Program-made: the position numbers and the translations under genes | Notes under the pieces: model-generated | Databases searched by the model: none | Seen by the model: only the letters and a program-made list of their open reading frames with translations | What the model was told of the DNA's origin: nothing | Shown: in pieces, positions 1-45,999 of the stretch | Layout of the letters: each line of letters opens with the position of its first letter | Numbering within the stretch: the first letter of the stretch is position 1 | NCBI GenBank assembly: GCA_034421495.1 | Contig: DAOUKI010000119.1 | Coordinates: 1 to 45,999 of the forward strand | Length of the DNA stretch: 45,999 nucleotides | Reading direction: 5' to 3' | Source of the DNA: Dehalococcoidia bacterium | GTDB lineage: Bacteria > Chloroflexota > Dehalococcoidia > Lucifugimonadales > QGNO01

Positions 1-2
1 CG

Positions 3-263
3 GCCTACTACAACCGCGACCTGTCCCGCGACATCGCCAAAATCCTTCCCTACGGGCTGCTGGGCATCTTCCTGGTGAACTTCGCCGAGTTCGACTTCCA
101 GAAGTCCATCGACGTGCTGGACGGTTTCGGCGCCGAGCAAGAGATGGCCTTCTGGTACTGGGTGTACATCTCCGGCCAGGAGCTGGTGTTGCGGGTTACC
201 CAGCCGGTGGTCAGCAACGCGTACGGCTTCGTGAAGTCGAAGTTCCAGCGCCCGACGAGGTAG
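3..263 (+). CDS. 3' end of an unidentified protein-coding gene (partial; continues beyond the left edge)
   Basis: Frame 3 is open from the window edge to TAG 261-263; the ORF track shows only the Met-initiated part 75..263. The translation ...AYYNRDLSRDIAKILPYGLLGIFLVNFAEFDF...SKFQRPTR contains one hydrophobic stretch. No family recognised by eye. Confidence 0.35.
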   Translation, partial: AYYNRDLSRDIAKILPYGLLGIFLVNFAEFDFQKSIDVLDGFGAEQEMAFWYWVYISGQELVLRVTQPVVSNAYGFVKSKFQRPTR

Positions 264-615
264 CCGGGATTCCCGGTGGTGCGTCGGCCAGACGACTCCT
301 CGGCTTGCGCACCTCCGCCCTGTTGAGCCATACTACTCGTGACCGAGGGCCTGCTAGGCTGCCAGCTTCCCCAACCACATCTCGAAGACGGTGCCATCTA
401 CCGTCCCCTCAGGCCCACCACTATACAACTCCTCCCTGTCCCCAGTGGTCCATAATGTCCCCAGTCTATGCCTGAGAGATGCCTTCGATGCTTGTTCGGT
501 TCCGATTCATCGGACGTCATCTGGGATATCGTAGTCTCTGAAGCCGGTGCTGAATTGAGTGAGTCATTGGAAACTCGCTGATGCTTGGTCAGCTTCTGCA
601 AGTGTTCAGTGAGAA

Positions 616-624
616 TGATATACT
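616..624 (+). promoter_or_regulatory. Candidate extended -10 promoter element (TGaTATACT) upstream of the giant operon
   Basis: TG-a-TATACT lies at 616-624, about 72 nt upstream of ATG 696, in a locally AT-richer 430-nt non-coding stretch. No convincing -35 was seen. Motif match only. Confidence 0.25.
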
Positions 625-695
625 CGTGCCAAATCCACGCCTTCCCACAAACCCAATTCACGACTGCCGGAAAAGGGTGTGAATAGGATAGCGGC

Positions 696-3600
696 ATGCG
701 CAGGTTGACCAAGAACCTAGCGGAACTGATGTCTGGCAACCCGTCGCGGCAAGCCGGTCTGGTTCTTATGCTCACTGTGGCGTTGGCGGGGTTCTTTCTT
801 CTCATAGAATTCCTGGCGTCCCTGCTCTCCTCCGGCCCTCAAGATATCTTGGCGGTGGCGCCAGGGCAGGAGGCCACATTCGGGCTGCCCAACAGTGTTG
901 GGTTACTTGAGGCCGGAGTTCTTGTCCTATCTCTCGCAGTAGCCCTTGCTGTCCTCATAGCCTCAGTACGGTGGCCACTGGCAAGGGCATCGTTCAGGCC
1001 ATATTTGTCTCTCATATTGGCTATTCTGTTCGCAATCACCCTAGTCGGCGTCGGTGTGTACCTCGCCTTCTCGGATATGCTTGGGCAGGGGCTAGATTAC
1101 AGCGAACATACAGTCGATCGATCTATCCTGAAACCGGCAGGCTTGGCAGTGCTTGCCCTCATTTCTCTAACCCTGATCGTTGCCGGGTTCATCAACCGGT
1201 ACGCTCTGGCGCTGCTCGTTGTGGCCTGGGTGTCCGCTGCCGCAATATTCGGGTTCCTGGATATACGATCCTTGCATGGTTTGCATCTGTTCGAGCGTCC
1301 GGACAGGCTGGAGACGCCTAGTACCTACACCGAGATCGTCAAAGATTTTCAACGCCCGGATGCCTTGCCGGTTGAAGCGGGCACCTTGCCGGTCGAAATC
1401 GAGGTCCCGCATCAGCAGGACGCTCCTACATTCGTCATCTCTGTCACGGCTGAGCAGTCCGAGGTGCCGATTCCGGAGCCTGTGTTCTGGGTCTCGGGAG
1501 CGGACCACACTACCTACCTCCGAACTGCCACCGGTGACGTGTACGAGCAGGGCAGGTGGTGGCAAGTGGATCCGCTGCACCTTCTGGTAGAGGATGACGG
1601 TTCTATACCTGAGAATGTTGTTGCCGCTATAGAAGAGGCGAGAGCTGAGCCGGCAGGATCTTTGCCGCCGGAGCGCTTGGACGCTTCGCTCCTTGCTTGG
1701 TCCACAGTGGAGCCAGTCGAGTCCGTGTGGGATTTGATAGCCATTACAGCCTTCTACGAGGGGACCGCGTTTAGCGATGGTGTCGTGCCCAACGTCAATC
1801 ACCTGGTGGGCGTGAACACTCCGGCAGCGTACTATCCGTTCAGCGCCACCTTGCGTCTGGAGGGGCCGGTCCACAGATATCAACTTGCGATGTCCATCCC
1901 CCATTTTGATCCCGACGACGTATTGGGTGCTGCACCGAGCAAGGATTTCTTGTACCTACATCTTCCAGAAGACCTGCCAGCGCGCGTGCTAGAGCTTGCT
2001 GAGCAATTCAAGGGTGATGAGTCCCCGTATGTTAGAGCTAACCAGATAAACCGTTACTTGCGGGAGAAATTCGCATTTTCCACCCTTGAGCCAGATGAGG
2101 AGTCTATTGAACGCCCTACGGGCCGCGACCCGGTTGATTGGTTTCTCTTTGAGCGCCCCGTTGGCGATAGCGCCAACTTCAGCAGCGCCTTTGTGATCCT
2201 GGCGCGTGCAGCCGGGATACCGGCAAGAGTGGTCTCCGGGTGGGCCATAAAGAGAGATGCGGGGCATCAAGTTGTTACCGCCGATCAGGCGCATCAGTGG
2301 GCAGAGATAGCCCTGGATGGCATTGGCTGGGTCACCTTTGATCCGACACGCCAGGACGCCTCTCCACTCAGAGGGGAGGATCAATCACTGCCGTCACTGC
2401 TAGAGGAGCTGACCGACAGCGAAGACCCGGGTATCCGTGAGGACGCCGCACACACCCTTGGCGACCTCGGTGAAGCTGAGGCTCTGCCCGCGTTGTTGGA
2501 TGCCTTCCGCAACGATGGGTCAGCAGCCGTCCGGCTGGCCGCGGGGACGGCCATTCACAAGATAGGAATAGAGGACCTGATTCGTATTCTGCTGTACCAC
2601 GAAGATCCGCCGGTGAGGGCAGCGGCGGCGGAAGCCCTGGGGGCCTTTCGCGTTTCCGAGGCCGTTGATGTGCTGCTTCAAGCGTTGTCGTCGGATGTGG
2701 ACGCGCGGGTCAGGACGGCGTCGATCAGGGCATTGGAGGAGATAAGCGGTGAAGCAGCTGAGATAGGTGTGTTGCAGGCGGCGTTGGAGGATGAGGAGGT
2801 CAGTGTTAGGGAAACAGCGGTTCGTGCTCTGGGCAATATGAAGGCACAGTGGACGGCGGAGGAAATCGTGACCCTGCTCAGGGAGGATACCAACGCTGTG
2901 ATACGCGAGGCTGCTGCCTGGACGCTGGGAGAGCTAAAGGAAGCCGTTGCCCTACAGCCCCTGATTGACGCTAGGGATGACCGGGTGGAGGCGGTCAGAG
3001 AGGCGGCAGCGGAAGCCTTGCGGAAATGGCTCATACCCGATTTGGCAGCCATTCTGCAGGAGGCCGATGACCCGGTGCAACGAGCGGCTGTCGCCAAGGT
3101 TCTTGGTGAGACTGGAGAGATAGCTGCGGTGCCGCCATTGAACTGGGGATTGAACGATCCTGTTGACGACGTAAGGAGTGCAGCGTCCGATGCACTGAAT
3201 TCCATGGGGGAAATCACCATCTTAGAAAATGGAAGCGGGCTCTTGACCGCTGGCAGGGGCAGAGCATTCGTCTCCGGTACTACCACACAGGCGCGGCCTC
3301 AATCTCCCGTGACTCCCATCTTTGCCGTAGAGGGCGCCGCCCACACCAGATATCTCCGAACCGGCGTCGGCGACATCTACGACAACGGTCGGTGGCTTGC
3401 GGAAGAGCAAACCGGCTTCCCCTACGAGAGTACCTCCGACATTGTTTCCTCCACAGTTGAGGCAGTTGAAACTCATAGGGAAGAAATTACCGTCTCAGGC
3501 TTGGACAGCAGTCAGCTCATACCGGCGGGGATAGTACCCACGTCCAAGCTCTTGCAACGGGTTGGAGTCAGTGGGACGTTCTGGCAACCGAGCGCTACGT

Positions 3601-6600
3601 TTTCCCGTCATTCCTTTAGTAACAGATACACTTGGTATTCGATTGTAGATGAGTATTCCGAGGCCCGACTCAACGCTGCTGGGAAAGCAACCGGCTTGGC
3701 CAACGCCCCGTACATCTCGCTCCCGGAATGGGCACGTAGCGGCCGCATCTACGACCTAGCCATTGAGATCACCGCAGGGCATTCGACTCCTTACTCACAG
3801 GCTAAGGCAATTGAGCGATACCTGAGGACGGAATACGCTTACCGAGCCCCCGAAACGTCACGTGACGGGGCGCCACCAGCGGGGCAGGACCCGGTGGACT
3901 GGTTCCTATTTGACAAACGGGAGGGCACGTGCGGCAACTTCAGCAGCGCCTTCGTCTTCCTTGCCAGGGCCATAGGCCTACCGGCCAGAGTGGTTTCCGG
4001 CTGGGCAATAGGGATAACGCCCAGCCGGCAGACTGTCTCTTCTGACCAGGCACATCAGTGGGCCGAGGTAGCGTTCGAGGGACTGGGATGGATAGATTTC
4101 GATCCTACGCCTGGGGGGCCGCGGGCGCGCGCCGCTCTGGAGACTCTGTCCGGAGGGAACCCGGATGCGATAGAAGACGCTCTGGAAGCATTGGAGGAAG
4201 CCGGCGAAGAGGTGGTCAGACTAGAAAACGGCGGGGCAATACTGGAGAAGGGTGGCGAACGGTACTTTATCCCAGGCACCACTACCGCGCCGTCGTCTGG
4301 GATACCGGAAACCCCTCTATTTCAGATAACCGGCGCGGCCAATACCGGCTATCTTCGCACCTCGGTAGGTGATTTGTATCAGGGTGGAGGTTGGAGGCAG
4401 CTCGATCCGGTGAGCGTCGACGTAGTTCCTGACACCAGTATCTCAGGCGCCACTTGGACTCAATACAGACAACCTGACAGTGAATTTGGCCAGTTGCCTC
4501 CGCAAAGACGAAGTGATGTGTCCCTCTTTGGCTTCAGGACGGGTGGGCATGTCAGCCGGACGGACAACATCCAAATGACACCGATAGAATCAACAGGGAA
4601 CCTGCCAATTGGCCGTGCCCCAATATCACCAGACCTGCAACGGACAGAGAGACAAGGCGTCTACTATCCCTTTAGCTCAACGTTTCGTTTGCACGAAGAA
4701 GTGTCCACCTTTTCCTGGACATCCAGCATTGTGTCCTATCGGGCTCAAGATCTCGAGCAGGCCAATGTTGCGGATGACCCCACGTACCTTCAGCTTCTGC
4801 CAGACATGCCGCCACGCATCAAGGAACTGGCCGAGCAGATCACCTCCGGCTATACCTCGCCGTATGCCAAGGCCAAGGCGCTGGAAGCGTACTTAAAGAC
4901 CGAGTATACCTACAGGCTTGCCGATAGTCTCGACGATTTTCCTCCACCGGGCCGCGACCCAGTCGACTGGTTCCTGTTTGACCATCGTGAGGGCACGTGC
5001 GGCGTGTTCAGCAGCGCCTTCGTCGTGATGGCCCGCTCCGTGGGCATCCCGGCCAGGGTAGTCTCAGGCTGGGTCGTATCCCAAACGGCAGGCACACAGA
5101 CCGTCCGCGCCAACCAAGCGCACCAATGGGCGGAGGTAGCGCTTGAAGGGATTGGATGGGTCTCGTTTGAGCCCACACCACCAGGGGGCGCTCCATCGCG
5201 GGCACAGGATGGCTTGGACTCTGAGGCGGTAGCAGACGTTCTGGGGGCCTTGGATGAGGGGGATCCTGAGGCGATATCGGATGCTCTGGAGGCCCTGGTT
5301 GAAGGGGGGTCAAGTGGGGGAGGCTCAGGAGAGTTAGAAGACCCGCTGGAAGCCTTGGAGGAAGCCGGGGTGGACGTGGTTAGGCTGGAGAACGGCGGGA
5401 CTATCATCTCCGAGGATGAGAACAGCTTCTCGAATCCCGGTACGACGACAGAGCAGGCTTTCAAGCCCCCACACATTCCTGTCTACATCGTCAGCGGCGC
5501 CGACGGCACGTCTTACCTGCGCATGGCCACAGGCGACGTGTATGAGGAGGGCGGCTGGCGGCAACTGGATCCTATCCGTATTGAGGAGCGTCCCCAAGAG
5601 CGCGTGCCCGAAGCGCTGCAGAGGGAGTACACAAGCGGCGCGTTCAGCACCTTGCCCCCAGAAAGACGCAGCGACCCTGCGTTCTTCGGTATCAGAGATA
5701 GCGACACTCAAGAGAGCGAGGTCTTGATCCGCGTGCAATCAGCGAATCCGGATAGGCCCATTCCGGCCGGGGTCATACCCGTTTCGCCCGACCTGCAGGA
5801 CTTCCGGCATGACGAAGTCTACTATCCCTACAGCGGCACCCTCCGCACGCCGCACCGGAAGTCGGACTATTGGTACCTTACCAAAGTGCAGCACTTCACA
5901 CTCGGCCAACTTCGCCGGGCAGATGCCGCATCCGACCCCACGTACCTCCAACTCCCGCCGGACCTGCCGGACCGCGTCCGGCAATTGGCCGAGCATGTCA
6001 CTCAAGGCCACACCACGCCTTACGAGAAGGCGCGGGCGCTGGCAGTCTACCTCAGAACAACCTACCCATACCGCTTCGCAGACGGCCCGGAGGACAGGCC
6101 TCCCCCCGGCCACGACCCGGTCGACTGGTTCCTCTTCGACCATCAGGAGGGCACATGCGGAGTGTTCAGCAGCGCCTTCGCAGTCATGGCCCGCGCCGCC
6201 GGCATCCCCGCCCGGGTCGTCTCTGGCTGGCCAGTCATCCCCACCCCCGACCTGCAGACCGTATACACAGATCAGGCGCACCAGTGGGCGGAGATTGCGT
6301 TGGAGGGCATAGGCTGGGTGACGGTTGAGCCAACGCCATCCGACGGTGCACCGTTACGGGCCCGCAACTTTGCCGGAGGGAACGTTCCTAACCCACCTGT
6401 TATATCGGGTGGCGGCCCCAACCCTGGAACCACGGTTTTGCAACCAGTGCAAACCTACACCGCCATCACCCAATCGCCCGCTGAGGTACGAGGGGGGCAA
6501 GCGTTCATGGTCAGTGGCACAGTGAGCACCGCCGCGGGCCACGCCGTGGACGACATGCGCGTGGAGATCTTCGCCAACAAGACCCAAGAGCGTGGGGGCA

Positions 6601-9600
6601 GGCTGATTGGGATCGCTGTGACCCGCTCCGGGAGTTGGAGCACCGCAGCCCAAATGCACCTCGACATGGAGGCAGGCACATACCAACTCCTCGCCCGGGC
6701 GGCAGATAACGACGACTTTGGCCAGTCTTGGAGTGAGCCGGTCATCGAGATAAAGCTACGACAAGACACCGTGACCACGATCACTGAGTGGCCCGCCGAG
6801 GCCCGGTGGGAAGAACCGTTAACCGTGGCCGGTACAGTCAACACCATGGGTGGCCTTCCGGTAAGCGATATGTGGGTAGAGGTCTATGCTAACAAGACCC
6901 AAGAGCACGGGGGCAGGCTGATTGGGACCGCTGTGACCCGCTCCGGGCGTTGGAGCGTTGAAGTCCGAATGCCCCGTAACATGGAGACGGGCACATACCA
7001 GCTCTTCGCCCGGGCGGTAGAGGACAGCCGCTACAACGAATCTTGGAGTGAGCCGGGCATCGAGATGAAGCTAGGACAAGACACCGTGACCACGATCACC
7101 CAGTCGCCCACCGAGGTCCAGCGGGAGCAGCCGTTGACCGTGGCCGGTACGGTTAACACCGTCAGTGGGAGTCCGGTAAACGATATGAGGGTCGAGGTCT
7201 ATGTGAACGAGACCAAGGAGCACGGGGGCACGCTGATTGGGACCGCTGTGACGCATTCCGGGCAATGGAGCGCTGAAGTCCGAATGCCCGGCGACATGGA
7301 GCTAGGCGCATACCAACTCCTAGCTCGCGCTGTGGAGAACGACCACTTTTACGAGTCTTGGAGCGACCCAGACATCACAGTATACTCGGGGAGCGGCCTA
7401 GAGTTGACCGGTCCGACTACAGTTACGGTGGAAGACGACGCGGTGTTTGTCGGCCGGCTCTCGGATGACAGAGGCATGGGTTTGGAGGACCGCGAGGTAG
7501 TCGTATCTGTCGACGGGACCGTAACGGATTCGATCATGACCAGTCCCCAAGGCACCTTCACCTTCACGTTAGCCTTCTCTGAGTTGGGGCGGCACTGGGT
7601 TGATGTGGAGGTTGCCGAGATGGACTTTGTGCTGGGCAACAGCGTACGCATCGGCGTAGACGTGACGCTCCCGACTAAGATCACCCTTGAAGCCTCGGTC
7701 TCCGTGGAGATCGGCGAGGAGTTCCAAGTAACCGGCACGCTCCTGAGTGTGCGAGGAGAGGCCCTTGCGGATCGTCCTGTCGTTGTTAGTATTGGGGGGA
7801 GCCTCAAGCGACACCCCTTCACGGACGACGACGGAGCATTTGAGGTCCAGGGCAGATTGGGTACCCCAGGAGTCTACATTGTGCGCGCCGAGTTCGATAG
7901 AGACAACTGGGTGCTGGCTTCCACGGCTACTGCACGGTTGTTAGTCCGTGAGAGAGCGCTCCTGACTTTCGACGGGCCGAGCACCATTGATCTGGGAAGC
8001 GGTGGAATGTTCAGTGGCCTCCTAACCACCGCTGCGGGTGTGCCCATCCGCCAGTCGGCGCTGAGCATCGTTGATGCTAGCGACGCTGAGCTTGCCACGG
8101 TGACCACGGATGATGATGGCAGGTTTGAGTACCAGCATTCGTCCTTCCTCCAGACGGGACCGCAATCGATTACGGCCCGGTACCCAGGCGCAGACCTGGT
8201 ATTGCCAAGCTCGGCTAGGATTGCCTTCTCCGTGTTAGCTCAGACCTCTATGAATCTTGAGCTTCCAACTATTGCAAGAGACGGTGATTCGTTTATGTTG
8301 CATGGAAGCCTGAGAGACATCAACGGTGATCCGGTGCCGAATGTTGAGGTGGAGATTAAGGACGTGGGTACACGCACGCTGATGACCGATGCGGACGGCA
8401 AATTCAGTTGGGAGACCGTTGCCACGTTTGACGAAGGGGTAGCGGAGTCGGCTCACGAGTCTCACCTCTCCGTGGAGGTCTTCTTCTCTGGCACTGACCA
8501 CATGGCGCCATCTGCTGCATCTGCTGAAGTTGCTATTGGTGTTCCACGGATCCTTTTGGAGCCGTTGGAGCCTGTGGCGCGCGGAGACGCCGTTACTTTG
8601 CGAGGAACAGTGCTGCTGGGCAACCGCCCCATGACAGGCATAGATCTGGACGTGGCCGAACAAGACAGCGTACAGTCCGGCGCTGCCGGCGAATTCGCCT
8701 ACCGCTACCAGGTAGCCAGCGACCTTCCGCTTGGAACCAGCGATGTAACAGTCACCGCATCCGCTCTCGATGTAAGCGCTAGTGTGCCCCTGGAGGTCAG
8801 ATCCGCCGTAAGCATTGTTGTTACTCCAGTTGGGGAAGTCCGTCCCGGTAAAATGACGCTTCTACAGGCTGCACTACAGGACGACCGGCGGGCGCCTATC
8901 GCTGGCGCCGCTGTGCGTTCCGACGACGGCGTGGAGGTTGTAACAGATGACCTTGGCGTCGCGTTACTAGAACTTACGGTGCCTGACGATGAAGATGCTT
9001 CGGCCTTCTTTATCACTTTGACCTTTGACGGCAACGACCAGCACATGCCTCGCACATATTTTGTCGGTGTCCCACTCTCCCCGTCGGCTGGACTTAACTG
9101 GTTCTTATGGGCTGGCGCCGCAAGCGGTGTTGCCGTACTTGTTGCCGCTGTCTACACAGGAAGGAAGGTGCGCTATGTGCCGCTGCCAGCCCTCCTCCGA
9201 CGGCGTAGGGTGACCGCGTCGCCTGAGGCAGAGTCGGCCTCTGCCCTAGGTGCGGAAGACCTCACCCAAGAAGAGCCAACCGAGCCTGGCGCGCAGGTCA
9301 CTCTGGAAGTGGGTTTCAATAAGGCGGCGGATCTGCCTGACGTCTGGGGCGTGGGTGAGGACGTCACAATCACAGTGACAGTTCTTGACGTCGAAGGACA
9401 GGCCAGAGCCAGCACAGAGATCGTGGTTGCTGTGGCAGACGAAGAGCCGATGGCGCTAGTAAGTGGCGACGATGGGGCTTGCACCTTGCACTGGACCGCC
9501 TCCGAACTGGGTCAACACACGGTGTCGGCAGCGTTCGCAGGTGACGAGGATCACCCGCCTGCCTCTGAATCTCGGAACTTCCGGGTGGTAGATTTCAGGG

Positions 9601-9845
9601 CGGAGATTGTGCGCCTCTACAACAGCTTCCTAGATTGGGCCCGATCCAGCACCGGCAGCGCTCTTGACAAGGCGACGCCCAGGGAAGTGGAGGTCATGCT
9701 GGTCTCCAGTAGCCTGCCGGTGGACCAGAAGTCCCTTGATGAGCTCATCTCCCGATTTGAGGAGGCGGACTACAGTGAGCACTCAATTGCCCGCAGGCAC
9801 TATGAGGCGATGTACCGAGCCTGGCGCGCAGTGGTGGAGGAGTAG
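696..9845 (+). CDS. Giant (3,049 aa) membrane-anchored multi-domain protein: four transglutaminase-like modules, HEAT-repeat insert, tandem Ig-like beta-sandwich domains, C-terminal TM helix and DUF4129-like tail
   Basis: Single uninterrupted 9,150-nt ORF. ATG 696 is preceded by AGGA (685-688). About five N-terminal hydrophobic helices. Four copies of the transglutaminase-core signature DPVDWFLF..G(T)C(G)xFSSAF..ARxxGIPARVVSGW...(D/N)QAHQWAE...G(I/L)GW...(D/E)PT. HEAT-like repeats and beta-sandwich repeats. TM helix LNWFLWAGAASGVAVLVAAVYTG. The C-terminal ...ATPREVEVML...EEADYSEHSIARRHYEAMYRAWRAV resembles DUF4129 tails of TgpA-type transglutaminase membrane proteins. Confidence 0.9.
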   Translation: MRRLTKNLAELMSGNPSRQAGLVLMLTVALAGFFLLIEFLASLLSSGPQDILAVAPGQEATFGLPNSVGLLEAGVLVLSLAVALAVLIASVRWPLARASFRPYLSLILAILFAITLVGVGVYLAFSDMLGQGLDYSEHTVDRSILKPAGLAVLALISLTLIVAGFINRYALALLVVAWVSAAAIFGFLDIRSLHGLHLFERPDRLETPSTYTEIVKDFQRPDALPVEAGTLPVEIEVPHQQDAPTFVISVTAEQSEVPIPEPVFWVSGADHTTYLRTATGDVYEQGRWWQVDPLHLLVEDDGSIPENVVAAIEEARAEPAGSLPPERLDASLLAWSTVEPVESVWDLIAITAFYEGTAFSDGVVPNVNHLVGVNTPAAYYPFSATLRLEGPVHRYQLAMSIPHFDPDDVLGAAPSKDFLYLHLPEDLPARVLELAEQFKGDESPYVRANQINRYLREKFAFSTLEPDEESIERPTGRDPVDWFLFERPVGDSANFSSAFVILARAAGIPARVVSGWAIKRDAGHQVVTADQAHQWAEIALDGIGWVTFDPTRQDASPLRGEDQSLPSLLEELTDSEDPGIREDAAHTLGDLGEAEALPALLDAFRNDGSAAVRLAAGTAIHKIGIEDLIRILLYHEDPPVRAAAAEALGAFRVSEAVDVLLQALSSDVDARVRTASIRALEEISGEAAEIGVLQAALEDEEVSVRETAVRALGNMKAQWTAEEIVTLLREDTNAVIREAAAWTLGELKEAVALQPLIDARDDRVEAVREAAAEALRKWLIPDLAAILQEADDPVQRAAVAKVLGETGEIAAVPPLNWGLNDPVDDVRSAASDALNSMGEITILENGSGLLTAGRGRAFVSGTTTQARPQSPVTPIFAVEGAAHTRYLRTGVGDIYDNGRWLAEEQTGFPYESTSDIVSSTVEAVETHREEITVSGLDSSQLIPAGIVPTSKLLQRVGVSGTFWQPSATFSRHSFSNRYTWYSIVDEYSEARLNAAGKATGLANAPYISLPEWARSGRIYDLAIEITAGHSTPYSQAKAIERYLRTEYAYRAPETSRDGAPPAGQDPVDWFLFDKREGTCGNFSSAFVFLARAIGLPARVVSGWAIGITPSRQTVSSDQAHQWAEVAFEGLGWIDFDPTPGGPRARAALETLSGGNPDAIEDALEALEEAGEEVVRLENGGAILEKGGERYFIPGTTTAPSSGIPETPLFQITGAANTGYLRTSVGDLYQGGGWRQLDPVSVDVVPDTSISGATWTQYRQPDSEFGQLPPQRRSDVSLFGFRTGGHVSRTDNIQMTPIESTGNLPIGRAPISPDLQRTERQGVYYPFSSTFRLHEEVSTFSWTSSIVSYRAQDLEQANVADDPTYLQLLPDMPPRIKELAEQITSGYTSPYAKAKALEAYLKTEYTYRLADSLDDFPPPGRDPVDWFLFDHREGTCGVFSSAFVVMARSVGIPARVVSGWVVSQTAGTQTVRANQAHQWAEVALEGIGWVSFEPTPPGGAPSRAQDGLDSEAVADVLGALDEGDPEAISDALEALVEGGSSGGGSGELEDPLEALEEAGVDVVRLENGGTIISEDENSFSNPGTTTEQAFKPPHIPVYIVSGADGTSYLRMATGDVYEEGGWRQLDPIRIEERPQERVPEALQREYTSGAFSTLPPERRSDPAFFGIRDSDTQESEVLIRVQSANPDRPIPAGVIPVSPDLQDFRHDEVYYPYSGTLRTPHRKSDYWYLTKVQHFTLGQLRRADAASDPTYLQLPPDLPDRVRQLAEHVTQGHTTPYEKARALAVYLRTTYPYRFADGPEDRPPPGHDPVDWFLFDHQEGTCGVFSSAFAVMARAAGIPARVVSGWPVIPTPDLQTVYTDQAHQWAEIALEGIGWVTVEPTPSDGAPLRARNFAGGNVPNPPVISGGGPNPGTTVLQPVQTYTAITQSPAEVRGGQAFMVSGTVSTAAGHAVDDMRVEIFANKTQERGGRLIGIAVTRSGSWSTAAQMHLDMEAGTYQLLARAADNDDFGQSWSEPVIEIKLRQDTVTTITEWPAEARWEEPLTVAGTVNTMGGLPVSDMWVEVYANKTQEHGGRLIGTAVTRSGRWSVEVRMPRNMETGTYQLFARAVEDSRYNESWSEPGIEMKLGQDTVTTITQSPTEVQREQPLTVAGTVNTVSGSPVNDMRVEVYVNETKEHGGTLIGTAVTHSGQWSAEVRMPGDMELGAYQLLARAVENDHFYESWSDPDITVYSGSGLELTGPTTVTVEDDAVFVGRLSDDRGMGLEDREVVVSVDGTVTDSIMTSPQGTFTFTLAFSELGRHWVDVEVAEMDFVLGNSVRIGVDVTLPTKITLEASVSVEIGEEFQVTGTLLSVRGEALADRPVVVSIGGSLKRHPFTDDDGAFEVQGRLGTPGVYIVRAEFDRDNWVLASTATARLLVRERALLTFDGPSTIDLGSGGMFSGLLTTAAGVPIRQSALSIVDASDAELATVTTDDDGRFEYQHSSFLQTGPQSITARYPGADLVLPSSARIAFSVLAQTSMNLELPTIARDGDSFMLHGSLRDINGDPVPNVEVEIKDVGTRTLMTDADGKFSWETVATFDEGVAESAHESHLSVEVFFSGTDHMAPSAASAEVAIGVPRILLEPLEPVARGDAVTLRGTVLLGNRPMTGIDLDVAEQDSVQSGAAGEFAYRYQVASDLPLGTSDVTVTASALDVSASVPLEVRSAVSIVVTPVGEVRPGKMTLLQAALQDDRRAPIAGAAVRSDDGVEVVTDDLGVALLELTVPDDEDASAFFITLTFDGNDQHMPRTYFVGVPLSPSAGLNWFLWAGAASGVAVLVAAVYTGRKVRYVPLPALLRRRRVTASPEAESASALGAEDLTQEEPTEPGAQVTLEVGFNKAADLPDVWGVGEDVTITVTVLDVEGQARASTEIVVAVADEEPMALVSGDDGACTLHWTASELGQHTVSAAFAGDEDHPPASESRNFRVVDFRAEIVRLYNSFLDWARSSTGSALDKATPREVEVMLVSSSLPVDQKSLDELISRFEEADYSEHSIARRHYEAMYRAWRAVVEE
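750..1262 (+). other. N-terminal cluster of about five predicted transmembrane helices of the giant protein
   Basis: Hydrophobic runs AGLVLMLTVALAGFFLLIEFLASLL, VGLLEAGVLVLSLAVALAVLIASV, YLSLILAILFAITLVGVGVYLAF, GLAVLALISLTLIVAGFI and YALALLVVAWVSAAAIFGFL. Judged by eye, with no topology program. Confidence 0.6.
2127..2348 (+). other. Transglutaminase-like core 1 (nucleophile position is Ser, not Cys)
   Basis: DPVDWFLFERPVGDSANFSSAFVILARAAGIPARVVSGWAI...DQAHQWAEIALDGIGWVTFDPT. It aligns residue-for-residue with cores 2-4, but GTCG is replaced by GDSA. The His and Asp positions are retained. Confidence 0.75.
2421..3212 (+). other. HEAT (PBS-lyase-type) repeat solenoid, about 8-9 repeats, inserted between transglutaminase modules 1 and 2
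   Basis: A roughly 30-aa periodic pattern D/E-x-x-VR-x-x-A-x-x-ALG-x-(L/I)G. Examples: EDPGIREDAAHTLGDLGEAEALPALLDAF, DGSAAVRLAAGTAIHKIG, EDPPVRAAAAEALGAFRVSEAVDVLLQAL, DVDARVRTASIRALEEI, EEVSVRETAVRALGNM, TNAVIREAAAWTLGELK, DDPVQRAAVAKVLGETGEIAAVPPL, PVDDVRSAASDALNSMG. Confidence 0.7.
3888..4109 (+). other. Transglutaminase-like core 2 (canonical Cys-His-Asp positions all present)
   Basis: DPVDWFLFDKREGTCGNFSSAFVFLARAIGLPARVVSGWAI...DQAHQWAEVAFEGLGWIDFDPT. Confidence 0.8.
4956..5177 (+). other. Transglutaminase-like core 3 (Cys-His-Glu)
   Basis: DPVDWFLFDHREGTCGVFSSAFVVMARSVGIPARVVSGWVV...NQAHQWAEVALEGIGWVSFEPT. The Asp position of the DPT motif is Glu. Confidence 0.8.
6114..6335 (+). other. 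Transglutaminase-like core 4 (Cys-His-Glu)
   Basis: DPVDWFLFDHQEGTCGVFSSAFAVMARAAGIPARVVSGWPV...DQAHQWAEIALEGIGWVTVEPT. The Asp position is Glu. Confidence 0.8.
6450..7391 (+). repeat. Three in-frame tandem repeats (312 + 315 + 315 nt; 104/105 aa each) encoding Ig-like/beta-sandwich domains
   Basis: Units start at 6450, 6762 and 7077. The 23-nt string caagacaccgtgaccacgatcac is identical at 6762 and 7077. gctgattgggaccgctgtgac is shared by units 2 and 3, and ggcaggctgattggga(t/c)cgctgtgacccgctccggg by units 1 and 2. Protein units follow the pattern Q(D/T)T(V/Y)T(T/A)IT..P.E....(Q/E)..(M/T)V.GTV.T..G..V.DM.VE(I/V)(F/Y).N(K/E)T(Q/K)E(R/H)GG.LIG.AVT.SG.WS......P..ME.G.YQL.ARA......ESWS.P. Confidence 0.85.
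7392..9065 (+). other. Array of about six further, more diverged Ig-like/beta-sandwich domains (about 90 aa each)
   Basis: A recurring pattern: beta-strand-rich about 90-aa unit with G(T/S)L...G.P(V/L)....V.V......(T/F)TD..G.F. Examples: FQVTGTLLSVRGEALADRPVVVSIGG..FTDDDGAFEV; MFSGLLTTAAGVPIRQSALSIVD..VTTDDDGRFEY; FMLHGSLRDINGDPVPNVEVEIKD..LMTDADGKFSW. Domain boundaries are approximate. Confidence 0.55.
9093..9161 (+). other. Single C-proximal transmembrane helix of the giant protein
   Basis: LNWFLWAGAASGVAVLVAAVYTG followed by the basic RKVRYVPLPALLRRRR, which gives positive-inside polarity. This places the roughly 2,600-aa TGase/HEAT/Ig region and the C-terminal about 225 aa on opposite sides of the membrane. 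Confidence 0.6.
9591..9842 (+). other. DUF4129-like C-terminal domain
   Basis: DFRAEIVRLYNSFLDWAR...ATPREVEVMLVSSSLPVDQKSLDELISRFEEADYSEHSIARRHYEAMYRAWRAV. The T-P-x-E ... A-x-Y-S ... pattern is what I remember for DUF4129 tails. An HMM search is needed. Confidence 0.5.
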
Positions 9846-9848
9846 AAG

Positions 9849-12284
9849 GTGGTAAGCGTTATCCACACCTACCGACTGCCGCTGACGGCCCTTCTCTTGG
9901 GAACGGGTATTGTTGCCACATTCCTGCTGTTCTGGAGATCGACCGGCTTACTCTCCACCTGGATAGGCTTTGACATCGGCTTCCTGTGGACACCACTTGC
10001 CATCTGGACGTGCCTGCTGCTGCTCAGCCGATTCGAAGCGCCTGCGGGCCGTAGGGAGCCGGATGGATTGGCTTGGCGACGGCTATTCTCAGCGTTGCCT
10101 TTCGTGCGGAGGCTCCTGTCTGATCTGGCGTGGTTTGCGCTCGTGATAGGACTGCTGAGCGCCGCCCCAACCATGGTCTCCGCTATCTCCAACCGACCTG
10201 GCGGTCCGGAACTTGCATCATTTGAAAAGTATGTCCAAGTGTTCAGCTCTATGGCTCTCTGGGGCAGCGTTGTGCTGGCTCCCGTTGCGGTTATGCGTGC
10301 TATAGCCGAGGTACGTCCAGGCTTTAGGGTACTGCTGATCTCCCCATGGTGGCGCCTAGCGTTCATTGGAGTTAGCTATATCCTCTTGGCAAACGGGGGC
10401 GTGCTCAACGTCGCCTTTGGCTTCCAGGGTTTCATCCTCTGGCTGGCACTTACCGTAGCGGTCGCCCTTGCCTACGTCGCTCTGGTCATTCGCAACAGAC
10501 TCAACCAGCCACTCAAACCACGGATGTTGTTCCTGCTCCGTGTGCAGCTCCTGTTCATAGAGGCGACGTGGATCCCCGTAGCGTTAGTCGCGGTGATAGT
10601 GCTGCCTTCGATGGTGGAGTCCGTGTTGGTCGGCCATTTTGCATTGGACCCTGATACCGCCGCCGCTTACGCGGAGAGCCTTGGAGCGCTGACATCGACA
10701 CAAGCGTTCGCGGTGATGCTGCCCTTCGCGCTGGTGCGCACGGTCGGGGTCTTCTGGCCCGCTGTGGGCCGAATTCTGGGGTTCCCCGTCGGGCGGCTAG
10801 CTCTGGTGGGCGTCGTTCATGTCATATTCTCAGAGGGCGGCGTTCTCTGGGTTGCCTTTGAGGTATCCTTCTCGCAGCTCATGGCCTCCTTAACGCTGGC
10901 CCTGGCTCTCTCTTATGCGGCATCAATCATACGCAACATTGCGGATATCCGGTTTTCAGGCCGCTTTGGGACGGCGGCAACTACGGCCCTCTCAATTATG
11001 AGTTCCGCAACAGCCGCCCTCGCCGCGGGTCTAGCTGTGTGGAGTATAGTCAATCACTTGCCGGTCGCCAATGCGGCGCTCCTTGACCATGGAGCTACAC
11101 GGTATCTTGGCCAACGGTTGCTACCATATTTCAGCCTGTTATTCGACTCACGGTTCACCATCACGGCCCTTGGCATGGCACTGACTTTTGCCCTGAGCCA
11201 ACCGTGGCCATGGAGAGATGAGGCCGTAACACGTCGCCGGCTCCTGTTCAACACCTTGTGCTATGGTGTAGGAGGTTACTTCGCTTGGGTGTTGGGTATC
11301 ATCCTCTCACCTCTGGGGCACGGCTTTGTACTAGCGGGCGTGGCCGTAGCATTGGGCATGTTCGCGCTTGGACTCGCGCAAGCCTTGCAATGTGCCACCT
11401 TTCCCTACAACACTGCGCTAACCCAGATAGTGAGTCGTCTCACGGCGTCGAGAGTGCGCGTATTTGTTCTGGGAGCGACCCTCGCGTTCTACGGTCTGCT
11501 GCTGCGCCCCGCTCTTTATGAGGTTTTGTGGTTCGCCGCCTTATACGAATACATCGCGCTGTTAGCCCTGCTGGCGCTGGTTCTGATCTTCGTGACGGAT
11601 CTGCTGAGGCGGACTGCAACTGCCCAGACGGTTGAAGTAGCTGAGTGGAGTAACTGGTCTCACCACCAGCAGACGCTGGAGAGCAAGGATGACCCCCGGT
11701 CCGCTATGACATCGGCCATGCGGCAAGATTTCCTAGACCGCCTTGACTGGAAGCCGCTGTGGACGTACCTCATGGGGCTACTCTGTCGAAATGGTGCATC
11801 CCTGGAGTGGATGTACGCCGTATGTCAACCACTGCGCGCAAGTGCAGTCTCCTCTTCCAAGCTGCGATTTCTCAGATGGAGAAATCGTGGGCGCATGGGC
11901 AGAATTGCCACGTTAGAAGATGCACTACGGCGTACAGACAGCGCGTTAGCTGCAACAGAGGCGCCAGTGCAACCGATTACTAAGGAGGAGTTGCTCCGGG
12001 CCGCGGCGCCGTTTGTTGATACGGGTGTCGAAGTCGAGCGGTTCGTTGTCGCGCTAATTGCGGCCCACTACCGGCAGGGCGACGATCTTCAGCGCGCCAT
12101 TGACCGATGGTTTCCGCTTCTCAACTCGCCTGACCACTCGGTTGGACGTATTGCTCTGCCTTGGTCCCGTTCACGCGCCAGAGTTCGAGGCCGAGAAGAG
12201 CGTGATAGTCTTGTCAACGGCGCCGTAGAGATGCTATTTGACAACGCGACTTCAGCTACTAATGACGCTAATGAAGCTTCTTGA
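9849..12284 (+). CDS. Polytopic integral membrane protein (811 aa), no recognisable family; membrane part followed by an Arg-rich soluble C-terminal region of about 220 aa
   Basis: GTG 9849 lies 3 nt after the giant gene's TAG (9843-9845) and 6 nt after GGAGGAG (9836-9842). Many hydrophobic segments span the first about 590 aa. There is an internal duplication with a 147-aa period: RLAFIGVSYILLANGGVLNVAFGFQGFILWLALTVAVALAYVALVIRN (from nt 10353) versus RLALVGVVHVIFSEGGVLWVAFEVSFSQLMASLTLALALSYAASIIRN (from nt 10794). Confidence 0.8.
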   Translation: MVSVIHTYRLPLTALLLGTGIVATFLLFWRSTGLLSTWIGFDIGFLWTPLAIWTCLLLLSRFEAPAGRREPDGLAWRRLFSALPFVRRLLSDLAWFALVIGLLSAAPTMVSAISNRPGGPELASFEKYVQVFSSMALWGSVVLAPVAVMRAIAEVRPGFRVLLISPWWRLAFIGVSYILLANGGVLNVAFGFQGFILWLALTVAVALAYVALVIRNRLNQPLKPRMLFLLRVQLLFIEATWIPVALVAVIVLPSMVESVLVGHFALDPDTAAAYAESLGALTSTQAFAVMLPFALVRTVGVFWPAVGRILGFPVGRLALVGVVHVIFSEGGVLWVAFEVSFSQLMASLTLALALSYAASIIRNIADIRFSGRFGTAATTALSIMSSATAALAAGLAVWSIVNHLPVANAALLDHGATRYLGQRLLPYFSLLFDSRFTITALGMALTFALSQPWPWRDEAVTRRRLLFNTLCYGVGGYFAWVLGIILSPLGHGFVLAGVAVALGMFALGLAQALQCATFPYNTALTQIVSRLTASRVRVFVLGATLAFYGLLLRPALYEVLWFAALYEYIALLALLALVLIFVTDLLRRTATAQTVEVAEWSNWSHHQQTLESKDDPRSAMTSAMRQDFLDRLDWKPLWTYLMGLLCRNGASLEWMYAVCQPLRASAVSSSKLRFLRWRNRGRMGRIATLEDALRRTDSALAATEAPVQPITKEELLRAAAPFVDTGVEVERFVVALIAAHYRQGDDLQRAIDRWFPLLNSPDHSVGRIALPWSRSRARVRGREERDSLVNGAVEMLFDNATSATNDANEAS

Positions 12285-12340
12285 GCATATTCAATACGGA
12301 CAGAATCAATATCTTCCATTGAAAGGGTGGCATCCCACAG

Positions 12341-13327
12341 ATGAACGAGCAACAACTAGAAGAGGCTCGCCTCTCCTGCGAGCAGATCATAGACCGCGTA
12401 GCTGAGACGTTCGTGGGCAACCGACTGCTACTGCGCAAGCTGCTGGCGGCGGCGCTCGCCAACGGTCACGTCCTCTTTGAGGACTACCCGGGTCTGGGCA
12501 AGACCTTGCTGGCCAAGCTCTTTGCGCGGTCCATTGGCGGCGATACGAAACGGGTGCAGTTCACACCCGACCTTCTGCCCTCAGACGTACTGGGAGTGAA
12601 CATATGGCGGCAGAACGTTGGCACGTTCCAACTGATGCGCGGGCCGGTGTTCACCAATGTTCTTTTGGCCGACGAGATCAACCGCGCACCGCCCAAGACA
12701 CAGTCCGCTTTGCTGGAAGCGATGGAGGAGCGTCAGGTCACCATAGATGGGGACACCATGCCTCTGGGTTCCCCGTTTGTGGTAATTGCAACGCAGAATC
12801 CCATAGAACAGGAGGGCACTTACCCCCTGCCGGAGGCGCAACTCGACCGCTTCCTGCTCAAGTTGTCCACCGGCTATCCGACCAGTGACCAGATGGAGGA
12901 GGACATCCTGCTGCGACGCATCCAGTGGCAGAAGGACGACCCCTCCACTGAGATGGAACCAGCGGTGGGGATCAACCGCTTTGTGGAGCTACAACGCGCT
13001 GTGGAGACCAGCGTGCATACTGAACAGGTCATAGTGGAGTACATCACGAAAATAGTCAGGCTCTCCCGAGAGCACACGCGAGTCGCCGTAGGCGTCAGCC
13101 CTCGTGGGGGCCTTGCGCTCCTTCGGATTTCTCGGGCCATCGCGCTCATACACGGACGCGACTTCGTCGTGCCGGACGACGTCAAGATGGTTGTCTCCGA
13201 CGTGTTGGCCCACCGGGTCATCCTGAACATCGAGGATACGCTGGAGGGCGCCAGTGGTGAGTCAGTTATTGAGGAGATACTGGCGCAGGTGCCCGTACCC
13301 ACTGACTTAGGACGGATGGACGGTTAG
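12341..13327 (+). CDS. MoxR-family AAA+ ATPase
   Basis: Walker A YPGLGKTLLAK. The MoxR-typical RVQFTPDLLPSDVLG. Walker B/sensor LLADEINRAPPKTQSALLEAMEERQVTIDG. VIATQNPIEQEGTYPLPEAQLDRFLLKL. Size of 328 aa is typical. Confidence 0.92.
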   Translation: MNEQQLEEARLSCEQIIDRVAETFVGNRLLLRKLLAAALANGHVLFEDYPGLGKTLLAKLFARSIGGDTKRVQFTPDLLPSDVLGVNIWRQNVGTFQLMRGPVFTNVLLADEINRAPPKTQSALLEAMEERQVTIDGDTMPLGSPFVVIATQNPIEQEGTYPLPEAQLDRFLLKLSTGYPTSDQMEEDILLRRIQWQKDDPSTEMEPAVGINRFVELQRAVETSVHTEQVIVEYITKIVRLSREHTRVAVGVSPRGGLALLRISRAIALIHGRDFVVPDDVKMVVSDVLAHRVILNIEDTLEGASGESVIEEILAQVPVPTDLGRMDG

Positions 13328-13329
13328 CT

Positions 13330-14658
13330 ATGTCGCAGCCGTCTCACGTTATCTGGATTGCGCTGTCTTTGGTCCTGCTGTTGCTTGGCCTCTCCTTGGG
13401 CAACGTGCTCCTTCTCACTGTGGCAGTGTTCGTCTTACTCACAACGCTGTTGACTACTGCTCTGCCGCCGCCCTCCGGCATAGTCGTGGAGCGGGAGTTG
13501 CCCCGTGCCGTGTTCTGGGTAGGCGACACACTGTCAGTACGACGGGAGCTATCAGCCGAGAGAGGAATTGGCCCCATCTTTGTGCACGACGATCTACCCA
13601 CCGAAGCTGAAGTGGTACAGGGAAGCAACCTACGCGTAGTCTGGAAGTGGCCCGGCAGGTTGAATGTAGACATCTCCTACCAAGTGCGATTCCCCAAACG
13701 AGGACTGTATGTGCTGCCAGAGTCCAATTGGGAGTCGCGGGCGCCCTTTGGAGCTAGCCGGGGCATCTCTGGGGTCAGTGGGTCGGCCTTCGAACTATCT
13801 ATCGTCCCAAGGATTCGCAACGTGACCCTACTGAACGATATTCGAGTGGTCCGCCGCATCGACCGCCAGCAAGACGACCTGGCCCAGACTGGGGCCGCCA
13901 TGGACGAATTCAAGGAACTGCGCCCCTATCAGCCTGGGGACTCGTTCAAACGGATCAACTGGAAGGCCAGCGCTAGGGTAGCTGGCGCGAACAGCAGTCC
14001 TCTTGTGAATGAGTTGGAGCCCGATAACAAGAGGGGGGTCTGGATCTTCCTAGACATTGCTAACTACATGGACGTGGGGGTGCCACTATGGAACCCGCTG
14101 GAGAGTACGGTAGAAGCCTCAGGCACTCTGGCGCAGTACTACCTCTCACGAGGTTCGACACTTGGCGCGTACGCCTATAACGATTCCAGCGGCGCGGGAG
14201 AATTGCTGACGCCGGAGACAGGGAAGCGCCAGTTTAATCGTCTGATGGAGATGCTGACCGGTCTTAAGCCGGGCCCTGCAAGGCAGGACCTCCTGCAATC
14301 CGTAGAGCGCTGCAAGAGTTTCTTATACCGTATCAAGCCCGATGTCTTCATCATCACTCGATTGGATGTCCACTACGTACGGCCGGGTGAGGACGCAGCC
14401 AGGTTGGAGCGGTTGAAGACCGCCATCAGAGGACTGATCTCCCTGAGGCCACGCTCTATGGGGCCTAGCCGGGTGCGAGTGGTACACGTGGGGCCACTGG
14501 AAGCTCAGTCACCCTCAAGCGGACTGGGGCTGACCCGATGGGAAACAGTTCACGTAGCCAGAGAACTGCGCGAGAAGGGAGCTTACGTCATTGAGTGGGA
14601 ACCGGAACGTGAAGAGTTCACGTCAGTGCTGGTACGGCACATTAGTGTTTACAAGTAA
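13330..14658 (+). CDS. DUF58 domain protein (VWA-fold MoxR partner), with N-terminal TM hairpin
   Basis: ATG lies 2 nt after the MoxR TAG. N-terminal hydrophobic IWIALSLVLLLLGLSLGNVLLLTVAVFVLLTTLLT. DUF58 signature FKELRPYQPGDSFKRINWKASARVAG...PLVNELEPDNKRGVWIFLD. Confidence 0.85.
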   Translation: MSQPSHVIWIALSLVLLLLGLSLGNVLLLTVAVFVLLTTLLTTALPPPSGIVVERELPRAVFWVGDTLSVRRELSAERGIGPIFVHDDLPTEAEVVQGSNLRVVWKWPGRLNVDISYQVRFPKRGLYVLPESNWESRAPFGASRGISGVSGSAFELSIVPRIRNVTLLNDIRVVRRIDRQQDDLAQTGAAMDEFKELRPYQPGDSFKRINWKASARVAGANSSPLVNELEPDNKRGVWIFLDIANYMDVGVPLWNPLESTVEASGTLAQYYLSRGSTLGAYAYNDSSGAGELLTPETGKRQFNRLMEMLTGLKPGPARQDLLQSVERCKSFLYRIKPDVFIITRLDVHYVRPGEDAARLERLKTAIRGLISLRPRSMGPSRVRVVHVGPLEAQSPSSGLGLTRWETVHVARELREKGAYVIEWEPEREEFTSVLVRHISVYK

Positions 14659-14678
14659 GCAAGGGAGAGCTGGATAGC

Positions 14679-15263
14679 ATGAGGATCGTCGTCGTTGAGA
14701 CGCTGCTGCTAACCGGCCTCTTGTTGCTCGCCAGTTACGTGGCGTGGGACGCCGGCCCCGCACTTGGGCTGCCGGAGTCCCACTGGCTCAACTGGCTTGC
14801 CGGCCCGCTAACCTGGTCAATGACCTTGGAAGTGTTGCTGGTTGTTTTGTTGCTGGTCGCTGCGTACTGGGCACTGCAAGCGCTGGGGTACAATCAACTC
14901 CCTTTCTGGCTGATAGCGTTGCTCGCTATCCTGCCTCACAGTGTACCGGCCTGGGGACACAACCAACTCAAATGGTACGAGCTCTTCGGACTGCGACTTG
15001 AGCTGATAGGTGAGAGGTTCCTGTTCTGGGACGCGGCGCTGTTCCTTGCGGTTCTAGCCGGCCTCATTGCCCTGTATCGTTTGATGGGCTTACGTAATTT
15101 GGTGCGACGAATGGTGCTCCAAGGGATATCGGAATCAGACAGGCGCCAGGTCCTGCAATACGAGGCCCTTTTGCTAGCGGGCCTGCTTGCTGCCGGGCTG
15201 CTATTGGCGCTCTTCACGGTCCTTGTGGCAGCACTGCTCGGCCAATACGGCGAATTCATTTAG
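14679..15263 (+). CDS. Small integral membrane protein (194 aa, about 5 TM), last gene of the operon
   Basis: ATG 14679 is preceded by AGGGAGAG. Translation is dominated by hydrophobic helices: VVETLLLTGLLLLASYVAW, LEVLLVVLLLVAAYWAL, FWLIALLAILP, ALFLAVLAGLIALY, LLLAGLLAAGLLLALFTVLVAALLG. No family recognised. Confidence 0.7.
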   Translation: MRIVVVETLLLTGLLLLASYVAWDAGPALGLPESHWLNWLAGPLTWSMTLEVLLVVLLLVAAYWALQALGYNQLPFWLIALLAILPHSVPAWGHNQLKWYELFGLRLELIGERFLFWDAALFLAVLAGLIALYRLMGLRNLVRRMVLQGISESDRRQVLQYEALLLAGLLAAGLLLALFTVLVAALLGQYGEFI

Positions 15264-15391
15264 TGATCACCACCTGCTACCCCAGTCCAAGCGGCACTTG
15301 GTATGAGTTCAGGGAATCTCCTTGCTCTCCACACCGAAAGCCTGTCGTAGTTAGCCTCGGAACTGTAGATGTGTGACATGGGCTTGACTAA

Positions 15392-15408
15392 TAACGATAT
15401 TATCGTTA
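15392..15408. promoter_or_regulatory. Perfect 17-bp palindrome TAACGATA-T-TATCGTTA, candidate operator overlapping the ribosome-binding region of the HTH-MIPS gene
   Basis: Read directly: taacgatattatcgtta at 15392-15408. It abuts the AGGA (15408-15411) that precedes ATG 15420 by 8 nt. The palindrome is certain; the operator function is inference. Confidence 0.45.
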
Positions 15409-15419
15409 GGATAGCCGCC

Positions 15420-16976
15420 ATGAACAATGATCAGAATGCCGCAAAGCAGATCATCAACCGATTCGGAGGCCAGTCCGCGTTGGCCGGCCTGCTGGGTAAG
15501 CGCCAGAGCACCGTGCAGCACTGGTCCAGGACTGGGAGGATACCCTCCCAGTGGCACGAGAAACTGCTGGGACTCGCCCGTCGGCAGGGAATCGCCCTGG
15601 AACCCAGGGACTTCGTTTCGGCAGGCACGCCCGGCGTAGAGCCGCCGGACGGCAGGCTTGGCGTCCTCCTCGTGGGTCTTGGCGCTGTGTCGTCGACACT
15701 CATCGCCGGCGTCGAGCACATACGGCGCGGCTCCGGTCAGCCCGTAGGCTCCATCAGCCAGATGGCGACCATACGGCTGGGCAAGCGGTCCGACAGAAGG
15801 TCACCCTTCATAAGAGACTTCGTTCCCCTTGCAGGGCTGGACCAACTCGTATTCGGAGCATGGGACCCGATACCGGACAACGCATATGAGTCCGCGGTCA
15901 AGTGCGGCGTCCTGCACAGGTACGAAGAGATAGAGCCGGTCGCAGACTTTCTCAGGACGGTTGAACCGATGGAGGCGGTGTTCTACAACGACTATGTCAA
16001 GCGCATCCAGGGCATCAACGTCAAGTCGTTCGGCAACAAGCTGGAGGCTGTCGATGCCATTCGCGAGGACATTCGCCGGTTCAGGGCGGAGAACGAGTGC
16101 GACAGGCTCGTGATGGTATGGTGCGCTTCTACCGAAATATTCATTATGGAGAGCGAGATACACCAGGACATCGAGAGCTTCGTCGGCGGGCTCCGTGAGA
16201 GCGACGCGAGAATCGCGCCCTCGATGCTCTACGCCTACGCCGCCCTTCTGGAGGGCGTCCCATTCATCAACGGCTCACCGAACCTGTCGGTGGATGTGCC
16301 CGCTCTCGAGAAGCTGGCCAGGGACGAAGGCGTTCCGGTCTGCGGGAAGGACTTCAAGACCGGCCAGACACTCGTCAAGACGGTAATCGGGCCGATGCTC
16401 AAGGCGAGAATGCTCGGGGTGGACGGTTGGTTCTCCACCAACATCCTGGGGAACCGTGACGGGGAGGTACTCGACGAGCCCGAGAACTTCAGAACGAAGG
16501 AGGATTCGAAACTCGGCGTGTTGGAGTACATCCTGCAGCCGGAGATGTACCCTGAGCTCTACTCCGACGCCTATCACAAGGTGCGCATCAACTACTATCC
16601 GCCCCGCGGCGACGCCAAGGAGGGCTGGGACAACATCGACCTGTTCGGATGGCTGCGCCATCCGATGCAACTCAAGATCAACTTCCTCTGCTCGGACTCC
16701 ATCCTCGCCGCGCCGCTGGTGCTGGACCTCATACTCTTCATGGACTTGGCCCAGCGCGCCGGCCTGGCGGGCATACAGGAGTGGCTCTCCTTCTACTTCA
16801 AGAGTCCCCAGCACGCGCCCGCTGTCTATCCTGAGCACGACCTGTTTATCCAGCAGGCCAAGCTCAAGAACACCCTGCGCTGGCTGATGGGCGAGGACCA
16901 GATCACCCATCTGGGCATGGAGTACTACCGCGAGCCGTTCTCCCCGGTTGGCGCAGACCCTTACCTGCCAGCCTGA
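15420..16976 (+). CDS. ino1: myo-Inositol-1-phosphate synthase with an N-terminal Cro/YdaS-like helix-turn-helix extension of about 75-80 aa
   Basis: MIPS body: Rossmann start LGVLLVGLGAVSSTLIAGVEHIRRG, INGSPN, STNILGNRDG, KINFLCSDSILAAPLVLDLILF. N-terminal KQIINRFGGQSALAGLLGKRQSTVQHWSRTGRIPSQWHEKLLGLARRQGI is HTH-like. I prefer ATG 15420 (AGGA 8 nt upstream) over the track's ATG 15369. Both are in the same frame. Confidence 0.85.
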   Translation: MNNDQNAAKQIINRFGGQSALAGLLGKRQSTVQHWSRTGRIPSQWHEKLLGLARRQGIALEPRDFVSAGTPGVEPPDGRLGVLLVGLGAVSSTLIAGVEHIRRGSGQPVGSISQMATIRLGKRSDRRSPFIRDFVPLAGLDQLVFGAWDPIPDNAYESAVKCGVLHRYEEIEPVADFLRTVEPMEAVFYNDYVKRIQGINVKSFGNKLEAVDAIREDIRRFRAENECDRLVMVWCASTEIFIMESEIHQDIESFVGGLRESDARIAPSMLYAYAALLEGVPFINGSPNLSVDVPALEKLARDEGVPVCGKDFKTGQTLVKTVIGPMLKARMLGVDGWFSTNILGNRDGEVLDEPENFRTKEDSKLGVLEYILQPEMYPELYSDAYHKVRINYYPPRGDAKEGWDNIDLFGWLRHPMQLKINFLCSDSILAAPLVLDLILFMDLAQRAGLAGIQEWLSFYFKSPQHAPAVYPEHDLFIQQAKLKNTLRWLMGEDQITHLGMEYYREPFSPVGADPYLPA

Positions 16977-17293
16977 CCCGCTCGCTCTGATGGCTGTGCG
17001 GGCCTCTCGTTCTCAGGTAAATACCGCCGAACACACCTCCGCCAGCCTTGAGTCCGCAGTGGCAGCGCTGATAATGAAGGTACGCACCAGTGGTAGGTTG
17101 GAGACCGCCCTCCGGGAGAGATGGAAGAGCCGTCGGCCCCTTCCTTACATCAGGACCTCCCAGCGAAAAGTTCGCAATTCAGTCTTGGCAGGCCCACTCA
17201 CAGCGGAGTTCAACCTCCCAAAGGCCTGTCGTCAACCGTCGGTGGCCCTTGATGACTCTCTAGGTGAGCTTATGGATGATGCGTCTATGTTAC

Positions 17294-17920
17294 CTACCTC
17301 TTGGCTAGTACCCAGAGATAGGGGACTTCTCGACCCTGCTCCAACTGGCTTTCGATCTCCGTATCAACAAGCTCGAAACCGGCGTCCTGTACAACTCTTC
17401 GCATCGTCTCGGGATCAAATACGCTGAGGAACATGGGAACGCCAAGCCACTGGCCGGTGACATCGTTCACGTCGCCGGCTTCGCAGCTAAACAGCAGCAG
17501 TCCACCCGGCCGCAGCCAGCCGTGGATACGGTTGAGTATTTCGCCATGCTGCTCTCTAGGAAGGTGCTCCAGAGTATAGAAGGAGACCACGGCATCGAAA
17601 GACCCATCAGGGAAGTCCAGCGCTCCCAGGTCTCCGTGGATGAAGTTTCCCTGGGGAACGTTCCGGCGCGCCAGTTCTACCTGAACGTTGGATATGTCCA
17701 CACCGGTAATCCGGTGAAGCCTGGCGATCTCAATGTCCGCCGGGTCGCCGGATCCGCAGCCCAGGTCAAGGACGGCACTCCCAGGGTCCAGTCTGACTAG
17801 TACCTTCCCCAGCCATTTCATCCGGGGCCACTTACTGTCGCCTTCAAGGCGTGAGTACGCCTCGGCTACTTGGTCGTAGCCTTCCTCGACTAGCGTCTTG
17901 GGACTCTCAGGCATATCCAA
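17294..17920 (-). CDS. Class I SAM-dependent methyltransferase
   Basis: Motif I VLDLGCGSGDP, then ITGVDIS and the FDAVVSFYTLEHL...LRPGGLLLFS post-I/II/III pattern. 208 aa. Confidence 0.85.
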   Translation of the reverse strand: MDMPESPKTLVEEGYDQVAEAYSRLEGDSKWPRMKWLGKVLVRLDPGSAVLDLGCGSGDPADIEIARLHRITGVDISNVQVELARRNVPQGNFIHGDLGALDFPDGSFDAVVSFYTLEHLPREQHGEILNRIHGWLRPGGLLLFSCEAGDVNDVTGQWLGVPMFLSVFDPETMRRVVQDAGFELVDTEIESQLEQGREVPYLWVLAKR

Positions 17921-18031
17921 CCCATGATACTACGAAAGCGGAACCGGTAGAGGTGGATAATAGGGTCGCATGCAATATAATTAATGTAACAACTGTTGAG
18001 GTTGGCTCTGAACGTCCCAGGAAGGAAAACT

Positions 18032-19546
18032 TTGAGTAGACTCTTGAGTCATTTCGGATTGCTGTTGGCCGTGGTTATGGCGGCTGTTGCTGTTGCCTGT
18101 TCCGGTACGGAAGAACCTACCGTGCCGGCAGAAGGGACGCCGACGGCTTCACCTACACAGACCCCAACGGCTGCGCCGACTCCCGCCACGGGCTACGACT
18201 CCACCGAGAACATGTTCCGGCTCTTCTCAGGCCGTGACCACAATCCCTTCGACACGCACGAGGCCATCGCGCTTGCTATCTTCCACAAAGACAAGTCGAT
18301 GGTCCCGGTGATGATAGAGACGTTCCGATTCTTCTTTGGGGACGATGACATACTAGAGGAGCTCAATGGTGGCCTCTCGGCGATAACGGGCCAGGAGTTA
18401 AGGGATAACTACCGCGCCTGGGATGAGTGGATGGAGTGGTTGGGCAATAACGCCGACGAATACAACCCGCCCGACGGTTACGTGCAGTGGAAGAGCGAGA
18501 TCATGAGCCTGATTGACCCCAGGTTCGCCGAGTTTCTGGAACCTGCGGCGCAAGGCTCGCGAATAAACGTGTTCGAAATCGCGTGGGGAGGAGTCCGGCC
18601 GGACGGGATCCCGGACCTTCAAAACGCCCCGGTCGTTTCGGCGGGGGAGCAGGACTATTTGCTGCCGGGCGACCGGGTCTTCGGCGTGTCCATCAACGGA
18701 GAGCACAGGGCGTACCCGCTCCGCATTGTGAACGCCCACGAAATGGCCAATGATGTGTTGGGCGGTGAACCCATCGCCCTGGCTTACTGAACGCTCTGCG
18801 GCAGCGGAATAGTGTATTCCGCCAGGATCAACGGAGAGCCAACCACCTTTGGCACGTCGGGGATGCTATATCGCAGCAACAAGGTCATGTACGACCGGCT
18901 GACCAACTCGCTGTGGAACCATCTCACCATGGAGCCGGTCATAGGTCCGCTGTGGGACTCCGGGATAAAGCTGGACTTCTTCCCGGTTATGCTCACGACG
19001 TGGCAGGAGTGGCTGGAGCTTCATCCCGATACTACGGTGCTGGCCCAGGAGACGGGCCTCTATCCCGCAGAATTCTACGTCCCGGAGGAGAACCCCCAGG
19101 CCATCTACTACAGGTATTTCAACTCGCCTGAGACTATGTTCCCGGTGCCGCAACGCGATGACCGGCTTGAAACAAAGGACATAGTGCTAGGGGTTCAGCT
19201 GAACGAGAGCTACAAGGCCTACTTCTCCGACGCGCTGCGGAGGAACCGCATAGTCAACGATGTGGTGGGAGGAGAGGAGATAGTGGTGCTGGGATCGGGC
19301 GGAAGCGAGGGCGCGAGGGCGTACTACCGCGGAGGCAGGTCGTTCAAACTGGCGTCGGACGGCGGCGACTCCGGCATACCGTCTGTGATAGTGGACGCCG
19401 CGGGCGGGACATGGGAGGTGACCGAGGAGTTTCTGGTCAACACGGCAGACAAATCGGAGAAGCTGGCGCGGATACCCACCCACATGTCGTTCTGGTTCGC
19501 ATGGTTCCAGTTCCATCCGGATACCGAGTTGTACGCGGAGCCCTAA
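18032..19546 (+). CDS. DUF3179-family lipoprotein, candidate selenoprotein (in-frame TGA 18788-18790 read as Sec in a U-T-L-C motif)
   Basis: Track ORFs 17996..18790 and 18812..19546 share one frame. Only the TGA and 7 sense codons (ACG CTC TGC GGC AGC GGA ATA) separate them. The joined sequence ...GGEPIALAY-U-TLCGSGIVYSARINGEPTTFGTSGMLYRSNKVMYDRLTNSLWNHL... matches the DUF3179 core as I remember it (YCPLCG...FG.SG.LY.SN.VMYD..T.SLW), with the TGA at the first Cys. The likely start is TTG 18032 after GGAAGGA, giving the signal peptide MSRLLSHFGLLLAVVMAAVAVAC with a lipobox-like VAVAC. The track's TTG 17996 is the alternative start. Confidence 0.7.
18804..18822 (+). promoter_or_regulatory. Candidate bacterial SECIS hairpin (GCGGAAUA-GUG-UAUUCCGC)
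   Basis: Perfect 8-bp inverted repeat with a GUG apex. It starts 13 nt after the UGA, and the apex is about 22-24 nt after it, inside the distance range described for bacterial SECIS elements. CUG (18796-18798) and CAG (18823-18825) could extend the stem across a bulge. Not folded computationally. Confidence 0.45.
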
Positions 19547-19574
19547 CCCGGGGCAAGCTCGGTAGGGGCGGTTG

Positions 19575-20270
19575 TTAGCTCACGTTGGTAATCACGCCGT
19601 CTGACATGGTCAGGACGCGACTGCAGACCTCACTCACTCTGGTGTCGTGGGTCACCAGGACAATCGTCTGCCCAAGCTCCCGGTTGAACTGTTGGAGGAG
19701 GGCCATGACCTCTTTCGTGTTTTCCGAATCGAGGTTCCCGGTAGGTTCGTCCGCCAGCAGTAGGGCAGGCTTGGTGACCAGCGCCCGCGCTATGGCGACG
19801 CGCTGCTGTTGCCCCCCTGAAAGCTCCGTAGGCCTGTGCGCCGAGCGTTCCTCCAAGCCCACCAGCTTGAGAGCTTCCGCCGCTGCGGCCTTGGCCTCAC
19901 GCCTTTGCCAGCCTGCATACTCGGCGGGAAGAGCGACGTTCTCCAGCGCGGTGAGGACTGGCACCAGGTTGAACTCTTGAAACACAAAGCCCATCCGTTT
20001 CGCGCGCATCTGGGTGCGCTCGCGGTCGCTCAGCCCGGTGACGTTGCTGCCGTCGATAACCAGGCTCGGCGGCGGACTCGTCTTCCGGTCAGCGGAATGC
20101 AACAGACCCAGGATGTGCATCAACGTGCTCTTGCCGCAGCCGGACGGTCCCATGATGCCCACCATCTCGCCGGCTTCCACCGAAATGTCAATGCCGCGAA
20201 GAGCGCGTACAACGTTGTTGCGGTTTAGCCGGTACGTCTTGTGAAGGTTGTGTGCTTCCAAAAAGGCCAT
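19575..20270 (-). CDS. ABC transporter ATP-binding protein (MacB/LolD-type)
   Basis: Walker A GPSGCGKSTLM, Q-loop, signature LSGGQQQRVAIARAL, Walker B LLLADEPTGNLD, H-loop VTHD. Confidence 0.92.
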   Translation of the reverse strand: MAFLEAHNLHKTYRLNRNNVVRALRGIDISVEAGEMVGIMGPSGCGKSTLMHILGLLHSADRKTSPPPSLVIDGSNVTGLSDRERTQMRAKRMGFVFQEFNLVPVLTALENVALPAEYAGWQRREAKAAAAEALKLVGLEERSAHRPTELSGGQQQRVAIARALVTKPALLLADEPTGNLDSENTKEVMALLQQFNRELGQTIVLVTHDTRVSEVCSRVLTMSDGVITNVS

Positions 20271-20271
20271 A

Positions 20272-21441
20272 CTAGCCGTACCTCAGCGCTTCCACGGGGT
20301 CCAGACGGGCTGCCTTCCAGGCGGGGAGCAGACCGGCCAGCGCTCCGAGGATTGTCGAGAAAGTCACGCCCAGTGCTGCAATCCAGGGAGTTAACCGGAA
20401 CAGTATGATCCCGGAAACCTGGCCGGCGTCGTTGGCGAAGTAGACGACAATACCGGCAAGGCCCAGTCCGGTCAATCCGCCAACAAAGCCCATGACTCCC
20501 GCCTCCCAAACCAGTTCTTGCATGATCCTACGCCTTGTCGCGCCGATGGCCCTCTTGATGCCGATCTCCCGGGTGCGCTCTGCGACACTTATGGTCATGG
20601 TGTTGATAACGGAGAGACCTCCAACCACCACGCTGATCAAGGCCACACTGAGGATGATGGCGTTGAAGATAGCGATGGTAGACCCAAACTGCTCGTCGAA
20701 GTCTTCACCGGAAGCAGCCCGTAATCCTGGAAACCTCGTTTCAATGGCCTGAATCAGGGAGTCTTTGTCGGCTCCTGCTTCGGGGTACACCAGCACCATC
20801 GACGTCAGCTCTTGGTCGGTTGGATCCACATCCAATGGAACAGCTCTGTCACGGGCCATCATCTCCTGTCCCGCGGTCCAAGGGATGATGGCGGTTGTGT
20901 CAAAGAACGTCAATGTCGGCTCCAGCACGCCAATGACTTCGAATGGAACGCCCCGTATGTCAAAAGTGTCGCCTGGATTGGTGTCAAACTTTCTGGCTAT
21001 GTCCGCGCCCAGAACAACTACTCGCTGCCCCTCATCCTCTAGAGTGGTCTCCCGTCCCTGTGCAATCTCTGTGCTAAACGTCTCATATCCCAAGTCGGAG
21101 CCGGCTCTGTAAGCGACGACAAAGTCCGGCGTGACAAAGCCGGAACCACTGTCATTAGGGTCAAGGAGGAACTGCACCCGCGGCGCTGCGACCGCCACTC
21201 CCTCGATTTGAGCAATTCGTTCAACCACGCTGGCTGACATGGGGGTCAGGCCGAAACCAAAGGCGGGATTCGTCACATCGCTGACCAGGATCTTGTTGTC
21301 GAAGTAGGTGGAGCCAACGTCCACTATGGCTGTGAGTTTGTTGGCCATGGCGCTCATGACTATGAGCGTCCAAATGCCCACCGCAATGCCGAGGACGGTT
21401 AGCGAGGTTCGTAGCTTCCGGCGCGCCAGACTGCGGAGCAA
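20272..21441 (-). CDS. ABC transporter permease, FtsX/MacB-like
   Basis: The stop lies 1 nt upstream of the ATPase start. N-terminal TM (LRTSLTVLGIAVGIWTLIV), a large extracytoplasmic domain, then a C-terminal 3-TM FtsX-type bundle containing EIGIKRAIGATRRRIMQ. Confidence 0.88.
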   Translation of the reverse strand: MLRSLARRKLRTSLTVLGIAVGIWTLIVMSAMANKLTAIVDVGSTYFDNKILVSDVTNPAFGFGLTPMSASVVERIAQIEGVAVAAPRVQFLLDPNDSGSGFVTPDFVVAYRAGSDLGYETFSTEIAQGRETTLEDEGQRVVVLGADIARKFDTNPGDTFDIRGVPFEVIGVLEPTLTFFDTTAIIPWTAGQEMMARDRAVPLDVDPTDQELTSMVLVYPEAGADKDSLIQAIETRFPGLRAASGEDFDEQFGSTIAIFNAIILSVALISVVVGGLSVINTMTISVAERTREIGIKRAIGATRRRIMQELVWEAGVMGFVGGLTGLGLAGIVVYFANDAGQVSGIILFRLTPWIAALGVTFSTILGALAGLLPAWKAARLDPVEALRYG

Positions 21442-21671
21442 GCGTCGTACCCTCCTGAGGCGAAAGAAGAGAGCTTTTATTGATTCTTGTAAGCAATTTC
21501 TGGCCGTGCCTACGGCTGGAAGCCTACAATGTATATTTTATCACAAAGACTGGGCACGTTAAGAGCAATGGCTCAGGGACTCTCCCTGTTGAATACATTG
21601 GTCAGGTATAATGATTTGCGCAGGAATCCCACATGGCCTCTGACAGACTCTAGCTTGCAAAAGGATATCGT

Positions 21672-23411
21672 ATGGAAACAATCAAGCGCAGACCCCTATT
21701 CTTTAGCGCTATCGCCTTTTTACTGACCGCCGTTGTCGTGATCGTCCTCGCAGTTGTCATTCTCTCCAACCCTGCGTCCGACGACGAAAGGACGCTAACC
21801 CTGGTCTACTGGCAGGCTCCTTCCATGGCCAACCCCTATCTTTCCGGTGGATTCAAGGACCGAGACGCGGGATCGATTACCCTGGAACCGCTGGCCAAGT
21901 ACGATCCCGACGGCGCTCTGGTCCCGGCGCTTGTCGCGGAAATCCCGACCCTGCAGAACGGGGGCATCTCCTCTGATCTGACCTCCATCACGTGGAGGCT
22001 CAGGGACAACCTCAAGTGGTCGGACGGCAGCGGCCTCACCGCCCATGACGCGGTCTTCACTTGGCAATACTGCATAGATGAAGCCACGGGGTGTACTGCC
22101 AGCAGCTCCTTTGCAGACGTAACCTCCGTCGAGGCTTTGGACGACCGGACAGTGAAAGTCACCTTCCACGCTCCCACACCGTATCCCTACAGCACCTTCG
22201 TTGGCACGGGAGTCCCAATCCTCAGCAGGGCACAGTTCGGCGACTGCATCGGCGCGGCTGCCGCAGGTTGCGACGATGAGAACTACGCGCCCTTGGGCCC
22301 GGGGCCGTACCGCATCGTAGAGTTCCTGCCCGATGAGAGGGCCGTCTACAAGCGCAACCCTCACTACTACGGCGAGACACCCTATTTCAAGCGCGTCGTC
22401 CTTGAGGGTGGCGGCGACGCCCTCTCCGCCGCCGAGGCCGTTCTCCGAGACGATAAAGTCGACTACGCTTGGAACCTCCAGATAGCCCCAGAGACACTCG
22501 CCGGTCTGGAGGCTGGCGGCAAGGGGAAGGTGGTCTCCGCATTCTCAAGTCTGGTGGAGCGCATAGTCCTGAACCAGACCAACGCCGACCCTGGTCTTGG
22601 AGATAACCGTTCCGAGTACCTGGACGGCACAAATTCCCATCCCTTCCTCACCTTCCCACCCATACCCCAAGCTATGTCCATGGCCATCGACCGCAGCCTG
22701 ATTTCGGAGCGTCTGTACGGGTTTGCCGGCGAGCCTACGTGTAATCTCATCGTTGGCCCTCCGGCTTACATCTCCACTGCCAACGACGGCTGTCTTACCC
22801 AGGACATCGACGGCGCCAATAAGCTGCTCGACGACAACGGTGTGATCGACACGGACGGAGACGGCGTCCGCGAATACAACGGCGTCCCCCTACGCATCAG
22901 CTACCAGACCTCAACCAACGAGGTCCGGCAGGAGACCCAGGCCATGGTCAAGGACTGGTGGGCGCAAATCGGTATCGAGACTGAGATCATCCACCATAAC
23001 GCTGCCGCCTTCTTTGGAGGCGACCCCGTGGACGACAAAGAGCAGGTCTACGTCCGCTTCTTCGCGGATGTTCAGATGTACGCCACCGGCCCTGACATCG
23101 ACCCTCAGCAGTATCTTGTTGGCTTGACCTGCGACGAGATCCCGGACGCGGACAACAACTGGGGCGGAGGCAACGTTGCCCGGGCCTGCGCTCCTGACTT
23201 CGATGAACTGGTCGAGGAACTTGCGCACACCCCTATCGGCCCCGACCGCACCGATCTTGTCAAACGCATGAACGACGTACTGGTGCAGGGCTACTACGAG
23301 CTTCCCCTGGTGAACCGGGGCTTGGTCTCTGCCCACTCGAACCTCCTTATGGGGGTGCGCATGAATGGCTGGGACAGCGAGCTTTGGAACATCGCCGAGT
23401 GGCGCCGTTGA
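21672..23411 (+). CDS. ABC transporter substrate-binding protein, family 5 (peptide/nickel-type), with an N-terminal TM anchor
   Basis: 579 aa. N-terminal hydrophobic LFFSAIAFLLTAVVVIVLAVVIL. Family-5 style core (LVYWQAPSMANPY..., WSDGSGLTAHDAVFTW, GPYRIVEF...YKRNPHYYG). No cognate Opp/Dpp permease genes are adjacent. Confidence 0.85.
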   Translation: METIKRRPLFFSAIAFLLTAVVVIVLAVVILSNPASDDERTLTLVYWQAPSMANPYLSGGFKDRDAGSITLEPLAKYDPDGALVPALVAEIPTLQNGGISSDLTSITWRLRDNLKWSDGSGLTAHDAVFTWQYCIDEATGCTASSSFADVTSVEALDDRTVKVTFHAPTPYPYSTFVGTGVPILSRAQFGDCIGAAAAGCDDENYAPLGPGPYRIVEFLPDERAVYKRNPHYYGETPYFKRVVLEGGGDALSAAEAVLRDDKVDYAWNLQIAPETLAGLEAGGKGKVVSAFSSLVERIVLNQTNADPGLGDNRSEYLDGTNSHPFLTFPPIPQAMSMAIDRSLISERLYGFAGEPTCNLIVGPPAYISTANDGCLTQDIDGANKLLDDNGVIDTDGDGVREYNGVPLRISYQTSTNEVRQETQAMVKDWWAQIGIETEIIHHNAAAFFGGDPVDDKEQVYVRFFADVQMYATGPDIDPQQYLVGLTCDEIPDADNNWGGGNVARACAPDFDELVEELAHTPIGPDRTDLVKRMNDVLVQGYYELPLVNRGLVSAHSNLLMGVRMNGWDSELWNIAEWRR

Positions 23412-23460
23412 TTTAGCTGAATGAGTGGAACCAGCGAGCGGTCAAAGGTGCCGCGCGGTT

Positions 23461-24285
23461 CTACAGAACCTGGATGTCGAGGCGACAGTGATCGCTGGGG
23501 CCCCACTCGTCGGGTGTGTTGAGAGCGTGGATCTGCACCCTTTCCGCAAGGCCGCGAGATGCAAATACGAAGTCCAGTTGGCGGGTGGCCGATGCGGGCG
23601 ACTGCTGGGTGGAGTGGTAGGTGGGAACGTTCAGACTGTCCTTGGGAAGCTCCTCGGGCCAAGGGTCGGCCTGCCGACCGTGTGGTGCCTGTGGCCCGCA
23701 AAACTCCAGTCCCAAGGCCTCCATTCTGGTGAACACCGACCGGTAACGCTCTGCCCAGTACGGGCTGCCGTACTCACCATAGCCATGAAGGATGTTCAGG
23801 TCTCCGGCGGCAATGATGCGGTGGGCGCTTTGATAGCCTATAAGCTCGGACAAGTCAGAGACGATGCGGTGGGCGGAGCCGTCGGACATAATCCAGCTGC
23901 CGCCTACCATTTCGTGGGGATACCTCCACTGGGAGTACATGGAGAGCAGGATGATGGGGTCGGCGTCCGGTGAGGTTACCTTGGCGGCCACCAATGATCC
24001 TGGCAGGCTGACGGCGAACTCGCTGGGAGTGGCATCAGGCAGAGGCCTTGAGTGTATCCATTGAACGCCAACCTGGTTGGAGAACTTAGCAATTGCCGCC
24101 CGCCATCGCTGGGGCGTGGCATAACCGCCGGTTATCTCCCAGGGCGCCGGGTCAACCTCAACCCTCCCGGCCACGTCGGGAGGCGGCTCCGCGGCCTCTT
24201 GCAGTAGGGCCAGATCCACATCCATGTCAGCAAGAACGCGCCACGGCTTGTCTCTCCTGGCGATGTTCCAAGATATGATTCGCAT
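23461..24285 (-). CDS. Endonuclease/exonuclease/phosphatase (EEP) family protein
   Basis: EEP catalytic landmarks appear in order: MRIISWNI (Asn), DLALLQE (Glu), AAGDLN (Asp/Asn), GPSDHC (Asp-His). 274 aa. Confidence 0.8.
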   Translation of the reverse strand: MRIISWNIARRDKPWRVLADMDVDLALLQEAAEPPPDVAGRVEVDPAPWEITGGYATPQRWRAAIAKFSNQVGVQWIHSRPLPDATPSEFAVSLPGSLVAAKVTSPDADPIILLSMYSQWRYPHEMVGGSWIMSDGSAHRIVSDLSELIGYQSAHRIIAAGDLNILHGYGEYGSPYWAERYRSVFTRMEALGLEFCGPQAPHGRQADPWPEELPKDSLNVPTYHSTQQSPASATRQLDFVFASRGLAERVQIHALNTPDEWGPSDHCRLDIQVL

Positions 24286-24365
24286 TGAATCCTCCCACGA
24301 AGGCGTCTACTATAGCAGGCCTGGGCAGTACAGCACGGGCAGCGCTACTGCTAGGCTACTGCACG

Positions 24366-25067
24366 TTATCCACGAGTATCTGGACAGTTGGGTAGGGCCC
24401 CATTGGCGGTTAAGGGAGGCCAGAATTCCTTGATGTCCTTCCAAGTGAGCACGTTGTTCTCACTCATCCAGCACTGCTGAAGAAGGAATTTCACCTGACC
24501 AAAGTTCATCGTGTGATCCCTATCATCCGCAACTACAAACTGGACTACTTTCTTTTTGTTTCCAAGAATGTTGAGTAGAACCTTAGTCGTCACGTACTGA
24601 CGAATGAGTTGATGCACTAATACGTCACTTGTGTCAGAATTATCAAACCCTGTCTCATGCTTAGCTTCCCCAATGAAGAGGTGATTTGGAGTTTCCAGAA
24701 CGATGTCTATTTCAGTATTGCCCAGGTTGTTTCTCAAGTTAACCTCTTGGTTTGCCTGGGATGGGTTGTAGTTGAAAGACTGCGAGGTTTGCAAGTGTGA
24801 GAAACTAAGAATGTTATTACTCAAGTGAGGAAAAAGACAGTCGTACCGTTCTGCAAGATCCTTTTCGTCTCCTATACCATCAGAAGCAAAGTGATCCCGT
24901 ATCCCATACCAGAACAGGTTAATGCAAACTTCACTCGCTTGAGTCTCATCGGGCTCACCGAGTCTCCTAGCCAGTCTCAAACGAGCGTCCTTGCACCTGA
25001 AGAATGGCGCAAAATAGTACGCCGTCTTCCAGTTCTCAGTTCTGTTTTCTATACCCAGAATCTTCAT
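24366..25067 (-). CDS. Hypothetical protein with a PD-(D/E)xK-like nuclease motif, encoded on a markedly AT-rich segment
   Basis: ATG 25067 is preceded by a strong SD, AAGGAGGG (25073-25080 on the minus strand), embedded in the last codons of the upstream gene. ...NTEIDIVLETPNHLFIGEAKHETGF... has the D-x(12)-E-x-K spacing of restriction-endonuclease-fold enzymes. No wider family recognised. Confidence 0.55.
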   Translation of the reverse strand: MKILGIENRTENWKTAYYFAPFFRCKDARLRLARRLGEPDETQASEVCINLFWYGIRDHFASDGIGDEKDLAERYDCLFPHLSNNILSFSHLQTSQSFNYNPSQANQEVNLRNNLGNTEIDIVLETPNHLFIGEAKHETGFDNSDTSDVLVHQLIRQYVTTKVLLNILGNKKKVVQFVVADDRDHTMNFGQVKFLLQQCWMSENNVLTWKDIKEFWPPLTANGALPNCPDTRG

Positions 25068-26400
25068 TACAACCCTCCTTCAGTGTTACTTGCGCTACCG
25101 CCACCAGCGCCTCGTACACCCGGACCATGGCCAGTGTGTCGCGTTCGCAGTATGCCAGCAGCGACTCCCTGATGGCGGCCCTCTCCGACTCCGGCGCCTC
25201 GCCGGTAACCAGGCGGCCTTCGTACTGCGGGAACGCCTGCGCCAGTTCCCTGAGGACCCTTGCCTCGTAGCCTGAGTACACCACTATCGAGCCTTTGGGG
25301 GGCGTTGCCTCAAGCAGAGCGACTATCAGACGCTCCCTAGGGTCGCCGAGGCCGTCGTCCAGAAAGGCGCTGTGCCTCAGCCCGCCGTCCGAGTCCCGCA
25401 CATGCAGCGACCACTGGAACGGAATCATCTGATAGGGACTTGTGCCCGCGTATATGGGAATGGCAAGGCCCAATGTCTCAAAGTCCAGGAAGGCAGCCGG
25501 GAAGTCTATCTCTGCCAGCCCCGACGCCAAGTTGGTACCTACGAATGGCTGACCCATAGTCACGCTGTCTCGGACCCGACGCTGCATATAGGAAAGACCG
25601 CTGAAGTCCGGCGGTATGCTGCCGATGTCACGGATACCCGAGGCCTTCAAGCGGTCATGTATCTTGTTCCTCAGCCCTGGCAGCTTCCTGATAGGGTGCT
25701 CCGGCTCACCCGTATGGCAGTGTCCAAAGAAGGGACACCGGTAGGGGGTCGTGCAGTGAGGGCCGGTCTCGATGTCCAGGGTGTCGGCAAGCTGTAGCGA
25801 TTCCCACATCCGCGACAGGGCCCCGGGCACCTGTTCCGCTATGTATGCCCTGGACTCTTCCGTAACGTCCTCTAGGGAGAAGAGCCGTTCCAGGTCATAG
25901 GCCCCGCCCTGGTACACGTATCCGGTGTTGATGTGCATGAGATACGCCCTTCCGACGGGGACGCCACAGCCCTCTACCGCGTACATCTGAATTGCAACGT
26001 CAGGGATGTGCTGTTCCTTGGCGCTGGCGGTGGACTTTACCTCGATTAGGTCGAACTCCTGGCCGTTGCCCCTGACCAGGACGTCGACCCGCGTCCTGAT
26101 GCTCTGGAAGGCAAAGGCTGGTTCGTAGAGGACAAGGACGGAGACGTCAGACAGTAGAACCTGCGTTGATTGCACTGCTTGGGGGTGCTCATGGTACTGC
26201 TCCTGAACCAGTACACCGTTGGGGAATCGCTGTCTTGCCAGCTCACCGACGTTGGTTCCGGTATCAAAGACAGCTTGCTGGCCCGCTTCCACGGGGTCGG
26301 CAATGTCGCGGTGATAGCATTCCAGATAGAGTCGTTTCAGGCACTGAAGCCCGGCTATAAACCTGGATTTGGACAGTTGAGGCAGCGTTTCGTGGGTCAT
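25036..26400 (-). CDS. DUF2779-family protein: N-terminal Cas4/RecB-like PD-(D/E)xK nuclease with Cys cluster, fused to a C-terminal DEDD(y)-type exonuclease-like domain
   Basis: LSKSRFIAGLQCLKRLYLE is the typical DUF2779 N-terminus and carries the first Cys. RVDVL...FDLIEVKS is the D...ExK motif. HCTTPYRCPFFGHC supplies three more Cys. The C-terminal FLDFET (D-x-E) and YCERDTLAM (Y-x3-D) are DnaQ-like motifs. I start at ATG 26400 (MTHETLPQLSKSRF) rather than the track's 26574, because the upstream 58 codons look non-coding. Confidence 0.72.
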   Translation of the reverse strand: MTHETLPQLSKSRFIAGLQCLKRLYLECYHRDIADPVEAGQQAVFDTGTNVGELARQRFPNGVLVQEQYHEHPQAVQSTQVLLSDVSVLVLYEPAFAFQSIRTRVDVLVRGNGQEFDLIEVKSTASAKEQHIPDVAIQMYAVEGCGVPVGRAYLMHINTGYVYQGGAYDLERLFSLEDVTEESRAYIAEQVPGALSRMWESLQLADTLDIETGPHCTTPYRCPFFGHCHTGEPEHPIRKLPGLRNKIHDRLKASGIRDIGSIPPDFSGLSYMQRRVRDSVTMGQPFVGTNLASGLAEIDFPAAFLDFETLGLAIPIYAGTSPYQMIPFQWSLHVRDSDGGLRHSAFLDDGLGDPRERLIVALLEATPPKGSIVVYSGYEARVLRELAQAFPQYEGRLVTGEAPESERAAIRESLLAYCERDTLAMVRVYEALVAVAQVTLKEGCNEDSGYRKQN

Positions 26401-26491
26401 TGGCGTCAACTCTACTTGGAGAATAAGCATGATTTCAACGCCGTTACACCTTCTGCTAAACTGATGGGGCATCCTGATCTGAATTGGTGAT

Positions 26492-27475
26492 ATGACGGAG
26501 CAATCGACAGACGTCAAAGCGATTCTTGGGCAGATACTGAGGACACCCGCAAATACGGCGGCTTTTTCCTTCATCCGCTACGTGGGCACGCACATGAGTG
26601 AGGACGACCAGGCGGAGTTTCTCAACGGGCTGCTGAAAAAGTCCGTCGAGAGCAGGGAAGCGGGAGACGCCTCGGCGCTGTGGGACTACCTGGAGGTATG
26701 GGAAGAACGGGGCAGGGCGCTGGCCGGAGCGCGGGCTCGCGGCGTCGAGGTAGAAGGAATACCGTGGTCGCCGGTTGCGACGCCGTTGAACGAGGCCAAG
26801 TTCGCCTTGATCACCACGGGCGGCGTTTACGTGGAAGGCCAGGAACCGTACGAGACGGACGGACCGGAAGGCCTGGGTGATTGGTCGTGGCGGGCGATTC
26901 CAAAGGATGTTCCACGCGATGATCTGCGCCTGGCCCACCTGCACTACGACCTCTCCGGGCCTCGTGAGGACATCAACTGCGTCTTCCCGCTGGACAGGAT
27001 GGTGGAGTTGGAGCAGGACGGCGTCATAGGAAGTCTTGCCAGCACCAACTACTCGTTTATGGGGTACATACAACGTCCCGACCTGTTGAGCGCTGAGACC
27101 GCTCCCCAAGTAGCGAAACGGCTGAAAGCCGACGGCGTTCAGGCCGTAGTGCTCACCTCAACCTGACCGGTGTGCAACCGGTCCGGCGGACTGATAGCAA
27201 GGGCAATAGAAGCGGAGGGCATCCCCACGGTGCTCGTCATGATGTACAAGGAGATGGCGGAGAAGGTCCATCCCCCACGCGTTGCCCACGTCCGCTTCCC
27301 GTTTGGGCGGCCCATGGGTGAGCCGAACAACGCGGACCAGCATCGCGTGATACTGGAAGACGCGCTGAGCGTCCTGGAAACGGCGGGAGAACCGGGGACG
27401 GTTGTCAGCCTGCCATATCGCTGGAGACGTGAGCACTACAAGCGGATACGGGCGGAGCGGGCCGTCAACAAGTAG
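26492..27475 (+). CDS. GrdB/PrdB-family (glycine/sarcosine/betaine reductase selenoprotein B-like) protein, candidate selenoprotein (in-frame TGA 27164-27166 in a U-P-V-C motif)
   Basis: Track ORFs 26492..27166 and 27170..27475 share one frame, with only the TGA plus CCG between them. The joined sequence ...ADGVQAVVLTST-U-PVCNRSGGLIARAIEAEGIPTVLV... resembles the GrdB active-site region as I remember it (..LTsT-U-GTC-tRCGA..I.E..GIP.V). Upstream, FALITTGGVY..., HLHYD..., DINCVFPLDRMVELEQDGVIGSL also look GrdB-like. Confidence 0.7.
27179..27193 (+). promoter_or_regulatory. Candidate SECIS-like hairpin (CGGUCC-GGC-GGACUG)
   Basis: A 6-bp stem including one G-U pair, with a GGC apex about 18-20 nt after the UGA. 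A competing hairpin, GACCGG-UGUGCAA-CCGGUC (27165-27183), includes the GA of the UGA itself. Both were read by eye. Weaker than the DUF3179 case. Confidence 0.3.
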
Positions 27476-27490
27476 ATTGGGGCGTCTGGG

Positions 27491-28204
27491 CTAGGACAGC
27501 GTAAAGCTCTTGAAGCCCTCGGCGTATTCCATTCCGTGCTCTTTGCCCGCCTGGCGCTTCCACTCTTTCATGCGCTCCCCGGCTGTTGCGCTGACCTGGC
27601 TCTCGTGGGCCAGCAGCGCCTCAACTGCTATATCTATGCTGGAAGAGACGTCCACCCACTTGTTGGATATGTCGTGCCCTATGATCAGCACCTCGCGCAC
27701 TTTGTGAGGCTCCAAACCCTCCTCCAGCAGTTCAGGGAAGGTCAGGTGGTCGCGTGCGGCAGGGTAGACGGCGGATAGGGCGGCTTCGCCCGCCGCGAAA
27801 TGGTCGGGATGGCCCAGGTAGCCGGTGCCGGTCAGGGTGCGCGTGGGGCTGGTGGTGATCAGGATGTCGGGACGGAAGCGGCGTATCTCGCGGGAGATGT
27901 CGCGGCGAAGGTCCAGAGTGGGTTCCAGGTAGCCGTCGGGATAATCCAGAAAGACCACATCTTTGAGGCCCAGGACTTTGCCCGCGCTTATCTGCTCCTG
28001 CTTACGTATTTCAACCAGCTGTTCCGACGTGATGCTGCGGTCGGAGGTGCCTTTGCTGCCGTCGGTACAAAGCACGTAGACGAACTCGATCCCTTCTCTG
28101 ACCCACCTGGCCACGGAAGCGGAGCAACCGAACTCGGCATCGTCCGGGTGGGCTACTACCACCATGCCTCGCTTGTAGGGCTGCTCCTTGGACTCTTCAG
28201 CCAT
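27491..28204 (-). CDS. PIG-L/LmbE-family N-acetylglucosaminyl deacetylase-like protein
   Basis: Signature VVVAHPDDAEFG near the N-terminus and a later HPDH metal-binding motif. 237 aa. Confidence 0.85.
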   Translation of the reverse strand: MAEESKEQPYKRGMVVVAHPDDAEFGCSASVARWVREGIEFVYVLCTDGSKGTSDRSITSEQLVEIRKQEQISAGKVLGLKDVVFLDYPDGYLEPTLDLRRDISREIRRFRPDILITTSPTRTLTGTGYLGHPDHFAAGEAALSAVYPAARDHLTFPELLEEGLEPHKVREVLIIGHDISNKWVDVSSSIDIAVEALLAHESQVSATAGERMKEWKRQAGKEHGMEYAEGFKSFTLS

Positions 28205-28895
28205 GCCTCACGACCTCCTGGCTAAATGTTAGAACGAGATCAAGCAGCGCCCGTGGCGATTCGGCCACCGCATGCGGCCTCACGCCGTCCAGAACATGAT
28301 GTTCCTGCGGAATACCCCAGACAGCGTGGCAGCTCCAGCATCCCGCAGCCTGCGCCGCTTCTATGTCGGCTGCGCCGTCACCCACGAACATCGTTGCTGC
28401 TGCATCCGCTTGGAGTCGGCCCAGAGCCATGTGTACTCCTTCAGGGTCGGGTTTGTAACGGGTCACGTCCTCAAAGCCCACCATAACGGGAAACATATGC
28501 GTCATGCCCAGTTCCGTTAGCTCATGCCAAGCGCCGACCCGCCTGCCGTCTATCTCAACGTCGCGTCCCTTCTGGGTCACTATCCCCAGTTTGACGCCTC
28601 TGTGGTGCAGTTCTTGAAGCATCTCAGCCACGCCTGGCAGCAGCTTGATTACGCCGGGCGGTTTGTTCCAGTAGGTGCTTCTGTACGCTTCGAAAAGCTC
28701 CAGATTGCGCCCGTCCCGCGCCTCTAGGTCGTCCAGTACATTTTTGAGCTGGCGGCCCTTCAGCCCTAGCATGAACGCTTCGGCATCGGCATCTATGCCG
28801 GCACGATTGAATACCAGGCCAAGTGAATTCACGCGCGCCTGTAGTGAATCAACGAGGGTATCGTCGAAGTCAAAGAGAACCGTGCTGAGGCGCAA
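28197..28895 (-). CDS. HAD-superfamily hydrolase (phosphatase-like, subfamily IA)
   Basis: Motif I LFDFDDTLVDS. Motif III/IV K...VGDGAADIEAAQAAG. Overlaps the downstream PIG-L start by 8 nt. Confidence 0.85.
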   Translation of the reverse strand: MRLSTVLFDFDDTLVDSLQARVNSLGLVFNRAGIDADAEAFMLGLKGRQLKNVLDDLEARDGRNLELFEAYRSTYWNKPPGVIKLLPGVAEMLQELHHRGVKLGIVTQKGRDVEIDGRRVGAWHELTELGMTHMFPVMVGFEDVTRYKPDPEGVHMALGRLQADAAATMFVGDGAADIEAAQAAGCWSCHAVWGIPQEHHVLDGVRPHAVAESPRALLDLVLTFSQEVVRHG

Positions 28896-28896
28896 G

Positions 28897-29787
28897 CTAG
28901 GCCCGTCCCGCCATTCTATCTGCGAAACGCTGGTCTATGTCGCGGGGCCACTCGCGCTTCCGGTCGTCCCGTACGTTGACGGTTAACCTGCCCAGGCCCT
29001 GTATCTCCATATCAATGACATCCCCGTCCTGGATAGCGCCGAGCCCCTGGTGGTTGGTGCCCGTGGCGATGACGTCGCCGGGGTTAAGGGTGGTTATGGA
29101 CGAGACCCATTCCACACACCGGGCCACGCCATGGGCCATATCGCTGGTGGAGAGGTCCTGCCGGACTTCATTGTTCACCCATAGCTTTATGGGGAGGTCT
29201 TGCGGGTCCGCGATTTCGTCTTTGCTTACCAGGTACGGACCTATAGGGGCAAAGGTGTCCCAGCTCTTGACCCAGAAGAAGTTGCCGCCCCCAAGCCCCC
29301 TCGCCGAGACGTCTATGAAGTTGACATAGCCGAACACGTAGTCAAAAGCCTGTTCGGCCTTTACATTGGCGGCCTCTTTGCCAATGACCACGCCCAGCTC
29401 CGCCTCGTGATGGAACACGTTCGCCTCGGCCTCCGGCAGGACGATGGTGTCTCCCGGGCCAATGACGGCGTTGCGCGATTTGAGAAAAGCATGGATGCGC
29501 GGCTTCTCTTTAAGAGCGCCGTTCTCCATGTAGTTCACCGCCATGGCGATGAGCTTACCCGGCCGGGGTAGGGGAGGGGACAGCGCTACGCTTTCCAGCG
29601 GTGCCCCCGGAGATGACGATGCGGCATCCTCCAGCTTGCCTTTCAGCGAGTCGAACCCGGCCATGACGCCGTTCACCAGGTCTTGTGTCGTGACGTGCGG
29701 AACGTCCTGAACGGCGTCTGTGACGTCAACAACGTTTCCGTTGTTGACCACGCCAAGTCGTGTGCTGTTGAAAATAACGAGTTTCAC
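28897..29787 (-). CDS. Fumarylacetoacetate hydrolase (FAH) family protein, paralogue 1
   Basis: HEAELGVVIGK, FGYVNFIDVSAR, FAPIGPYLV and PGDVIATGT are FAH-fold metal/substrate motifs. GTG start at 29787. Confidence 0.88.
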   Translation of the reverse strand: MKLVIFNSTRLGVVNNGNVVDVTDAVQDVPHVTTQDLVNGVMAGFDSLKGKLEDAASSSPGAPLESVALSPPLPRPGKLIAMAVNYMENGALKEKPRIHAFLKSRNAVIGPGDTIVLPEAEANVFHHEAELGVVIGKEAANVKAEQAFDYVFGYVNFIDVSARGLGGGNFFWVKSWDTFAPIGPYLVSKDEIADPQDLPIKLWVNNEVRQDLSTSDMAHGVARCVEWVSSITTLNPGDVIATGTNHQGLGAIQDGDVIDMEIQGLGRLTVNVRDDRKREWPRDIDQRFADRMAGRA

Positions 29788-29790
29788 TGT

Positions 29791-30690
29791 CTATCTCCCT
29801 GCTGCTTCCCGTGCGGCCTTTTCGGCGCGTGTTTCACGGGGCCATTCGCGTTTCAGAGCGTCCGTTACATTGAAGTGGAGCCTGCCTAGGCCCTCCGTTT
29901 CCATCTCCACCGCATCACCGTCTTGTAGCGGTCCCAGGTCAAGATGGTGAGTCCCGGTGGCAATGATATCGCCAGGGTCAAGGGTGGTGATGGAGGATGC
30001 CCATTCGATGCACTCCGGTATCTTGTGAGCCATGTCGCTGGTGTAGAAGTCCTGGTTCAGCTTGCCGCTGACCCAGAGCCGTACGTGAGTATTCTGGGGC
30101 TGGCTGATTTCGTCGGCGGTGACCAGGTATGGGCCTATGGGAGCGAAGTTGTGCCACGACTTGATGGGGAAATAGCTGTCGTACGGCGGGTTGCCCAGGT
30201 CGCGGGCCGATACATCGACCAGGTTGACGTAGCCGAAGACGTAGTCGTAGGCATCGGCCTGGCTCACTCCTCTGGCCCGTTTGCCGATGACAACCCCCAA
30301 TTCGGCCTCGTGTTCGAATATGGATGCCTGGTCCGGGGGCAACTCCACTGTGTCGCCGTCTCCGGCGACCGAGTTGGGGGATTTGAGGAAGCCGTTTATA
30401 GGAGGCATGTCCGATTCCGGCCCGTGCTCCAGGTAGTTGATAGCCATGCATAGAATCTTGCCGGGCCTGGGCAACGGCGGGCGGAACGTAACCTGGCTGA
30501 TGGGTATCCCTTCAGAGCCGTCAGCGCCCTCTTCCAAGCGCCCTCTGTACGTATCGAACTCTTCTATGAGGTAGCTGATCAGATCGTGAGGGCCCAAGTG
30601 CGGGATGTCCTGCACGACGTTAGTCACGTCGAATACGTGTTCACCTCTGACCACGCCTAGTCTAAAGTCGTCGAAATAGGCCAGCTTCAT
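29791..30690 (-). CDS. Fumarylacetoacetate hydrolase (FAH) family protein, paralogue 2
   Basis: Collinear with paralogue 1: HEAELGVVIGK, FGYVNLVDVSAR, FAPIGPYLV, PGDIIATGT, and both end ..KREWPR.. Its TAG lies 3 nt before the GTG of paralogue 1. Confidence 0.88.
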   Translation of the reverse strand: MKLAYFDDFRLGVVRGEHVFDVTNVVQDIPHLGPHDLISYLIEEFDTYRGRLEEGADGSEGIPISQVTFRPPLPRPGKILCMAINYLEHGPESDMPPINGFLKSPNSVAGDGDTVELPPDQASIFEHEAELGVVIGKRARGVSQADAYDYVFGYVNLVDVSARDLGNPPYDSYFPIKSWHNFAPIGPYLVTADEISQPQNTHVRLWVSGKLNQDFYTSDMAHKIPECIEWASSITTLDPGDIIATGTHHLDLGPLQDGDAVEMETEGLGRLHFNVTDALKREWPRETRAEKAAREAAGR

Positions 30691-30730
30691 ATTCCCTCCT
30701 ACCGGCTATGGAGCATCAGGGTGATGCCCT

Positions 30731-32041
<1,311 letters not shown>

Positions 32042-32146
32042 CTAACCTAAAGATAGCCCCGAACTTGGGGCAACTGGTGAATTATAACAGCGCAAAGAGG
32101 GGTTGGAAAGCGTGAATGGGCGGACTTATAGCCGCATCGCTCCCGC

Positions 32147-33331
32147 TTAGCTCACCCGTCTCAGAATTGTGGCGCAACCCTGGCCTCCGCCTACGCACAT
32201 GGTGACCAGGCCGGTCTCCTCATCTCTCAGGGATAGCTCCTCCAGCAATTTCACGGTCATAACGGCTCCGGTGGCGCCTATGGGGTGTCCCAGAGATATA
32301 CCGCTGCCGTTCACGTTGGTCTTGTCCATATCCAGGTCTAGCTCCCTTATGCAGTAGAGAGCCTGAGCCGCGAAGGCCTCGTTTAGCTCTACGAGGTCTA
32401 TATCGCCAAGAGACATTCCCGACTTCTGCAACACCTTGCGCACGGCGGGAACCGGGCCGGTGCCCATATAAGCGGGGTCAACTCCCGCCACGGCGTGAGA
32501 CACCCATTCCAACCTGGGCGTCAGTCCCAGGGACTTGGCCTTTTCCATGGACATCATCACCACGGCGGCAGCGCCGTCGTTGATCTGGGAAGCGTTGCCT
32601 GCGGTGACAGTGCCGCCTTCTTTGAAGATGGGCCTCAGCTCGGCCAGCTTCTCCAGCGTGGCGTCGCTGCGGGGCCCTTCATCCCGGTCGATAGAAACCG
32701 GGTCGCCGCGATGCTGCGGTACGCTGACCGGCGCTATCTGTTCTCCAAAAAGGCCTGCATCCACCGCGTGCGACGCTCGCTGATGGCTGAGGAGGGCCAG
32801 ATGGTCTTGGTCCTCTCTGGTCACCTCAAAGCGTGAAGCCACGTTCTCAGCAGTGACGCCCATGTGGTAGTTATTGACCGGGCAGCTAAGTCCCTCTATC
32901 AGAGAATCGTCGATGCTGCCCTTGCCCATGCGCAGTCCATCCCAGCGCACGTTGCGCATTAGATAAGGGGACATGCTCATGTTCTCCGTACCGCCCGCAA
33001 CCACAACGTCCGCGTCACCGGTGCGAATTAGCTGAGCGGCTAGATTTATCGCTTCCAGCCCCGATGAGCACTGCCGGTTTATGGCTATGACGGGGACTTC
33101 CTCCGGAATGCCCGCCTTCAGCGAAGCCAGGCGAGGGGCATACCCGGCGTCGGCTGCCTGAAGGACGTTGCCTATTATTACCTCGTCTACCTCCTCGGGG
33201 TCTATGCCCGTTCGTTCCAAGGCCGCTTTGATAGCGACCGCGCCCAGGTCGGCTGCGCCGAACGATTTGAATGCGCCGCCGAACCTGCCTAGGGGGGTGC
33301 GTGCTCCACTGATTATGACCGCTTGTTGCAT
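32147..33331 (-). CDS. Acetyl-CoA C-acetyltransferase (thiolase II)
   Basis: [10 protein letters not shown] (active-site Cys), [22 protein letters not shown]. 394 aa. Confidence 0.93.
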
Positions 33332-33486
33332 AGCATGCTCCTTTGTAAAGCCACATTCTCTGCCCTTGAATACGGAGTGTCAAACTCCCGCCGATTCACT
33401 TGGTGGGCTGACTGGCTGTGTTATGATATGTAAAATTCGCAGTTAGAGGCATCGGCGGCTAATCTTGATATGCCAAAGGGAACGTA

Positions 33487-34434
33487 ATGCCTAACTTTGA
33501 TGAGTTAAGAGTATTTTCCGGCACGGCGCACCCCGATCTTACGGAAGCGATTTGCCGGTATCTGGACATTTCTGTGGGGCAGGCGGACGTATTCAAGTTC
33601 ACCAATGACAACACGTTTGTGCAGTTCAGGGAGAACATACGCCAGCGGGACGTCTTCATTGTGCAGCCGTTCTCCTATCCGGTGAACGATAAGATCGTAG
33701 AGCTTCTCATAATGATAGACGCTGCCAAGAGGGCTTCCGCGGGTAGAGTAACCGCTGTTATCCCGTATTTTGCGTACGGCAGAACCGACAAAAAGGATCA
33801 GCCCAGGGTGCCCATCTCCGCCCGGTTGATAGCGGACATGGTCTCCACTGCGGGAGCCGATAGGGTGCTCACCGTAGACCTGCATGCGGGGCAGATTCAG
33901 GGTTTCTTCAACATACCGGTGGATGAGCTAACGGCGCTGCCCATACTGGCGCGCTATATTCAAGAAAAGGAATTGCCGGACCCCGTGGTTATAGGAGTAG
34001 ACCTGGGAGCCATCAAGCGGGCCAGAGACATGGCTCAACGCGTTGGCGCCCCGCTGGCCATAATTGAAAAAAGACGAATAGGCAACGAAGACAGAGCCGA
34101 GACGTTGAACGTCATAGGTGAGGTGGAAGGCAAGATAGCCATCATCGTGGATGACGAAATAGATACGGGCGGCTCCTTGCTATCCGCGGTGGAAGCTTTG
34201 GAGCAGCGGGGAGTCAGTGAAGTTTACGCCTCCTGCACCCATGGAGTGTTGTCAGGCAATGCTGTGGAGAGGATAGGCGGCAGCCGCCTCAAGGAGCTCA
34301 TTGTCACCGACACCATGCAGATGACGGACGGCAGAAGGCACGAAAAGATAACCGTGTTGTCGGTGGCTCCCCTGCTTGGTGAGGCCATACACAGGATCCA
34401 TGGGGGGCTGTCGGTGGGAGCGATGTTCCAATAG
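33487..34434 (+). CDS. prs: Ribose-phosphate pyrophosphokinase
   Basis: DLHAGQIQGFF, the PRPP-binding loop IIVDDEIDTGGSL, and the typical N-terminus ..LRVFSGTAHPDL. 315 aa. Confidence 0.95.
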   Translation: MPNFDELRVFSGTAHPDLTEAICRYLDISVGQADVFKFTNDNTFVQFRENIRQRDVFIVQPFSYPVNDKIVELLIMIDAAKRASAGRVTAVIPYFAYGRTDKKDQPRVPISARLIADMVSTAGADRVLTVDLHAGQIQGFFNIPVDELTALPILARYIQEKELPDPVVIGVDLGAIKRARDMAQRVGAPLAIIEKRRIGNEDRAETLNVIGEVEGKIAIIVDDEIDTGGSLLSAVEALEQRGVSEVYASCTHGVLSGNAVERIGGSRLKELIVTDTMQMTDGRRHEKITVLSVAPLLGEAIHRIHGGLSVGAMFQ

Positions 34435-34477
34435 AGGTTGGGTATAGCCATCCATAGCATGGCTGTTGGCAATAATC

Positions 34478-37132
34478 ATGAGCATCTTAACCAGTGCTTT
34501 CAAGAAGATAACAGGCTCTAACGATGGCGAGGTCAACAAGCTCAGATCGCTTGTTGAGGAAATAAACGGTTTGGAGCCTGAGTTTGAGAAGCTTTCCGCC
34601 GGAGAGCTTGAGCAGACCACGGCTGAACTCAAAGACCTCATCTCAAAGGGCAAGTCCCTGGACGATCTTCTTCCCGATGCATTTGCCGCTGTCAGAGAAG
34701 CCTCCAAACGTACCATAGCCATGAGGCACTACGACGTGCAGCTCTTGGGGGGCATTGTGCTGCATCAAGGCAAGATAGCCGAGATGAAAACGGGCGAGGG
34801 AAAGACGCTGGTGGCCACACTGCCTCTCTACCTCAACGCTTTGGAAGGCAAGGGCGCACACCTGGTCACGGTCAACGACTATCTGGCGAAACGCGACGCC
34901 CAGTGGATGGGGCCTATATTCCATTCCCTGGGGCTGAGCGTGGCCTCTCTGCAGCACGACGCGTCCTACCTGTTCGACCCGGACTACGAAGGCAACGGCC
35001 CGGCCCTGAAGAACTTGCGCCCCATCAGCCGGCGAGAGGCCTACCACGCGGACATCACCTACGGCACCAACAACGAGTTTGGCTTCGATTACTTGAGAGA
35101 CAACATGGTGGTCAGCGCAGACATGATGGTGCAGCGCGAGTTGAACTACTCCATAGTTGACGAGGTGGACAACATCCTCATCGACGAGGCCAGGACGCCG
35201 CTGATCATCAGCGGCCCCGCGCGCCAATCCACCAAGCTGTACAACACCATGGCCAAGATGGTGCCGCGGCTCATTAGAGAAGAGGACTACGTCTTTGAAG
35301 AGAAGGAACGCACCGTGGTCCTCACGGAGGATGGTATATCCAAAGTAGAGAAGCTTCTGAACCTGAACAATCTCTACGACCCGGAAAACTACGCCCTGAC
35401 CCACTACGTAGAGAACGCGCTCAGAGCCCAGGTAGCTTATCAGCGCGATACCGATTACGTGGTGCAGAACGGCGAGGTGATAATCGTCGATGAGTTCACC
35501 GGGCGCCTCATGCCCGGCCGGCGTTATTCGGAAGGCCTTCATCAGGCCATAGAGGCCAAGGAGAACATCCAAGTTAGGCAGGAGAGCCTCACCTACGCTA
35601 CAGTCACTCTGCAAAACTACTTCCGCATGTACTCCAAGCTGGCCGGAATGACCGGAACAGCCGCCACGGAGGCGGAGGAGTTCTGGAAGATATACAAGCT
35701 GGACGTGGTAGCCATTCCCACCCACCGGCCCATGGTTCGGGATGACCACACAGACCTGGTTTATAAGAATGAGAAGGGCAAATTCAAAGCCGCAACCGAC
35801 GCCATAGAGGAGCTGTACAAAGAGCAGCGCCCCGTGCTGGTGGGCACAACGTCAATTGAAGTCTCGGAAAAGTTGAGCGATACGCTCAAGAGAAGAGGCA
35901 TTGCCCACCAGGTATTGAACGCCAAGCAGCATGAAAGAGAGGCGTCCATAGTATCCCAGGCGGGCCGCTTGGGAGCCGTCACGGTTGCCACCAACATGGC
36001 GGGCCGGGGCACGGATATCGTGCTGGGAGGTTCACCGGAGGGACGCGACGCTGACGAATGGCAGGAAGAGCATGACAAGGTGGTTGAGCTGGGTGGACTG
36101 TTCATACTTGGCACGGAACGACACGAAGCCCGTCGCATAGACAACCAGCTCAGAGGCCGCTCCGGCCGCCAGGGAGACCCGGGCACTACCAGGTTCTACG
36201 TGTCGCTGGAAGACGAGCTGATGCGCAAGTTCGGCGGCGATAGGATCAAGAAGGTCATGGAGTGGGCCGGGTTGGAAGAGGAAGTGCCCATTCAGTCCCG
36301 CATGGTGACCAAGGCCATAGAGAGCTCGCAGGTCAAGGTGGAGGCCACCAACTTCGACATCAGGAAACACCTGGTGCAGTATGACGACGTGGCCAATGCC
36401 CACCGCAGCGTCGTCTATGGCGATCGGCGCAAAGCGCTATCGGAAGCCGATCTTAAAGAAAACATCCAGGAGATGATACACCGTGAGTTGGACTCGGTGG
36501 TGGCGACGAACACGTCGGGCCGCGATAGTGAGAACTGGTCGCTCGACGCGATGGAAGCGGAGTTGCTCACCATAATGCCGCTGCCCCGCGATCTCAGATT
36601 GGAGAGCCTTGAAGAGATGGCTCCGGTGGAGATGCTGGACGCTTTGGAAGGTCACGCCGATGCCCTCTACGCGGAACGTGAAGAACAGGTTGGGCCTGAG
36701 CAAATGCGCGCCTTGGAGAGAGCGGTGATGCTGCGTGTAATCGATTCGCACTGGGTGGAGCACCTAACCGCCATGCAGAACCTGCGCCAGGGCATAGGTC
36801 TGCAGGCCTACGGGCAGCGCGATCCGCTTGTGATGTACAAGAAAGAATCGCACCAGCAGTTTAACGACCTGCTGGGCCGCATCCAGCACGATATTGTGCA
36901 CACTATCTACCACGTGGTGCCGGTCCAGAACGGGGCCTCCAGAAGCGTCCAACGCAGCCGTTTGGTTGACGCCAAGATGGTGGCTTCTAAGCCCAGCGTG
37001 ATGGCCGGTGCGCTGGGAACCGCAAGGGCCTCTGCCGGAGGGGCAAGCGGCGCGAGAAAAGTGGGCCGCAACGACTCCTGCCCGTGCGGCAGCGGCAAGA
37101 AATACAAGAGATGCCACGGCGCGGCAGCCTAA
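34478..37132 (+). CDS. secA: Preprotein translocase ATPase SecA
   Basis: MKTGEGKTLVATLP (Walker A), DEVDNILIDEARTPLIISG (DEAD-like), TNMAGRGTDI, and the C-terminal zinc motif CPCGSGKKYKRCHG. I prefer ATG 34478 (MSILTSAFKKITGSNDGEVNKL) over the in-frame TTG 34466 of the track. Confidence 0.96.
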   Translation: MSILTSAFKKITGSNDGEVNKLRSLVEEINGLEPEFEKLSAGELEQTTAELKDLISKGKSLDDLLPDAFAAVREASKRTIAMRHYDVQLLGGIVLHQGKIAEMKTGEGKTLVATLPLYLNALEGKGAHLVTVNDYLAKRDAQWMGPIFHSLGLSVASLQHDASYLFDPDYEGNGPALKNLRPISRREAYHADITYGTNNEFGFDYLRDNMVVSADMMVQRELNYSIVDEVDNILIDEARTPLIISGPARQSTKLYNTMAKMVPRLIREEDYVFEEKERTVVLTEDGISKVEKLLNLNNLYDPENYALTHYVENALRAQVAYQRDTDYVVQNGEVIIVDEFTGRLMPGRRYSEGLHQAIEAKENIQVRQESLTYATVTLQNYFRMYSKLAGMTGTAATEAEEFWKIYKLDVVAIPTHRPMVRDDHTDLVYKNEKGKFKAATDAIEELYKEQRPVLVGTTSIEVSEKLSDTLKRRGIAHQVLNAKQHEREASIVSQAGRLGAVTVATNMAGRGTDIVLGGSPEGRDADEWQEEHDKVVELGGLFILGTERHEARRIDNQLRGRSGRQGDPGTTRFYVSLEDELMRKFGGDRIKKVMEWAGLEEEVPIQSRMVTKAIESSQVKVEATNFDIRKHLVQYDDVANAHRSVVYGDRRKALSEADLKENIQEMIHRELDSVVATNTSGRDSENWSLDAMEAELLTIMPLPRDLRLESLEEMAPVEMLDALEGHADALYAEREEQVGPEQMRALERAVMLRVIDSHWVEHLTAMQNLRQGIGLQAYGQRDPLVMYKKESHQQFNDLLGRIQHDIVHTIYHVVPVQNGASRSVQRSRLVDAKMVASKPSVMAGALGTARASAGGASGARKVGRNDSCPCGSGKKYKRCHGAAA

Positions 37133-37195
37133 CGCCGCCACAAACCTCTCCCCCCATTTGACGGGGGAAGATGGAGATGGGGGGGAATCGCAAGC

Positions 37196-37642
37196 ATGTA
37201 CCGCATAGAAGATAATCCTGAGCTGTTTGCACAGCAACTGGGGATCAAACCGGGCGCCACGGCAACTACCCTTAACGCGCCGGAAGCCTTCGCGGCTGCT
37301 CTGAACCAGGGAATGCCGGATGAGGCGCGTTTCATAGACGCTGGCAGAATATCCATGTTCGATTCCAACGTGACGGTATACTGGCCGGAGGATATGGACG
37401 ATCTGAAAGAGACGGTTAACTGGCGGGTTCAAGACCAGTCCACGCCGATAACCGGTTTCTGGGTGGTGATTCCCAAGAAGCCCGTGGCCGAGTTGCGGGA
37501 GAGCGACCTCCTCTTTGACGATATCCTGGACCTCGTCCTGCCCAGCGGTCTGGTGGACAACAAGATCCTCACATTCTCTGAGGAAGAGTACGGCATACGC
37601 TTTGTCCCTCGCATCGGCTCTGAGCTGTCGCCGGTGCCATGA
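37196..37642 (+). CDS. Hypothetical protein, DUF3052-like
   Basis: The N-terminal ..FAQQLGIKPGATATTLNAPEAF.. resembles the DUF3052 opening motif as I remember it. Its stop overlaps the next start (ATGA at 37639-37642). Confidence 0.5.
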   Translation: MYRIEDNPELFAQQLGIKPGATATTLNAPEAFAAALNQGMPDEARFIDAGRISMFDSNVTVYWPEDMDDLKETVNWRVQDQSTPITGFWVVIPKKPVAELRESDLLFDDILDLVLPSGLVDNKILTFSEEEYGIRFVPRIGSELSPVP

Positions 37643-38103
37643 ACAACCTGGAGCTGGCTTCCATCTTCAACGGAATCGCCGCGCTTTCCGAGCTGAAGGG
37701 CGAGAACGTCTTTGTCGTCATGGCTTATCAAAGAGTGGCGCAGGCCATCCGGTATCTTCCGGTGGAGCTTGAGCAGTACGTCCGCGAAGGCAATGACCTC
37801 AAGGAGATAGACGGCATTGGCGACGCCATCTCCCAGAAGATACACGAGCTGTTGGAAACAGGCCGTTCGCGGTTCTACGAGGAGCTGAAGGCGGAGTTCC
37901 CCGAAGGGCTTATCGACATTATGGAAGTCCCCGGCGTGGGCCCCAAGAAAGCCCTCAGGCTCACCACTGAGCTTGGCATAAAGTCCGTGCCGGAGTTGGA
38001 AGAAGCGCTGGAGGACGGACGCGTGGAGCGGTTGCCCGGGTTTGGCGAAAGAAGCGCCGCGAACATGCTTCGCCGTCTGCGTAATCGTAATAAATATGCC
38101 TGA
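37639..38103 (+). CDS. Stand-alone DNA polymerase X N-terminal module (8-kDa plus fingers helix-hairpin-helix domains only)
   Basis: MNNLELASIFNGIAALSELKGENVFVVMAYQRVAQAI...EIDGIGDAISQKIHELLETG...MEVPGVGPKKALRL..ELGI.SV.EL..A...G.V..LPGFGERSA is collinear with the first about 150 aa of bacterial PolX. The ORF stops where the palm domain would begin. No PHP domain. Confidence 0.7.
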   Translation: MNNLELASIFNGIAALSELKGENVFVVMAYQRVAQAIRYLPVELEQYVREGNDLKEIDGIGDAISQKIHELLETGRSRFYEELKAEFPEGLIDIMEVPGVGPKKALRLTTELGIKSVPELEEALEDGRVERLPGFGERSAANMLRRLRNRNKYA

Positions 38104-38782
38104 AAAGAGATCGAAAAGAACCGGCGCGCAGAAGCAGATGGCGGAGGAAGTTGTAGAGTGCTTGAAGCTGGCCATCCGGCAGGGCACGCCATGGCCCAGG
38201 GCTTTGCTGGATGCCGTTGCCGCCTGGCCCCTTGCCGAAGAGCGGCTGGACGGCGTCGATTACCGGTACCTGCTGCTGGGTGAAGCCTTCGACTGGTTGA
38301 CCCTGGCAGGACGTCTGCTCAGCGAGGTAGACGGCTTGGTTCCCGCCGAGGAGAGGACGGCTCTTCTATTCGAAGGGTCACTGCCCAGTGACGAGCTCTG
38401 GTACCAGTTCGAGGACCTGATTGGCCCCGAGAAGCGGGGAGCGCACCTCAACTACTACTACGGCGTAATTGTGGAGGAAGCGCTCCTTCTTTCGGTGGAG
38501 GAAACGGTGCGCAAGGAGCGCATCTCGCAAGGGCTGCCCGACTCGGAGGAGCTCAGCGACATAGCGTTTCGGCGTGTCTACGGCGAAACCCAGGAGTCGT
38601 TGCTGCAAGCATTCCGGCAGGAAATGGCGAGACCTGACAGAGATTCCATCACCATCACCGAGCTTAAGGAGTTCACCTACTGGCTGTTCAAGCGCCGCGT
38701 AAATTCGTCCGAGAGTGCGAGGGTAGCCAGCGATACCAAGAAGGGTCTGGTTAGACTTTCCGGTATGAACGGCCTGAGGTAG
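38096..38782 (+). CDS. Hypothetical protein (228 aa), acidic, no recognisable family
   Basis: ATG 38096 overlaps the upstream stop by 8 nt (ATGCCTGA). The track's longer 38042 start would overlap the upstream gene by 62 nt. It shows no similarity to the PolX palm domain by eye. Confidence 0.55.
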   Translation: MPEKRSKRTGAQKQMAEEVVECLKLAIRQGTPWPRALLDAVAAWPLAEERLDGVDYRYLLLGEAFDWLTLAGRLLSEVDGLVPAEERTALLFEGSLPSDELWYQFEDLIGPEKRGAHLNYYYGVIVEEALLLSVEETVRKERISQGLPDSEELSDIAFRRVYGETQESLLQAFRQEMARPDRDSITITELKEFTYWLFKRRVNSSESARVASDTKKGLVRLSGMNGLR

Positions 38783-38799
38783 CGGATTCCAGGACCCGG

Positions 38800-41478
38800 C
38801 TATCCGCCGAACTGCTGGACAAGCTCCTGTATGCGCGCTTGACGTTCTTTGGCCGCCTCCAAACGTTGCCGTTCTCTCTCCACCACTTCCTCGGGAGCCT
38901 TGGAGGTGAACCGTTCATCTTCCAGGCGGCGTTCTGAACGGTGGATCAGGTCTTGGGATGTCTGCAGCTCCTGCTCCAAGCGCCGTTGCTCCGCGGCCAG
39001 GTCGACAACGTCGCCCATGGGTATGTACACCGTGGTGCTTCCCACCACCAGCGACACGGTTTGATTAGCCGGAGGCTGCTGGTCCGGCCGTATGACGTGG
39101 AGAGGTTCGATGCGGGCCAGGGCTTTGATAGCCTCCGATTCTTCAAGAATCACGTGGTAGCTAGAGTCCGAGGCTATCAGCACCTCCAACCGTTCTTGCG
39201 GCTCAATCTTGAACTCGGCGCGTATATTGCGCACTGCGCGCACTACCGCGCTGACCAAGTCCACTTCTTCTTCCGCCAGCGGGTCGATTGCCTCCGGATG
39301 GGCCTCCGGGTAGGGCGCTATCATAATGGAATGAGGCAGGTCTCCTTCACGGGGTAGAGCCTGCACCAGCCGCTGCCACAGCTCTTCAGTAATGAACGGC
39401 ATGAAGGGGTGCAGCATTCTAAGGGTGCGCTCCAGAACGTGAGCCAGTATTGTCAATGGCTCCCTGTCGCCGTGGCGCAGACGCACCTTGCTCATTTCTA
39501 TGTACCAATCGGCGAACTCGCTCCAGATGAAGTCGTAGAGCTCGCGCTCCGCTTCTCCAAACTGGAACTCCTCCATCAGCTTGCCCACGTTCTCGGTGAC
39601 GCGGTTATGCCTGCTCAGTATCCATCTGTCCTCGCGGTGCTGGGGCGTGGGAACCTGCGACCATCCGGAGAGATCGTCCGCGTCTTCCAGCAGCCCCACC
39701 ACGAAGCGGCTGATGTTCCACAGCTTGTTCGCGAAGTTACGCGACGCCTCCAGCTTTTCCGCGGTGGGCCGCGTATCGTTGCCGGGGGAAGTTCCCGTGG
39801 TGAGAGCGAACCTCAAAGCGTCGGCTCCGTAGGTGTCGATGAGTTGCAGTGGATCCAGAACGTTGCCGCGGCTCTTGCTCATCTTTACGCCTTCGGGGTC
39901 GCGTACCAGCCCGTGGAGATACACCGTCTTGAACGGGATCTCTTCCATGTTTTCCAGGCCCATCATAATCATGCGGGCTACCCAGAAGAACAGGATGTCG
40001 TAGCCCGTTTCCATCACTGCGGTAGGGTAGAAATAGCGCAGGTCTTCCGTGTCATCGGGCCAGCCCAGAGTGGAATGTGGCCATAGCGCGGAGCTAAACC
40101 AGGTGTCCAGGACGTCCGGGTCTTGCCAGAGCTTGGAGGAACTGCAGTGCTCGCACTGGGTTGGCTCTTCCACAGCTACCGTCTCCTCATCGCACCCGTC
40201 GCAGTACCACACAGGTATGCGATGCCCCCACCAGAGCTGGCGGCTGATAGTCCAGTCGCGGATGTTCTCCATCCAGTTCATGTAGACCTTGGTGAAACGC
40301 TCTGGAACTATGCGGATACGCCCGTCCTCCACCGCCTCTATTGCAGGCTTGGCCAGCGGTTTTATATCGACAAACCACTGCATGCTCACTATAGGCTCTA
40401 CCGTGATGTCGCAGCGATCGCACCTGCCCAGCGCTACCGTGTACGGCTCGGTCCGCTCCAACAGGCCTTCCTGCTCCAACTGCTGCAATATTCCTTTGCG
40501 GACGGTGAACCGGTCCTGGCCCGCATATGGCCCGGCCTCTTTGTTCATGGTCCCGTCCAAGTTCATTACGTTGACGATGGGCAGGTCATGGCGCTGACCG
40601 ACCTCGAAGTCGGTGGCGTCGTGGCCTGGTGTGACTTTGAGAGCGCCTGTGCCGAACTCCATCTCCACCGCTTCATCCGCGATGACGGGTATGGGCCGGC
40701 CCAGCACCGGCAGCAACACTTTCTTGCCGATGACGTCCGTGTATCGCTCGTCGTTGGGGTTGACCGCCACCGCCGTGTCGCCCAGCAGTGTTTCGGGGCG
40801 CGTGGTGGCTACGGTGAGGTGACGGTTGCTATCCTGAAGTTTGTACCGAATATGGTAGAGCTCCCCCTCTGAGTCGCCGTGTTTCACTTCAAGGTCGGAC
40901 AGCGCAGTCATGCAGCGGATACACCAGTTGATGATGCGCTCTCCGCGGTAGATGAGACCTTTCTTGTACAGATTCACGAAGGTGGTGAGGACCGCTTTGC
41001 TGGGCCCCGGTTCCAGGGTGAACCGTTGTCGCGTCCAATCACAGGAAGCGCCCAGTCGCTTGATCTGCTCGGTGATGATGCCGCCGTACTTGTGCACCCA
41101 CTCCCAAATGCGCTGCTCAAACTGCTCGCGCCCAAGCTGGTGACGACTTACCTCGTCCTGGTCTTGGAGAGCGCGTTCCACCACAACTTGCGTGGCAATG
41201 CCCGCGTGGTCGGTTCCGGGCAGCCAGAGTGTGGGGTCGCCGCGCATGCGATGCCAGCGAGCCATGATGTCTTCCAGCGTGTCGGTAAGGGCGTGCCCCA
41301 TGTGAAGCTCGCCCGTTACGTTGGGAGGCGGCATGATGATGACAAACGGTTCTTTGGAGTGGTCTATCTCAGGAGTGAAGTAGCCCCCGTCCATCCAGAA
41401 CCTGTACAACCTCTCCTCCACGGGGCGATGGTCGTATGCCTTGGGGAATTCCTGCTTCTTCGTTTCAGTGGTGGCCAT
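38800..41478 (-). CDS. valS: Valine--tRNA ligase
   Basis: HIGH motif (PNVTGELHMGHAL), KMSKS (VKMSKSRGN), and a C-terminal coiled coil. I prefer ATG 41478 (MATTETKKQEFPKAYDHRPVEERLYRFW) over the track's 41559, because ValRS N-termini start close to the ..YDP..VE..WY..W motif. Confidence 0.95.
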   Translation of the reverse strand: MATTETKKQEFPKAYDHRPVEERLYRFWMDGGYFTPEIDHSKEPFVIIMPPPNVTGELHMGHALTDTLEDIMARWHRMRGDPTLWLPGTDHAGIATQVVVERALQDQDEVSRHQLGREQFEQRIWEWVHKYGGIITEQIKRLGASCDWTRQRFTLEPGPSKAVLTTFVNLYKKGLIYRGERIINWCIRCMTALSDLEVKHGDSEGELYHIRYKLQDSNRHLTVATTRPETLLGDTAVAVNPNDERYTDVIGKKVLLPVLGRPIPVIADEAVEMEFGTGALKVTPGHDATDFEVGQRHDLPIVNVMNLDGTMNKEAGPYAGQDRFTVRKGILQQLEQEGLLERTEPYTVALGRCDRCDITVEPIVSMQWFVDIKPLAKPAIEAVEDGRIRIVPERFTKVYMNWMENIRDWTISRQLWWGHRIPVWYCDGCDEETVAVEEPTQCEHCSSSKLWQDPDVLDTWFSSALWPHSTLGWPDDTEDLRYFYPTAVMETGYDILFFWVARMIMMGLENMEEIPFKTVYLHGLVRDPEGVKMSKSRGNVLDPLQLIDTYGADALRFALTTGTSPGNDTRPTAEKLEASRNFANKLWNISRFVVGLLEDADDLSGWSQVPTPQHREDRWILSRHNRVTENVGKLMEEFQFGEAERELYDFIWSEFADWYIEMSKVRLRHGDREPLTILAHVLERTLRMLHPFMPFITEELWQRLVQALPREGDLPHSIMIAPYPEAHPEAIDPLAEEEVDLVSAVVRAVRNIRAEFKIEPQERLEVLIASDSSYHVILEESEAIKALARIEPLHVIRPDQQPPANQTVSLVVGSTTVYIPMGDVVDLAAEQRRLEQELQTSQDLIHRSERRLEDERFTSKAPEEVVERERQRLEAAKERQARIQELVQQFGG

Positions 41479-41489
41479 GCTGTTGAACG

Positions 41490-41518
41490 ATTGTAGCACG
41501 AGGCAGGTTGGCGGTGAA
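41490..41518 (-). promoter_or_regulatory. Candidate sigma70-type promoter for valS (-35 TTCACC, 17-nt spacer, extended -10 TGcTACAAT)
   Basis: Read on the minus strand: ttcacc-gccaacctgcctcgtgc-tacaat-cgttcaacagc-ATG. The -10 ends only 11 nt before the ATG, and no SD is visible. Motif match only. Confidence 0.3.
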
Positions 41519-41662
41519 GTCACCGTGTGAGAAGAAAGGGAGAAATACTCCTTGCGCATCGGGCGTATAATAGAGATGCCACGGCCCCATCGCGTTCAAC
41601 CGCACGCCCTGAGACCGAGACGCCTCTTTCCTAGCTTTCCGTAGAGGACTTTGCCTGTAAGT

Positions 41663-42922
41663 ATGCGCCGGACGGATACCGAAACCGCTGTGGACGCAGC
41701 TTCCAAGCCCATATCTTGGAAGCGGAACCTGGCCGTGATGTGGATTGCCCAGTGCATTACGGTGATGGGTTTCAGCTTTACCTTCCCCTTTGTGCCCCTG
41801 TTCATCCAGCAGGACCTGGGCGTCCCTGATCCTGCTGGCGCCGCTTTCTGGACCGGCATCTCCAGCGGCTTCATGGGCATCGCCATGTTCACTTTCGGGC
41901 CTATATGGGGCATGATCGGCGACAGGTATGGAAGGAAGAACAACGTGGTGCGGGCCATGCTGGGCGGGGTGTTGTCCCTGGTGTTAACCGGGTTGGTCAC
42001 CAACGTCGGGCAGCTTGTCGTACTTCGAGTGCTGAACGGCGTCGCCTCCGGCGTGTTCGCTACGGTCATGGCGCTGGTTGCCTCCACCACTCCACGGGAG
42101 CGAGTTCCCCTGGTTATGGGCAGCCTGCAGGCGGCAATGCTCTTCGGCAACACCATAGGCCCCCTGTTTGGCAGCATACTGGCCGAGGCGGTCGGTTTCC
42201 GCGGCGCCTACTACGTGGCGGGGGCAACTTTGGGCATATCCATCCTTATGGTGGTGTTCCTTGCCCGCGACAACTTTGAAAAGCCTGCCGACGGCGGTTT
42301 CGTATTCAGACACGAAGCGCTGGAGGGGCTGTTCAAGCTGGTGGGGTCTCGCGAGGTGGGCCCCATATTGATTGCCACGTTCATGATCCAGATGGCGCCC
42401 TTGCTCATGTTTCCCGTGCTCCCCGTGCTGCTGGATTCGTTGACTTCTGGAGGGGGCACAATGAGCACCGGCATCTCCTTTGCCATACTGGGCATCACCG
42501 GAGCAATAGCCTCTTATATGGCGGGGTGGTTCAGCGCCAGGGTCTCTTTGACCAAGATGATGATTGTGGCCTGCCTGGGACTGGGCGTATGCCTGACTCC
42601 GTTTGTCTTCGTCGATGCGGTATTCATCCTGTATGGCCTGCTTGCTGTGGCCGGCGCGTTTCAAGGCGTGCTCATCGGCTCCGCGAGCGGCCTGATGGGG
42701 GTTGCCGTACCACCGGAACAGCGCGGCACGGGCTTCGGCGCTATGCAGAGCGTTTCGGCGGGAGCGTTTGGATTTGGGCCGCTGATTGGAGGGACAATTG
42801 CTTCCGTAACCGGATTGAGGTCTGTCTTCGCTGTCCAGCCTGTGGTGCTGGTAATAGCGGCGGTCTTTGTGGCGTTGTTCCTCGGACGCCGCGAGGCGGA
42901 GGCAGACGCGGACGCGGGGTAG
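41663..42922 (+). CDS. MFS transporter
   Basis: About 12 hydrophobic helices. MFS loop 2-3 signature GMIGDRYGRK. ATG 41663; an in-frame TTG at 41651 is the track's start. Confidence 0.85.
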   Translation: MRRTDTETAVDAASKPISWKRNLAVMWIAQCITVMGFSFTFPFVPLFIQQDLGVPDPAGAAFWTGISSGFMGIAMFTFGPIWGMIGDRYGRKNNVVRAMLGGVLSLVLTGLVTNVGQLVVLRVLNGVASGVFATVMALVASTTPRERVPLVMGSLQAAMLFGNTIGPLFGSILAEAVGFRGAYYVAGATLGISILMVVFLARDNFEKPADGGFVFRHEALEGLFKLVGSREVGPILIATFMIQMAPLLMFPVLPVLLDSLTSGGGTMSTGISFAILGITGAIASYMAGWFSARVSLTKMMIVACLGLGVCLTPFVFVDAVFILYGLLAVAGAFQGVLIGSASGLMGVAVPPEQRGTGFGAMQSVSAGAFGFGPLIGGTIASVTGLRSVFAVQPVVLVIAAVFVALFLGRREAEADADAG

Positions 42923-42933
42923 GGGAGTAGCCG

Positions 42934-43908
42934 CTAGATACTGCTTTCCAGGCTGCGGCGCGCCATCAGGGCTGCGCCAATCACAATGGCGTCCCCGCCC
43001 AGGTGCGCTCTGACGATTTCAAGCGGGCCCGTAGCCGCCGAGAGGGCGTTTTGAAACACCTGCTCCCTTGCCATCTCTATCAGTTCGGGCGTCCCCTCTA
43101 TCACCCCTCCTCCAAGCACGACCATACGAGGGTTGAATGCGTGCACCAGCGAGATAATGCCTGCGGCAAGAGCGCGCCCCGTCTCCTCAATTATGCGCCC
43201 GGCCAGTGGGTCGCCGTTGTGGAACGCATGGGAGACTGTCGATGCCGTTATCTCGTCCGCATCGCCGCCGCACAGGCCGAGGATAGCGGTTCCCTCGCTT
43301 GGACTTGATGCGATGGCTTGTTGCGTCCGCAAGGCTATGGCCCATCCGCCGCACAGAGACTCCAAGCATCCGCGGTTGCGGCAGCGGCAGGGTGCGCCGT
43401 TCATGTCGATGGTCATGTGCCCAACCTCTCCGGCGGTTCCCGTAGCGCCGACAACCACCCGGTTGTCGTGGATGATTCCGCCGCCGACGCCGGTTCCCAC
43501 GAACAGCGCCACCAGGTCGGAAACCCCCTGACCTGCGCCGCGCTGCCACTCTCCAAAGGCGGCGGCCCGGACGTCGTTGGTGACGAACGCGGAGACGTTG
43601 AACGCCTCCTCCAGTCTGGACTTCAGGGGGAAGTTGCCCAGTTGCACCAGGTTGGGGGACTCGCGCACTATCCCGGTTACAGGCTCGATCTGCCCGGCGG
43701 CGCCGACTCCTACCGCATCGATTTCTCCGTCGGTCGCGCTCTGCAACTGCTGGGCAAGGAGGAGTGTTTGCGCGATGAAACCGTCCGGTGAGAGCTCTCT
43801 GCCACTGGGGAAGCGGTCGCTGGAGAGGACGTTGCCGTGTGCGTCGACAAGAGCCACCTCCACCTTGGTGCCGCCGATATCAATTCCCAGTGTTGTTCCG
43901 GATGCCAT
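42934..43908 (-). CDS. ROK-family sugar kinase (glucokinase-like)
   Basis: N-terminal ATP motif LGIDIGGTKVEVALVD, GAAGEVGHM, and ROK zinc motif CRCRNRGCLESLCGG. No N-terminal HTH, so it is a kinase rather than a repressor. Confidence 0.88.
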   Translation of the reverse strand: MASGTTLGIDIGGTKVEVALVDAHGNVLSSDRFPSGRELSPDGFIAQTLLLAQQLQSATDGEIDAVGVGAAGQIEPVTGIVRESPNLVQLGNFPLKSRLEEAFNVSAFVTNDVRAAAFGEWQRGAGQGVSDLVALFVGTGVGGGIIHDNRVVVGATGTAGEVGHMTIDMNGAPCRCRNRGCLESLCGGWAIALRTQQAIASSPSEGTAILGLCGGDADEITASTVSHAFHNGDPLAGRIIEETGRALAAGIISLVHAFNPRMVVLGGGVIEGTPELIEMAREQVFQNALSAATGPLEIVRAHLGGDAIVIGAALMARRSLESSI

Positions 43909-44004
43909 GGCCTTCCAAGTGCGAAACGTGGACTAGTCCAACATCAAGGCAAGATGTTGCAAGACGAATTGATTGTTGCCGTCGTTTCTAGCTGATGACT
44001 CCGG

Positions 44005-44499
44005 TTAAGCCAGCCACAGCTTCCACCAAGTCCTCTTCTTACGCTTTGGAGGTCTTGGCTTCTTCTCCGCGCCCGTGGCGAGTGAGGTGACCACCTGGCG
44101 GGGCATCTCTCTGAGAATGGATGGAATCAGGTTGTACAGCTTCTCGACCTCATCCGGATGCATGTCGCGGGCAACGGTCTGTACCGCGCCCACCCGGCGC
44201 ATTGCCAGGGTGCCGGGCAGCGCCTTCAAGGCCTCATCATAAGAGTGCGCCACCGTTTGGGCTTGGCCTGGATCCATTTCTATCCAGGTGAGGAGACGGC
44301 TCTTGGTAAAGTCGTGGAGCTTATCCTCCGCCATCTCGTGCTCGGCGCGAGCCAGTTCCGTGATCTGCTTGAGCCTCTCTTCCTCGGACAGCCCTGCCAG
44401 CTCACCGTATCTCTTCTTCATCTCAGAGCTACGAGCATCCTCTTTAGCATCGGCAAGAGCGACCCATTGCTTCACGTCCATAGGAGTGGAGCTAGTCAT
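44005..44499 (-). CDS. Hypothetical protein (164 aa), helical/charged, with a Lys/Arg-rich tail ending WWKLWLA
   Basis: ATG 44499 is preceded by AAGGAGG with 5-nt spacing on the minus strand. The track's longer start (44676) would run through the C10 tract and repeat element. Confidence 0.55.
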   Translation of the reverse strand: MTSSTPMDVKQWVALADAKEDARSSEMKKRYGELAGLSEEERLKQITELARAEHEMAEDKLHDFTKSRLLTWIEMDPGQAQTVAHSYDEALKALPGTLAMRRVGAVQTVARDMHPDEVEKLYNLIPSILREMPRQVVTSLATGAEKKPRPPKRKKRTWWKLWLA

Positions 44500-44670
44500 T
44501 GACCCCTCCTTTTGAGTCGGGCGACTCATTGAGTTCCCAGCGGTAAAGGCGAGAAGATGATATTGTGACACTAGCCTGCTGTCAAGAAAGCAGGCTAGCA
44601 ACTGTCTTGAGTTATTTGCAACACGGGCGGCCAGCTCCGCTCTCCATGTCCACTTTGCTCCCCCATACTC

Positions 44671-44724
44671 GCTCATCCTGCCCCCCCCCCGCTCATCCTG
44701 AGCAACGTCGAAGGAGATGAGCGG
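44671..44724. repeat. Composite repeat: 10-bp direct repeat GCTCATCCTG x2 flanking a C10 homopolymer, merging into a 9-bp-stem palindrome (CCGCTCATC-N18-GATGAGCGG)
   Basis: Read directly: gctcatcctg (44671-44680), cccccccccc (44681-44690), gctcatcctg (44691-44700). The inverted repeat is ccgctcatc (44689-44697) with gatgagcgg (44716-44724). It lies in the recF-downstream intergenic region. Confidence 0.7.
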
Positions 44725-44802
44725 GTGTAACCGCCCATATGTCCCGCCTCATTCAGGCCCCATGCCTGCGAACTCCGCCGGAGCTAATCCGTTGCTCTCG
44801 CG

Positions 44803-45942
44803 CTAGGGCGTCACGTTGCCCGCTGTTACATGGAACAGCGACGCATTGCGCGCCGCTGATTCGCCGATTAGCGCGGGCTCCGCAGTGGTGACCAGCGCCT
44901 GCTGGTATCCGGCGGCTTCTTCAAGGACGCTTTGCCTCCGGTGTGAATCCAACTCGGAGAGGACGTCGTCAAGGAGAAGCACCGGCTCATCTCCGCGACG
45001 CTCTTTGAGGAACACCGCCTCCGCCAAGCGGAGCCCTAGGGCTATAGACCTTGCCTGGCCCCTGGAAGAGTACGTACTGGCGGGCATGCCGTTCAGATTG
45101 ATCTCCAAGTCGTCGCGGTGCGGACCGGCCAGGGTCATGCCGACGCGTATCTCTTCGTTTCGTCGCTCGCCAAGCGACTGTTCAAACTGTGTGGAGGGCA
45201 GGGAGGGCCGGAACTTCAAGGACAGCTCCTCGCCCTTGGACAGAGTGCGGTAAGCGTGCGCCGTCAGCGGAGCCAGCCTATCGATGGCATCGCTTCGATG
45301 ATCTATCAGCGCCACGCCTTCCCCGACCAGTTCCCCGTTCCAGAACCCTAGCTCTTCACCGGATGCTCTTCCTTCTCTGATCAGGCGCAGCAGGTGGTTC
45401 CTCTGGGTGAGCACGCGTTGATACCTCTGTAGGGTCCGCAGGTAACCCCGGTCTACCTGCGAAAGCAATATATCCAGGAAGCGGCGGCGCTGGGAAGGCG
45501 AGCCATGCACCAGCTCTATGTCTGAGGCCGTGAACAACACGGCGTTGACCCAGCCGACCAGTCCCGATGCGGACGTAGAAACGCCGTTGACCTTGATCCG
45601 TTTGTTCACCAGGACACCCCCGGCTCCTTGGCTGGATTCGGCGCGCAGACCGACGATGACCCTCACCTTATCGTCGCGGCGCTCCACCTCCCCGTCGATA
45701 ATGGTCTGCTCTATACCGCCGGTACCCGACGCTTCGGGAGTCCTCTGCGACTCCCATGTGATGAGCTCCCTTTCCACGTTGGTGCGGTAGGACTTGGCAA
45801 TGGCGAGCAGGTAGGCTGCTTCTAGAAGGTTGGTCTTGCCCTGGGCGTTCGCCCCGCTGAGCACCACCAGGCCCGGTGGCAACTCTAGGCTCAATCCGGC
45901 GAAGTTGCGGTAGTTGGTCAGTCTGAGATGGGATATGTACAC
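44803..45942 (-). CDS. recF: DNA replication and repair protein RecF
   Basis: MYISHLRLTNYRNF opening, Walker A GANAQGKTNLLEA, signature/Walker B region ..SRGQARSIALGLRLAE..., PVLLLDDVLSELD. GTG start at 45942. Confidence 0.93.
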   Translation of the reverse strand: MYISHLRLTNYRNFAGLSLELPPGLVVLSGANAQGKTNLLEAAYLLAIAKSYRTNVERELITWESQRTPEASGTGGIEQTIIDGEVERRDDKVRVIVGLRAESSQGAGGVLVNKRIKVNGVSTSASGLVGWVNAVLFTASDIELVHGSPSQRRRFLDILLSQVDRGYLRTLQRYQRVLTQRNHLLRLIREGRASGEELGFWNGELVGEGVALIDHRSDAIDRLAPLTAHAYRTLSKGEELSLKFRPSLPSTQFEQSLGERRNEEIRVGMTLAGPHRDDLEINLNGMPASTYSSRGQARSIALGLRLAEAVFLKERRGDEPVLLLDDVLSELDSHRRQSVLEEAAGYQQALVTTAEPALIGESAARNASLFHVTAGNVTP

Positions 45943-45999
45943 TTGGGGTCTTGGACTATGGCTAGTCTCTGCGCCTGCCCAGCAGCAATATCCAGTTGG

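What the first reader, a model, noticed from the sequence alone, without database searches (positions are those of the whole stretch)
696..15263. Five-gene coupled operon: 3,049-aa quadruple-transglutaminase envelope protein, 811-aa orphan membrane protein, MoxR AAA+, DUF58 and a small membrane protein
Seen in sequence: five same-strand ORFs are separated by only 2-56 nt (TAG-aag-GTG at 9843-9851; TAG-ct-ATG at 13325-13332). This makes one transcription unit of about 14.6 kb.

Established: MoxR-class AAA+ ATPases are habitually encoded next to DUF58/VWA-fold partners. A MoxR, DUF58 and transglutaminase/DUF4129 membrane-protein neighbourhood recurs widely without an assigned function.

Unusual here:
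- The transglutaminase partner is inflated to 3,049 aa, with four complete modules at about 1479-2348, 3315-4109, 4314-5177 and 5478-6335. Each module opens with a conserved P(V/I/L)(F/Y)x(V/I)xGAxxTxYLR..(T/V)GD(V/I/L)Y..G.W lobe and ends in a transglutaminase core.
- A HEAT solenoid and about ten Ig-like domains are added.
- The triad is interrupted by a family-less 811-aa polytopic membrane protein and closed by another membrane protein.

Inference: this is an ATPase-assisted system that assembles or activates a giant envelope-anchored cross-linking or protease-like scaffold. I know of no characterised example of this architecture.
Basis: partly seen in the sequence, partly recalled or inferred. 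Interest (0 to 1): 0.75.

Follow-up and report, generated by a model that had tools for sequence, protein, structure and literature searches.

The report
Giant multi-transglutaminase MoxR–DUF58 envelope operon
This is a real, conserved five-gene operon of uncultured Dehalococcoidia (Chloroflexota) that is an inflated version of the widespread but functionally unexplained MoxR ATPase–DUF58–membrane transglutaminase (TgpA-type) system, so it is a new variant of a known kind and not a wholly new machine.

Summary
Five same-strand ORFs lie at exactly the stated coordinates, with gaps of 3, 56, 2 and 20 nt. Pfam confirms four Transglut_core domains, a HEAT block, Ig-like arrays and a C-terminal DUF4129 in the 3,049-aa protein, plus MoxR (AAA_3) and DUF58.

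The five genes are syntenic in every sufficiently complete locus from about 20 Dehalococcoidia genomes, many of them closed chromosomes. The giant ORF is therefore not an assembly artefact.

- **Module 1 is a pseudo-enzyme.** It has Ser in place of the catalytic Cys. Modules 2–4 carry C-H-D, C-H-E and C-H-E.
- **Four modules is not unique.** 24 of 108 giant homologues have four; three is typical.
- **The 811-aa protein is not family-less and does not interrupt anything.** Its C-terminal half is homologous to about 400-aa 'UCP019236' proteins. These occupy the same slot in simpler Chloroflexota cassettes: a single-module 1,000–1,250-aa TGase, UCP019236, MoxR, DUF58 and a small membrane protein.

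Topology and architecture copy Pseudomonas TgpA (5 TM, outside domain, TM, cytoplasmic DUF4129). Function is inferred, not shown: extracytoplasmic thiol modules act on envelope proteins, controlled from the cytoplasm by MoxR–DUF58 through the highly conserved DUF4129 tail. No literature describes this variant.

The parts
696..9845 (+). G1: 3,049-aa TgpA-architecture giant membrane protein (5 TM, about 2,600-aa extracytoplasmic loop, TM6, cytoplasmic tail)
   Evidence: ORF; Pfam; TM and charge pattern; orthologues of 2,452-3,172 aa.
759..1265 (+). N-terminal bundle of five TM helices (aa about 22-190). N-terminus inside by the positive-inside rule.
   Evidence: Hydropathy and sequence. No Pfam hit, including no TgpA_N hit.
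1407..2390 (+). Module 1: N-lobe plus Transglut_core with Ser in place of the catalytic Cys (S-H-D). Pseudo-enzyme.
   Evidence: Cys-less in all syntenic orthologues and most of the giant family.
2391..3221 (+). HEAT / PBS-lyase-type alpha-solenoid (aa 566-842)
   Evidence: HEAT_2 7e-48, HEAT 1e-35, HEAT_PBS 9e-19.
3222..4160 (+). Module 2: N-lobe plus Transglut_core with a complete Cys1079-His1120-Asp1136 triad
   Evidence: PDB 6g49 (TgpA) E 1e-14; the lobe gives a weak TgpA_N match at profile positions 219-323.
4221..5219 (+). Module 3: N-lobe plus Transglut_core, Cys1435-His-Glu
5385..6383 (+). Module 4: N-lobe plus Transglut_core, Cys1821-His-Glu
6420..9092 (+). Array of about nine Ig-like / CarboxypepD_reg / MG-like beta-sandwich domains. 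It includes three tandem 105-aa copies (aa 1909-2223; 315-nt DNA period).
   Evidence: This is the most variable part between orthologues (17-18% identity).
9093..9161 (+). TM6 (aa about 2800-2822), followed by RKVR...RRRR on the cytoplasmic side
9291..9842 (+). Cytoplasmic tail: one Ig-like domain (Big_3_5) plus DUF4129 with a conserved FEEADYS motif. This is the best conserved segment of G1.
   Evidence: DUF4129 26.7 bits against cut-off 24.8; 64-71% identity against 40-50% elsewhere; homologous to the tails of single-module TGases (phmmer 6e-28 and 1e-39).
9849..12284 (+). G2: 811-aa polytopic, all-helical membrane protein with a hydrophilic C-terminal region. The Shine-Dalgarno sequence GGAGG lies inside the end of G1.
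10101..10964 (+). Internal tandem duplication in G2 (aa about 85-225 and about 231-372)
   Evidence: hhalign probability 99.7%, E 1.6e-25.
11244..11966 (+). UCP019236 (PF27715)-like region of G2 (aa 466-706)
   Evidence: hhalign 97.4%, E 1.2e-11 against the L034 431-aa protein; the G2 profile hits 385-431-aa proteins at positions 430-710, and the four whose contigs were looked up include three annotated PF27715 (none on record for P0175).
12341..13327 (+). G3: MoxR-class AAA+ ATPase. Walker A G51-L-G-K-T55, Walker B D111-E112, sensor-1 N153, Arg170.
   Evidence: AAA_3 9e-64 and AAA_lid_2 6e-23; PDB 2r44 1.5e-76; motifs read from the sequence; 78-99% identical in orthologues.
13330..14658 (+). 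G4: DUF58 protein with an N-terminal TM hairpin and a VWA-like region
   Evidence: DUF58 4e-13; hallmark ELRPYxPGD..INWKASAR; beta1 'WIFLD' and beta4 'ITRLD' aspartates conserved, DxSxS serines absent.
14679..15263 (+). G5: 194-aa four-TM protein. Small clade-restricted family, no Pfam.
   Evidence: Always follows DUF58.

Best explanation
The locus is a lineage-specific, inflated version of the MoxR-DUF58-TgpA-type membrane transglutaminase system, found in Dehalococcoidia and more widely in Chloroflexota.

Shown:
- G1 has the TgpA plan: five N-terminal TM helices, an extracytoplasmic lobe plus Transglut_core, a sixth TM helix and a cytoplasmic DUF4129.
- The single catalytic unit has been multiplied to four. 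One is a Cys-less pseudo-module next to the membrane. Three keep a thiol triad (C-H-D, C-H-E, C-H-E).
- A HEAT solenoid and about nine Ig-like domains have been added.
- G2 (an expanded UCP019236-type membrane protein), MoxR, membrane-anchored DUF58 and a small polytopic protein are fixed partners.

Inferred:
- The five products form one membrane complex.
- The outward-facing Cys-His-Glu/Asp modules covalently modify proteins of the cell envelope or surface layer, by cross-linking or by isopeptide/amide cleavage.
- The pseudo-module, HEAT and Ig domains hold or space substrates.
- On the cytoplasmic side, the DUF58 VWA-like domain grips a peptide of the complex. The most likely target is the strongly conserved acidic DUF4129 tail of G1.
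- The MoxR hexamer uses ATP to remodel that peptide. This assembles the giant loop or switches it on across the membrane ('inside-out' control).
For: Architecture and topology:
- The 5+1 TM pattern, with positive charges on the predicted cytoplasmic loops and after TM6, is.
- The closest solved relative is the periplasmic domain of TgpA (6g49, E 1e-14).
- TgpA is a six-TM inner-membrane protein whose outward-facing TGase domain is active in vitro. It is co-transcribed with PA2875-PA2874 (PMC3507681).

Catalytic competence:
- Only 4 Cys occur in 3,049 residues, and 3 of them are the predicted nucleophiles.
- C-H-E or C-H-D is kept in the distal modules of nearly all of 108 homologues. The median is 3 Cys per protein.

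One unit:
- All five genes are syntenic with different flanks in 20+ loci, including closed chromosomes.
- Gaps of 2-56 nt are kept.

Ancestry:
- Single-module cassettes exist in other Chloroflexota: TGase of 996-1,243 aa, UCP019236, MoxR, DUF58 and a small TM protein.
- The TGase tails are homologous, and G2 is homologous to UCP019236 proteins.

Cytoplasmic interface:
- The conservation gradient is MoxR 78-99% > DUF58 57-81% > G2, G5 and G1 at 35-79%.
- Within G1, the DUF4129 tail is 64-71% identical, against 40-50% for the modules and 17-18% for the tandem Ig copies.

General MoxR-VWA mechanism: the VWA domain captures a peptide and MoxR releases it remodelled (PMC7159879; PMC3893208).
Against: - No experiment or expression data exist for any member.
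- The chemistry (cross-linking, proteolysis or deamidation) cannot be told from sequence.
- Glu replaces the canonical Asp in modules 3-4.
- A few homologues have no Cys in any module, so catalysis is not universally required.
- DUF58 here lacks the DxSxS serines of a canonical MIDAS (D-x-A-x-Y). Metal-dependent peptide capture is therefore uncertain.
- The contact between DUF58/MoxR and the DUF4129 tail is inferred only from conservation and location.
- The N-terminal TM bundle does not match the TgpA_N profile.
- Structure predictions gave no support: G2 pLDDT 62 with no fold match, module pLDDT 44.
Confidence: 0.6

Rival explanations
1. The giant is a non-catalytic surface scaffold or adhesin. 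The TGase-like modules, HEAT and Ig domains serve only as binding surfaces, for example to anchor an S-layer or attach to particles or other cells. MoxR-DUF58 only helps fold and insert this very large membrane protein.
For: - Module 1 is Cys-less in the window, in every syntenic orthologue and in most of the 108 surveyed giants.
- The second module is often S-H-D.
- Some homologues are SHD-SHD-SHD or AHD-AHD-AHD.
- HEAT and Ig arrays are typical binding or spacer elements.
- The tandem Ig copies are hypervariable between orthologues.
Against: - Three of the four cysteines in 3,049 residues sit exactly at the nucleophile position.
- 193 of 335 modules in the family keep Cys with His and an acidic third residue.
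- His and the acidic residue stay conserved even in the Cys-less modules.
Confidence: 0.15
2. The cassette is a MoxR-vWA type conflict or defence system (in the sense of Kaur et al. 2020), in which the giant protein is a sensor or effector deployed against invaders or competitors.
For: - MoxR also passes the bpMoxR (PF20030) cut-off (32.1 against 27 bits).
- In L003 the cassette lies between a methylase/XhoI pair and a GmrSD gene. Transposases flank it in L002 and L037.
- Flanks differ in every genome.
- The giant's Ig region diversifies fast.
Against: - PADLOC finds nothing except a generic HEAT match.
- There is no VMAP, iSTAND, beta-propeller or FtsH third component.
- There is no effector displacement. 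The architecture is constant across more than 100 homologues.
- MoxR and DUF58 are highly conserved.
- Homology to the essential housekeeping protein TgpA.
Confidence: 0.07
3. The 9.1-kb ORF is an assembly chimera or repeat expansion, and the 'operon' is a chance juxtaposition.
For: A short-read scaffold of the same sample ends inside G1 exactly where the 315-nt tandem repeat starts.
Against: - Full-length orthologues of 2,452-3,172 aa occur on closed or Mb-scale long-read chromosomes with the same five-gene order.
- Internal DNA repeats are only 66-81% identical.
- The reading frame is uninterrupted for 9,150 nt.
Confidence: 0.02

Closest known systems
TgpA (PA2873) and its PA2875-PA2874-tgpA transcription unit in Pseudomonas aeruginosa (PMC3507681; structure 6g49)
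   Same: - Five N-terminal TM helices, an outward-facing lobe plus Transglut_core, a further TM helix and a cytoplasmic C-terminal domain.
- Encoded with two upstream partner genes. That these are MoxR-like and DUF58 rests on my own knowledge; the paper does not state it.
- TgpA is the best PDB match of the window's modules (E 1e-14).
   Different: - TgpA is 668 aa with one catalytic unit. Here there are 3,049 aa with four units (one dead), a HEAT solenoid, about nine Ig-like domains and an extra cytoplasmic Ig.
- Gene order is TGase first, not last.
- Two additional membrane proteins (G2, G5) are present.
- The TgpA_N profile does not match the TM bundle.
- The third triad residue is Glu in modules 3 and 4.
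Single-module Chloroflexota cassettes (e.g. GCA_016210395.1 JACQUI010000278, locus L033; locus L034): TGase, UCP019236 (PF27715), MoxR, DUF58 and a small TM protein. Uncharacterised.
   Same: - Same gene order and same number of core components.
- Homologous TGase tail (Ig-TM-Ig-DUF4129), UCP019236-like region, MoxR and DUF58.
- C-H-E triad in L033.
   Different: - The TGase is 996-1,243 aa with one module and no HEAT.
- The UCP019236 protein is about 400 aa and lacks the duplicated N-terminal half of G2.
- The small TM protein shows no detectable similarity to G5.
PFNA cluster of bifidobacteria (pkb2-fn3-aaa_atp-duf58-tgm; PMC8430577)
   Same: A MoxR ATPase, a DUF58 protein and a membrane transglutaminase-like protein are kept together with a large surface protein carrying Ig-like (FN3) domains.
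   Different: - The Ser/Thr kinase and a separate FN3 protein are absent here. The Ig-like domains are fused into the TGase protein.
- Gene order differs.
- PFNA has no UCP019236-type or G5-type protein.
RL3499-RL3502 operon of Rhizobium leguminosarum (MoxR of the MRP subfamily; as cited in PMC3893208)
   Same: A MoxR-centred conserved operon whose loss affects membrane integrity and cell morphology. It is the best phenotypic precedent for an envelope role.
   Different: - It is a proteobacterial system with small proteins.
- The composition beyond MoxR is recalled from my own knowledge and was not checked here.
MoxR-vWA ternary conflict systems (PMC7159879)
   Same: A MoxR plus VWA-type co-chaperone pair with a third large, multidomain partner. 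These systems are common in Chloroflexi.
   Different: - No VMAP, iSTAND, beta-propeller or FtsH component.
- No variable effector domains on the VWA protein.
- Constant architecture.

Membership tests
MoxR AAA+ ATPase (Pfam AAA_3 PF07726 + AAA_lid_2) | AAA_3 and AAA_lid_2 profiles above the curated cut-offs | tested here: met
   213.7 bits against 27, and 80.7 against 22.7. PDB 2r44 matches at 1.5e-76.
MoxR AAA+ ATPase (Pfam AAA_3 PF07726 + AAA_lid_2) | Intact Walker A, Walker B, sensor 1 and Arg finger | tested here: met
   G51LGKT55, D111E112, N153 and R170, read from the translation.
MoxR AAA+ ATPase (Pfam AAA_3 PF07726 + AAA_lid_2) | Encoded next to a VWA/DUF58-type partner | tested here: met
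   The DUF58 gene starts 2 nt after the MoxR stop. The pairing is kept in all loci.
MoxR AAA+ ATPase (Pfam AAA_3 PF07726 + AAA_lid_2) | ATP hydrolysis and hexamer formation | not testable with these tools
   Needs biochemistry.
DUF58 (PF01882) | Profile above the cut-off and the hallmark R-x-Y-x-x-G-D...I-[DN]-W-K-A-[ST]-A-R motif | tested here: met
   49.4 bits against 23.4. ELRPYQPGDSFKRINWKASAR is conserved in the alignment.
DUF58 (PF01882) | VWA-like domain with a metal-binding MIDAS (DxSxS plus distal Asp) | tested here: inconclusive
   Both aspartates are kept (WIFLD, ITRLD), but the motif reads D-x-A-x-Y and not D-x-S-x-S.
TgpA-type membrane transglutaminase (TgpA_N/DUF3488 + Transglut_core + DUF4129) | Transglut_core above the cut-off | tested here: met
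   Four stretches of 83-104 bits each against a cut-off of 23.
TgpA-type membrane transglutaminase (TgpA_N/DUF3488 + Transglut_core + DUF4129) | Cys-His-Asp catalytic triad | tested here: inconclusive
   Module 2 is C-H-D. Modules 3 and 4 are C-H-E. Module 1 is S-H-D.
TgpA-type membrane transglutaminase (TgpA_N/DUF3488 + Transglut_core + DUF4129) | TgpA_N (PF11992) profile over the N-terminal five-TM region | tested here: not met
   No hit for aa 1-250. The only hit is 16.8 bits (cut-off 30) to profile positions 219-323, on the lobe of module 2. Five TM helices are nevertheless present.
TgpA-type membrane transglutaminase (TgpA_N/DUF3488 + Transglut_core + DUF4129) | TM helix after the outside domain, followed by a cytoplasmic DUF4129 | tested here: met
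   TM about 2800-2822 followed by RKVR..RRRR. DUF4129 scores 26.7 bits against 24.8 on the piece, and 20.5 on the whole protein.
TgpA-type membrane transglutaminase (TgpA_N/DUF3488 + Transglut_core + DUF4129) | Single catalytic unit, protein of about 650-750 aa | tested here: not met
   Four units in 3,049 aa.
UCP019236 (Pfam PF27715), for G2 | Match to the family profile | tested here: inconclusive
   PF27715 is not in the local Pfam copy. Precomputed annotation gives '-' for G2 orthologues. However, hhalign to a PF27715-annotated protein gives 97.4%, E 1.2e-11 over aa 466-706, and the G2 profile retrieves such proteins at E 1e-12 to 1e-17.
UCP019236 (Pfam PF27715), for G2 | Position between the TGase gene and MoxR | tested here: met
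   L030, L033, L034 and L035.
MoxR-vWA ternary conflict systems (Kaur et al. 2020) | Third component of VMAP, iSTAND, beta-propeller or FtsH type, and variable effector domains | tested here: not met
   No such Pfam domains in any of the five proteins. PADLOC is negative. The architecture is constant.
Bat-type aerotolerance operon (MoxR-DUF58-BatA/BatB VWA-TPR) | Membrane VWA proteins (BatA/BatB) and a TPR protein downstream of DUF58 | tested here: not met
   G2 and G5 have no VWA or TPR hits.

The most novel reading that the evidence does not exclude
In Dehalococcoidia, a class with members reported to lack a peptidoglycan wall (my own knowledge, not tested here), this cassette could be the envelope-building machine. 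An array of extracytoplasmic thiol transglutaminase modules would stitch or trim a proteinaceous surface layer. It would be powered or gated across the membrane by a cytoplasmic AAA+ (MoxR) pulling, via DUF58, on the DUF4129 tail. That would give the first mechanism for the whole MoxR-DUF58-TgpA class: ATP-driven inside-out control of an extracellular enzyme.
Probability: 0.15. Interest if true: 0.8.

Novelty: new variant of a known kind. Interest (0 to 1): 0.5.

Why it matters
The MoxR-DUF58-transglutaminase neighbourhood is widespread, and TgpA is essential in Pseudomonas. Yet what the ATPase pair does for the membrane transglutaminase remains unknown.

The Chloroflexota series runs from a single-module 1,000-aa form to 2-4-module giants of 2,000-3,800 aa, always with the same four partners. 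This gives a natural comparative set with three uses:
- It shows which parts are fixed: the DUF4129 tail, MoxR, DUF58 and the UCP019236 core.
- It shows which parts are free to expand: the modules, HEAT and Ig domains.
- It points to the cytoplasmic tail as the likely ATPase client.

It also identifies two unannotated membrane-protein families as system components. The regular pattern of pseudo-module followed by active modules can be tested biochemically.

Tried and rejected
- **AlphaFold2 of module 2** with the four window modules as alignment: mean pLDDT 43.9, unusable, so no fold search was run.
- **AlphaFold2 of G2** with 12 orthologues: pLDDT 62, all-helical. Foldseek against the PDB gave nothing below E 0.2, with the best hit LYCHOS/GPR155 at TM 0.18-0.26. 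No fold assignment was made.
- **G2 as a fusion** of the 329-aa protein that precedes UCP019236 in L034 with a UCP019236 protein: rejected (hhalign probability 0.1%). The N-terminal half is an internal duplication instead.
- **G5 homologous to the small TM proteins of the single-module cassettes:** not detectable (probabilities below 1%). Only position and topology correspond.
- **NCBIfam:** no family for G2, G4 or G5. G1 gives only HEAT-type partial hits far below cut-offs.
- **PDB sequence search with DUF58:** no hit.
- **PADLOC:** no defence-system model matched.
- **Promoter and terminator scan:** counts are within, or only about 2 sd above, shuffle expectation, with no convincing site at the operon ends. 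The operon call therefore rests on spacing and synteny.
- **Literature searches:** UCP019236, Dehalococcoidia + transglutaminase, and DUF4129 + MoxR all returned nothing.
- **Not checked:** that PA2875 and PA2874 are MoxR and DUF58. The TgpA paper does not say so.

Full report
**1. The observation**

The window holds five + strand ORFs at exactly the stated coordinates:

| Gene | Coordinates | Length |
|---|---|---|
| G1 | 696-9845 | 3,049 aa |
| G2 | 9849-12284 | 811 aa, GTG start |
| G3 | 12341-13327 | 328 aa |
| G4 | 13330-14658 | 442 aa |
| G5 | 14679-15263 | 194 aa |

- The junctions read TAG-aag-GTG and TAG-ct-ATG as described. Gaps are 3, 56, 2 and 20 nt, and a GGAGG sits just upstream of the G2 start.
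- Consensus promoter and terminator scans add nothing beyond chance. The single-transcription-unit claim therefore rests on spacing and, more strongly, on synteny.
G3 has AAA_3 (9e-64) plus AAA_lid_2, and G4 has DUF58 (4e-13).
- G2 and G5 have no Pfam or NCBIfam family.

**2. Anatomy of the giant protein**

*Modules and domains*
- Self-comparison and a module HMM delimit four lobe-plus-core modules at aa 238-565, 843-1155, 1176-1508 and 1564-1896.
- The HEAT block lies at aa 566-842.
- The Ig-like array lies at aa about 1909-2799. It includes three tandem 105-aa copies.
- The DNA repeats are only 66-81% identical, so they are old duplications and not an assembly artefact.

*Topology*
- Five hydrophobic helices (aa about 22-190) are followed by about 2,600 hydrophilic residues, a sixth helix (about 2800-2822) and then RKVRYVPLPALLRRRR.
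- Charges on the short loops obey the positive-inside rule.
- The modules, HEAT and Ig array are therefore predicted to be extracytoplasmic. The last about 225 residues (one Ig-like domain plus DUF4129) are predicted to be cytoplasmic. DUF4129 scores 26.7 bits against a cut-off of 24.8 on the piece.
- This is the plan of P. aeruginosa TgpA: six TM helices, five of them N-terminal, with an outward-facing TGase domain that is active in vitro (PMC3507681).
- TgpA's periplasmic domain (6g49) is the best solved relative of the modules (E 1e-14).
- The lobe of module 2 gives a weak match to the soluble end of TgpA_N. The TM bundle itself does not match that profile.

**3. Catalytic residues**

- Alignment A1 shows that module 1 has Ser where modules 2-4 have the nucleophile Cys (GDSANFSSAF against GTCGNFSSAF).
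- His is invariant (AHQWAE).
- The third residue is Asp in modules 1-2 and Glu in modules 3-4.
- G1 contains only four cysteines in 3,049 residues. Three of them are these nucleophiles.
- In the syntenic orthologues, module 1 is never Cys-bearing. The module after HEAT is often S-H-D. The last one or two modules are always C-H-E.
- In 108 giant homologues of at least 2,200 aa, module number is 2 (13 proteins), 3 (71) or 4 (24).
- The triads in these homologues are C-H-E 157, S-H-D 89, C-H-D 36 and A-H-D 20. The median is 3 Cys per protein.
- 'Quadruple transglutaminase' should therefore read 'one pseudo-module plus three thiol modules'. Four modules is a minority state but not a unique one.
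- That C-H-E is active is an inference from the tolerance of papain-like folds for an acidic or polar third residue (my own knowledge).

**4. Conservation of the cassette**

- G2 has 31 close relatives in the 5.8-billion-protein index (39-100% identity, none with Pfam).
- Contexts of three of them show the same five genes with unrelated flanks.
- A scan of species-representative genomes with the G2 alignment found 21 loci, all in Dehalococcoidia or Chloroflexota MAGs. Many are closed chromosomes.
- In every locus with enough flank, all five genes are present in order. Giants measure 2,452-3,172 aa.
- Identity to the window is MoxR 78-99%, DUF58 57-81%, G2 35-79%, G5 39-77% and G1 36-72%.
- Starting from the giant side, three further divergent giants (3,251, 2,333 and 3,639 aa) are also followed by a 756-819-aa Pfam-less protein, MoxR, DUF58 and a small Pfam-less protein.
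- The giant family has at least 179 clusters of 2,000-3,800 aa. A few are named 'HEAT repeat domain-containing protein [Chloroflexota bacterium]' by NCBI.

**5. What the 'orphan' G2 is**

- A profile search of 1.84 billion cluster representatives gave 215 hits. They include many 385-431-aa proteins matching only profile positions about 430-710.
- Four of these were looked up on their contigs. Three of the four carry the recent Pfam annotation PF27715 'UCP019236' (none is on record for P0175).
- Wherever enough flanking DNA was held, they lie between a gene ending in Ig-TM-Ig-DUF4129 and MoxR-DUF58-small TM protein.
- hhalign of the G2 alignment against one of them gives 97.4% probability (E 1.2e-11) over G2 residues 466-706.
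- The upstream TGase genes in these cassettes encode 996-1,243-aa proteins with one module (C-H-E or C-H-D). In L033 the protein has the same 5+1 TM plan. Their tails are clearly homologous to the G1 tail (phmmer 6e-28 and 1e-39).
- G2 is therefore an enlarged member of an ancestral fourth component and does not interrupt the triad.
- Its extra N-terminal half contains a tandem duplication (aa about 85-225 and 231-372; hhalign 99.7%).
- That half is not related to the extra 329-aa protein of L034.
- An AlphaFold model of G2 is all-helical with moderate confidence (pLDDT 62) and matches nothing in the PDB.
- G5 belongs to a 26-cluster family restricted to the same clade. It has no detectable similarity to the small TM proteins of the simple cassettes.
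- The window's G5 lacks the last helix that most orthologues have.

**6. The cytoplasmic pair**

- G3 has an intact Walker A (GLGKT, 51-55), Walker B (DE, 111-112), sensor-1 Asn153 and Arg170. It matches the MoxR structure 2r44 at 1.5e-76.
- G4 has an N-terminal TM hairpin and the DUF58 hallmark ELRPYQPGD..INWKASAR.
- G4 also has a VWA-like segment in which the two strand-end aspartates (WIFLD, ITRLD) are invariant, but the DxSxS serines are replaced (D-x-A-x-Y) throughout the clade.
- Kaur et al. describe the two aspartates as the metal ligands. They note that some MoxR-associated vWA domains lack them and may use another mode of peptide capture (PMC7159879).
- MIDAS function here is therefore open.

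**7. How it most likely works**

*Shown*
- The architecture, the predicted topology, the pattern of retained thiols, strict five-gene linkage, and descent from a single-module TgpA-like cassette.
- A conservation gradient in which the cytoplasmic parts are most constrained. Within G1, the DUF4129 tail is 64-71% identical, the modules 40-55% and the tandem Ig copies 17-18%.

*Inferred*
- The five proteins form one membrane complex.
- The outward-facing thiol modules covalently modify envelope or surface proteins. The pseudo-module, HEAT and Ig domains bind or space substrates.
- The membrane-tethered DUF58 captures a peptide of the complex. The conserved acidic DUF4129 tail ('FEEADYS') is the best candidate.
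- The MoxR ring remodels that peptide, following the general MoxR-VWA mechanism (PMC7159879; PMC3893208).
- This either matures the giant loop or gates its activity.

*Precedents for an envelope role*
- TgpA is essential (PMC3507681).
- The R. leguminosarum MoxR RL3499 has a membrane-integrity phenotype (cited in PMC3893208).

*Confidence*
- About 0.8 that this is an expanded TgpA-type MoxR-DUF58 envelope system.
- About 0.6 for the statement as a whole.
- About 0.3 for the specific DUF4129-client step.

**8. Rivals**

- **Pure scaffold or adhesin role.** Favoured by the many Cys-less modules and by rare all-dead homologues. Disfavoured by the selective retention of nucleophile cysteines.
- **Conflict-system reading.** Suggested by the bpMoxR hit and by restriction or transposase genes beside some copies. 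Disfavoured because it lacks the defining third components, lacks effector variability, and has no PADLOC match.
- **Assembly artefact.** Excluded by closed-genome orthologues.

**9. Comparison with known systems and novelty**

- The system works like, and descends from the same stock as, the TgpA/MoxR/DUF58 unit. It also parallels the bifidobacterial PFNA cluster (MoxR, DUF58, TGM plus an FN3 surface protein; PMC8430577).
- It differs in four ways: multiplication of the catalytic unit with a fixed pseudo-module, the HEAT insertion, fusion of the Ig array, and two extra membrane partners.
- It fails strict TgpA membership on the TgpA_N profile and on domain count.
- No paper in the searchable library links these elements in Chloroflexota.
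- I rate it a new variant of a known kind, with interest 0.5. It is not a new principle. It is a well-populated, unannotated family that could help explain a long-standing orphan system.

Noticed in passing
window 14679-15263 (G5): The window's G5 ends about 30 aa before most orthologues, which carry one more TM helix (SPWA..IG.GA..LL.L.LLLW). A subclade of 191-aa forms shares the short end.
   Followed up: partly
L001 (ENA scaffold_2601, same sample) against window 6420-7363: A second assembly of the same organism ends inside G1 at aa 1918. This is within about 130 nt of where TRF places the start of the 315-nt tandem Ig repeat, and is where the Ig-like array begins. Short-read assembly breaks there, and the window bridges it.
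   Followed up: partly
window 15369-16976: Myo-inositol-1-phosphate synthase (NAD_binding_5 1e-91) carries an N-terminal extension of about 95 aa. The extension gives weak Cro/YdaS-type helix-turn-helix hits.
   Followed up: no
window 17996-18790 and 18812-19546: Two tandem DUF3179 genes, followed on the opposite strand by an ABC ATPase and a MacB/FtsX permease (annotation of L001).
   Followed up: no
L003 76-1747 and 18638-19699; L002 1-700; L037 2594-3544: In some genomes the cassette sits next to restriction-modification genes (N6_N4 methylase + XhoI), a GmrSD_N gene or transposases. Flanking genes differ in every genome examined.
   Followed up: partly
L028 15288-18179 and 20250-22271; L005 18253-22379: Other very large Pfam-less or cadherin/PKD-rich ORFs lie close to the cassette in relatives: 963 aa, 2,667 aa and 2,713 aa.
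   Followed up: no
proteins P0242+P0262 (one 3.01-Mb contig) and P0259+P0317 (one 1.17-Mb contig): Some Chloroflexota genomes encode two giant multi-TGase paralogues. The P0262 copy has its own G2-like, MoxR, DUF58 and small-TM partners.
   Followed up: partly
giant homologues: A few giants have no cysteine in any module (patterns SHD-SHD-SHD and AHD-AHD-AHD). Ser is by far the commonest replacement of the nucleophile, which leaves open a Ser-His-Asp chemistry in those modules.
   Followed up: partly
window 398-805 (- strand): A 135-aa ORF overlaps the start of G1 by 110 nt and has no Pfam family, like the 115-aa ORF at 50-397. These are probably not genes, which would leave a long upstream non-coding region.
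   Followed up: no
window 25036-26574 (- strand): A 512-aa protein with a DUF2779 domain (1.5e-27). The rest of the window is housekeeping: adenylosuccinate synthetase, thiolase, PRPP synthetase, SecA, ValRS, a ROK kinase and a RecF/SMC-like ATPase.
   Followed up: no

What the first reader, a model, noticed from the sequence alone, without database searches (positions are those of the whole stretch)
18032..19546. DUF3179 lipoprotein with an in-frame UGA replacing the first Cys of the family's CxxC motif: candidate new selenoprotein
Seen in sequence:
- The two track ORFs are in the same frame. Only one TGA (18788-18790) interrupts them.
- The joined sequence reads AY-U-TLCGSG, followed by FGTSGMLYRSNKVMYDRLTNSLW.
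- A perfect hairpin, GCGGAAUA-GUG-UAUUCCGC, starts 13 nt downstream.
- TGA is otherwise a genuine stop in this window, for example at the MIPS gene (16974-16976) and the 811-aa gene (12282-12284).

Established: bacterial Sec insertion needs an mRNA hairpin shortly 3' of the UGA. Sec typically replaces a redox Cys, often in UxxC or CxxU motifs. As I remember it, DUF3179 proteins carry a conserved YCPLCG at this place, and their function is unknown.

Inference: this is a Sec-containing, probably exported (lipobox VAVAC) thiol/selenol redox protein. That would also argue that DUF3179 is a redox family. I cannot say from memory whether DUF3179 is already on published selenoprotein lists.
Basis: partly seen in the sequence, partly recalled or inferred. 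Interest (0 to 1): 0.75.

Follow-up and report, generated by a model that had tools for sequence, protein, structure and literature searches.

The report
DUF3179 selenoprotein gene; family already known
The stop codon inside this gene is almost certainly read as the rare amino acid selenocysteine, but this protein family has been on published selenoprotein lists since 2007, so the gene is a well-supported ordinary member and not a discovery.

Summary
Window 18032-19546 (+) is one 504-codon frame with a single internal TGA (18788-18790), inside a DUF3179 domain, followed by a perfect 8-bp hairpin.

The selenocysteine reading is strongly supported:
- All 83 related loci (80 are one-per-species genome records, nearly all Dehalococcoidia MAGs) have TGA at this column. 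Identity to the window protein is 52-96%.
- The 250 codons after the TGA are intact and better conserved than those before it.
- The seven codons between the TGA and the next possible start change only synonymously.
- More distant full-length homologues and tandem paralogues have Cys there (CTLCG/CVLCG).
- Synonymous sites are frozen exactly over the hairpin.
- The hairpin meets the published bacterial SECIS criteria.
- TGA ends 5 of 22 other genes in the window.
- A second gene in the window (PrdB/GrdB family, TGA at 27164) shows the same pattern.

The "new selenoprotein" claim is not supported. DUF3179 (PF11376, motif UxxC/T) is listed as a prokaryotic selenoprotein family in the 2022 and 2026 reviews, citing Zhang & Gladyshev 2007. 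Dehalococcoidia MAGs are reported as selenoprotein-rich.

Not tested: selA, selB, selC and selD in the same genome. The biochemical function remains unknown.

The parts
18020..18027 (+). Shine-Dalgarno-like GGAAGGAA, 4 nt upstream of the TTG start
   Evidence: Read directly from the sequence. Orthologue products P0115 and P0116 start at the equivalent MSRLL.
18032..19546 (+). Complete DUF3179 selenoprotein gene: 504 codons, TTG start, Sec codon 253, TAA stop
   Evidence: One frame with one internal TGA. Pfam PF11376 E = 6e-78. Orthologues match residues 1-504 at 52-96% identity.
18032..18100 (+). Signal peptide with lipobox (AVA-C23). The mature protein is predicted to be lipid-anchored outside the cytoplasmic membrane.
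   Evidence: Sequence pattern only. Cys23 is at least 90% conserved in alignments A1 and A2. No dedicated predictor was available.
18101..18193 (+). Pro/Thr/Ala-rich linker, probably disordered
   Evidence: The equivalent residues 1-87 of the modelled homologue P0001 have pLDDT below 50. Composition read.
18194..18586 (+). N-terminal all-helical domain with no Pfam family. Conserved residues include W130, W133, W136, P147 and K154.
   Evidence: Helices 92-210 in the AlphaFold model of P0001, pLDDT above 88. Conserved columns. No Pfam hit.
18602..19525 (+). DUF3179 domain (residues 191-498), a beta-rich internal duplication
   Evidence: Pfam match. Strand-strand-helix-strand-strand units appear twice in the model. 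Repeat 1 against repeat 2: 36% identity over 59 residues, E = 2e-7. The gap in repeat 2 covers ALAYC, i.e. the Sec position but not Cys256.
18737..18739 (+). His236 codon. This invariant His of NxHExxND is inferred to lie opposite Sec253 across a beta-hairpin.
   Evidence: Invariant in alignment A2. The position opposite Sec253 is inferred from the strand register of the model (E280-285 and E288-295 in P0001). No coordinates were inspected.
18788..18790 (+). In-frame UGA read as selenocysteine (residue 253), first position of UxxC
   Evidence: TGA in 84 of 84 orthologous sequences. TGC in 8 tandem paralogues and in 3 Cys-form homologue loci. Aligns with Cys of LAYCTLCG in full-length homologues.
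18797..18799 (+). Cys256 codon, the resolving or partner Cys of the UxxC motif
   Evidence: Cys in 84 of 84 orthologues, with both TGC and TGT used.
18804..18822 (+). SECIS upper stem-loop. In the window it is 8 bp (GCGGAAUA/UAUUCCGC) with apical loop GUG at 18812-18814. The clade core is 6 bp (CGGAAU/AUUCCG).
   Evidence: Fold energies and shuffles. Six pairs are invariant in 71-72 of 72 distinct sequences. Synonymous entropy is 0.14 against 0.93 bits.
18793..18839 (+). Whole SECIS-like element, including a lower stem (18793-18800 pairing with 18832-18839)
   Evidence: MFE -19.1 kcal/mol, z = -2.3. In the lower helix 88% of cells are paired across 72 sequences, with changes mostly on one side of a pair.

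Best explanation
The gene at 18032-19546 encodes one 504-residue protein, and UGA 18788-18790 is decoded as selenocysteine.

How decoding works (established bacterial mechanism): SelB carrying Sec-tRNA(Sec) is recruited by a stem-loop just 3' of the UGA. Here that stem-loop has its core at 18804-18822 with apical loop GUG 21 nt after the UGA, and the extended element spans 18793-18839.

The product:
- A signal peptide and lipobox (Cys23) are followed by a disordered Pro/Thr linker.
- Next comes a helical domain and then a duplicated beta-rich DUF3179 domain.
- It is therefore predicted to be tethered to the outer face of the cytoplasmic membrane.
- Sec253 and Cys256 sit in a tight turn (U-T-L-C-G) between two strands of repeat 1. 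They are inferred to lie next to the invariant His236.

Most likely function: this U/C pair is the functional centre. I favour a selenol/thiol redox pair that cycles through a selenenylsulfide while acting on an extracytoplasmic substrate (about 0.45). A metal-binding site built from Sec, Cys and His is the main alternative (about 0.3).

Shown: the recoded UGA, the RNA constraint, the domain architecture and the Cys/Sec pairing.
Inferred: SelB dependence, export, and the chemistry of the site.
For: 1. UGA conservation. TGA is at the identical column in the window and in 83 related loci. Eighty of these are one genome record per species at 52-96% identity.
2. Intact downstream reading frame. 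The 247-332 codons after the TGA are open in all 83 loci. Median identity to the window is 0.79 after the TGA and 0.73 before it.
3. Translation through the gap. Codons +1 to +4 (T, L, C, G) keep their amino acid in 84 of 84 sequences while using 4, 5, 2 and 4 different codons. The stretch between the TGA and the next start codon is therefore translated.
4. Cys/Sec pairing. Full-length homologues at about 50% identity have Cys at this column. So do tandem upstream paralogues in eight of the same genomes.
5. RNA constraint. Codons +5 to +10 have mean synonymous entropy 0.14 bits against 0.93 elsewhere. Only 4 of 100,000 random six-codon sets are as low. TAT is used in 84 of 84 cases against 26% elsewhere, and GGA in 82 of 83 against 21% elsewhere. 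Cys forms use GGC or GGT, TAC, and AGC or TCA at these positions.
6. SECIS criteria. The published bacterial criteria are a 3-9 nt loop, a 4-16 bp stem, a G in the first two loop positions, 16-37 nt spacing and MFE of -7.5 kcal/mol or lower (PMC13188914). The window meets all of them.
7. Standard genetic code. TGA terminates 5 of 22 genes in the window, and 58 of 83 orthologues end on TGA themselves.
8. A second recoded gene. The PrdB/GrdB-family gene at 26492-27475 has a UGA at 27164 aligned with Cys in P0205. The TGA is kept in relatives at 58% and 51% identity.
9. Literature. DUF3179 is a listed selenoprotein family with motif UxxC/T. Two Dehalococcoidia MAGs are among the ten bacteria richest in selenoprotein genes.
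Against: - No selA, selB, selD or tRNA-Sec was found in the window or in 755 kb of related loci. Only a DgaE-like SelA relative and an AIR-synthase-like protein appeared, both below family cut-offs. The genomes could not be searched whole.
- The hairpin has no covariation support. Its pairs never vary, and no measure exceeds the shuffles.
- The clade-consensus 6-bp hairpin alone is weak at -5.1 kcal/mol, z = -0.9. Cys homologues form comparably weak hairpins at the same place.
- One orthologue (L001) carries a stem-breaking substitution, GGA to GAA, so the core hairpin no longer forms. Its near-identical twin L002 has GGA.
- On function, the model is not a thioredoxin fold and matches nothing in the PDB.
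- Some paralogues lack both Cys (YDVQTG).
- There is no conserved gene neighbourhood.
Confidence: 0.88

Rival explanations
1. The TGA is a sequencing or assembly error, or the gene is a pseudogene inactivated by a nonsense mutation.
For: A single in-frame stop splitting a domain is what a nonsense mutation looks like. Public gene callers split the gene in two.
Against: - The TGA is at the same column in 84 independent assemblies spanning 52-96% protein identity.
- The downstream half is open in all of them and better conserved than the upstream half.
- An identical C-terminal product occurs on an independent metagenome scaffold.
Confidence: 0.01
2. This is a genuinely split gene. Translation stops at the UGA and restarts at GTG 18812, with the conserved GGA acting as a ribosome-binding site. 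Two polypeptides result.
For: - GTG 18812 lies 21 nt after the TGA, and GGA precedes it.
- The frozen synonymous sites (ACC GGA ATC GTG) could be read as RBS plus start codon.
Against: - The untranslated gap would contain T-L-C-G-[S/T]-G-I. These residues are conserved as amino acids through synonymous changes in 84 of 84 sequences.
- The constraint continues 3' of the GTG into TAT TCC, which forms the 3' arm of the hairpin.
- The second polypeptide would lack a signal peptide while the first is exported.
- Cys homologues are single chains.
Confidence: 0.02
3. The UGA is recoded, but not as Sec. One route would be Cys insertion by a UCA-anticodon tRNA-Cys working with SelB, as described for some Deltaproteobacteria (my own recollection of Vargas-Rodriguez et al. 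2018, not checked here). Another would be near-cognate read-through as Trp, Cys or Arg.
For: - Every comparative signal here shows recoding, not the identity of the inserted residue. These signals are the conserved UGA, the SECIS-like hairpin and the Cys in homologues.
- No Sec machinery was seen in the sequence held.
Against: - If Cys were wanted, a TGC or TGT codon would do, as in the tandem paralogues of the same genomes. Retention of UGA plus a hairpin in 84 of 84 species argues for a residue that cannot be encoded otherwise.
- The family is listed as Sec-containing.
- Dehalococcoidia MAGs of the same series are reported to have the Sec pathway and 46-49 selenoprotein genes.
- General reassignment of UGA is excluded by TGA stops in 5 of 22 window genes.
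Confidence: 0.04
4. Rival for the function only. The Sec/Cys turn (U-x-x-C-G, a rubredoxin-like knuckle) together with invariant His236 binds a metal ion such as Cu, Zn, Fe or Hg. It would not cycle as a selenenylsulfide redox pair.
For: - The CxxCG motif lies in a tight turn between two strands.
- An invariant His sits across the hairpin (the register is inferred).
- The fold is not thioredoxin-like.
- Published selenoprotein lists include UxxC metal-handling proteins such as a cation-transporting ATPase and a MerT-like transporter.
- In one Cys-form locus the gene follows an alternative complex III and cytochrome c operon.
Against: - Only two thiol or selenol ligands are conserved.
- No partner genes for metal handling are conserved nearby.
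- No 3D coordinates were available to check the geometry.
- Most UxxC selenoproteins described are redox proteins (PMC9312934 abstract).
Confidence: 0.3

Closest known systems
DUF3179 domain-containing selenoprotein family (pfam11376, motif UxxC/T). First reported by Zhang & Gladyshev 2007 in the Olavius algarvensis symbiont metagenome and listed in PMC9312934 and PMC13188914.
   Same: - Same Pfam domain.
- Sec at the first position of a UxxC motif.
- Cys-containing homologues exist.
- A stem-loop follows the UGA.
   Different: - The lineage here is Dehalococcoidia (Chloroflexota), whereas the original report came from a symbiont metagenome dominated by a deltaproteobacterium.
- This clade carries a lipobox, a Pro/Thr linker and an extra N-terminal helical domain.
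- I could not compare sequences with the published examples (MBW1804167.1, MDJ0986319.1). I also could not find out whether this clade is already in BSepDB.
Bacterial SECIS element (consensus model of bSECISearch; prototype E. coli fdhF)
   Same: - A stem-loop inside the coding sequence just 3' of the UGA.
- The loop is 3 nt (window) or 5 nt (clade), with G followed by U in the first positions.
- The loop lies 20-21 nt after the UGA.
- The stem is 6-8 bp.
   Different: - There is no sequence similarity to any curated RNA family, and no Rfam match.
- The clade core is short and energetically weak on its own.
- Support comes from frozen synonymous sites, not from compensatory changes.
Cys-containing DUF3179 homologues: full-length proteins P0001-P0114, and tandem paralogues in the same Dehalococcoidia genomes
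   Same: - Same architecture: lipobox, linker, helical domain and DUF3179, at 45-56% identity over 92-99% of the length.
- The same invariant residues around the motif.
   Different: - TGC replaces TGA.
- The GGAAU/AUUCC hairpin is absent, and ordinary codon choices are used at those positions.
Exported thiol:disulfide oxidoreductase selenoproteins (DsbA-, DsbE- and thioredoxin-like proteins with UxxC or CxxU)
   Same: A two-residue-spaced Sec/Cys pair in a protein with an export signal. This is the working model for how the site acts.
   Different: - No thioredoxin-fold Pfam hit.
- The model is a duplicated beta-rich domain with no PDB relative.
- This is a functional analogy only, not membership.

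Membership tests
Pfam DUF3179 (PF11376) | Profile match above the curated gathering score | tested here: met
   262.6 bits against a cut-off of 27, E = 6.3e-78. Residues 191-498 match profile positions 2-292 of 292, spanning the UGA.
Bacterial selenoprotein gene | In-frame UGA aligned with Cys (or Sec) in homologues | tested here: met
   The column is C in LAYCTLCG of the full-length homologues and TGC in tandem paralogues.
Bacterial selenoprotein gene | The UGA and the reading frame downstream are conserved among orthologues | tested here: met
   - TGA in 84 of 84 sequences.
- The downstream ORF is open in 83 of 83 loci, with median identity 0.79.
- Only synonymous change occurs in codons +1 to +4.
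Bacterial selenoprotein gene | SECIS stem-loop 3' of the UGA that fits the consensus: loop 3-9 nt, stem 4-16 bp, G in loop positions 1-2, 16-37 nt spacing, MFE of -7.5 kcal/mol or lower | tested here: met
   - Criteria taken from PMC13188914.
- Window: loop GUG, 8 bp stem, 21 nt spacing, -9.9 kcal/mol for the hairpin alone and -19.1 with the lower stem.
- Clade consensus: loop CGUGU, 6 bp, 20 nt spacing. It reaches the energy criterion only with the lower stem.
Bacterial selenoprotein gene | The RNA element is under selection, shown by covariation or synonymous constraint | tested here: met
   - Synonymous entropy is 0.14 against 0.93 bits, and only 4 of 100,000 random six-codon sets are as low.
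- Covariation itself is absent.
Bacterial selenoprotein gene | Sec machinery (selA, selB, selD, tRNA-Sec) in the same genome | not testable with these tools
   - None found in the 46-kb window or in 755 kb of related loci.
- Whole genomes could not be read.
- Indirect support: a second UGA-containing gene of a known selenoprotein family lies in the window.
- Indirect support: literature on Dehalococcoidia MAGs.
Bacterial selenoprotein gene | Selenium demonstrated in the protein | not testable with these tools
   Needs 75Se labelling or mass spectrometry.
Bacterial lipoprotein | Signal peptide ending in a lipobox with an invariant Cys at +1 | tested here: met
   - MSRLLSHFGLLLAVVMAAVAVA-C23 fits the lipobox pattern.
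- Cys23 is at least 90% conserved.
- This is pattern inspection only; no LipoP or SignalP was run.
Thioredoxin-fold thiol:disulfide oxidoreductase | Thioredoxin fold carrying the CxxC or UxxC motif at the N-terminus of a helix | tested here: not met
   - No thioredoxin-like Pfam hit.
- In the model of a Cys homologue the motif is a turn between two beta strands.
- No PDB match with Foldseek E below 0.35.
Glycine/betaine/sarcosine/D-proline reductase selenoprotein B family (second gene, 26492-27475) | Profile match above the curated cut-off, with the UGA at the family's Sec/Cys column | tested here: met
   - TIGR01918 scores 72.8 bits against a cut-off of 65.45, spanning the UGA.
- The equivalog models (PrdB, GrdB) fall below their cut-offs.
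- The column is Cys in P0205 and Ser in P0195.
- TGA is kept in L090 and L091.

The most novel reading that the evidence does not exclude
The U-x-x-C turn next to the invariant His, on a duplicated beta-rich fold with no solved relative, is the active centre of an uncharacterised extracytoplasmic enzyme or metal-handling family. In an entire clade of marine or host-associated Dehalococcoidia (84 of 84 sequences) the protein would be strictly selenium-dependent, with Cys-containing and Cys-less paralogues kept alongside for other conditions.
Probability: 0.3. Interest if true: 0.45.

Novelty: new member of a known kind. Interest (0 to 1): 0.2.

Why it matters
- Annotation. The gene is mis-called as two ORFs in public gene sets. 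Correct annotation needs the Sec reading.
- Scale. A whole clade of Dehalococcoidia keeps Sec at this site without a single reversion to Cys. This fits recent reports that some Dehalococcoidia are unusually rich in selenoproteins.
- What it does not do. It does not open a new question. The family was already a listed selenoprotein family, and its biochemical function stays unknown.
- Leads for anyone characterising DUF3179. The Sec/Cys/His site lies on repeat 1 of a duplicated domain. There is no PDB relative.

Tried and rejected
- **Rfam.** No family matched the window at gathering scores, or 18700-18900 at E up to 10.
- **Covariation.** On 72 distinct hairpin sequences the structure is invariant, so covariation statistics are uninformative. 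I relied on synonymous-site entropy instead.
- **Sec machinery.**
  - tRNA scans of the window and of 60 loci (L001-L060) found no tRNA-Sec.
  - E. coli SelA, SelB and SelD searched by tblastn against all held DNA hit only BipA, a DgaE-like SelA relative and an AIR-synthase-like protein, the last two below NCBIfam cut-offs and BipA identified from its Pfam domains.
- **Source contig.** Look-ups of two edge genes of the window found nothing on record. The C-terminal ORF found a 39-kb scaffold with the same gene order.
- **Gene neighbourhood.** Across 85 loci the commonest neighbour (an SDR) occurs in only 18, so there is no conserved operon.
- **Structure.**
  - The Cys homologue P0001 was modelled instead, with mean pLDDT 83.7.
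  - Foldseek against the PDB and a profile search of PDB sequences gave nothing significant.
  - NCBIfam has no model for the family.
- **Supplements.** None is held for the two 2026 papers.
- **SepRS paper.** I checked PMC5424206 for UGA-to-Cys recoding in Chloroflexi. It does not deal with UGA.
Full report
**Observation**

Window 18032-19546 (+) translates as one frame of 504 codons. It has a single internal stop, TGA at 18788-18790, and a terminal TAA. The mechanical ORF list shows two ORFs in the same frame, 17996-18790 and 18812-19546. The local context is PIALAY-TGA-TLCGSGIVYSARINGEPTTFGTSG.

The hairpin GCGGAAUA-GUG-UAUUCCGC lies at 18804-18822, 13 nt after the TGA. Alone it folds at -9.9 kcal/mol (z = -5.1; 0 of 200 shuffles fold as well). 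With a lower stem (18793-18800 pairing with 18832-18839) the 53-nt element folds at -19.1 kcal/mol (z = -2.3).

With Sec written as Cys, the joined protein matches Pfam DUF3179 over residues 191-498 at E = 6e-78, so the TGA lies inside the domain. No other gene has an internal TGA. The organism therefore uses the standard code.

**Is the UGA real and conserved?**

A scan of one genome per species returned 80 loci. Most titles name Dehalococcoidia MAGs, three name Chloroflexota, and one is labelled Actinomycetes. They encode relatives at 52-96% identity over residues 1-504. Three more loci came from looking up truncated protein hits.

In all 83 loci, as in the window, the codon at this column is TGA.
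- The reading frame after the TGA is open for 247-332 codons in all 83 loci.
- Median identity to the window is 0.79 after the TGA and 0.73 before it.
- The four codons after the TGA keep Thr, Leu, Cys and Gly in 84 of 84 sequences, while using 4, 5, 2 and 4 different codons.

That pattern of purely synonymous change shows that ribosomes translate through the stretch between the TGA and the next possible start (GTG 18812). This excludes a sequencing error, a pseudogene and a two-cistron split gene. In 58 of the 83 orthologues the gene's own terminator is also TGA. The same codon is thus read in two ways within one gene.

**Cys/Sec pairing**

Full-length homologues of about 540 residues, at 45-56% identity, have the same lipobox-linker-helical-DUF3179 architecture. 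They read LAY-C-TLCG at the column.
- In eight of the same Dehalococcoidia genomes a tandem upstream paralogue reads AQ-C-VLCG, with TGC.
- One locus also has a downstream paralogue without either Cys, YDVQTG.

**The RNA element**

Across 72 distinct sequences the conserved core is a 6-bp stem, CGGAAU/AUUCCG, with loop CGUGU, 20 nt after the UGA. The window's 8-bp stem with a GUG loop is a variant found in a minority of sequences.

The pairs never vary, so covariation tests say nothing. No measure exceeds the shuffled controls, and RNAalifold finds no compensatory pair. The consensus hairpin alone is weak at -5.1 kcal/mol (z = -0.9). Cys homologues form similarly weak hairpins at the same place.

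The strong evidence is synonymous-site conservation.
- Codons +5 to +10 (Thr/Ser-Gly-Ile-Val-Tyr-Ser) have mean codon entropy 0.14 bits, against 0.93 for the other 70 degenerate codons nearby.
- This is the lowest six-codon window in the region. Only 4 of 100,000 random six-codon sets are as low.
- The frozen codons are the ones needed for pairing, and they are otherwise minority codons. TAT is used in 84 of 84 cases (26% elsewhere) and GGA in 82 of 83 (21% elsewhere).
- Cys forms use GGC or GGT, TAC, and AGC or TCA at these positions.

The published bacterial SECIS criteria are a 3-9 nt loop, a 4-16 bp stem, G in the first two loop positions, 16-37 nt spacing and MFE of -7.5 kcal/mol or lower (PMC13188914). 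The window element meets all of them. The clade consensus meets the energy criterion only when the lower stem is included. One orthologue (L001) has a stem-breaking GGA-to-GAA change and the core hairpin no longer forms. Its near-identical twin L002 has GGA, so this may be an assembly error. Rfam has no matching family.

**Sec machinery**

No selA, selB, selD or tRNA-Sec lies in the window. None lies in the 755 kb of related DNA held either.
- E. coli SelA, SelB and SelD, fetched, hit only a BipA GTPase (identified from its Pfam domains), a DgaE-family SelA relative and an AIR-synthase-like protein.
- The last two are below the curated cut-offs.
- tRNA scans of the window and of 60 loci found no tRNA-Sec.

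The tools give no access to whole genomes, so this defining feature stays untested.

Two indirect lines support Sec decoding in this organism. The first is a second interrupted gene in the window, 26492-27475 (+), with TGA at 27164-27166 in the context LTST-TGA-PVCNRSGG.
- The joined product matches the reductase selenoprotein B family, TIGR01918, at 72.8 bits against a cut-off of 65.45, spanning the TGA.
- All but a handful of its 96 homologues are about 218-226 residues and cover only the part before this column. The four sequences inspected end exactly there.
- The full-length homologues have Cys (P0205) or Ser (P0195) at the column.
- Relatives at 58% and 51% identity, one from a Tara Oceans scaffold, keep the TGA, the downstream frame and a small GGUCC-NNN-GGACU hairpin about 13 nt after the UGA.
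- Three of these homologues come from contigs whose lengths equal those of DUF3179 loci L005, L024 and L050. The same genomes therefore carry both genes.

The second line is the literature. The BSepDB paper lists two Dehalococcoidia MAGs among the ten bacteria with the most selenoprotein genes, 49 and 46. One belongs to the same MAG series as many of the loci here (PMC13326102).

**What is already known**

DUF3179 (pfam11376) is listed, with motif UxxC/T, in the tables of prokaryotic selenoprotein families in PMC9312934 (2022) and PMC13188914 (2026). Both cite Zhang & Gladyshev 2007, the Olavius symbiont metagenome study (PMC1976440). What this window adds is one more member, from a large Dehalococcoidia clade in which Sec is universal.

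**Protein anatomy and likely function**

The N-terminus, MSRLLSHFGLLLAVVMAAVAVA-C23, fits a lipoprotein signal, and Cys23 is at least 90% conserved. An AlphaFold model of the Cys homologue P0001 (mean pLDDT 83.7, above 90 over most of the folded part) shows three regions:
- a disordered Pro/Thr linker;
- a helical domain with no Pfam family;
- a beta-rich DUF3179 domain built from two strand-strand-helix-strand-strand units.

The two units are detectably homologous, at 36% identity over 59 residues and E = 2e-7. The alignment gap in repeat 2 covers ALAYC, i.e. the Sec position but not Cys256.

In the model the motif is a tight turn between two strands. From the strand register, the invariant His of NxHExxND lies opposite the Sec position. 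This placement is inferred, since no coordinates were inspected.

Other searches gave no functional lead.
- Foldseek finds nothing in the PDB with E below 0.35.
- A profile search of PDB sequences finds nothing significant.
- NCBIfam has no model for the family.
- There is no conserved gene neighbourhood.
- In one Cys-form locus the gene follows an alternative complex III and cytochrome c operon.

I commit to a membrane-tethered, extracytoplasmic protein whose Sec253/Cys256 pair is the functional centre. A selenenylsulfide redox cycle is the most likely chemistry (about 0.45). A Sec/Cys/His metal site is the main alternative (about 0.3). The protein does not have a thioredoxin fold, so any likeness to Dsb-type selenoproteins is functional only.

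**Verdict**

- Observation: confirmed.
- Sec reading: supported at about 0.9 by comparative evidence. The machinery and the selenium itself are untested.
- Novelty claim: not supported.
- The gene is a new member of a known selenoprotein family and is of low interest beyond correct annotation.

Noticed in passing
window 26492-27475 (+), TGA at 27164-27166: A second in-frame-UGA gene, from the PrdB/GrdB (reductase selenoprotein B) family, with context LTST-U-PVCNRSGG.
- TIGR01918 scores above its cut-off and spans the UGA.
- All but a handful of its 96 homologues are about 218-226 residues and cover only the part before this column; the four inspected end exactly there.
- Cys (P0205) or Ser (P0195) occupies the column in full-length relatives.
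- TGA, the frame and a GGUCC-NNN-GGACU hairpin about 13 nt downstream are kept in relatives at 58% and 51% identity.

   Followed up: partly
L022, L023, L027, L030, L035, L038, L059, L060 (about 1.5-2.1 kb upstream of the Sec gene); L075 5488: Several of the same genomes carry DUF3179 paralogues next to the Sec form. One is a Cys form (AQ-C-VLCGSG, TGC) directly upstream. In L075 a Cys-less form (YDVQTG) lies downstream. This suggests duplication followed by divergence of the active-site residue.
   Followed up: partly
window 18602-19525; model of P0001 residues 225-540: The DUF3179 domain is an internal duplication of a strand-strand-helix-strand-strand unit: 36% identity over 59 residues, E = 2e-7. 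The Sec position and the invariant His are features of repeat 1 only. The fold has no PDB relative by Foldseek.
   Followed up: partly
window 18194-18586: A conserved helical domain of about 130 residues (W130, W133, W136, P147, K154) lies between the lipoprotein linker and DUF3179. It has no Pfam family. The only structural resemblances are weak matches to designed helical-repeat proteins.
   Followed up: no
L001 10853-10905 compared with L002: L001 and L002 are near-identical loci from different assemblies. In this 57-nt stretch they differ at one base, GAA against GGA, which breaks the hairpin stem and changes Gly to Glu in L001. This may be a long-read assembly error.
   Followed up: no
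L084 216-7793: In one genome with a Cys-form DUF3179, the gene lies directly downstream of an alternative complex III-like operon. That operon holds a multihaem cytochrome, a molybdopterin subunit, a 4Fe-4S subunit, two NrfD-type subunits, ActD and cytochrome c. The molybdopterin subunit is called as two ORFs of 575 and 148 aa, separated by 40 nt.
   Followed up: no
window 696-9845 (+): A 3049-residue ORF has four transglutaminase-core domains, HEAT repeats and bacterial Ig-like domains. It is followed by an 811-residue ORF with no Pfam match, then MoxR AAA+ and DUF58 genes.
   Followed up: no
L077 1765-2895, also L075; eight loci in all: A DgaE-family (SelA-related) PLP enzyme lies directly upstream of the Sec-DUF3179 gene in eight loci. 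It is not SelA: TIGR00474 scores 39.6 bits against a cut-off of 267.9.
   Followed up: yes

What the first reader, a model, noticed from the sequence alone, without database searches (positions are those of the whole stretch)
23461..26400. Same-strand trio of predicted nucleases (DUF2779 Cas4-like plus DEDD exonuclease, small PD-(D/E)xK protein, EEP nuclease): candidate defence or DNA-processing module
Seen in sequence, three consecutive minus-strand genes:
- A DUF2779 protein with D...ExK (FDLIEVKS), a four-Cys pattern (C...C-x5-C-x5-C) and DnaQ-like D-x-E / Y-x3-D motifs.
- A 233-aa protein with D-x12-E-A-K. Its SD and start lie inside the last codons of the DUF2779 gene (32-nt overlap).
- After an 80-nt gap, an EEP-family protein with all catalytic landmarks.

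The trio is wedged between unrelated genes (an ABC binding protein on one side, a GrdB-like gene on the other) and includes a compositionally foreign gene.

Established: each fold is a nucleic-acid or phosphoester hydrolase fold. Clustering of several nuclease genes in variable, compositionally atypical loci is typical of anti-phage or anti-plasmid islands.

Inference: this is an uncharacterised multi-nuclease system. I know of no described system with this composition, and DUF2779 itself is uncharacterised.
Basis: partly seen in the sequence, partly recalled or inferred. Interest (0 to 1): 0.68.

Follow-up and report, generated by a model that had tools for sequence, protein, structure and literature searches.

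The report
Nuclease gene pair, not a trio
The three neighbouring nuclease-type genes are real, but only the first two (a DUF2779 double nuclease and a small unannotated nuclease-like gene that is swapped between strains unusually often) form a recurring pair. The third gene is an independent neighbour, and the pair's function is untested.

Summary
The three minus-strand ORFs, their motifs, the 32-nt overlap and the 80-nt gap are all present as described.

The trio is not a unit:
- An EEP gene follows the 233-aa gene ("B") only here and in one close relative (L005), out of 84 B loci. It follows none of 80 DUF2779 loci.
- In relative L084 the EEP gene stands alone with the same upstream sequence. 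In L169 and L170 a PIN-PhdYeFM pair takes its place.

DUF2779 plus B is a real cassette:
- DUF2779 lies next to B in 40 of 80 species-level genome loci, in several unrelated contexts and in all three relative orientations.
- The pair is one clean 2105-bp insertion/deletion relative to L084.

B belongs to an unannotated family of about 220 aa with a confident PD-(D/E)xK-like model:
- It has 12 points lower GC than its flanks in 83 of 83 loci.
- At fixed sites its alleles are 43-60% identical while neighbouring genes are 93-99% identical, and synonymous sites are saturated. This indicates allele replacement under purifying selection.

In this window, DUF2779 has lost 60 core residues of its exonuclease domain.

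Best reading: an accessory, conflict-type (defence-like) two-nuclease cassette that is partly decayed here, sitting in a small variable hotspot. The function is inferred, not shown.

The parts
25036..26400 (-). DUF2779 gene (454 aa): a Cas4-like PD-(D/E)xK/Fe-S domain plus a DEDDy exonuclease domain. This is the first gene of the cassette.
   Evidence: Pfam PF11074 at 96.8 bits, but only profile positions 2-97 of 126 are matched. There are weak PADLOC Cas4 hits. The start matches homologues. All close relatives are about 498 aa.
25705..26400 (-). Cas4-like N-terminal half (about aa 1-232), carrying D117/E120/K122 and the four cysteines C20, C216, C222 and C228. It appears intact.
   Evidence: These are invariant columns in the alignment with full-length homologues. 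The same half alone, followed by B, persists in L008, L010, L012 and L049.
25210..25220 (-). Junction of an in-frame 180-nt (60-codon) deletion inside the exonuclease domain.
   Evidence: L005 carries 180 extra nt at this point. The lost segment is the nearly invariant stretch LLaLceRvVDLL..YYHP.FHGSFSIKSVLPaLvP..Y.dL..G.AA.aY. The HMM match splits into positions 1-398 and 456-497.
24366..25067 (-). Gene B (233 aa): a member of an unannotated family of about 220 aa with a PD-(D/E)xK-like core. It is low in GC and its alleles are swapped between strains. This is the second gene of the cassette.
   Evidence: At least 800 homologues, none with a precomputed Pfam domain. Only 390 clusters at 50% identity among 1.84 billion representatives. 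Invariant residues include E119, D121, K136, H152, Q153 and R156. AF2 pLDDT is 91.5. GC is 45.2%.
25036..25067 (-). 32-nt overlap of the DUF2779 3' end with the start of B; the Shine-Dalgarno sequence AAGGAGG lies just upstream of it, at about 25075-25081. This overlap is specific to this lineage: homologues end 6-13 aa after 'YEAL', whereas this protein runs on for 22 aa.
   Evidence: Sequence and the C-terminal alignment. In other loci the spacing ranges from a 4-nt overlap to about 80 nt.
24320..26424 (-). The DUF2779+B cassette as a single insertion/deletion unit (2105 bp).
   Evidence: Syntenic relative L084 has 81 unrelated nt in place of this block, with flanks 88-90% identical on both sides.
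23461..24285 (-). EEP-fold gene (274 aa). It is an independent neighbour, not part of the cassette.
   Evidence: Pfam Exo_endo_phos at 24.1 bits against a cut-off of 24.5. Foldseek matches TRAS1 endonuclease and ExoIII/APE1 at E 6e-10 to 1e-8, TM about 0.55. It has 3871 homologues, mostly 60-68% identical. It is a solo gene in L084, L085 and L086.
24286..24319 (-). Conserved upstream region of the EEP gene (CTGCTATAGTAGACGCC...GGGAGGA), with a -10-like TATAGT and a Shine-Dalgarno sequence.
   Evidence: It is conserved in L005, L003 and L084, including L084 where no DUF2779 or B lies upstream. Promoter function is inferred, not shown.

Best explanation
**Shown**
- The locus holds two separate things inside a small variable hotspot between a GrdB-like gene and an ABC solute-binding gene.
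- The first is a two-gene cassette, DUF2779 followed by B. It recurs in many Dehalococcoidia genomes and is gained or lost as one block.
- The second is an unrelated, separately conserved EEP (AP-endonuclease/retrotransposon-endonuclease-like) gene, probably separately transcribed. In relatives it alternates with a PIN-PhdYeFM toxin-antitoxin pair.
- B is a functional, purifying-selected protein with a PD-(D/E)xK-type catalytic constellation.
- B alleles at a fixed chromosomal site are replaced by recombination from a deeply diverged pool.

**Inferred**
- B is a Mg2+-dependent endonuclease that makes the first cut on a non-self or otherwise marked DNA. It would be comparable to a solitary, methyltransferase-less (type IV-like) restriction nuclease.
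- DUF2779 then processes or degrades the ends, using its Fe-S Cas4-like 5'-3' activity and its DEDDy 3'-5' exonuclease.
- The allele turnover, the low GC and the frequent decay reflect genetic conflict with mobile elements.
- In this window the cassette is partly decayed. The DEDDy domain has lost 60 core residues, so at most the Cas4-like half and B still work.
For: **The pairing is real**
- A DUF2779 HMM hit lies next to B in 40 of 80 species-level genome loci.
  - 37 are upstream on the same strand.
  - L038 and L066 are divergent and L072 (a gammaproteobacterium) is convergent.
  - At least five unrelated flanking contexts are involved.
- In the reverse direction, B or a B remnant lies directly downstream in 11 of 55 metagenomic DUF2779 loci that have room for it.
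- The cassette is one indel: 2105 bp here against 81 nt in L084.

**EEP is independent**.

**B fold and motifs**.

**Allele swapping**
- L016 vs L071: neighbouring genes are 98-99% identical at the protein level, B 45%.
- L002 vs L081: neighbours 97-99%, DUF2779 81%, B 46%.
- Four B alleles, 43-60% identical, occupy this same site in genomes with about 90% nucleotide identity.
- B has dS of 1.2 or saturated, against 0.09-0.3 for neighbours, and dN/dS of 0.15-0.33.
- The window's B is a mosaic: its 5' part resembles L005 and its 3' part resembles L003.

**Composition**
- B has lower GC than its flanks in 83 of 83 loci, by 11.7 points on average.

**Independent decay of either gene**.

**No methyltransferase partner**
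- No cognate DNA methyltransferase recurs next to B.

**Toxin-antitoxin genes in the same hotspot**.
Against: - No experiment exists for any of the three proteins.
- B has no significant match to any known nuclease. Foldseek against PDB gives no hit at E <= 1e-3 and TM scores of only 0.2-0.3. Pfam hits are sub-threshold. PADLOC finds none.
- B's immediate neighbours are mostly metabolic genes, and only a few are defence-like: Uma2/PDC-S03 in 6 loci and one type IIG enzyme.
- Half of the B genes have no DUF2779 nearby. Some solo copies are inherited stably, for example between a GMC oxidoreductase and a P450 in seven Tepidiformaceae species. B therefore does not need DUF2779 in cis.
- DUF2779 is quasi-essential in a minimal Mycoplasma (PMC13621843), which fits a housekeeping role.
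- All comparison sequences are MAGs or metagenome contigs, so some frameshifts may be assembly errors.
Confidence: 0.5

Rival explanations
1. B is a selfish, free-standing homing-endonuclease-like gene. It sits next to its target, the conserved 3' end of DUF2779, and spreads by cutting B-less alleles. DUF2779 is only its landing pad.
For: - B is present in some and absent in other DUF2779 loci of similar sequence.
- B's position at the DUF2779 stop codon is fixed.
- B remnants are consistent with a cycle of invasion followed by decay.
- DUF2779 next to B has raised dS (0.69 against 0.09-0.18 for neighbours in L002 vs L081), as expected for co-conversion tracts.
- B is low in GC everywhere.
Against: - DUF2779 and B are gained or lost together as one block.
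- Half of the B copies lie far from any DUF2779, in stable metabolic contexts.
- The adjacency also occurs in divergent and convergent orientation.
- Alleles at one site are deeply diverged rather than near-identical recent invaders.
- Third codon positions at B's 5' end are close to saturated, with no sign of a conserved DNA target.
- B is usually single-copy per genome.
- B is absent from 2.9 million viral contigs.
Confidence: 0.17
2. DUF2779-B is an ordinary, dispensable DNA repair or recombination pair (an endonuclease plus an end-processing exonuclease) with no role in conflict. B's divergence reflects weak constraint.
For: - DUF2779 is quasi-essential in JCVI-syn3.0 and is predicted to be a dual exonuclease (PMC13621843).
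- The pair sits in the same housekeeping context (ETF, S21, YqeY, purQ, purL) in five species.
- dN/dS is below 1.
- Few defence genes lie nearby.
Against: - B's synonymous divergence is saturated while neighbours have dS of 0.1-0.3. This indicates allele replacement, not weak constraint acting in place.
- Gene content varies among relatives with about 90% nucleotide identity, and either gene decays repeatedly.
- B has a systematic GC deficit.
- The family is small and patchy, spread across Chloroflexota, Proteobacteria and Binatia.
Confidence: 0.15
3. One reading: DUF2779, B and EEP act together as one three-nuclease defence or DNA-processing system.
For: - The three genes are on the same strand and adjacent. 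The arrangement recurs in L005, where the EEP protein is 93% identical.
- All three have nuclease-type folds.
Against: - EEP follows B in only 2 of 84 B loci and in 0 of 80 DUF2779 loci.
- EEP stands alone at the same site with the same upstream sequence in L084.
- A PIN-PhdYeFM pair replaces it in L169 and L170.
- EEP homologues are solo genes in unrelated contexts.
- EEP has native GC and evolves conservatively, unlike B.
Confidence: 0.04
4. B is not a nuclease. It is a catalytically silent PD-(D/E)xK-fold DNA-binding or regulatory protein, for example a specificity or inhibitor subunit for DUF2779.
For: - No significant sequence or structure match to any characterised nuclease.
- B is tightly coupled to the 3' end of DUF2779.
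Against: - The acidic-acidic-lysine constellation (E119, D121, E134, K136) is invariant or nearly invariant across the family. That is hard to explain without catalysis.
- B persists intact where DUF2779 is deleted or truncated.
Confidence: 0.1

Closest known systems
DUF2779 / PF11074 proteins (e.g. MMSYN1_0389 of JCVI-syn3.0; NCBIfam 'UU173 family')
   Same: Both have an N-terminal Cas4-like PD-(D/E)xK domain (D...ExK) and a C-terminal DEDDy 3'-5' exonuclease domain (DxE ... Yx3D). This architecture is described computationally in PMC3985635 and PMC13621843.
   Different: - This copy keeps all four Fe-S cysteines, whereas MMSYN1_0389 has only two.
- It has lost 60 core residues of the exonuclease domain.
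- It is followed by a partner gene (B) that the papers found here do not mention for the family.
Solo-Cas4 / Cas4-family accessory nucleases (e.g. Methanosarcina mazei Solo-Cas4; ACE1 with cyanobacterial Argonautes, PMC12094033)
   Same: Both are Cas4-like Fe-S nucleases encoded outside CRISPR-cas loci. Such nucleases can cooperate with another nuclease in processing foreign DNA.
   Different: - No cas genes, Argonaute gene or CRISPR array lies in the window.
- The Cas4 HMM matches are weak, E 9e-6 at best.
- The partner here is a small PD-(D/E)xK-like protein.
Solitary restriction-endonuclease-like nucleases (type IV enzymes such as Mrr and McrC, NERD, Pfam DUF6997)
   Same: B has a PD-(D/E)xK core, has no cognate methyltransferase, and is an accessory gene with patchy distribution. 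Its best, though weak, structural and HMM neighbours are of this kind.
   Different: - No hit reaches significance or a curated cut-off.
- B has its own invariant N-terminal motif (ILGIxNRTENWKT).
- Dependence on DNA modification is pure conjecture.
Shedu (SduA) and similar single-gene PD-(D/E)xK defence nucleases
   Same: Both have a conserved nuclease core combined with highly variable parts, and both turn over frequently.
   Different: - There is no PADLOC match at E <= 0.1.
- B is about half the size of SduA.
- B is often paired with DUF2779.
Free-standing homing endonuclease genes (e.g. phage seg/mob genes; PD-(D/E)xK homing enzymes such as I-Ssp6803I)
   Same: Both are small nuclease genes inserted right beside a conserved host gene. 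Both show sporadic presence, decay remnants and raised divergence of the adjacent host gene.
   Different: - B is not in an intron or intein.
- It moves together with its supposed target gene.
- Half of the copies are not next to DUF2779.
- Alleles at one site are deeply diverged.
ExoIII/APE1 AP endonucleases and non-LTR retrotransposon endonucleases (TRAS1, L1, R1Bm) - comparison for the EEP gene only
   Same: The EEP model has the same fold and the full set of catalytic residues. Foldseek gives E 6e-10 to 1e-8 and TM of about 0.55-0.58.
   Different: - Identity is only 13-18%.
- No sequence-level PDB match is significant (best profile E = 0.046).
- The NCBIfam xth score is far below its cut-off.
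- The model has a 35-residue low-confidence insertion at 200-234.
- The substrate is unknown.

Membership tests
DUF2779 (PF11074) | Pfam model matched above the gathering score | tested here: met
   96.8 bits against a cut-off of 23.3.
DUF2779 (PF11074) | Complete DEDDy exonuclease domain (full Pfam profile, about 498-aa protein) | tested here: not met
   Only profile positions 2-97 of 126 are matched. 60 nearly invariant residues are deleted. All close relatives are about 498 aa. The DxE and Yx3D motifs themselves are retained.
DUF2779 (PF11074) | N-terminal Cas4-like D...ExK motif plus a cysteine cluster | tested here: met
   D117, E120, K122 and C20, C216, C222, C228 are invariant among homologues.
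Cas4 (CRISPR adaptation nuclease) | Significant match to Cas4 models and location in a cas operon | tested here: not met
   Only weak PADLOC Cas4 hits (E 9e-6 to 0.02). No CRISPR array and no cas genes among the neighbours examined.
PD-(D/E)xK nuclease superfamily (gene B) | Catalytic (E/D)...D...(D/E)xK constellation on an alpha-beta-beta-beta-alpha-beta core | tested here: met
   E119, D121 and K136 are invariant in 118 sequences, and E134 is invariant in 33 and at least 90% conserved in 118. The AF2 model (pLDDT 91.5) places them on strands 119-125 and 129-135, between helices 108-116 and 153-168.
PD-(D/E)xK nuclease superfamily (gene B) | Significant similarity to a characterised member | tested here: inconclusive
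   - The top Foldseek hits are all restriction-endonuclease-like (Nt.BspD6I, McrC, R2 endonuclease, Can2), but E >= 9e-3 and TM is 0.2-0.3.
- The best BFVD hit has E 2.4e-4.
- Pfam DUF6997 and NERD hits are below their cut-offs.
- There is no sequence hit in the PDB.
Known anti-phage defence systems (PADLOC-DB v2.0.0) | HMM match of the component proteins | tested here: not met
   No match for B or EEP at E <= 0.1. Systems described after 2023 are not covered by this library.
Defence island resident | Enrichment of known defence genes next to the gene across genomes | tested here: inconclusive
   Among 66 downstream and 37 non-DUF2779 upstream neighbours of B, only Uma2/PDC-S03 (6 loci), a few methyltransferase-like hits and one type IIG enzyme appear. 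Toxin-antitoxin genes occur in the hotspot itself. Only immediate neighbours were scanned.
Toxin-antitoxin pair (DUF2779 with B) | Neither partner is stably kept without the other | tested here: not met
   B is intact where DUF2779 is deleted, truncated or absent, in about 45 loci. DUF2779 is intact without B in about 44 of 55 loci.
Homing endonuclease gene | Insertion at a defined conserved target, with presence/absence polymorphism of the nuclease gene alone | tested here: inconclusive
   Polymorphism and remnants are seen. However, the whole cassette is the indel unit in the one clean comparison available, and half of the copies are not next to DUF2779.
EEP superfamily (PF03372), nuclease branch | EEP fold with the catalytic N, E, D, N, D, D, H residues | tested here: met
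   The residues are invariant. Foldseek gives E 6e-10 to 1e-8 against TRAS1 endonuclease, ExoA, ExoIII and APE1. The Pfam score of this copy is 24.1, marginally below the cut-off of 24.5, but many homologues carry PF03372.
Exodeoxyribonuclease III (xth, TIGR00633) | Equivalog model above its cut-off | tested here: not met
   12.4 bits against a cut-off of 99.

The most novel reading that the evidence does not exclude
- The B family is a previously undescribed effector or specificity nuclease.
- Together with the solo-Cas4/DEDDy protein DUF2779 it forms a new two-gene anti-mobile-element system in marine Dehalococcoidia. Some host MAGs have names that suggest sponge symbionts, but this was not checked.
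- Its many deeply diverged alleles are kept by balancing selection and exchanged by recombination at fixed chromosomal sites. Each allele would recognise a different DNA mark or sequence.
- This would give the widespread, uncharacterised DUF2779 family its first functional context.
Probability: 0.3. Interest if true: 0.65.

Novelty: new variant of a known kind. Interest (0 to 1): 0.45.

Why it matters
DUF2779 is a widespread, uncharacterised double nuclease that is quasi-essential in the minimal cell JCVI-syn3.0. The papers found here mention no partner gene or biological role for it.

A recurring partner would give a concrete experimental handle. B fits that description:
- It belongs to an unannotated family.
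- Its alleles are replaced at fixed sites from a deeply diverged pool.
- It is still under purifying selection.

The handle is to express the pair, mutate the catalytic residues and compare alleles.

The allele-swapping pattern also marks B as a likely conflict gene in uncultured marine Chloroflexota, where defence systems have hardly been explored.

For the scan itself, the lesson is cautionary. Three adjacent nuclease folds looked like one system but turned out to be a cassette plus an unrelated neighbour in a variable hotspot.

Tried and rejected
- **Trio as a unit.** Rejected by neighbourhood counts in both directions and by syntenic relatives.
- **Low GC of B as evidence of recent foreign origin here.** Rejected as stated. 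The deficit is family-wide (83 of 83 loci) and tracks host GC.
- **B as a divergent copy of the DUF2779 Cas4-like domain.** hhalign probability is 0.1.
- **Classical R-M system.** No DNA methyltransferase recurs next to B.
- **Toxin-antitoxin relation between the two genes.** Rejected, because each is found intact without the other.
- **Phage-borne gene.** There are no B relatives in IMG/VR and only one DUF2779 relative. PHROGs gives no match.
- **Conserved DNA target or recombination anchor at B's 5' end.** Third codon positions are nearly saturated.
- **Flanking repeats, CRISPR arrays or structured RNAs at the locus.** Only short, chance-level repeats and no Rfam hit.
- **Promoter and terminator scan.** One promoter-like site upstream of DUF2779 (26438-26409), which is no more than chance gives, and no terminator.
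- **Distant relatives or domain fusions of B.** The profile search found only single-domain proteins of about 220-240 aa.
- **Sequence matches to solved structures.** None is significant for any of the three proteins; the best is E = 0.046 for the EEP profile.
- **Co-evolution of DUF2779 and B.** The correlation is only modest (Pearson r = 0.44).

Full report
**1. Observation**

- DUF2779 at 25036-26400. Its ATG at 26400 matches the N-termini of homologues.
- A 233-aa ORF, here called B, at 24366-25067. Its ATG and an AAGGAGG Shine-Dalgarno sequence lie inside the last DUF2779 codons, giving a 32-nt overlap.
- After an 80-nt gap, a 274-aa EEP ORF at 23461-24285.

Pfam scores:
- DUF2779: 96.8 bits.
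- EEP: 24.1 bits, just under its cut-off of 24.5.
- B: only sub-threshold DUF6997 and NERD hits.

PADLOC gives weak Cas4 hits for DUF2779 and nothing for B or EEP. The flanking genes are SBP_bac_5 and a GrdB-like gene.

Only B is compositionally unusual: 45.2% GC against 59% for the window, the lowest 700-nt stretch in the window. DUF2779 and EEP are native in composition.

**2. The trio is not a unit**

B has at least 800 homologues of about 220 aa, and none of those listed has a precomputed Pfam domain. I collected 84 B loci: the window, three contigs found by look-up, and 80 species-level genome loci, mostly Dehalococcoidia, SAR202 and Tepidiformaceae MAGs with a few Proteobacteria and Binatia.

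- An EEP homologue follows B only in the window and in the close relative L005. L018 has a 42%-identical copy 2 kb away.
- Among 80 metagenomic DUF2779 loci, none has the EEP gene.
- The EEP family is large (3871 hits) and conservative (60-68% identity). It occurs as a solo gene in unrelated contexts.

Syntenic relatives settle the matter. Between the same GRDB and SBP_bac_5 genes, these gene contents occur:

| Genome | Content |
|---|---|
| L169, L170 | intact DUF2779 (498 aa) + B + PIN-PhdYeFM |
| L003 | a remnant of about 20 DUF2779 codons fused to B + PhdYeFM |
| window | DUF2779 with a 60-aa deletion + B + EEP |
| L005 | split DUF2779 + B + EEP |
| L084 | EEP only |

Relative to L084, DUF2779+B is one clean 2105-bp indel (window 24320-26424, against 81 nt in L084). 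The EEP gene and its upstream TATAGT/GGGAGGA region are conserved on their own.

**3. DUF2779-B is a real pair**

- A DUF2779 HMM finds the gene next to B in 40 of the 80 genome loci. Of these, 37 are upstream on the same strand. L038 and L066 are divergent and L072 is convergent.
- The pair sits in at least five unrelated flanking contexts.
- In the reverse direction, B or a B remnant lies directly downstream in 11 of 55 DUF2779 loci that have room for it.
- Other neighbours of B are diverse, mostly metabolic genes. None recurs apart from lineage-specific synteny.

Either gene can decay while the other stays intact:
- DUF2779 reduced to its Cas4-like half: L008, L010, L012, L049.
- DUF2779 reduced to C-terminal remnants: L018, L023, L074, L003.
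- DUF2779 split: L005, L057, L016, L055.
- B reduced to its first 50 or so codons: L099, L101, L110.

This pattern excludes a toxin-antitoxin relation between the two genes.

**4. State of the cassette in this window**

The DUF2779 gene has an in-frame 180-nt deletion at about 25215/25216. It removes 60 nearly invariant residues between the ExoII-like and ExoIII (Yx3D) motifs.
- All close relatives in the database are about 498 aa, so the deletion is private to this genome.
- By inference from the DnaQ fold, this should cripple the 3'-5' exonuclease domain.
- The Cas4-like half is intact.
- B keeps every invariant residue of its family.

**5. What B is**

The AF2 model is confident (pLDDT 91.5, pTM 0.89). 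It shows an alpha-beta-beta-beta-alpha-beta core carrying E119/D121 and E134-x-K136, followed by an invariant HQxxR helix.

Foldseek finds no significant PDB match. The best hits are nevertheless uniformly restriction-endonuclease-like: Nt.BspD6I, VC1899, McrC, R2 endonuclease and Can2. BFVD gives the same picture.

An exhaustive profile search finds only 390 clusters at 50% identity among 1.84 billion representatives. All those listed are single-domain proteins, mostly of about 220-240 aa. B is absent from IMG/VR and from PHROGs. It is not related to the DUF2779 Cas4-like domain.

**6. The unusual evolutionary behaviour of B**

- **GC content.** B has lower GC than its flanks in 83 of 83 loci, by 11.7 points on average. 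Its GC tracks host GC, so this is a trait of the family and not a local event.
- **Divergence at fixed sites.** In every syntenic group B is far more diverged than its neighbours.
  - L016 vs L071: neighbours 98-99% identical at the protein level, B 45%.
  - L002 vs L081: neighbours 97-99%, DUF2779 81%, B 46%.
  - L032 vs L043: neighbours 97-98%, B 63%.
  - At the window's own site, four alleles are 43-60% identical in genomes with about 90% nucleotide identity.
- **Substitution rates.** B's synonymous divergence is saturated or above 1.2, while neighbours have dS of 0.09-0.3. B's dN/dS is 0.15-0.33.
- **Interpretation.** The divergence is therefore not fast protein evolution in place. It is replacement of alleles from a deeply diverged pool, with the protein kept functional.
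- **Mosaicism.** The window's B resembles L005 in its 5' part and L003 in its 3' part.
- **Spill-over into DUF2779.** DUF2779 next to B also has raised dS.
- **Where the variation lies.** It is concentrated in loops 61-70, 101-110 and 181-190. The catalytic blocks and the N-terminal ILGIxNRTENWKT motif are conserved.

**7. Interpretation**

Several features point to a gene involved in genetic conflict:
- allele turnover at fixed sites under purifying selection;
- a systematic GC deficit;
- patchy distribution across phyla;
- repeated gain, loss and decay;
- residence in a hotspot that also holds toxin-antitoxin genes.

B has no partner methyltransferase. My preferred mechanism, which is inferred and not shown, has three elements:
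- B acts as a solitary, type IV-like or otherwise target-marked endonuclease.
- DUF2779 processes the resulting ends.
- The two are linked functionally but not obligatorily.

Three rivals remain, and all lack experimental data:
- A homing-endonuclease-like selfish gene. This is supported by the fixed position at the DUF2779 3' end, the remnants and the co-conversion-like divergence. It is weakened by the cassette-level indel, the many solo copies and the deeply diverged alleles.
- A dispensable repair pair.
- A non-catalytic B.

**8. Comparison with what is known**

The two-domain architecture of DUF2779 is already in the literature (PMC3985635; PMC13621843, which also reports that it is quasi-essential in JCVI-syn3.0). 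The papers found here mention no partner gene or function.

B matches no Pfam, NCBIfam, PADLOC or PHROGs family above threshold.

The EEP gene belongs structurally to the nuclease branch of its superfamily (ExoIII/APE1 and retrotransposon endonucleases). It is not an xth equivalog.

**9. Verdict**

- The three-nuclease-system interpretation is not supported.
- A narrower lead remains: the DUF2779-B cassette with its allele-swapped partner gene, which is partly decayed in this genome.

**Caveats**
- All comparison sequences are MAGs or metagenome contigs.
- Only immediate neighbours were scanned for defence genes.
- I could not test whether genomes with a solo B carry DUF2779 elsewhere.

Noticed in passing
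window 26492-27475 (+), in-frame TGA at 27164-27166: The GrdB-like gene is split by an in-frame TGA (...VLTST-TGA-PVCNRSGG..., a U-x-x-C pattern), with a 7-bp hairpin immediately downstream. Gene callers split it the same way (224 aa plus 80-84 aa) in L003, L084, L169 and L170. It is probably a selenocysteine codon in a protein of about 326 aa, not two genes. The fold is not better than that of shuffled sequence (z = -0.66).
   Followed up: partly
window 23412-24365 and the same site in L003, L084, L169, L170: The slot between B and the SBP_bac_5 gene alternates between the EEP gene (window, L005, L084), a PIN-PhdYeFM toxin-antitoxin pair (L169, L170) and PhdYeFM alone (L003). It is a small hotspot of accessory genes in genomes with about 90% nucleotide identity.
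   Followed up: partly
window 23461-24285 (-) and P0121-P0240: The EEP protein belongs to a large family (3871 hits) that is unusually well conserved (60-68% identity over the full length). The family occurs in Dehalococcoidia and at least one Gammaproteobacteria MAG (P0148), as a solo gene in unrelated contexts (next to ileS/panD, or next to ruvB). Its model has a low-confidence insertion at residues 200-234. The substrate is unknown.
   Followed up: partly
window 696-9845 (+): A 3049-aa ORF has four transglutaminase-core domains, HEAT repeats and bacterial Ig-like domains. It contains a 315-nt tandem repeat (2.5 copies, 6576-7363). It is followed by an 811-aa ORF with no Pfam match.
   Followed up: no
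L094 49-215 and 2648-2731; L097 4863-4959 and 7949-8107: A repeated intergenic element of about 100-160 nt (75-89% identical copies) flanks DUF2779 and B in related marine metagenome contigs. In L097, which has no B, a copy lies directly after DUF2779. In L094 a copy lies directly after B.
   Followed up: no
L080 6723-6818 and 8001-8585; L061 1387-2043 and 8001-8624: In L080, B is interrupted. Its first 34 or so codons follow DUF2779, and the rest lies 1.2 kb further on, after an opposite-strand 215-aa ORF. In L061, two B paralogues lie 6 kb apart in opposite orientation.
   Followed up: no
L037, L040, L053, L071, L080 (DUF2779 genes): A subgroup of DUF2779 proteins lacks HMM positions 233-281. 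This is the linker after the cysteine cluster (sequence about EHPIR.LP...ERLKA.GI.DI..IP), and it looks like a helix-hairpin-helix element. The proteins are otherwise complete.
   Followed up: no
L015-L083 record titles: Many B-carrying genomes are MAGs whose names suggest sponge or aquatic-symbiosis projects (COS, IRC and APA bins; SAR202 bins; UUID-named assemblies). They span several phyla, which would fit exchange within one habitat. The habitat was not verified.
   Followed up: no
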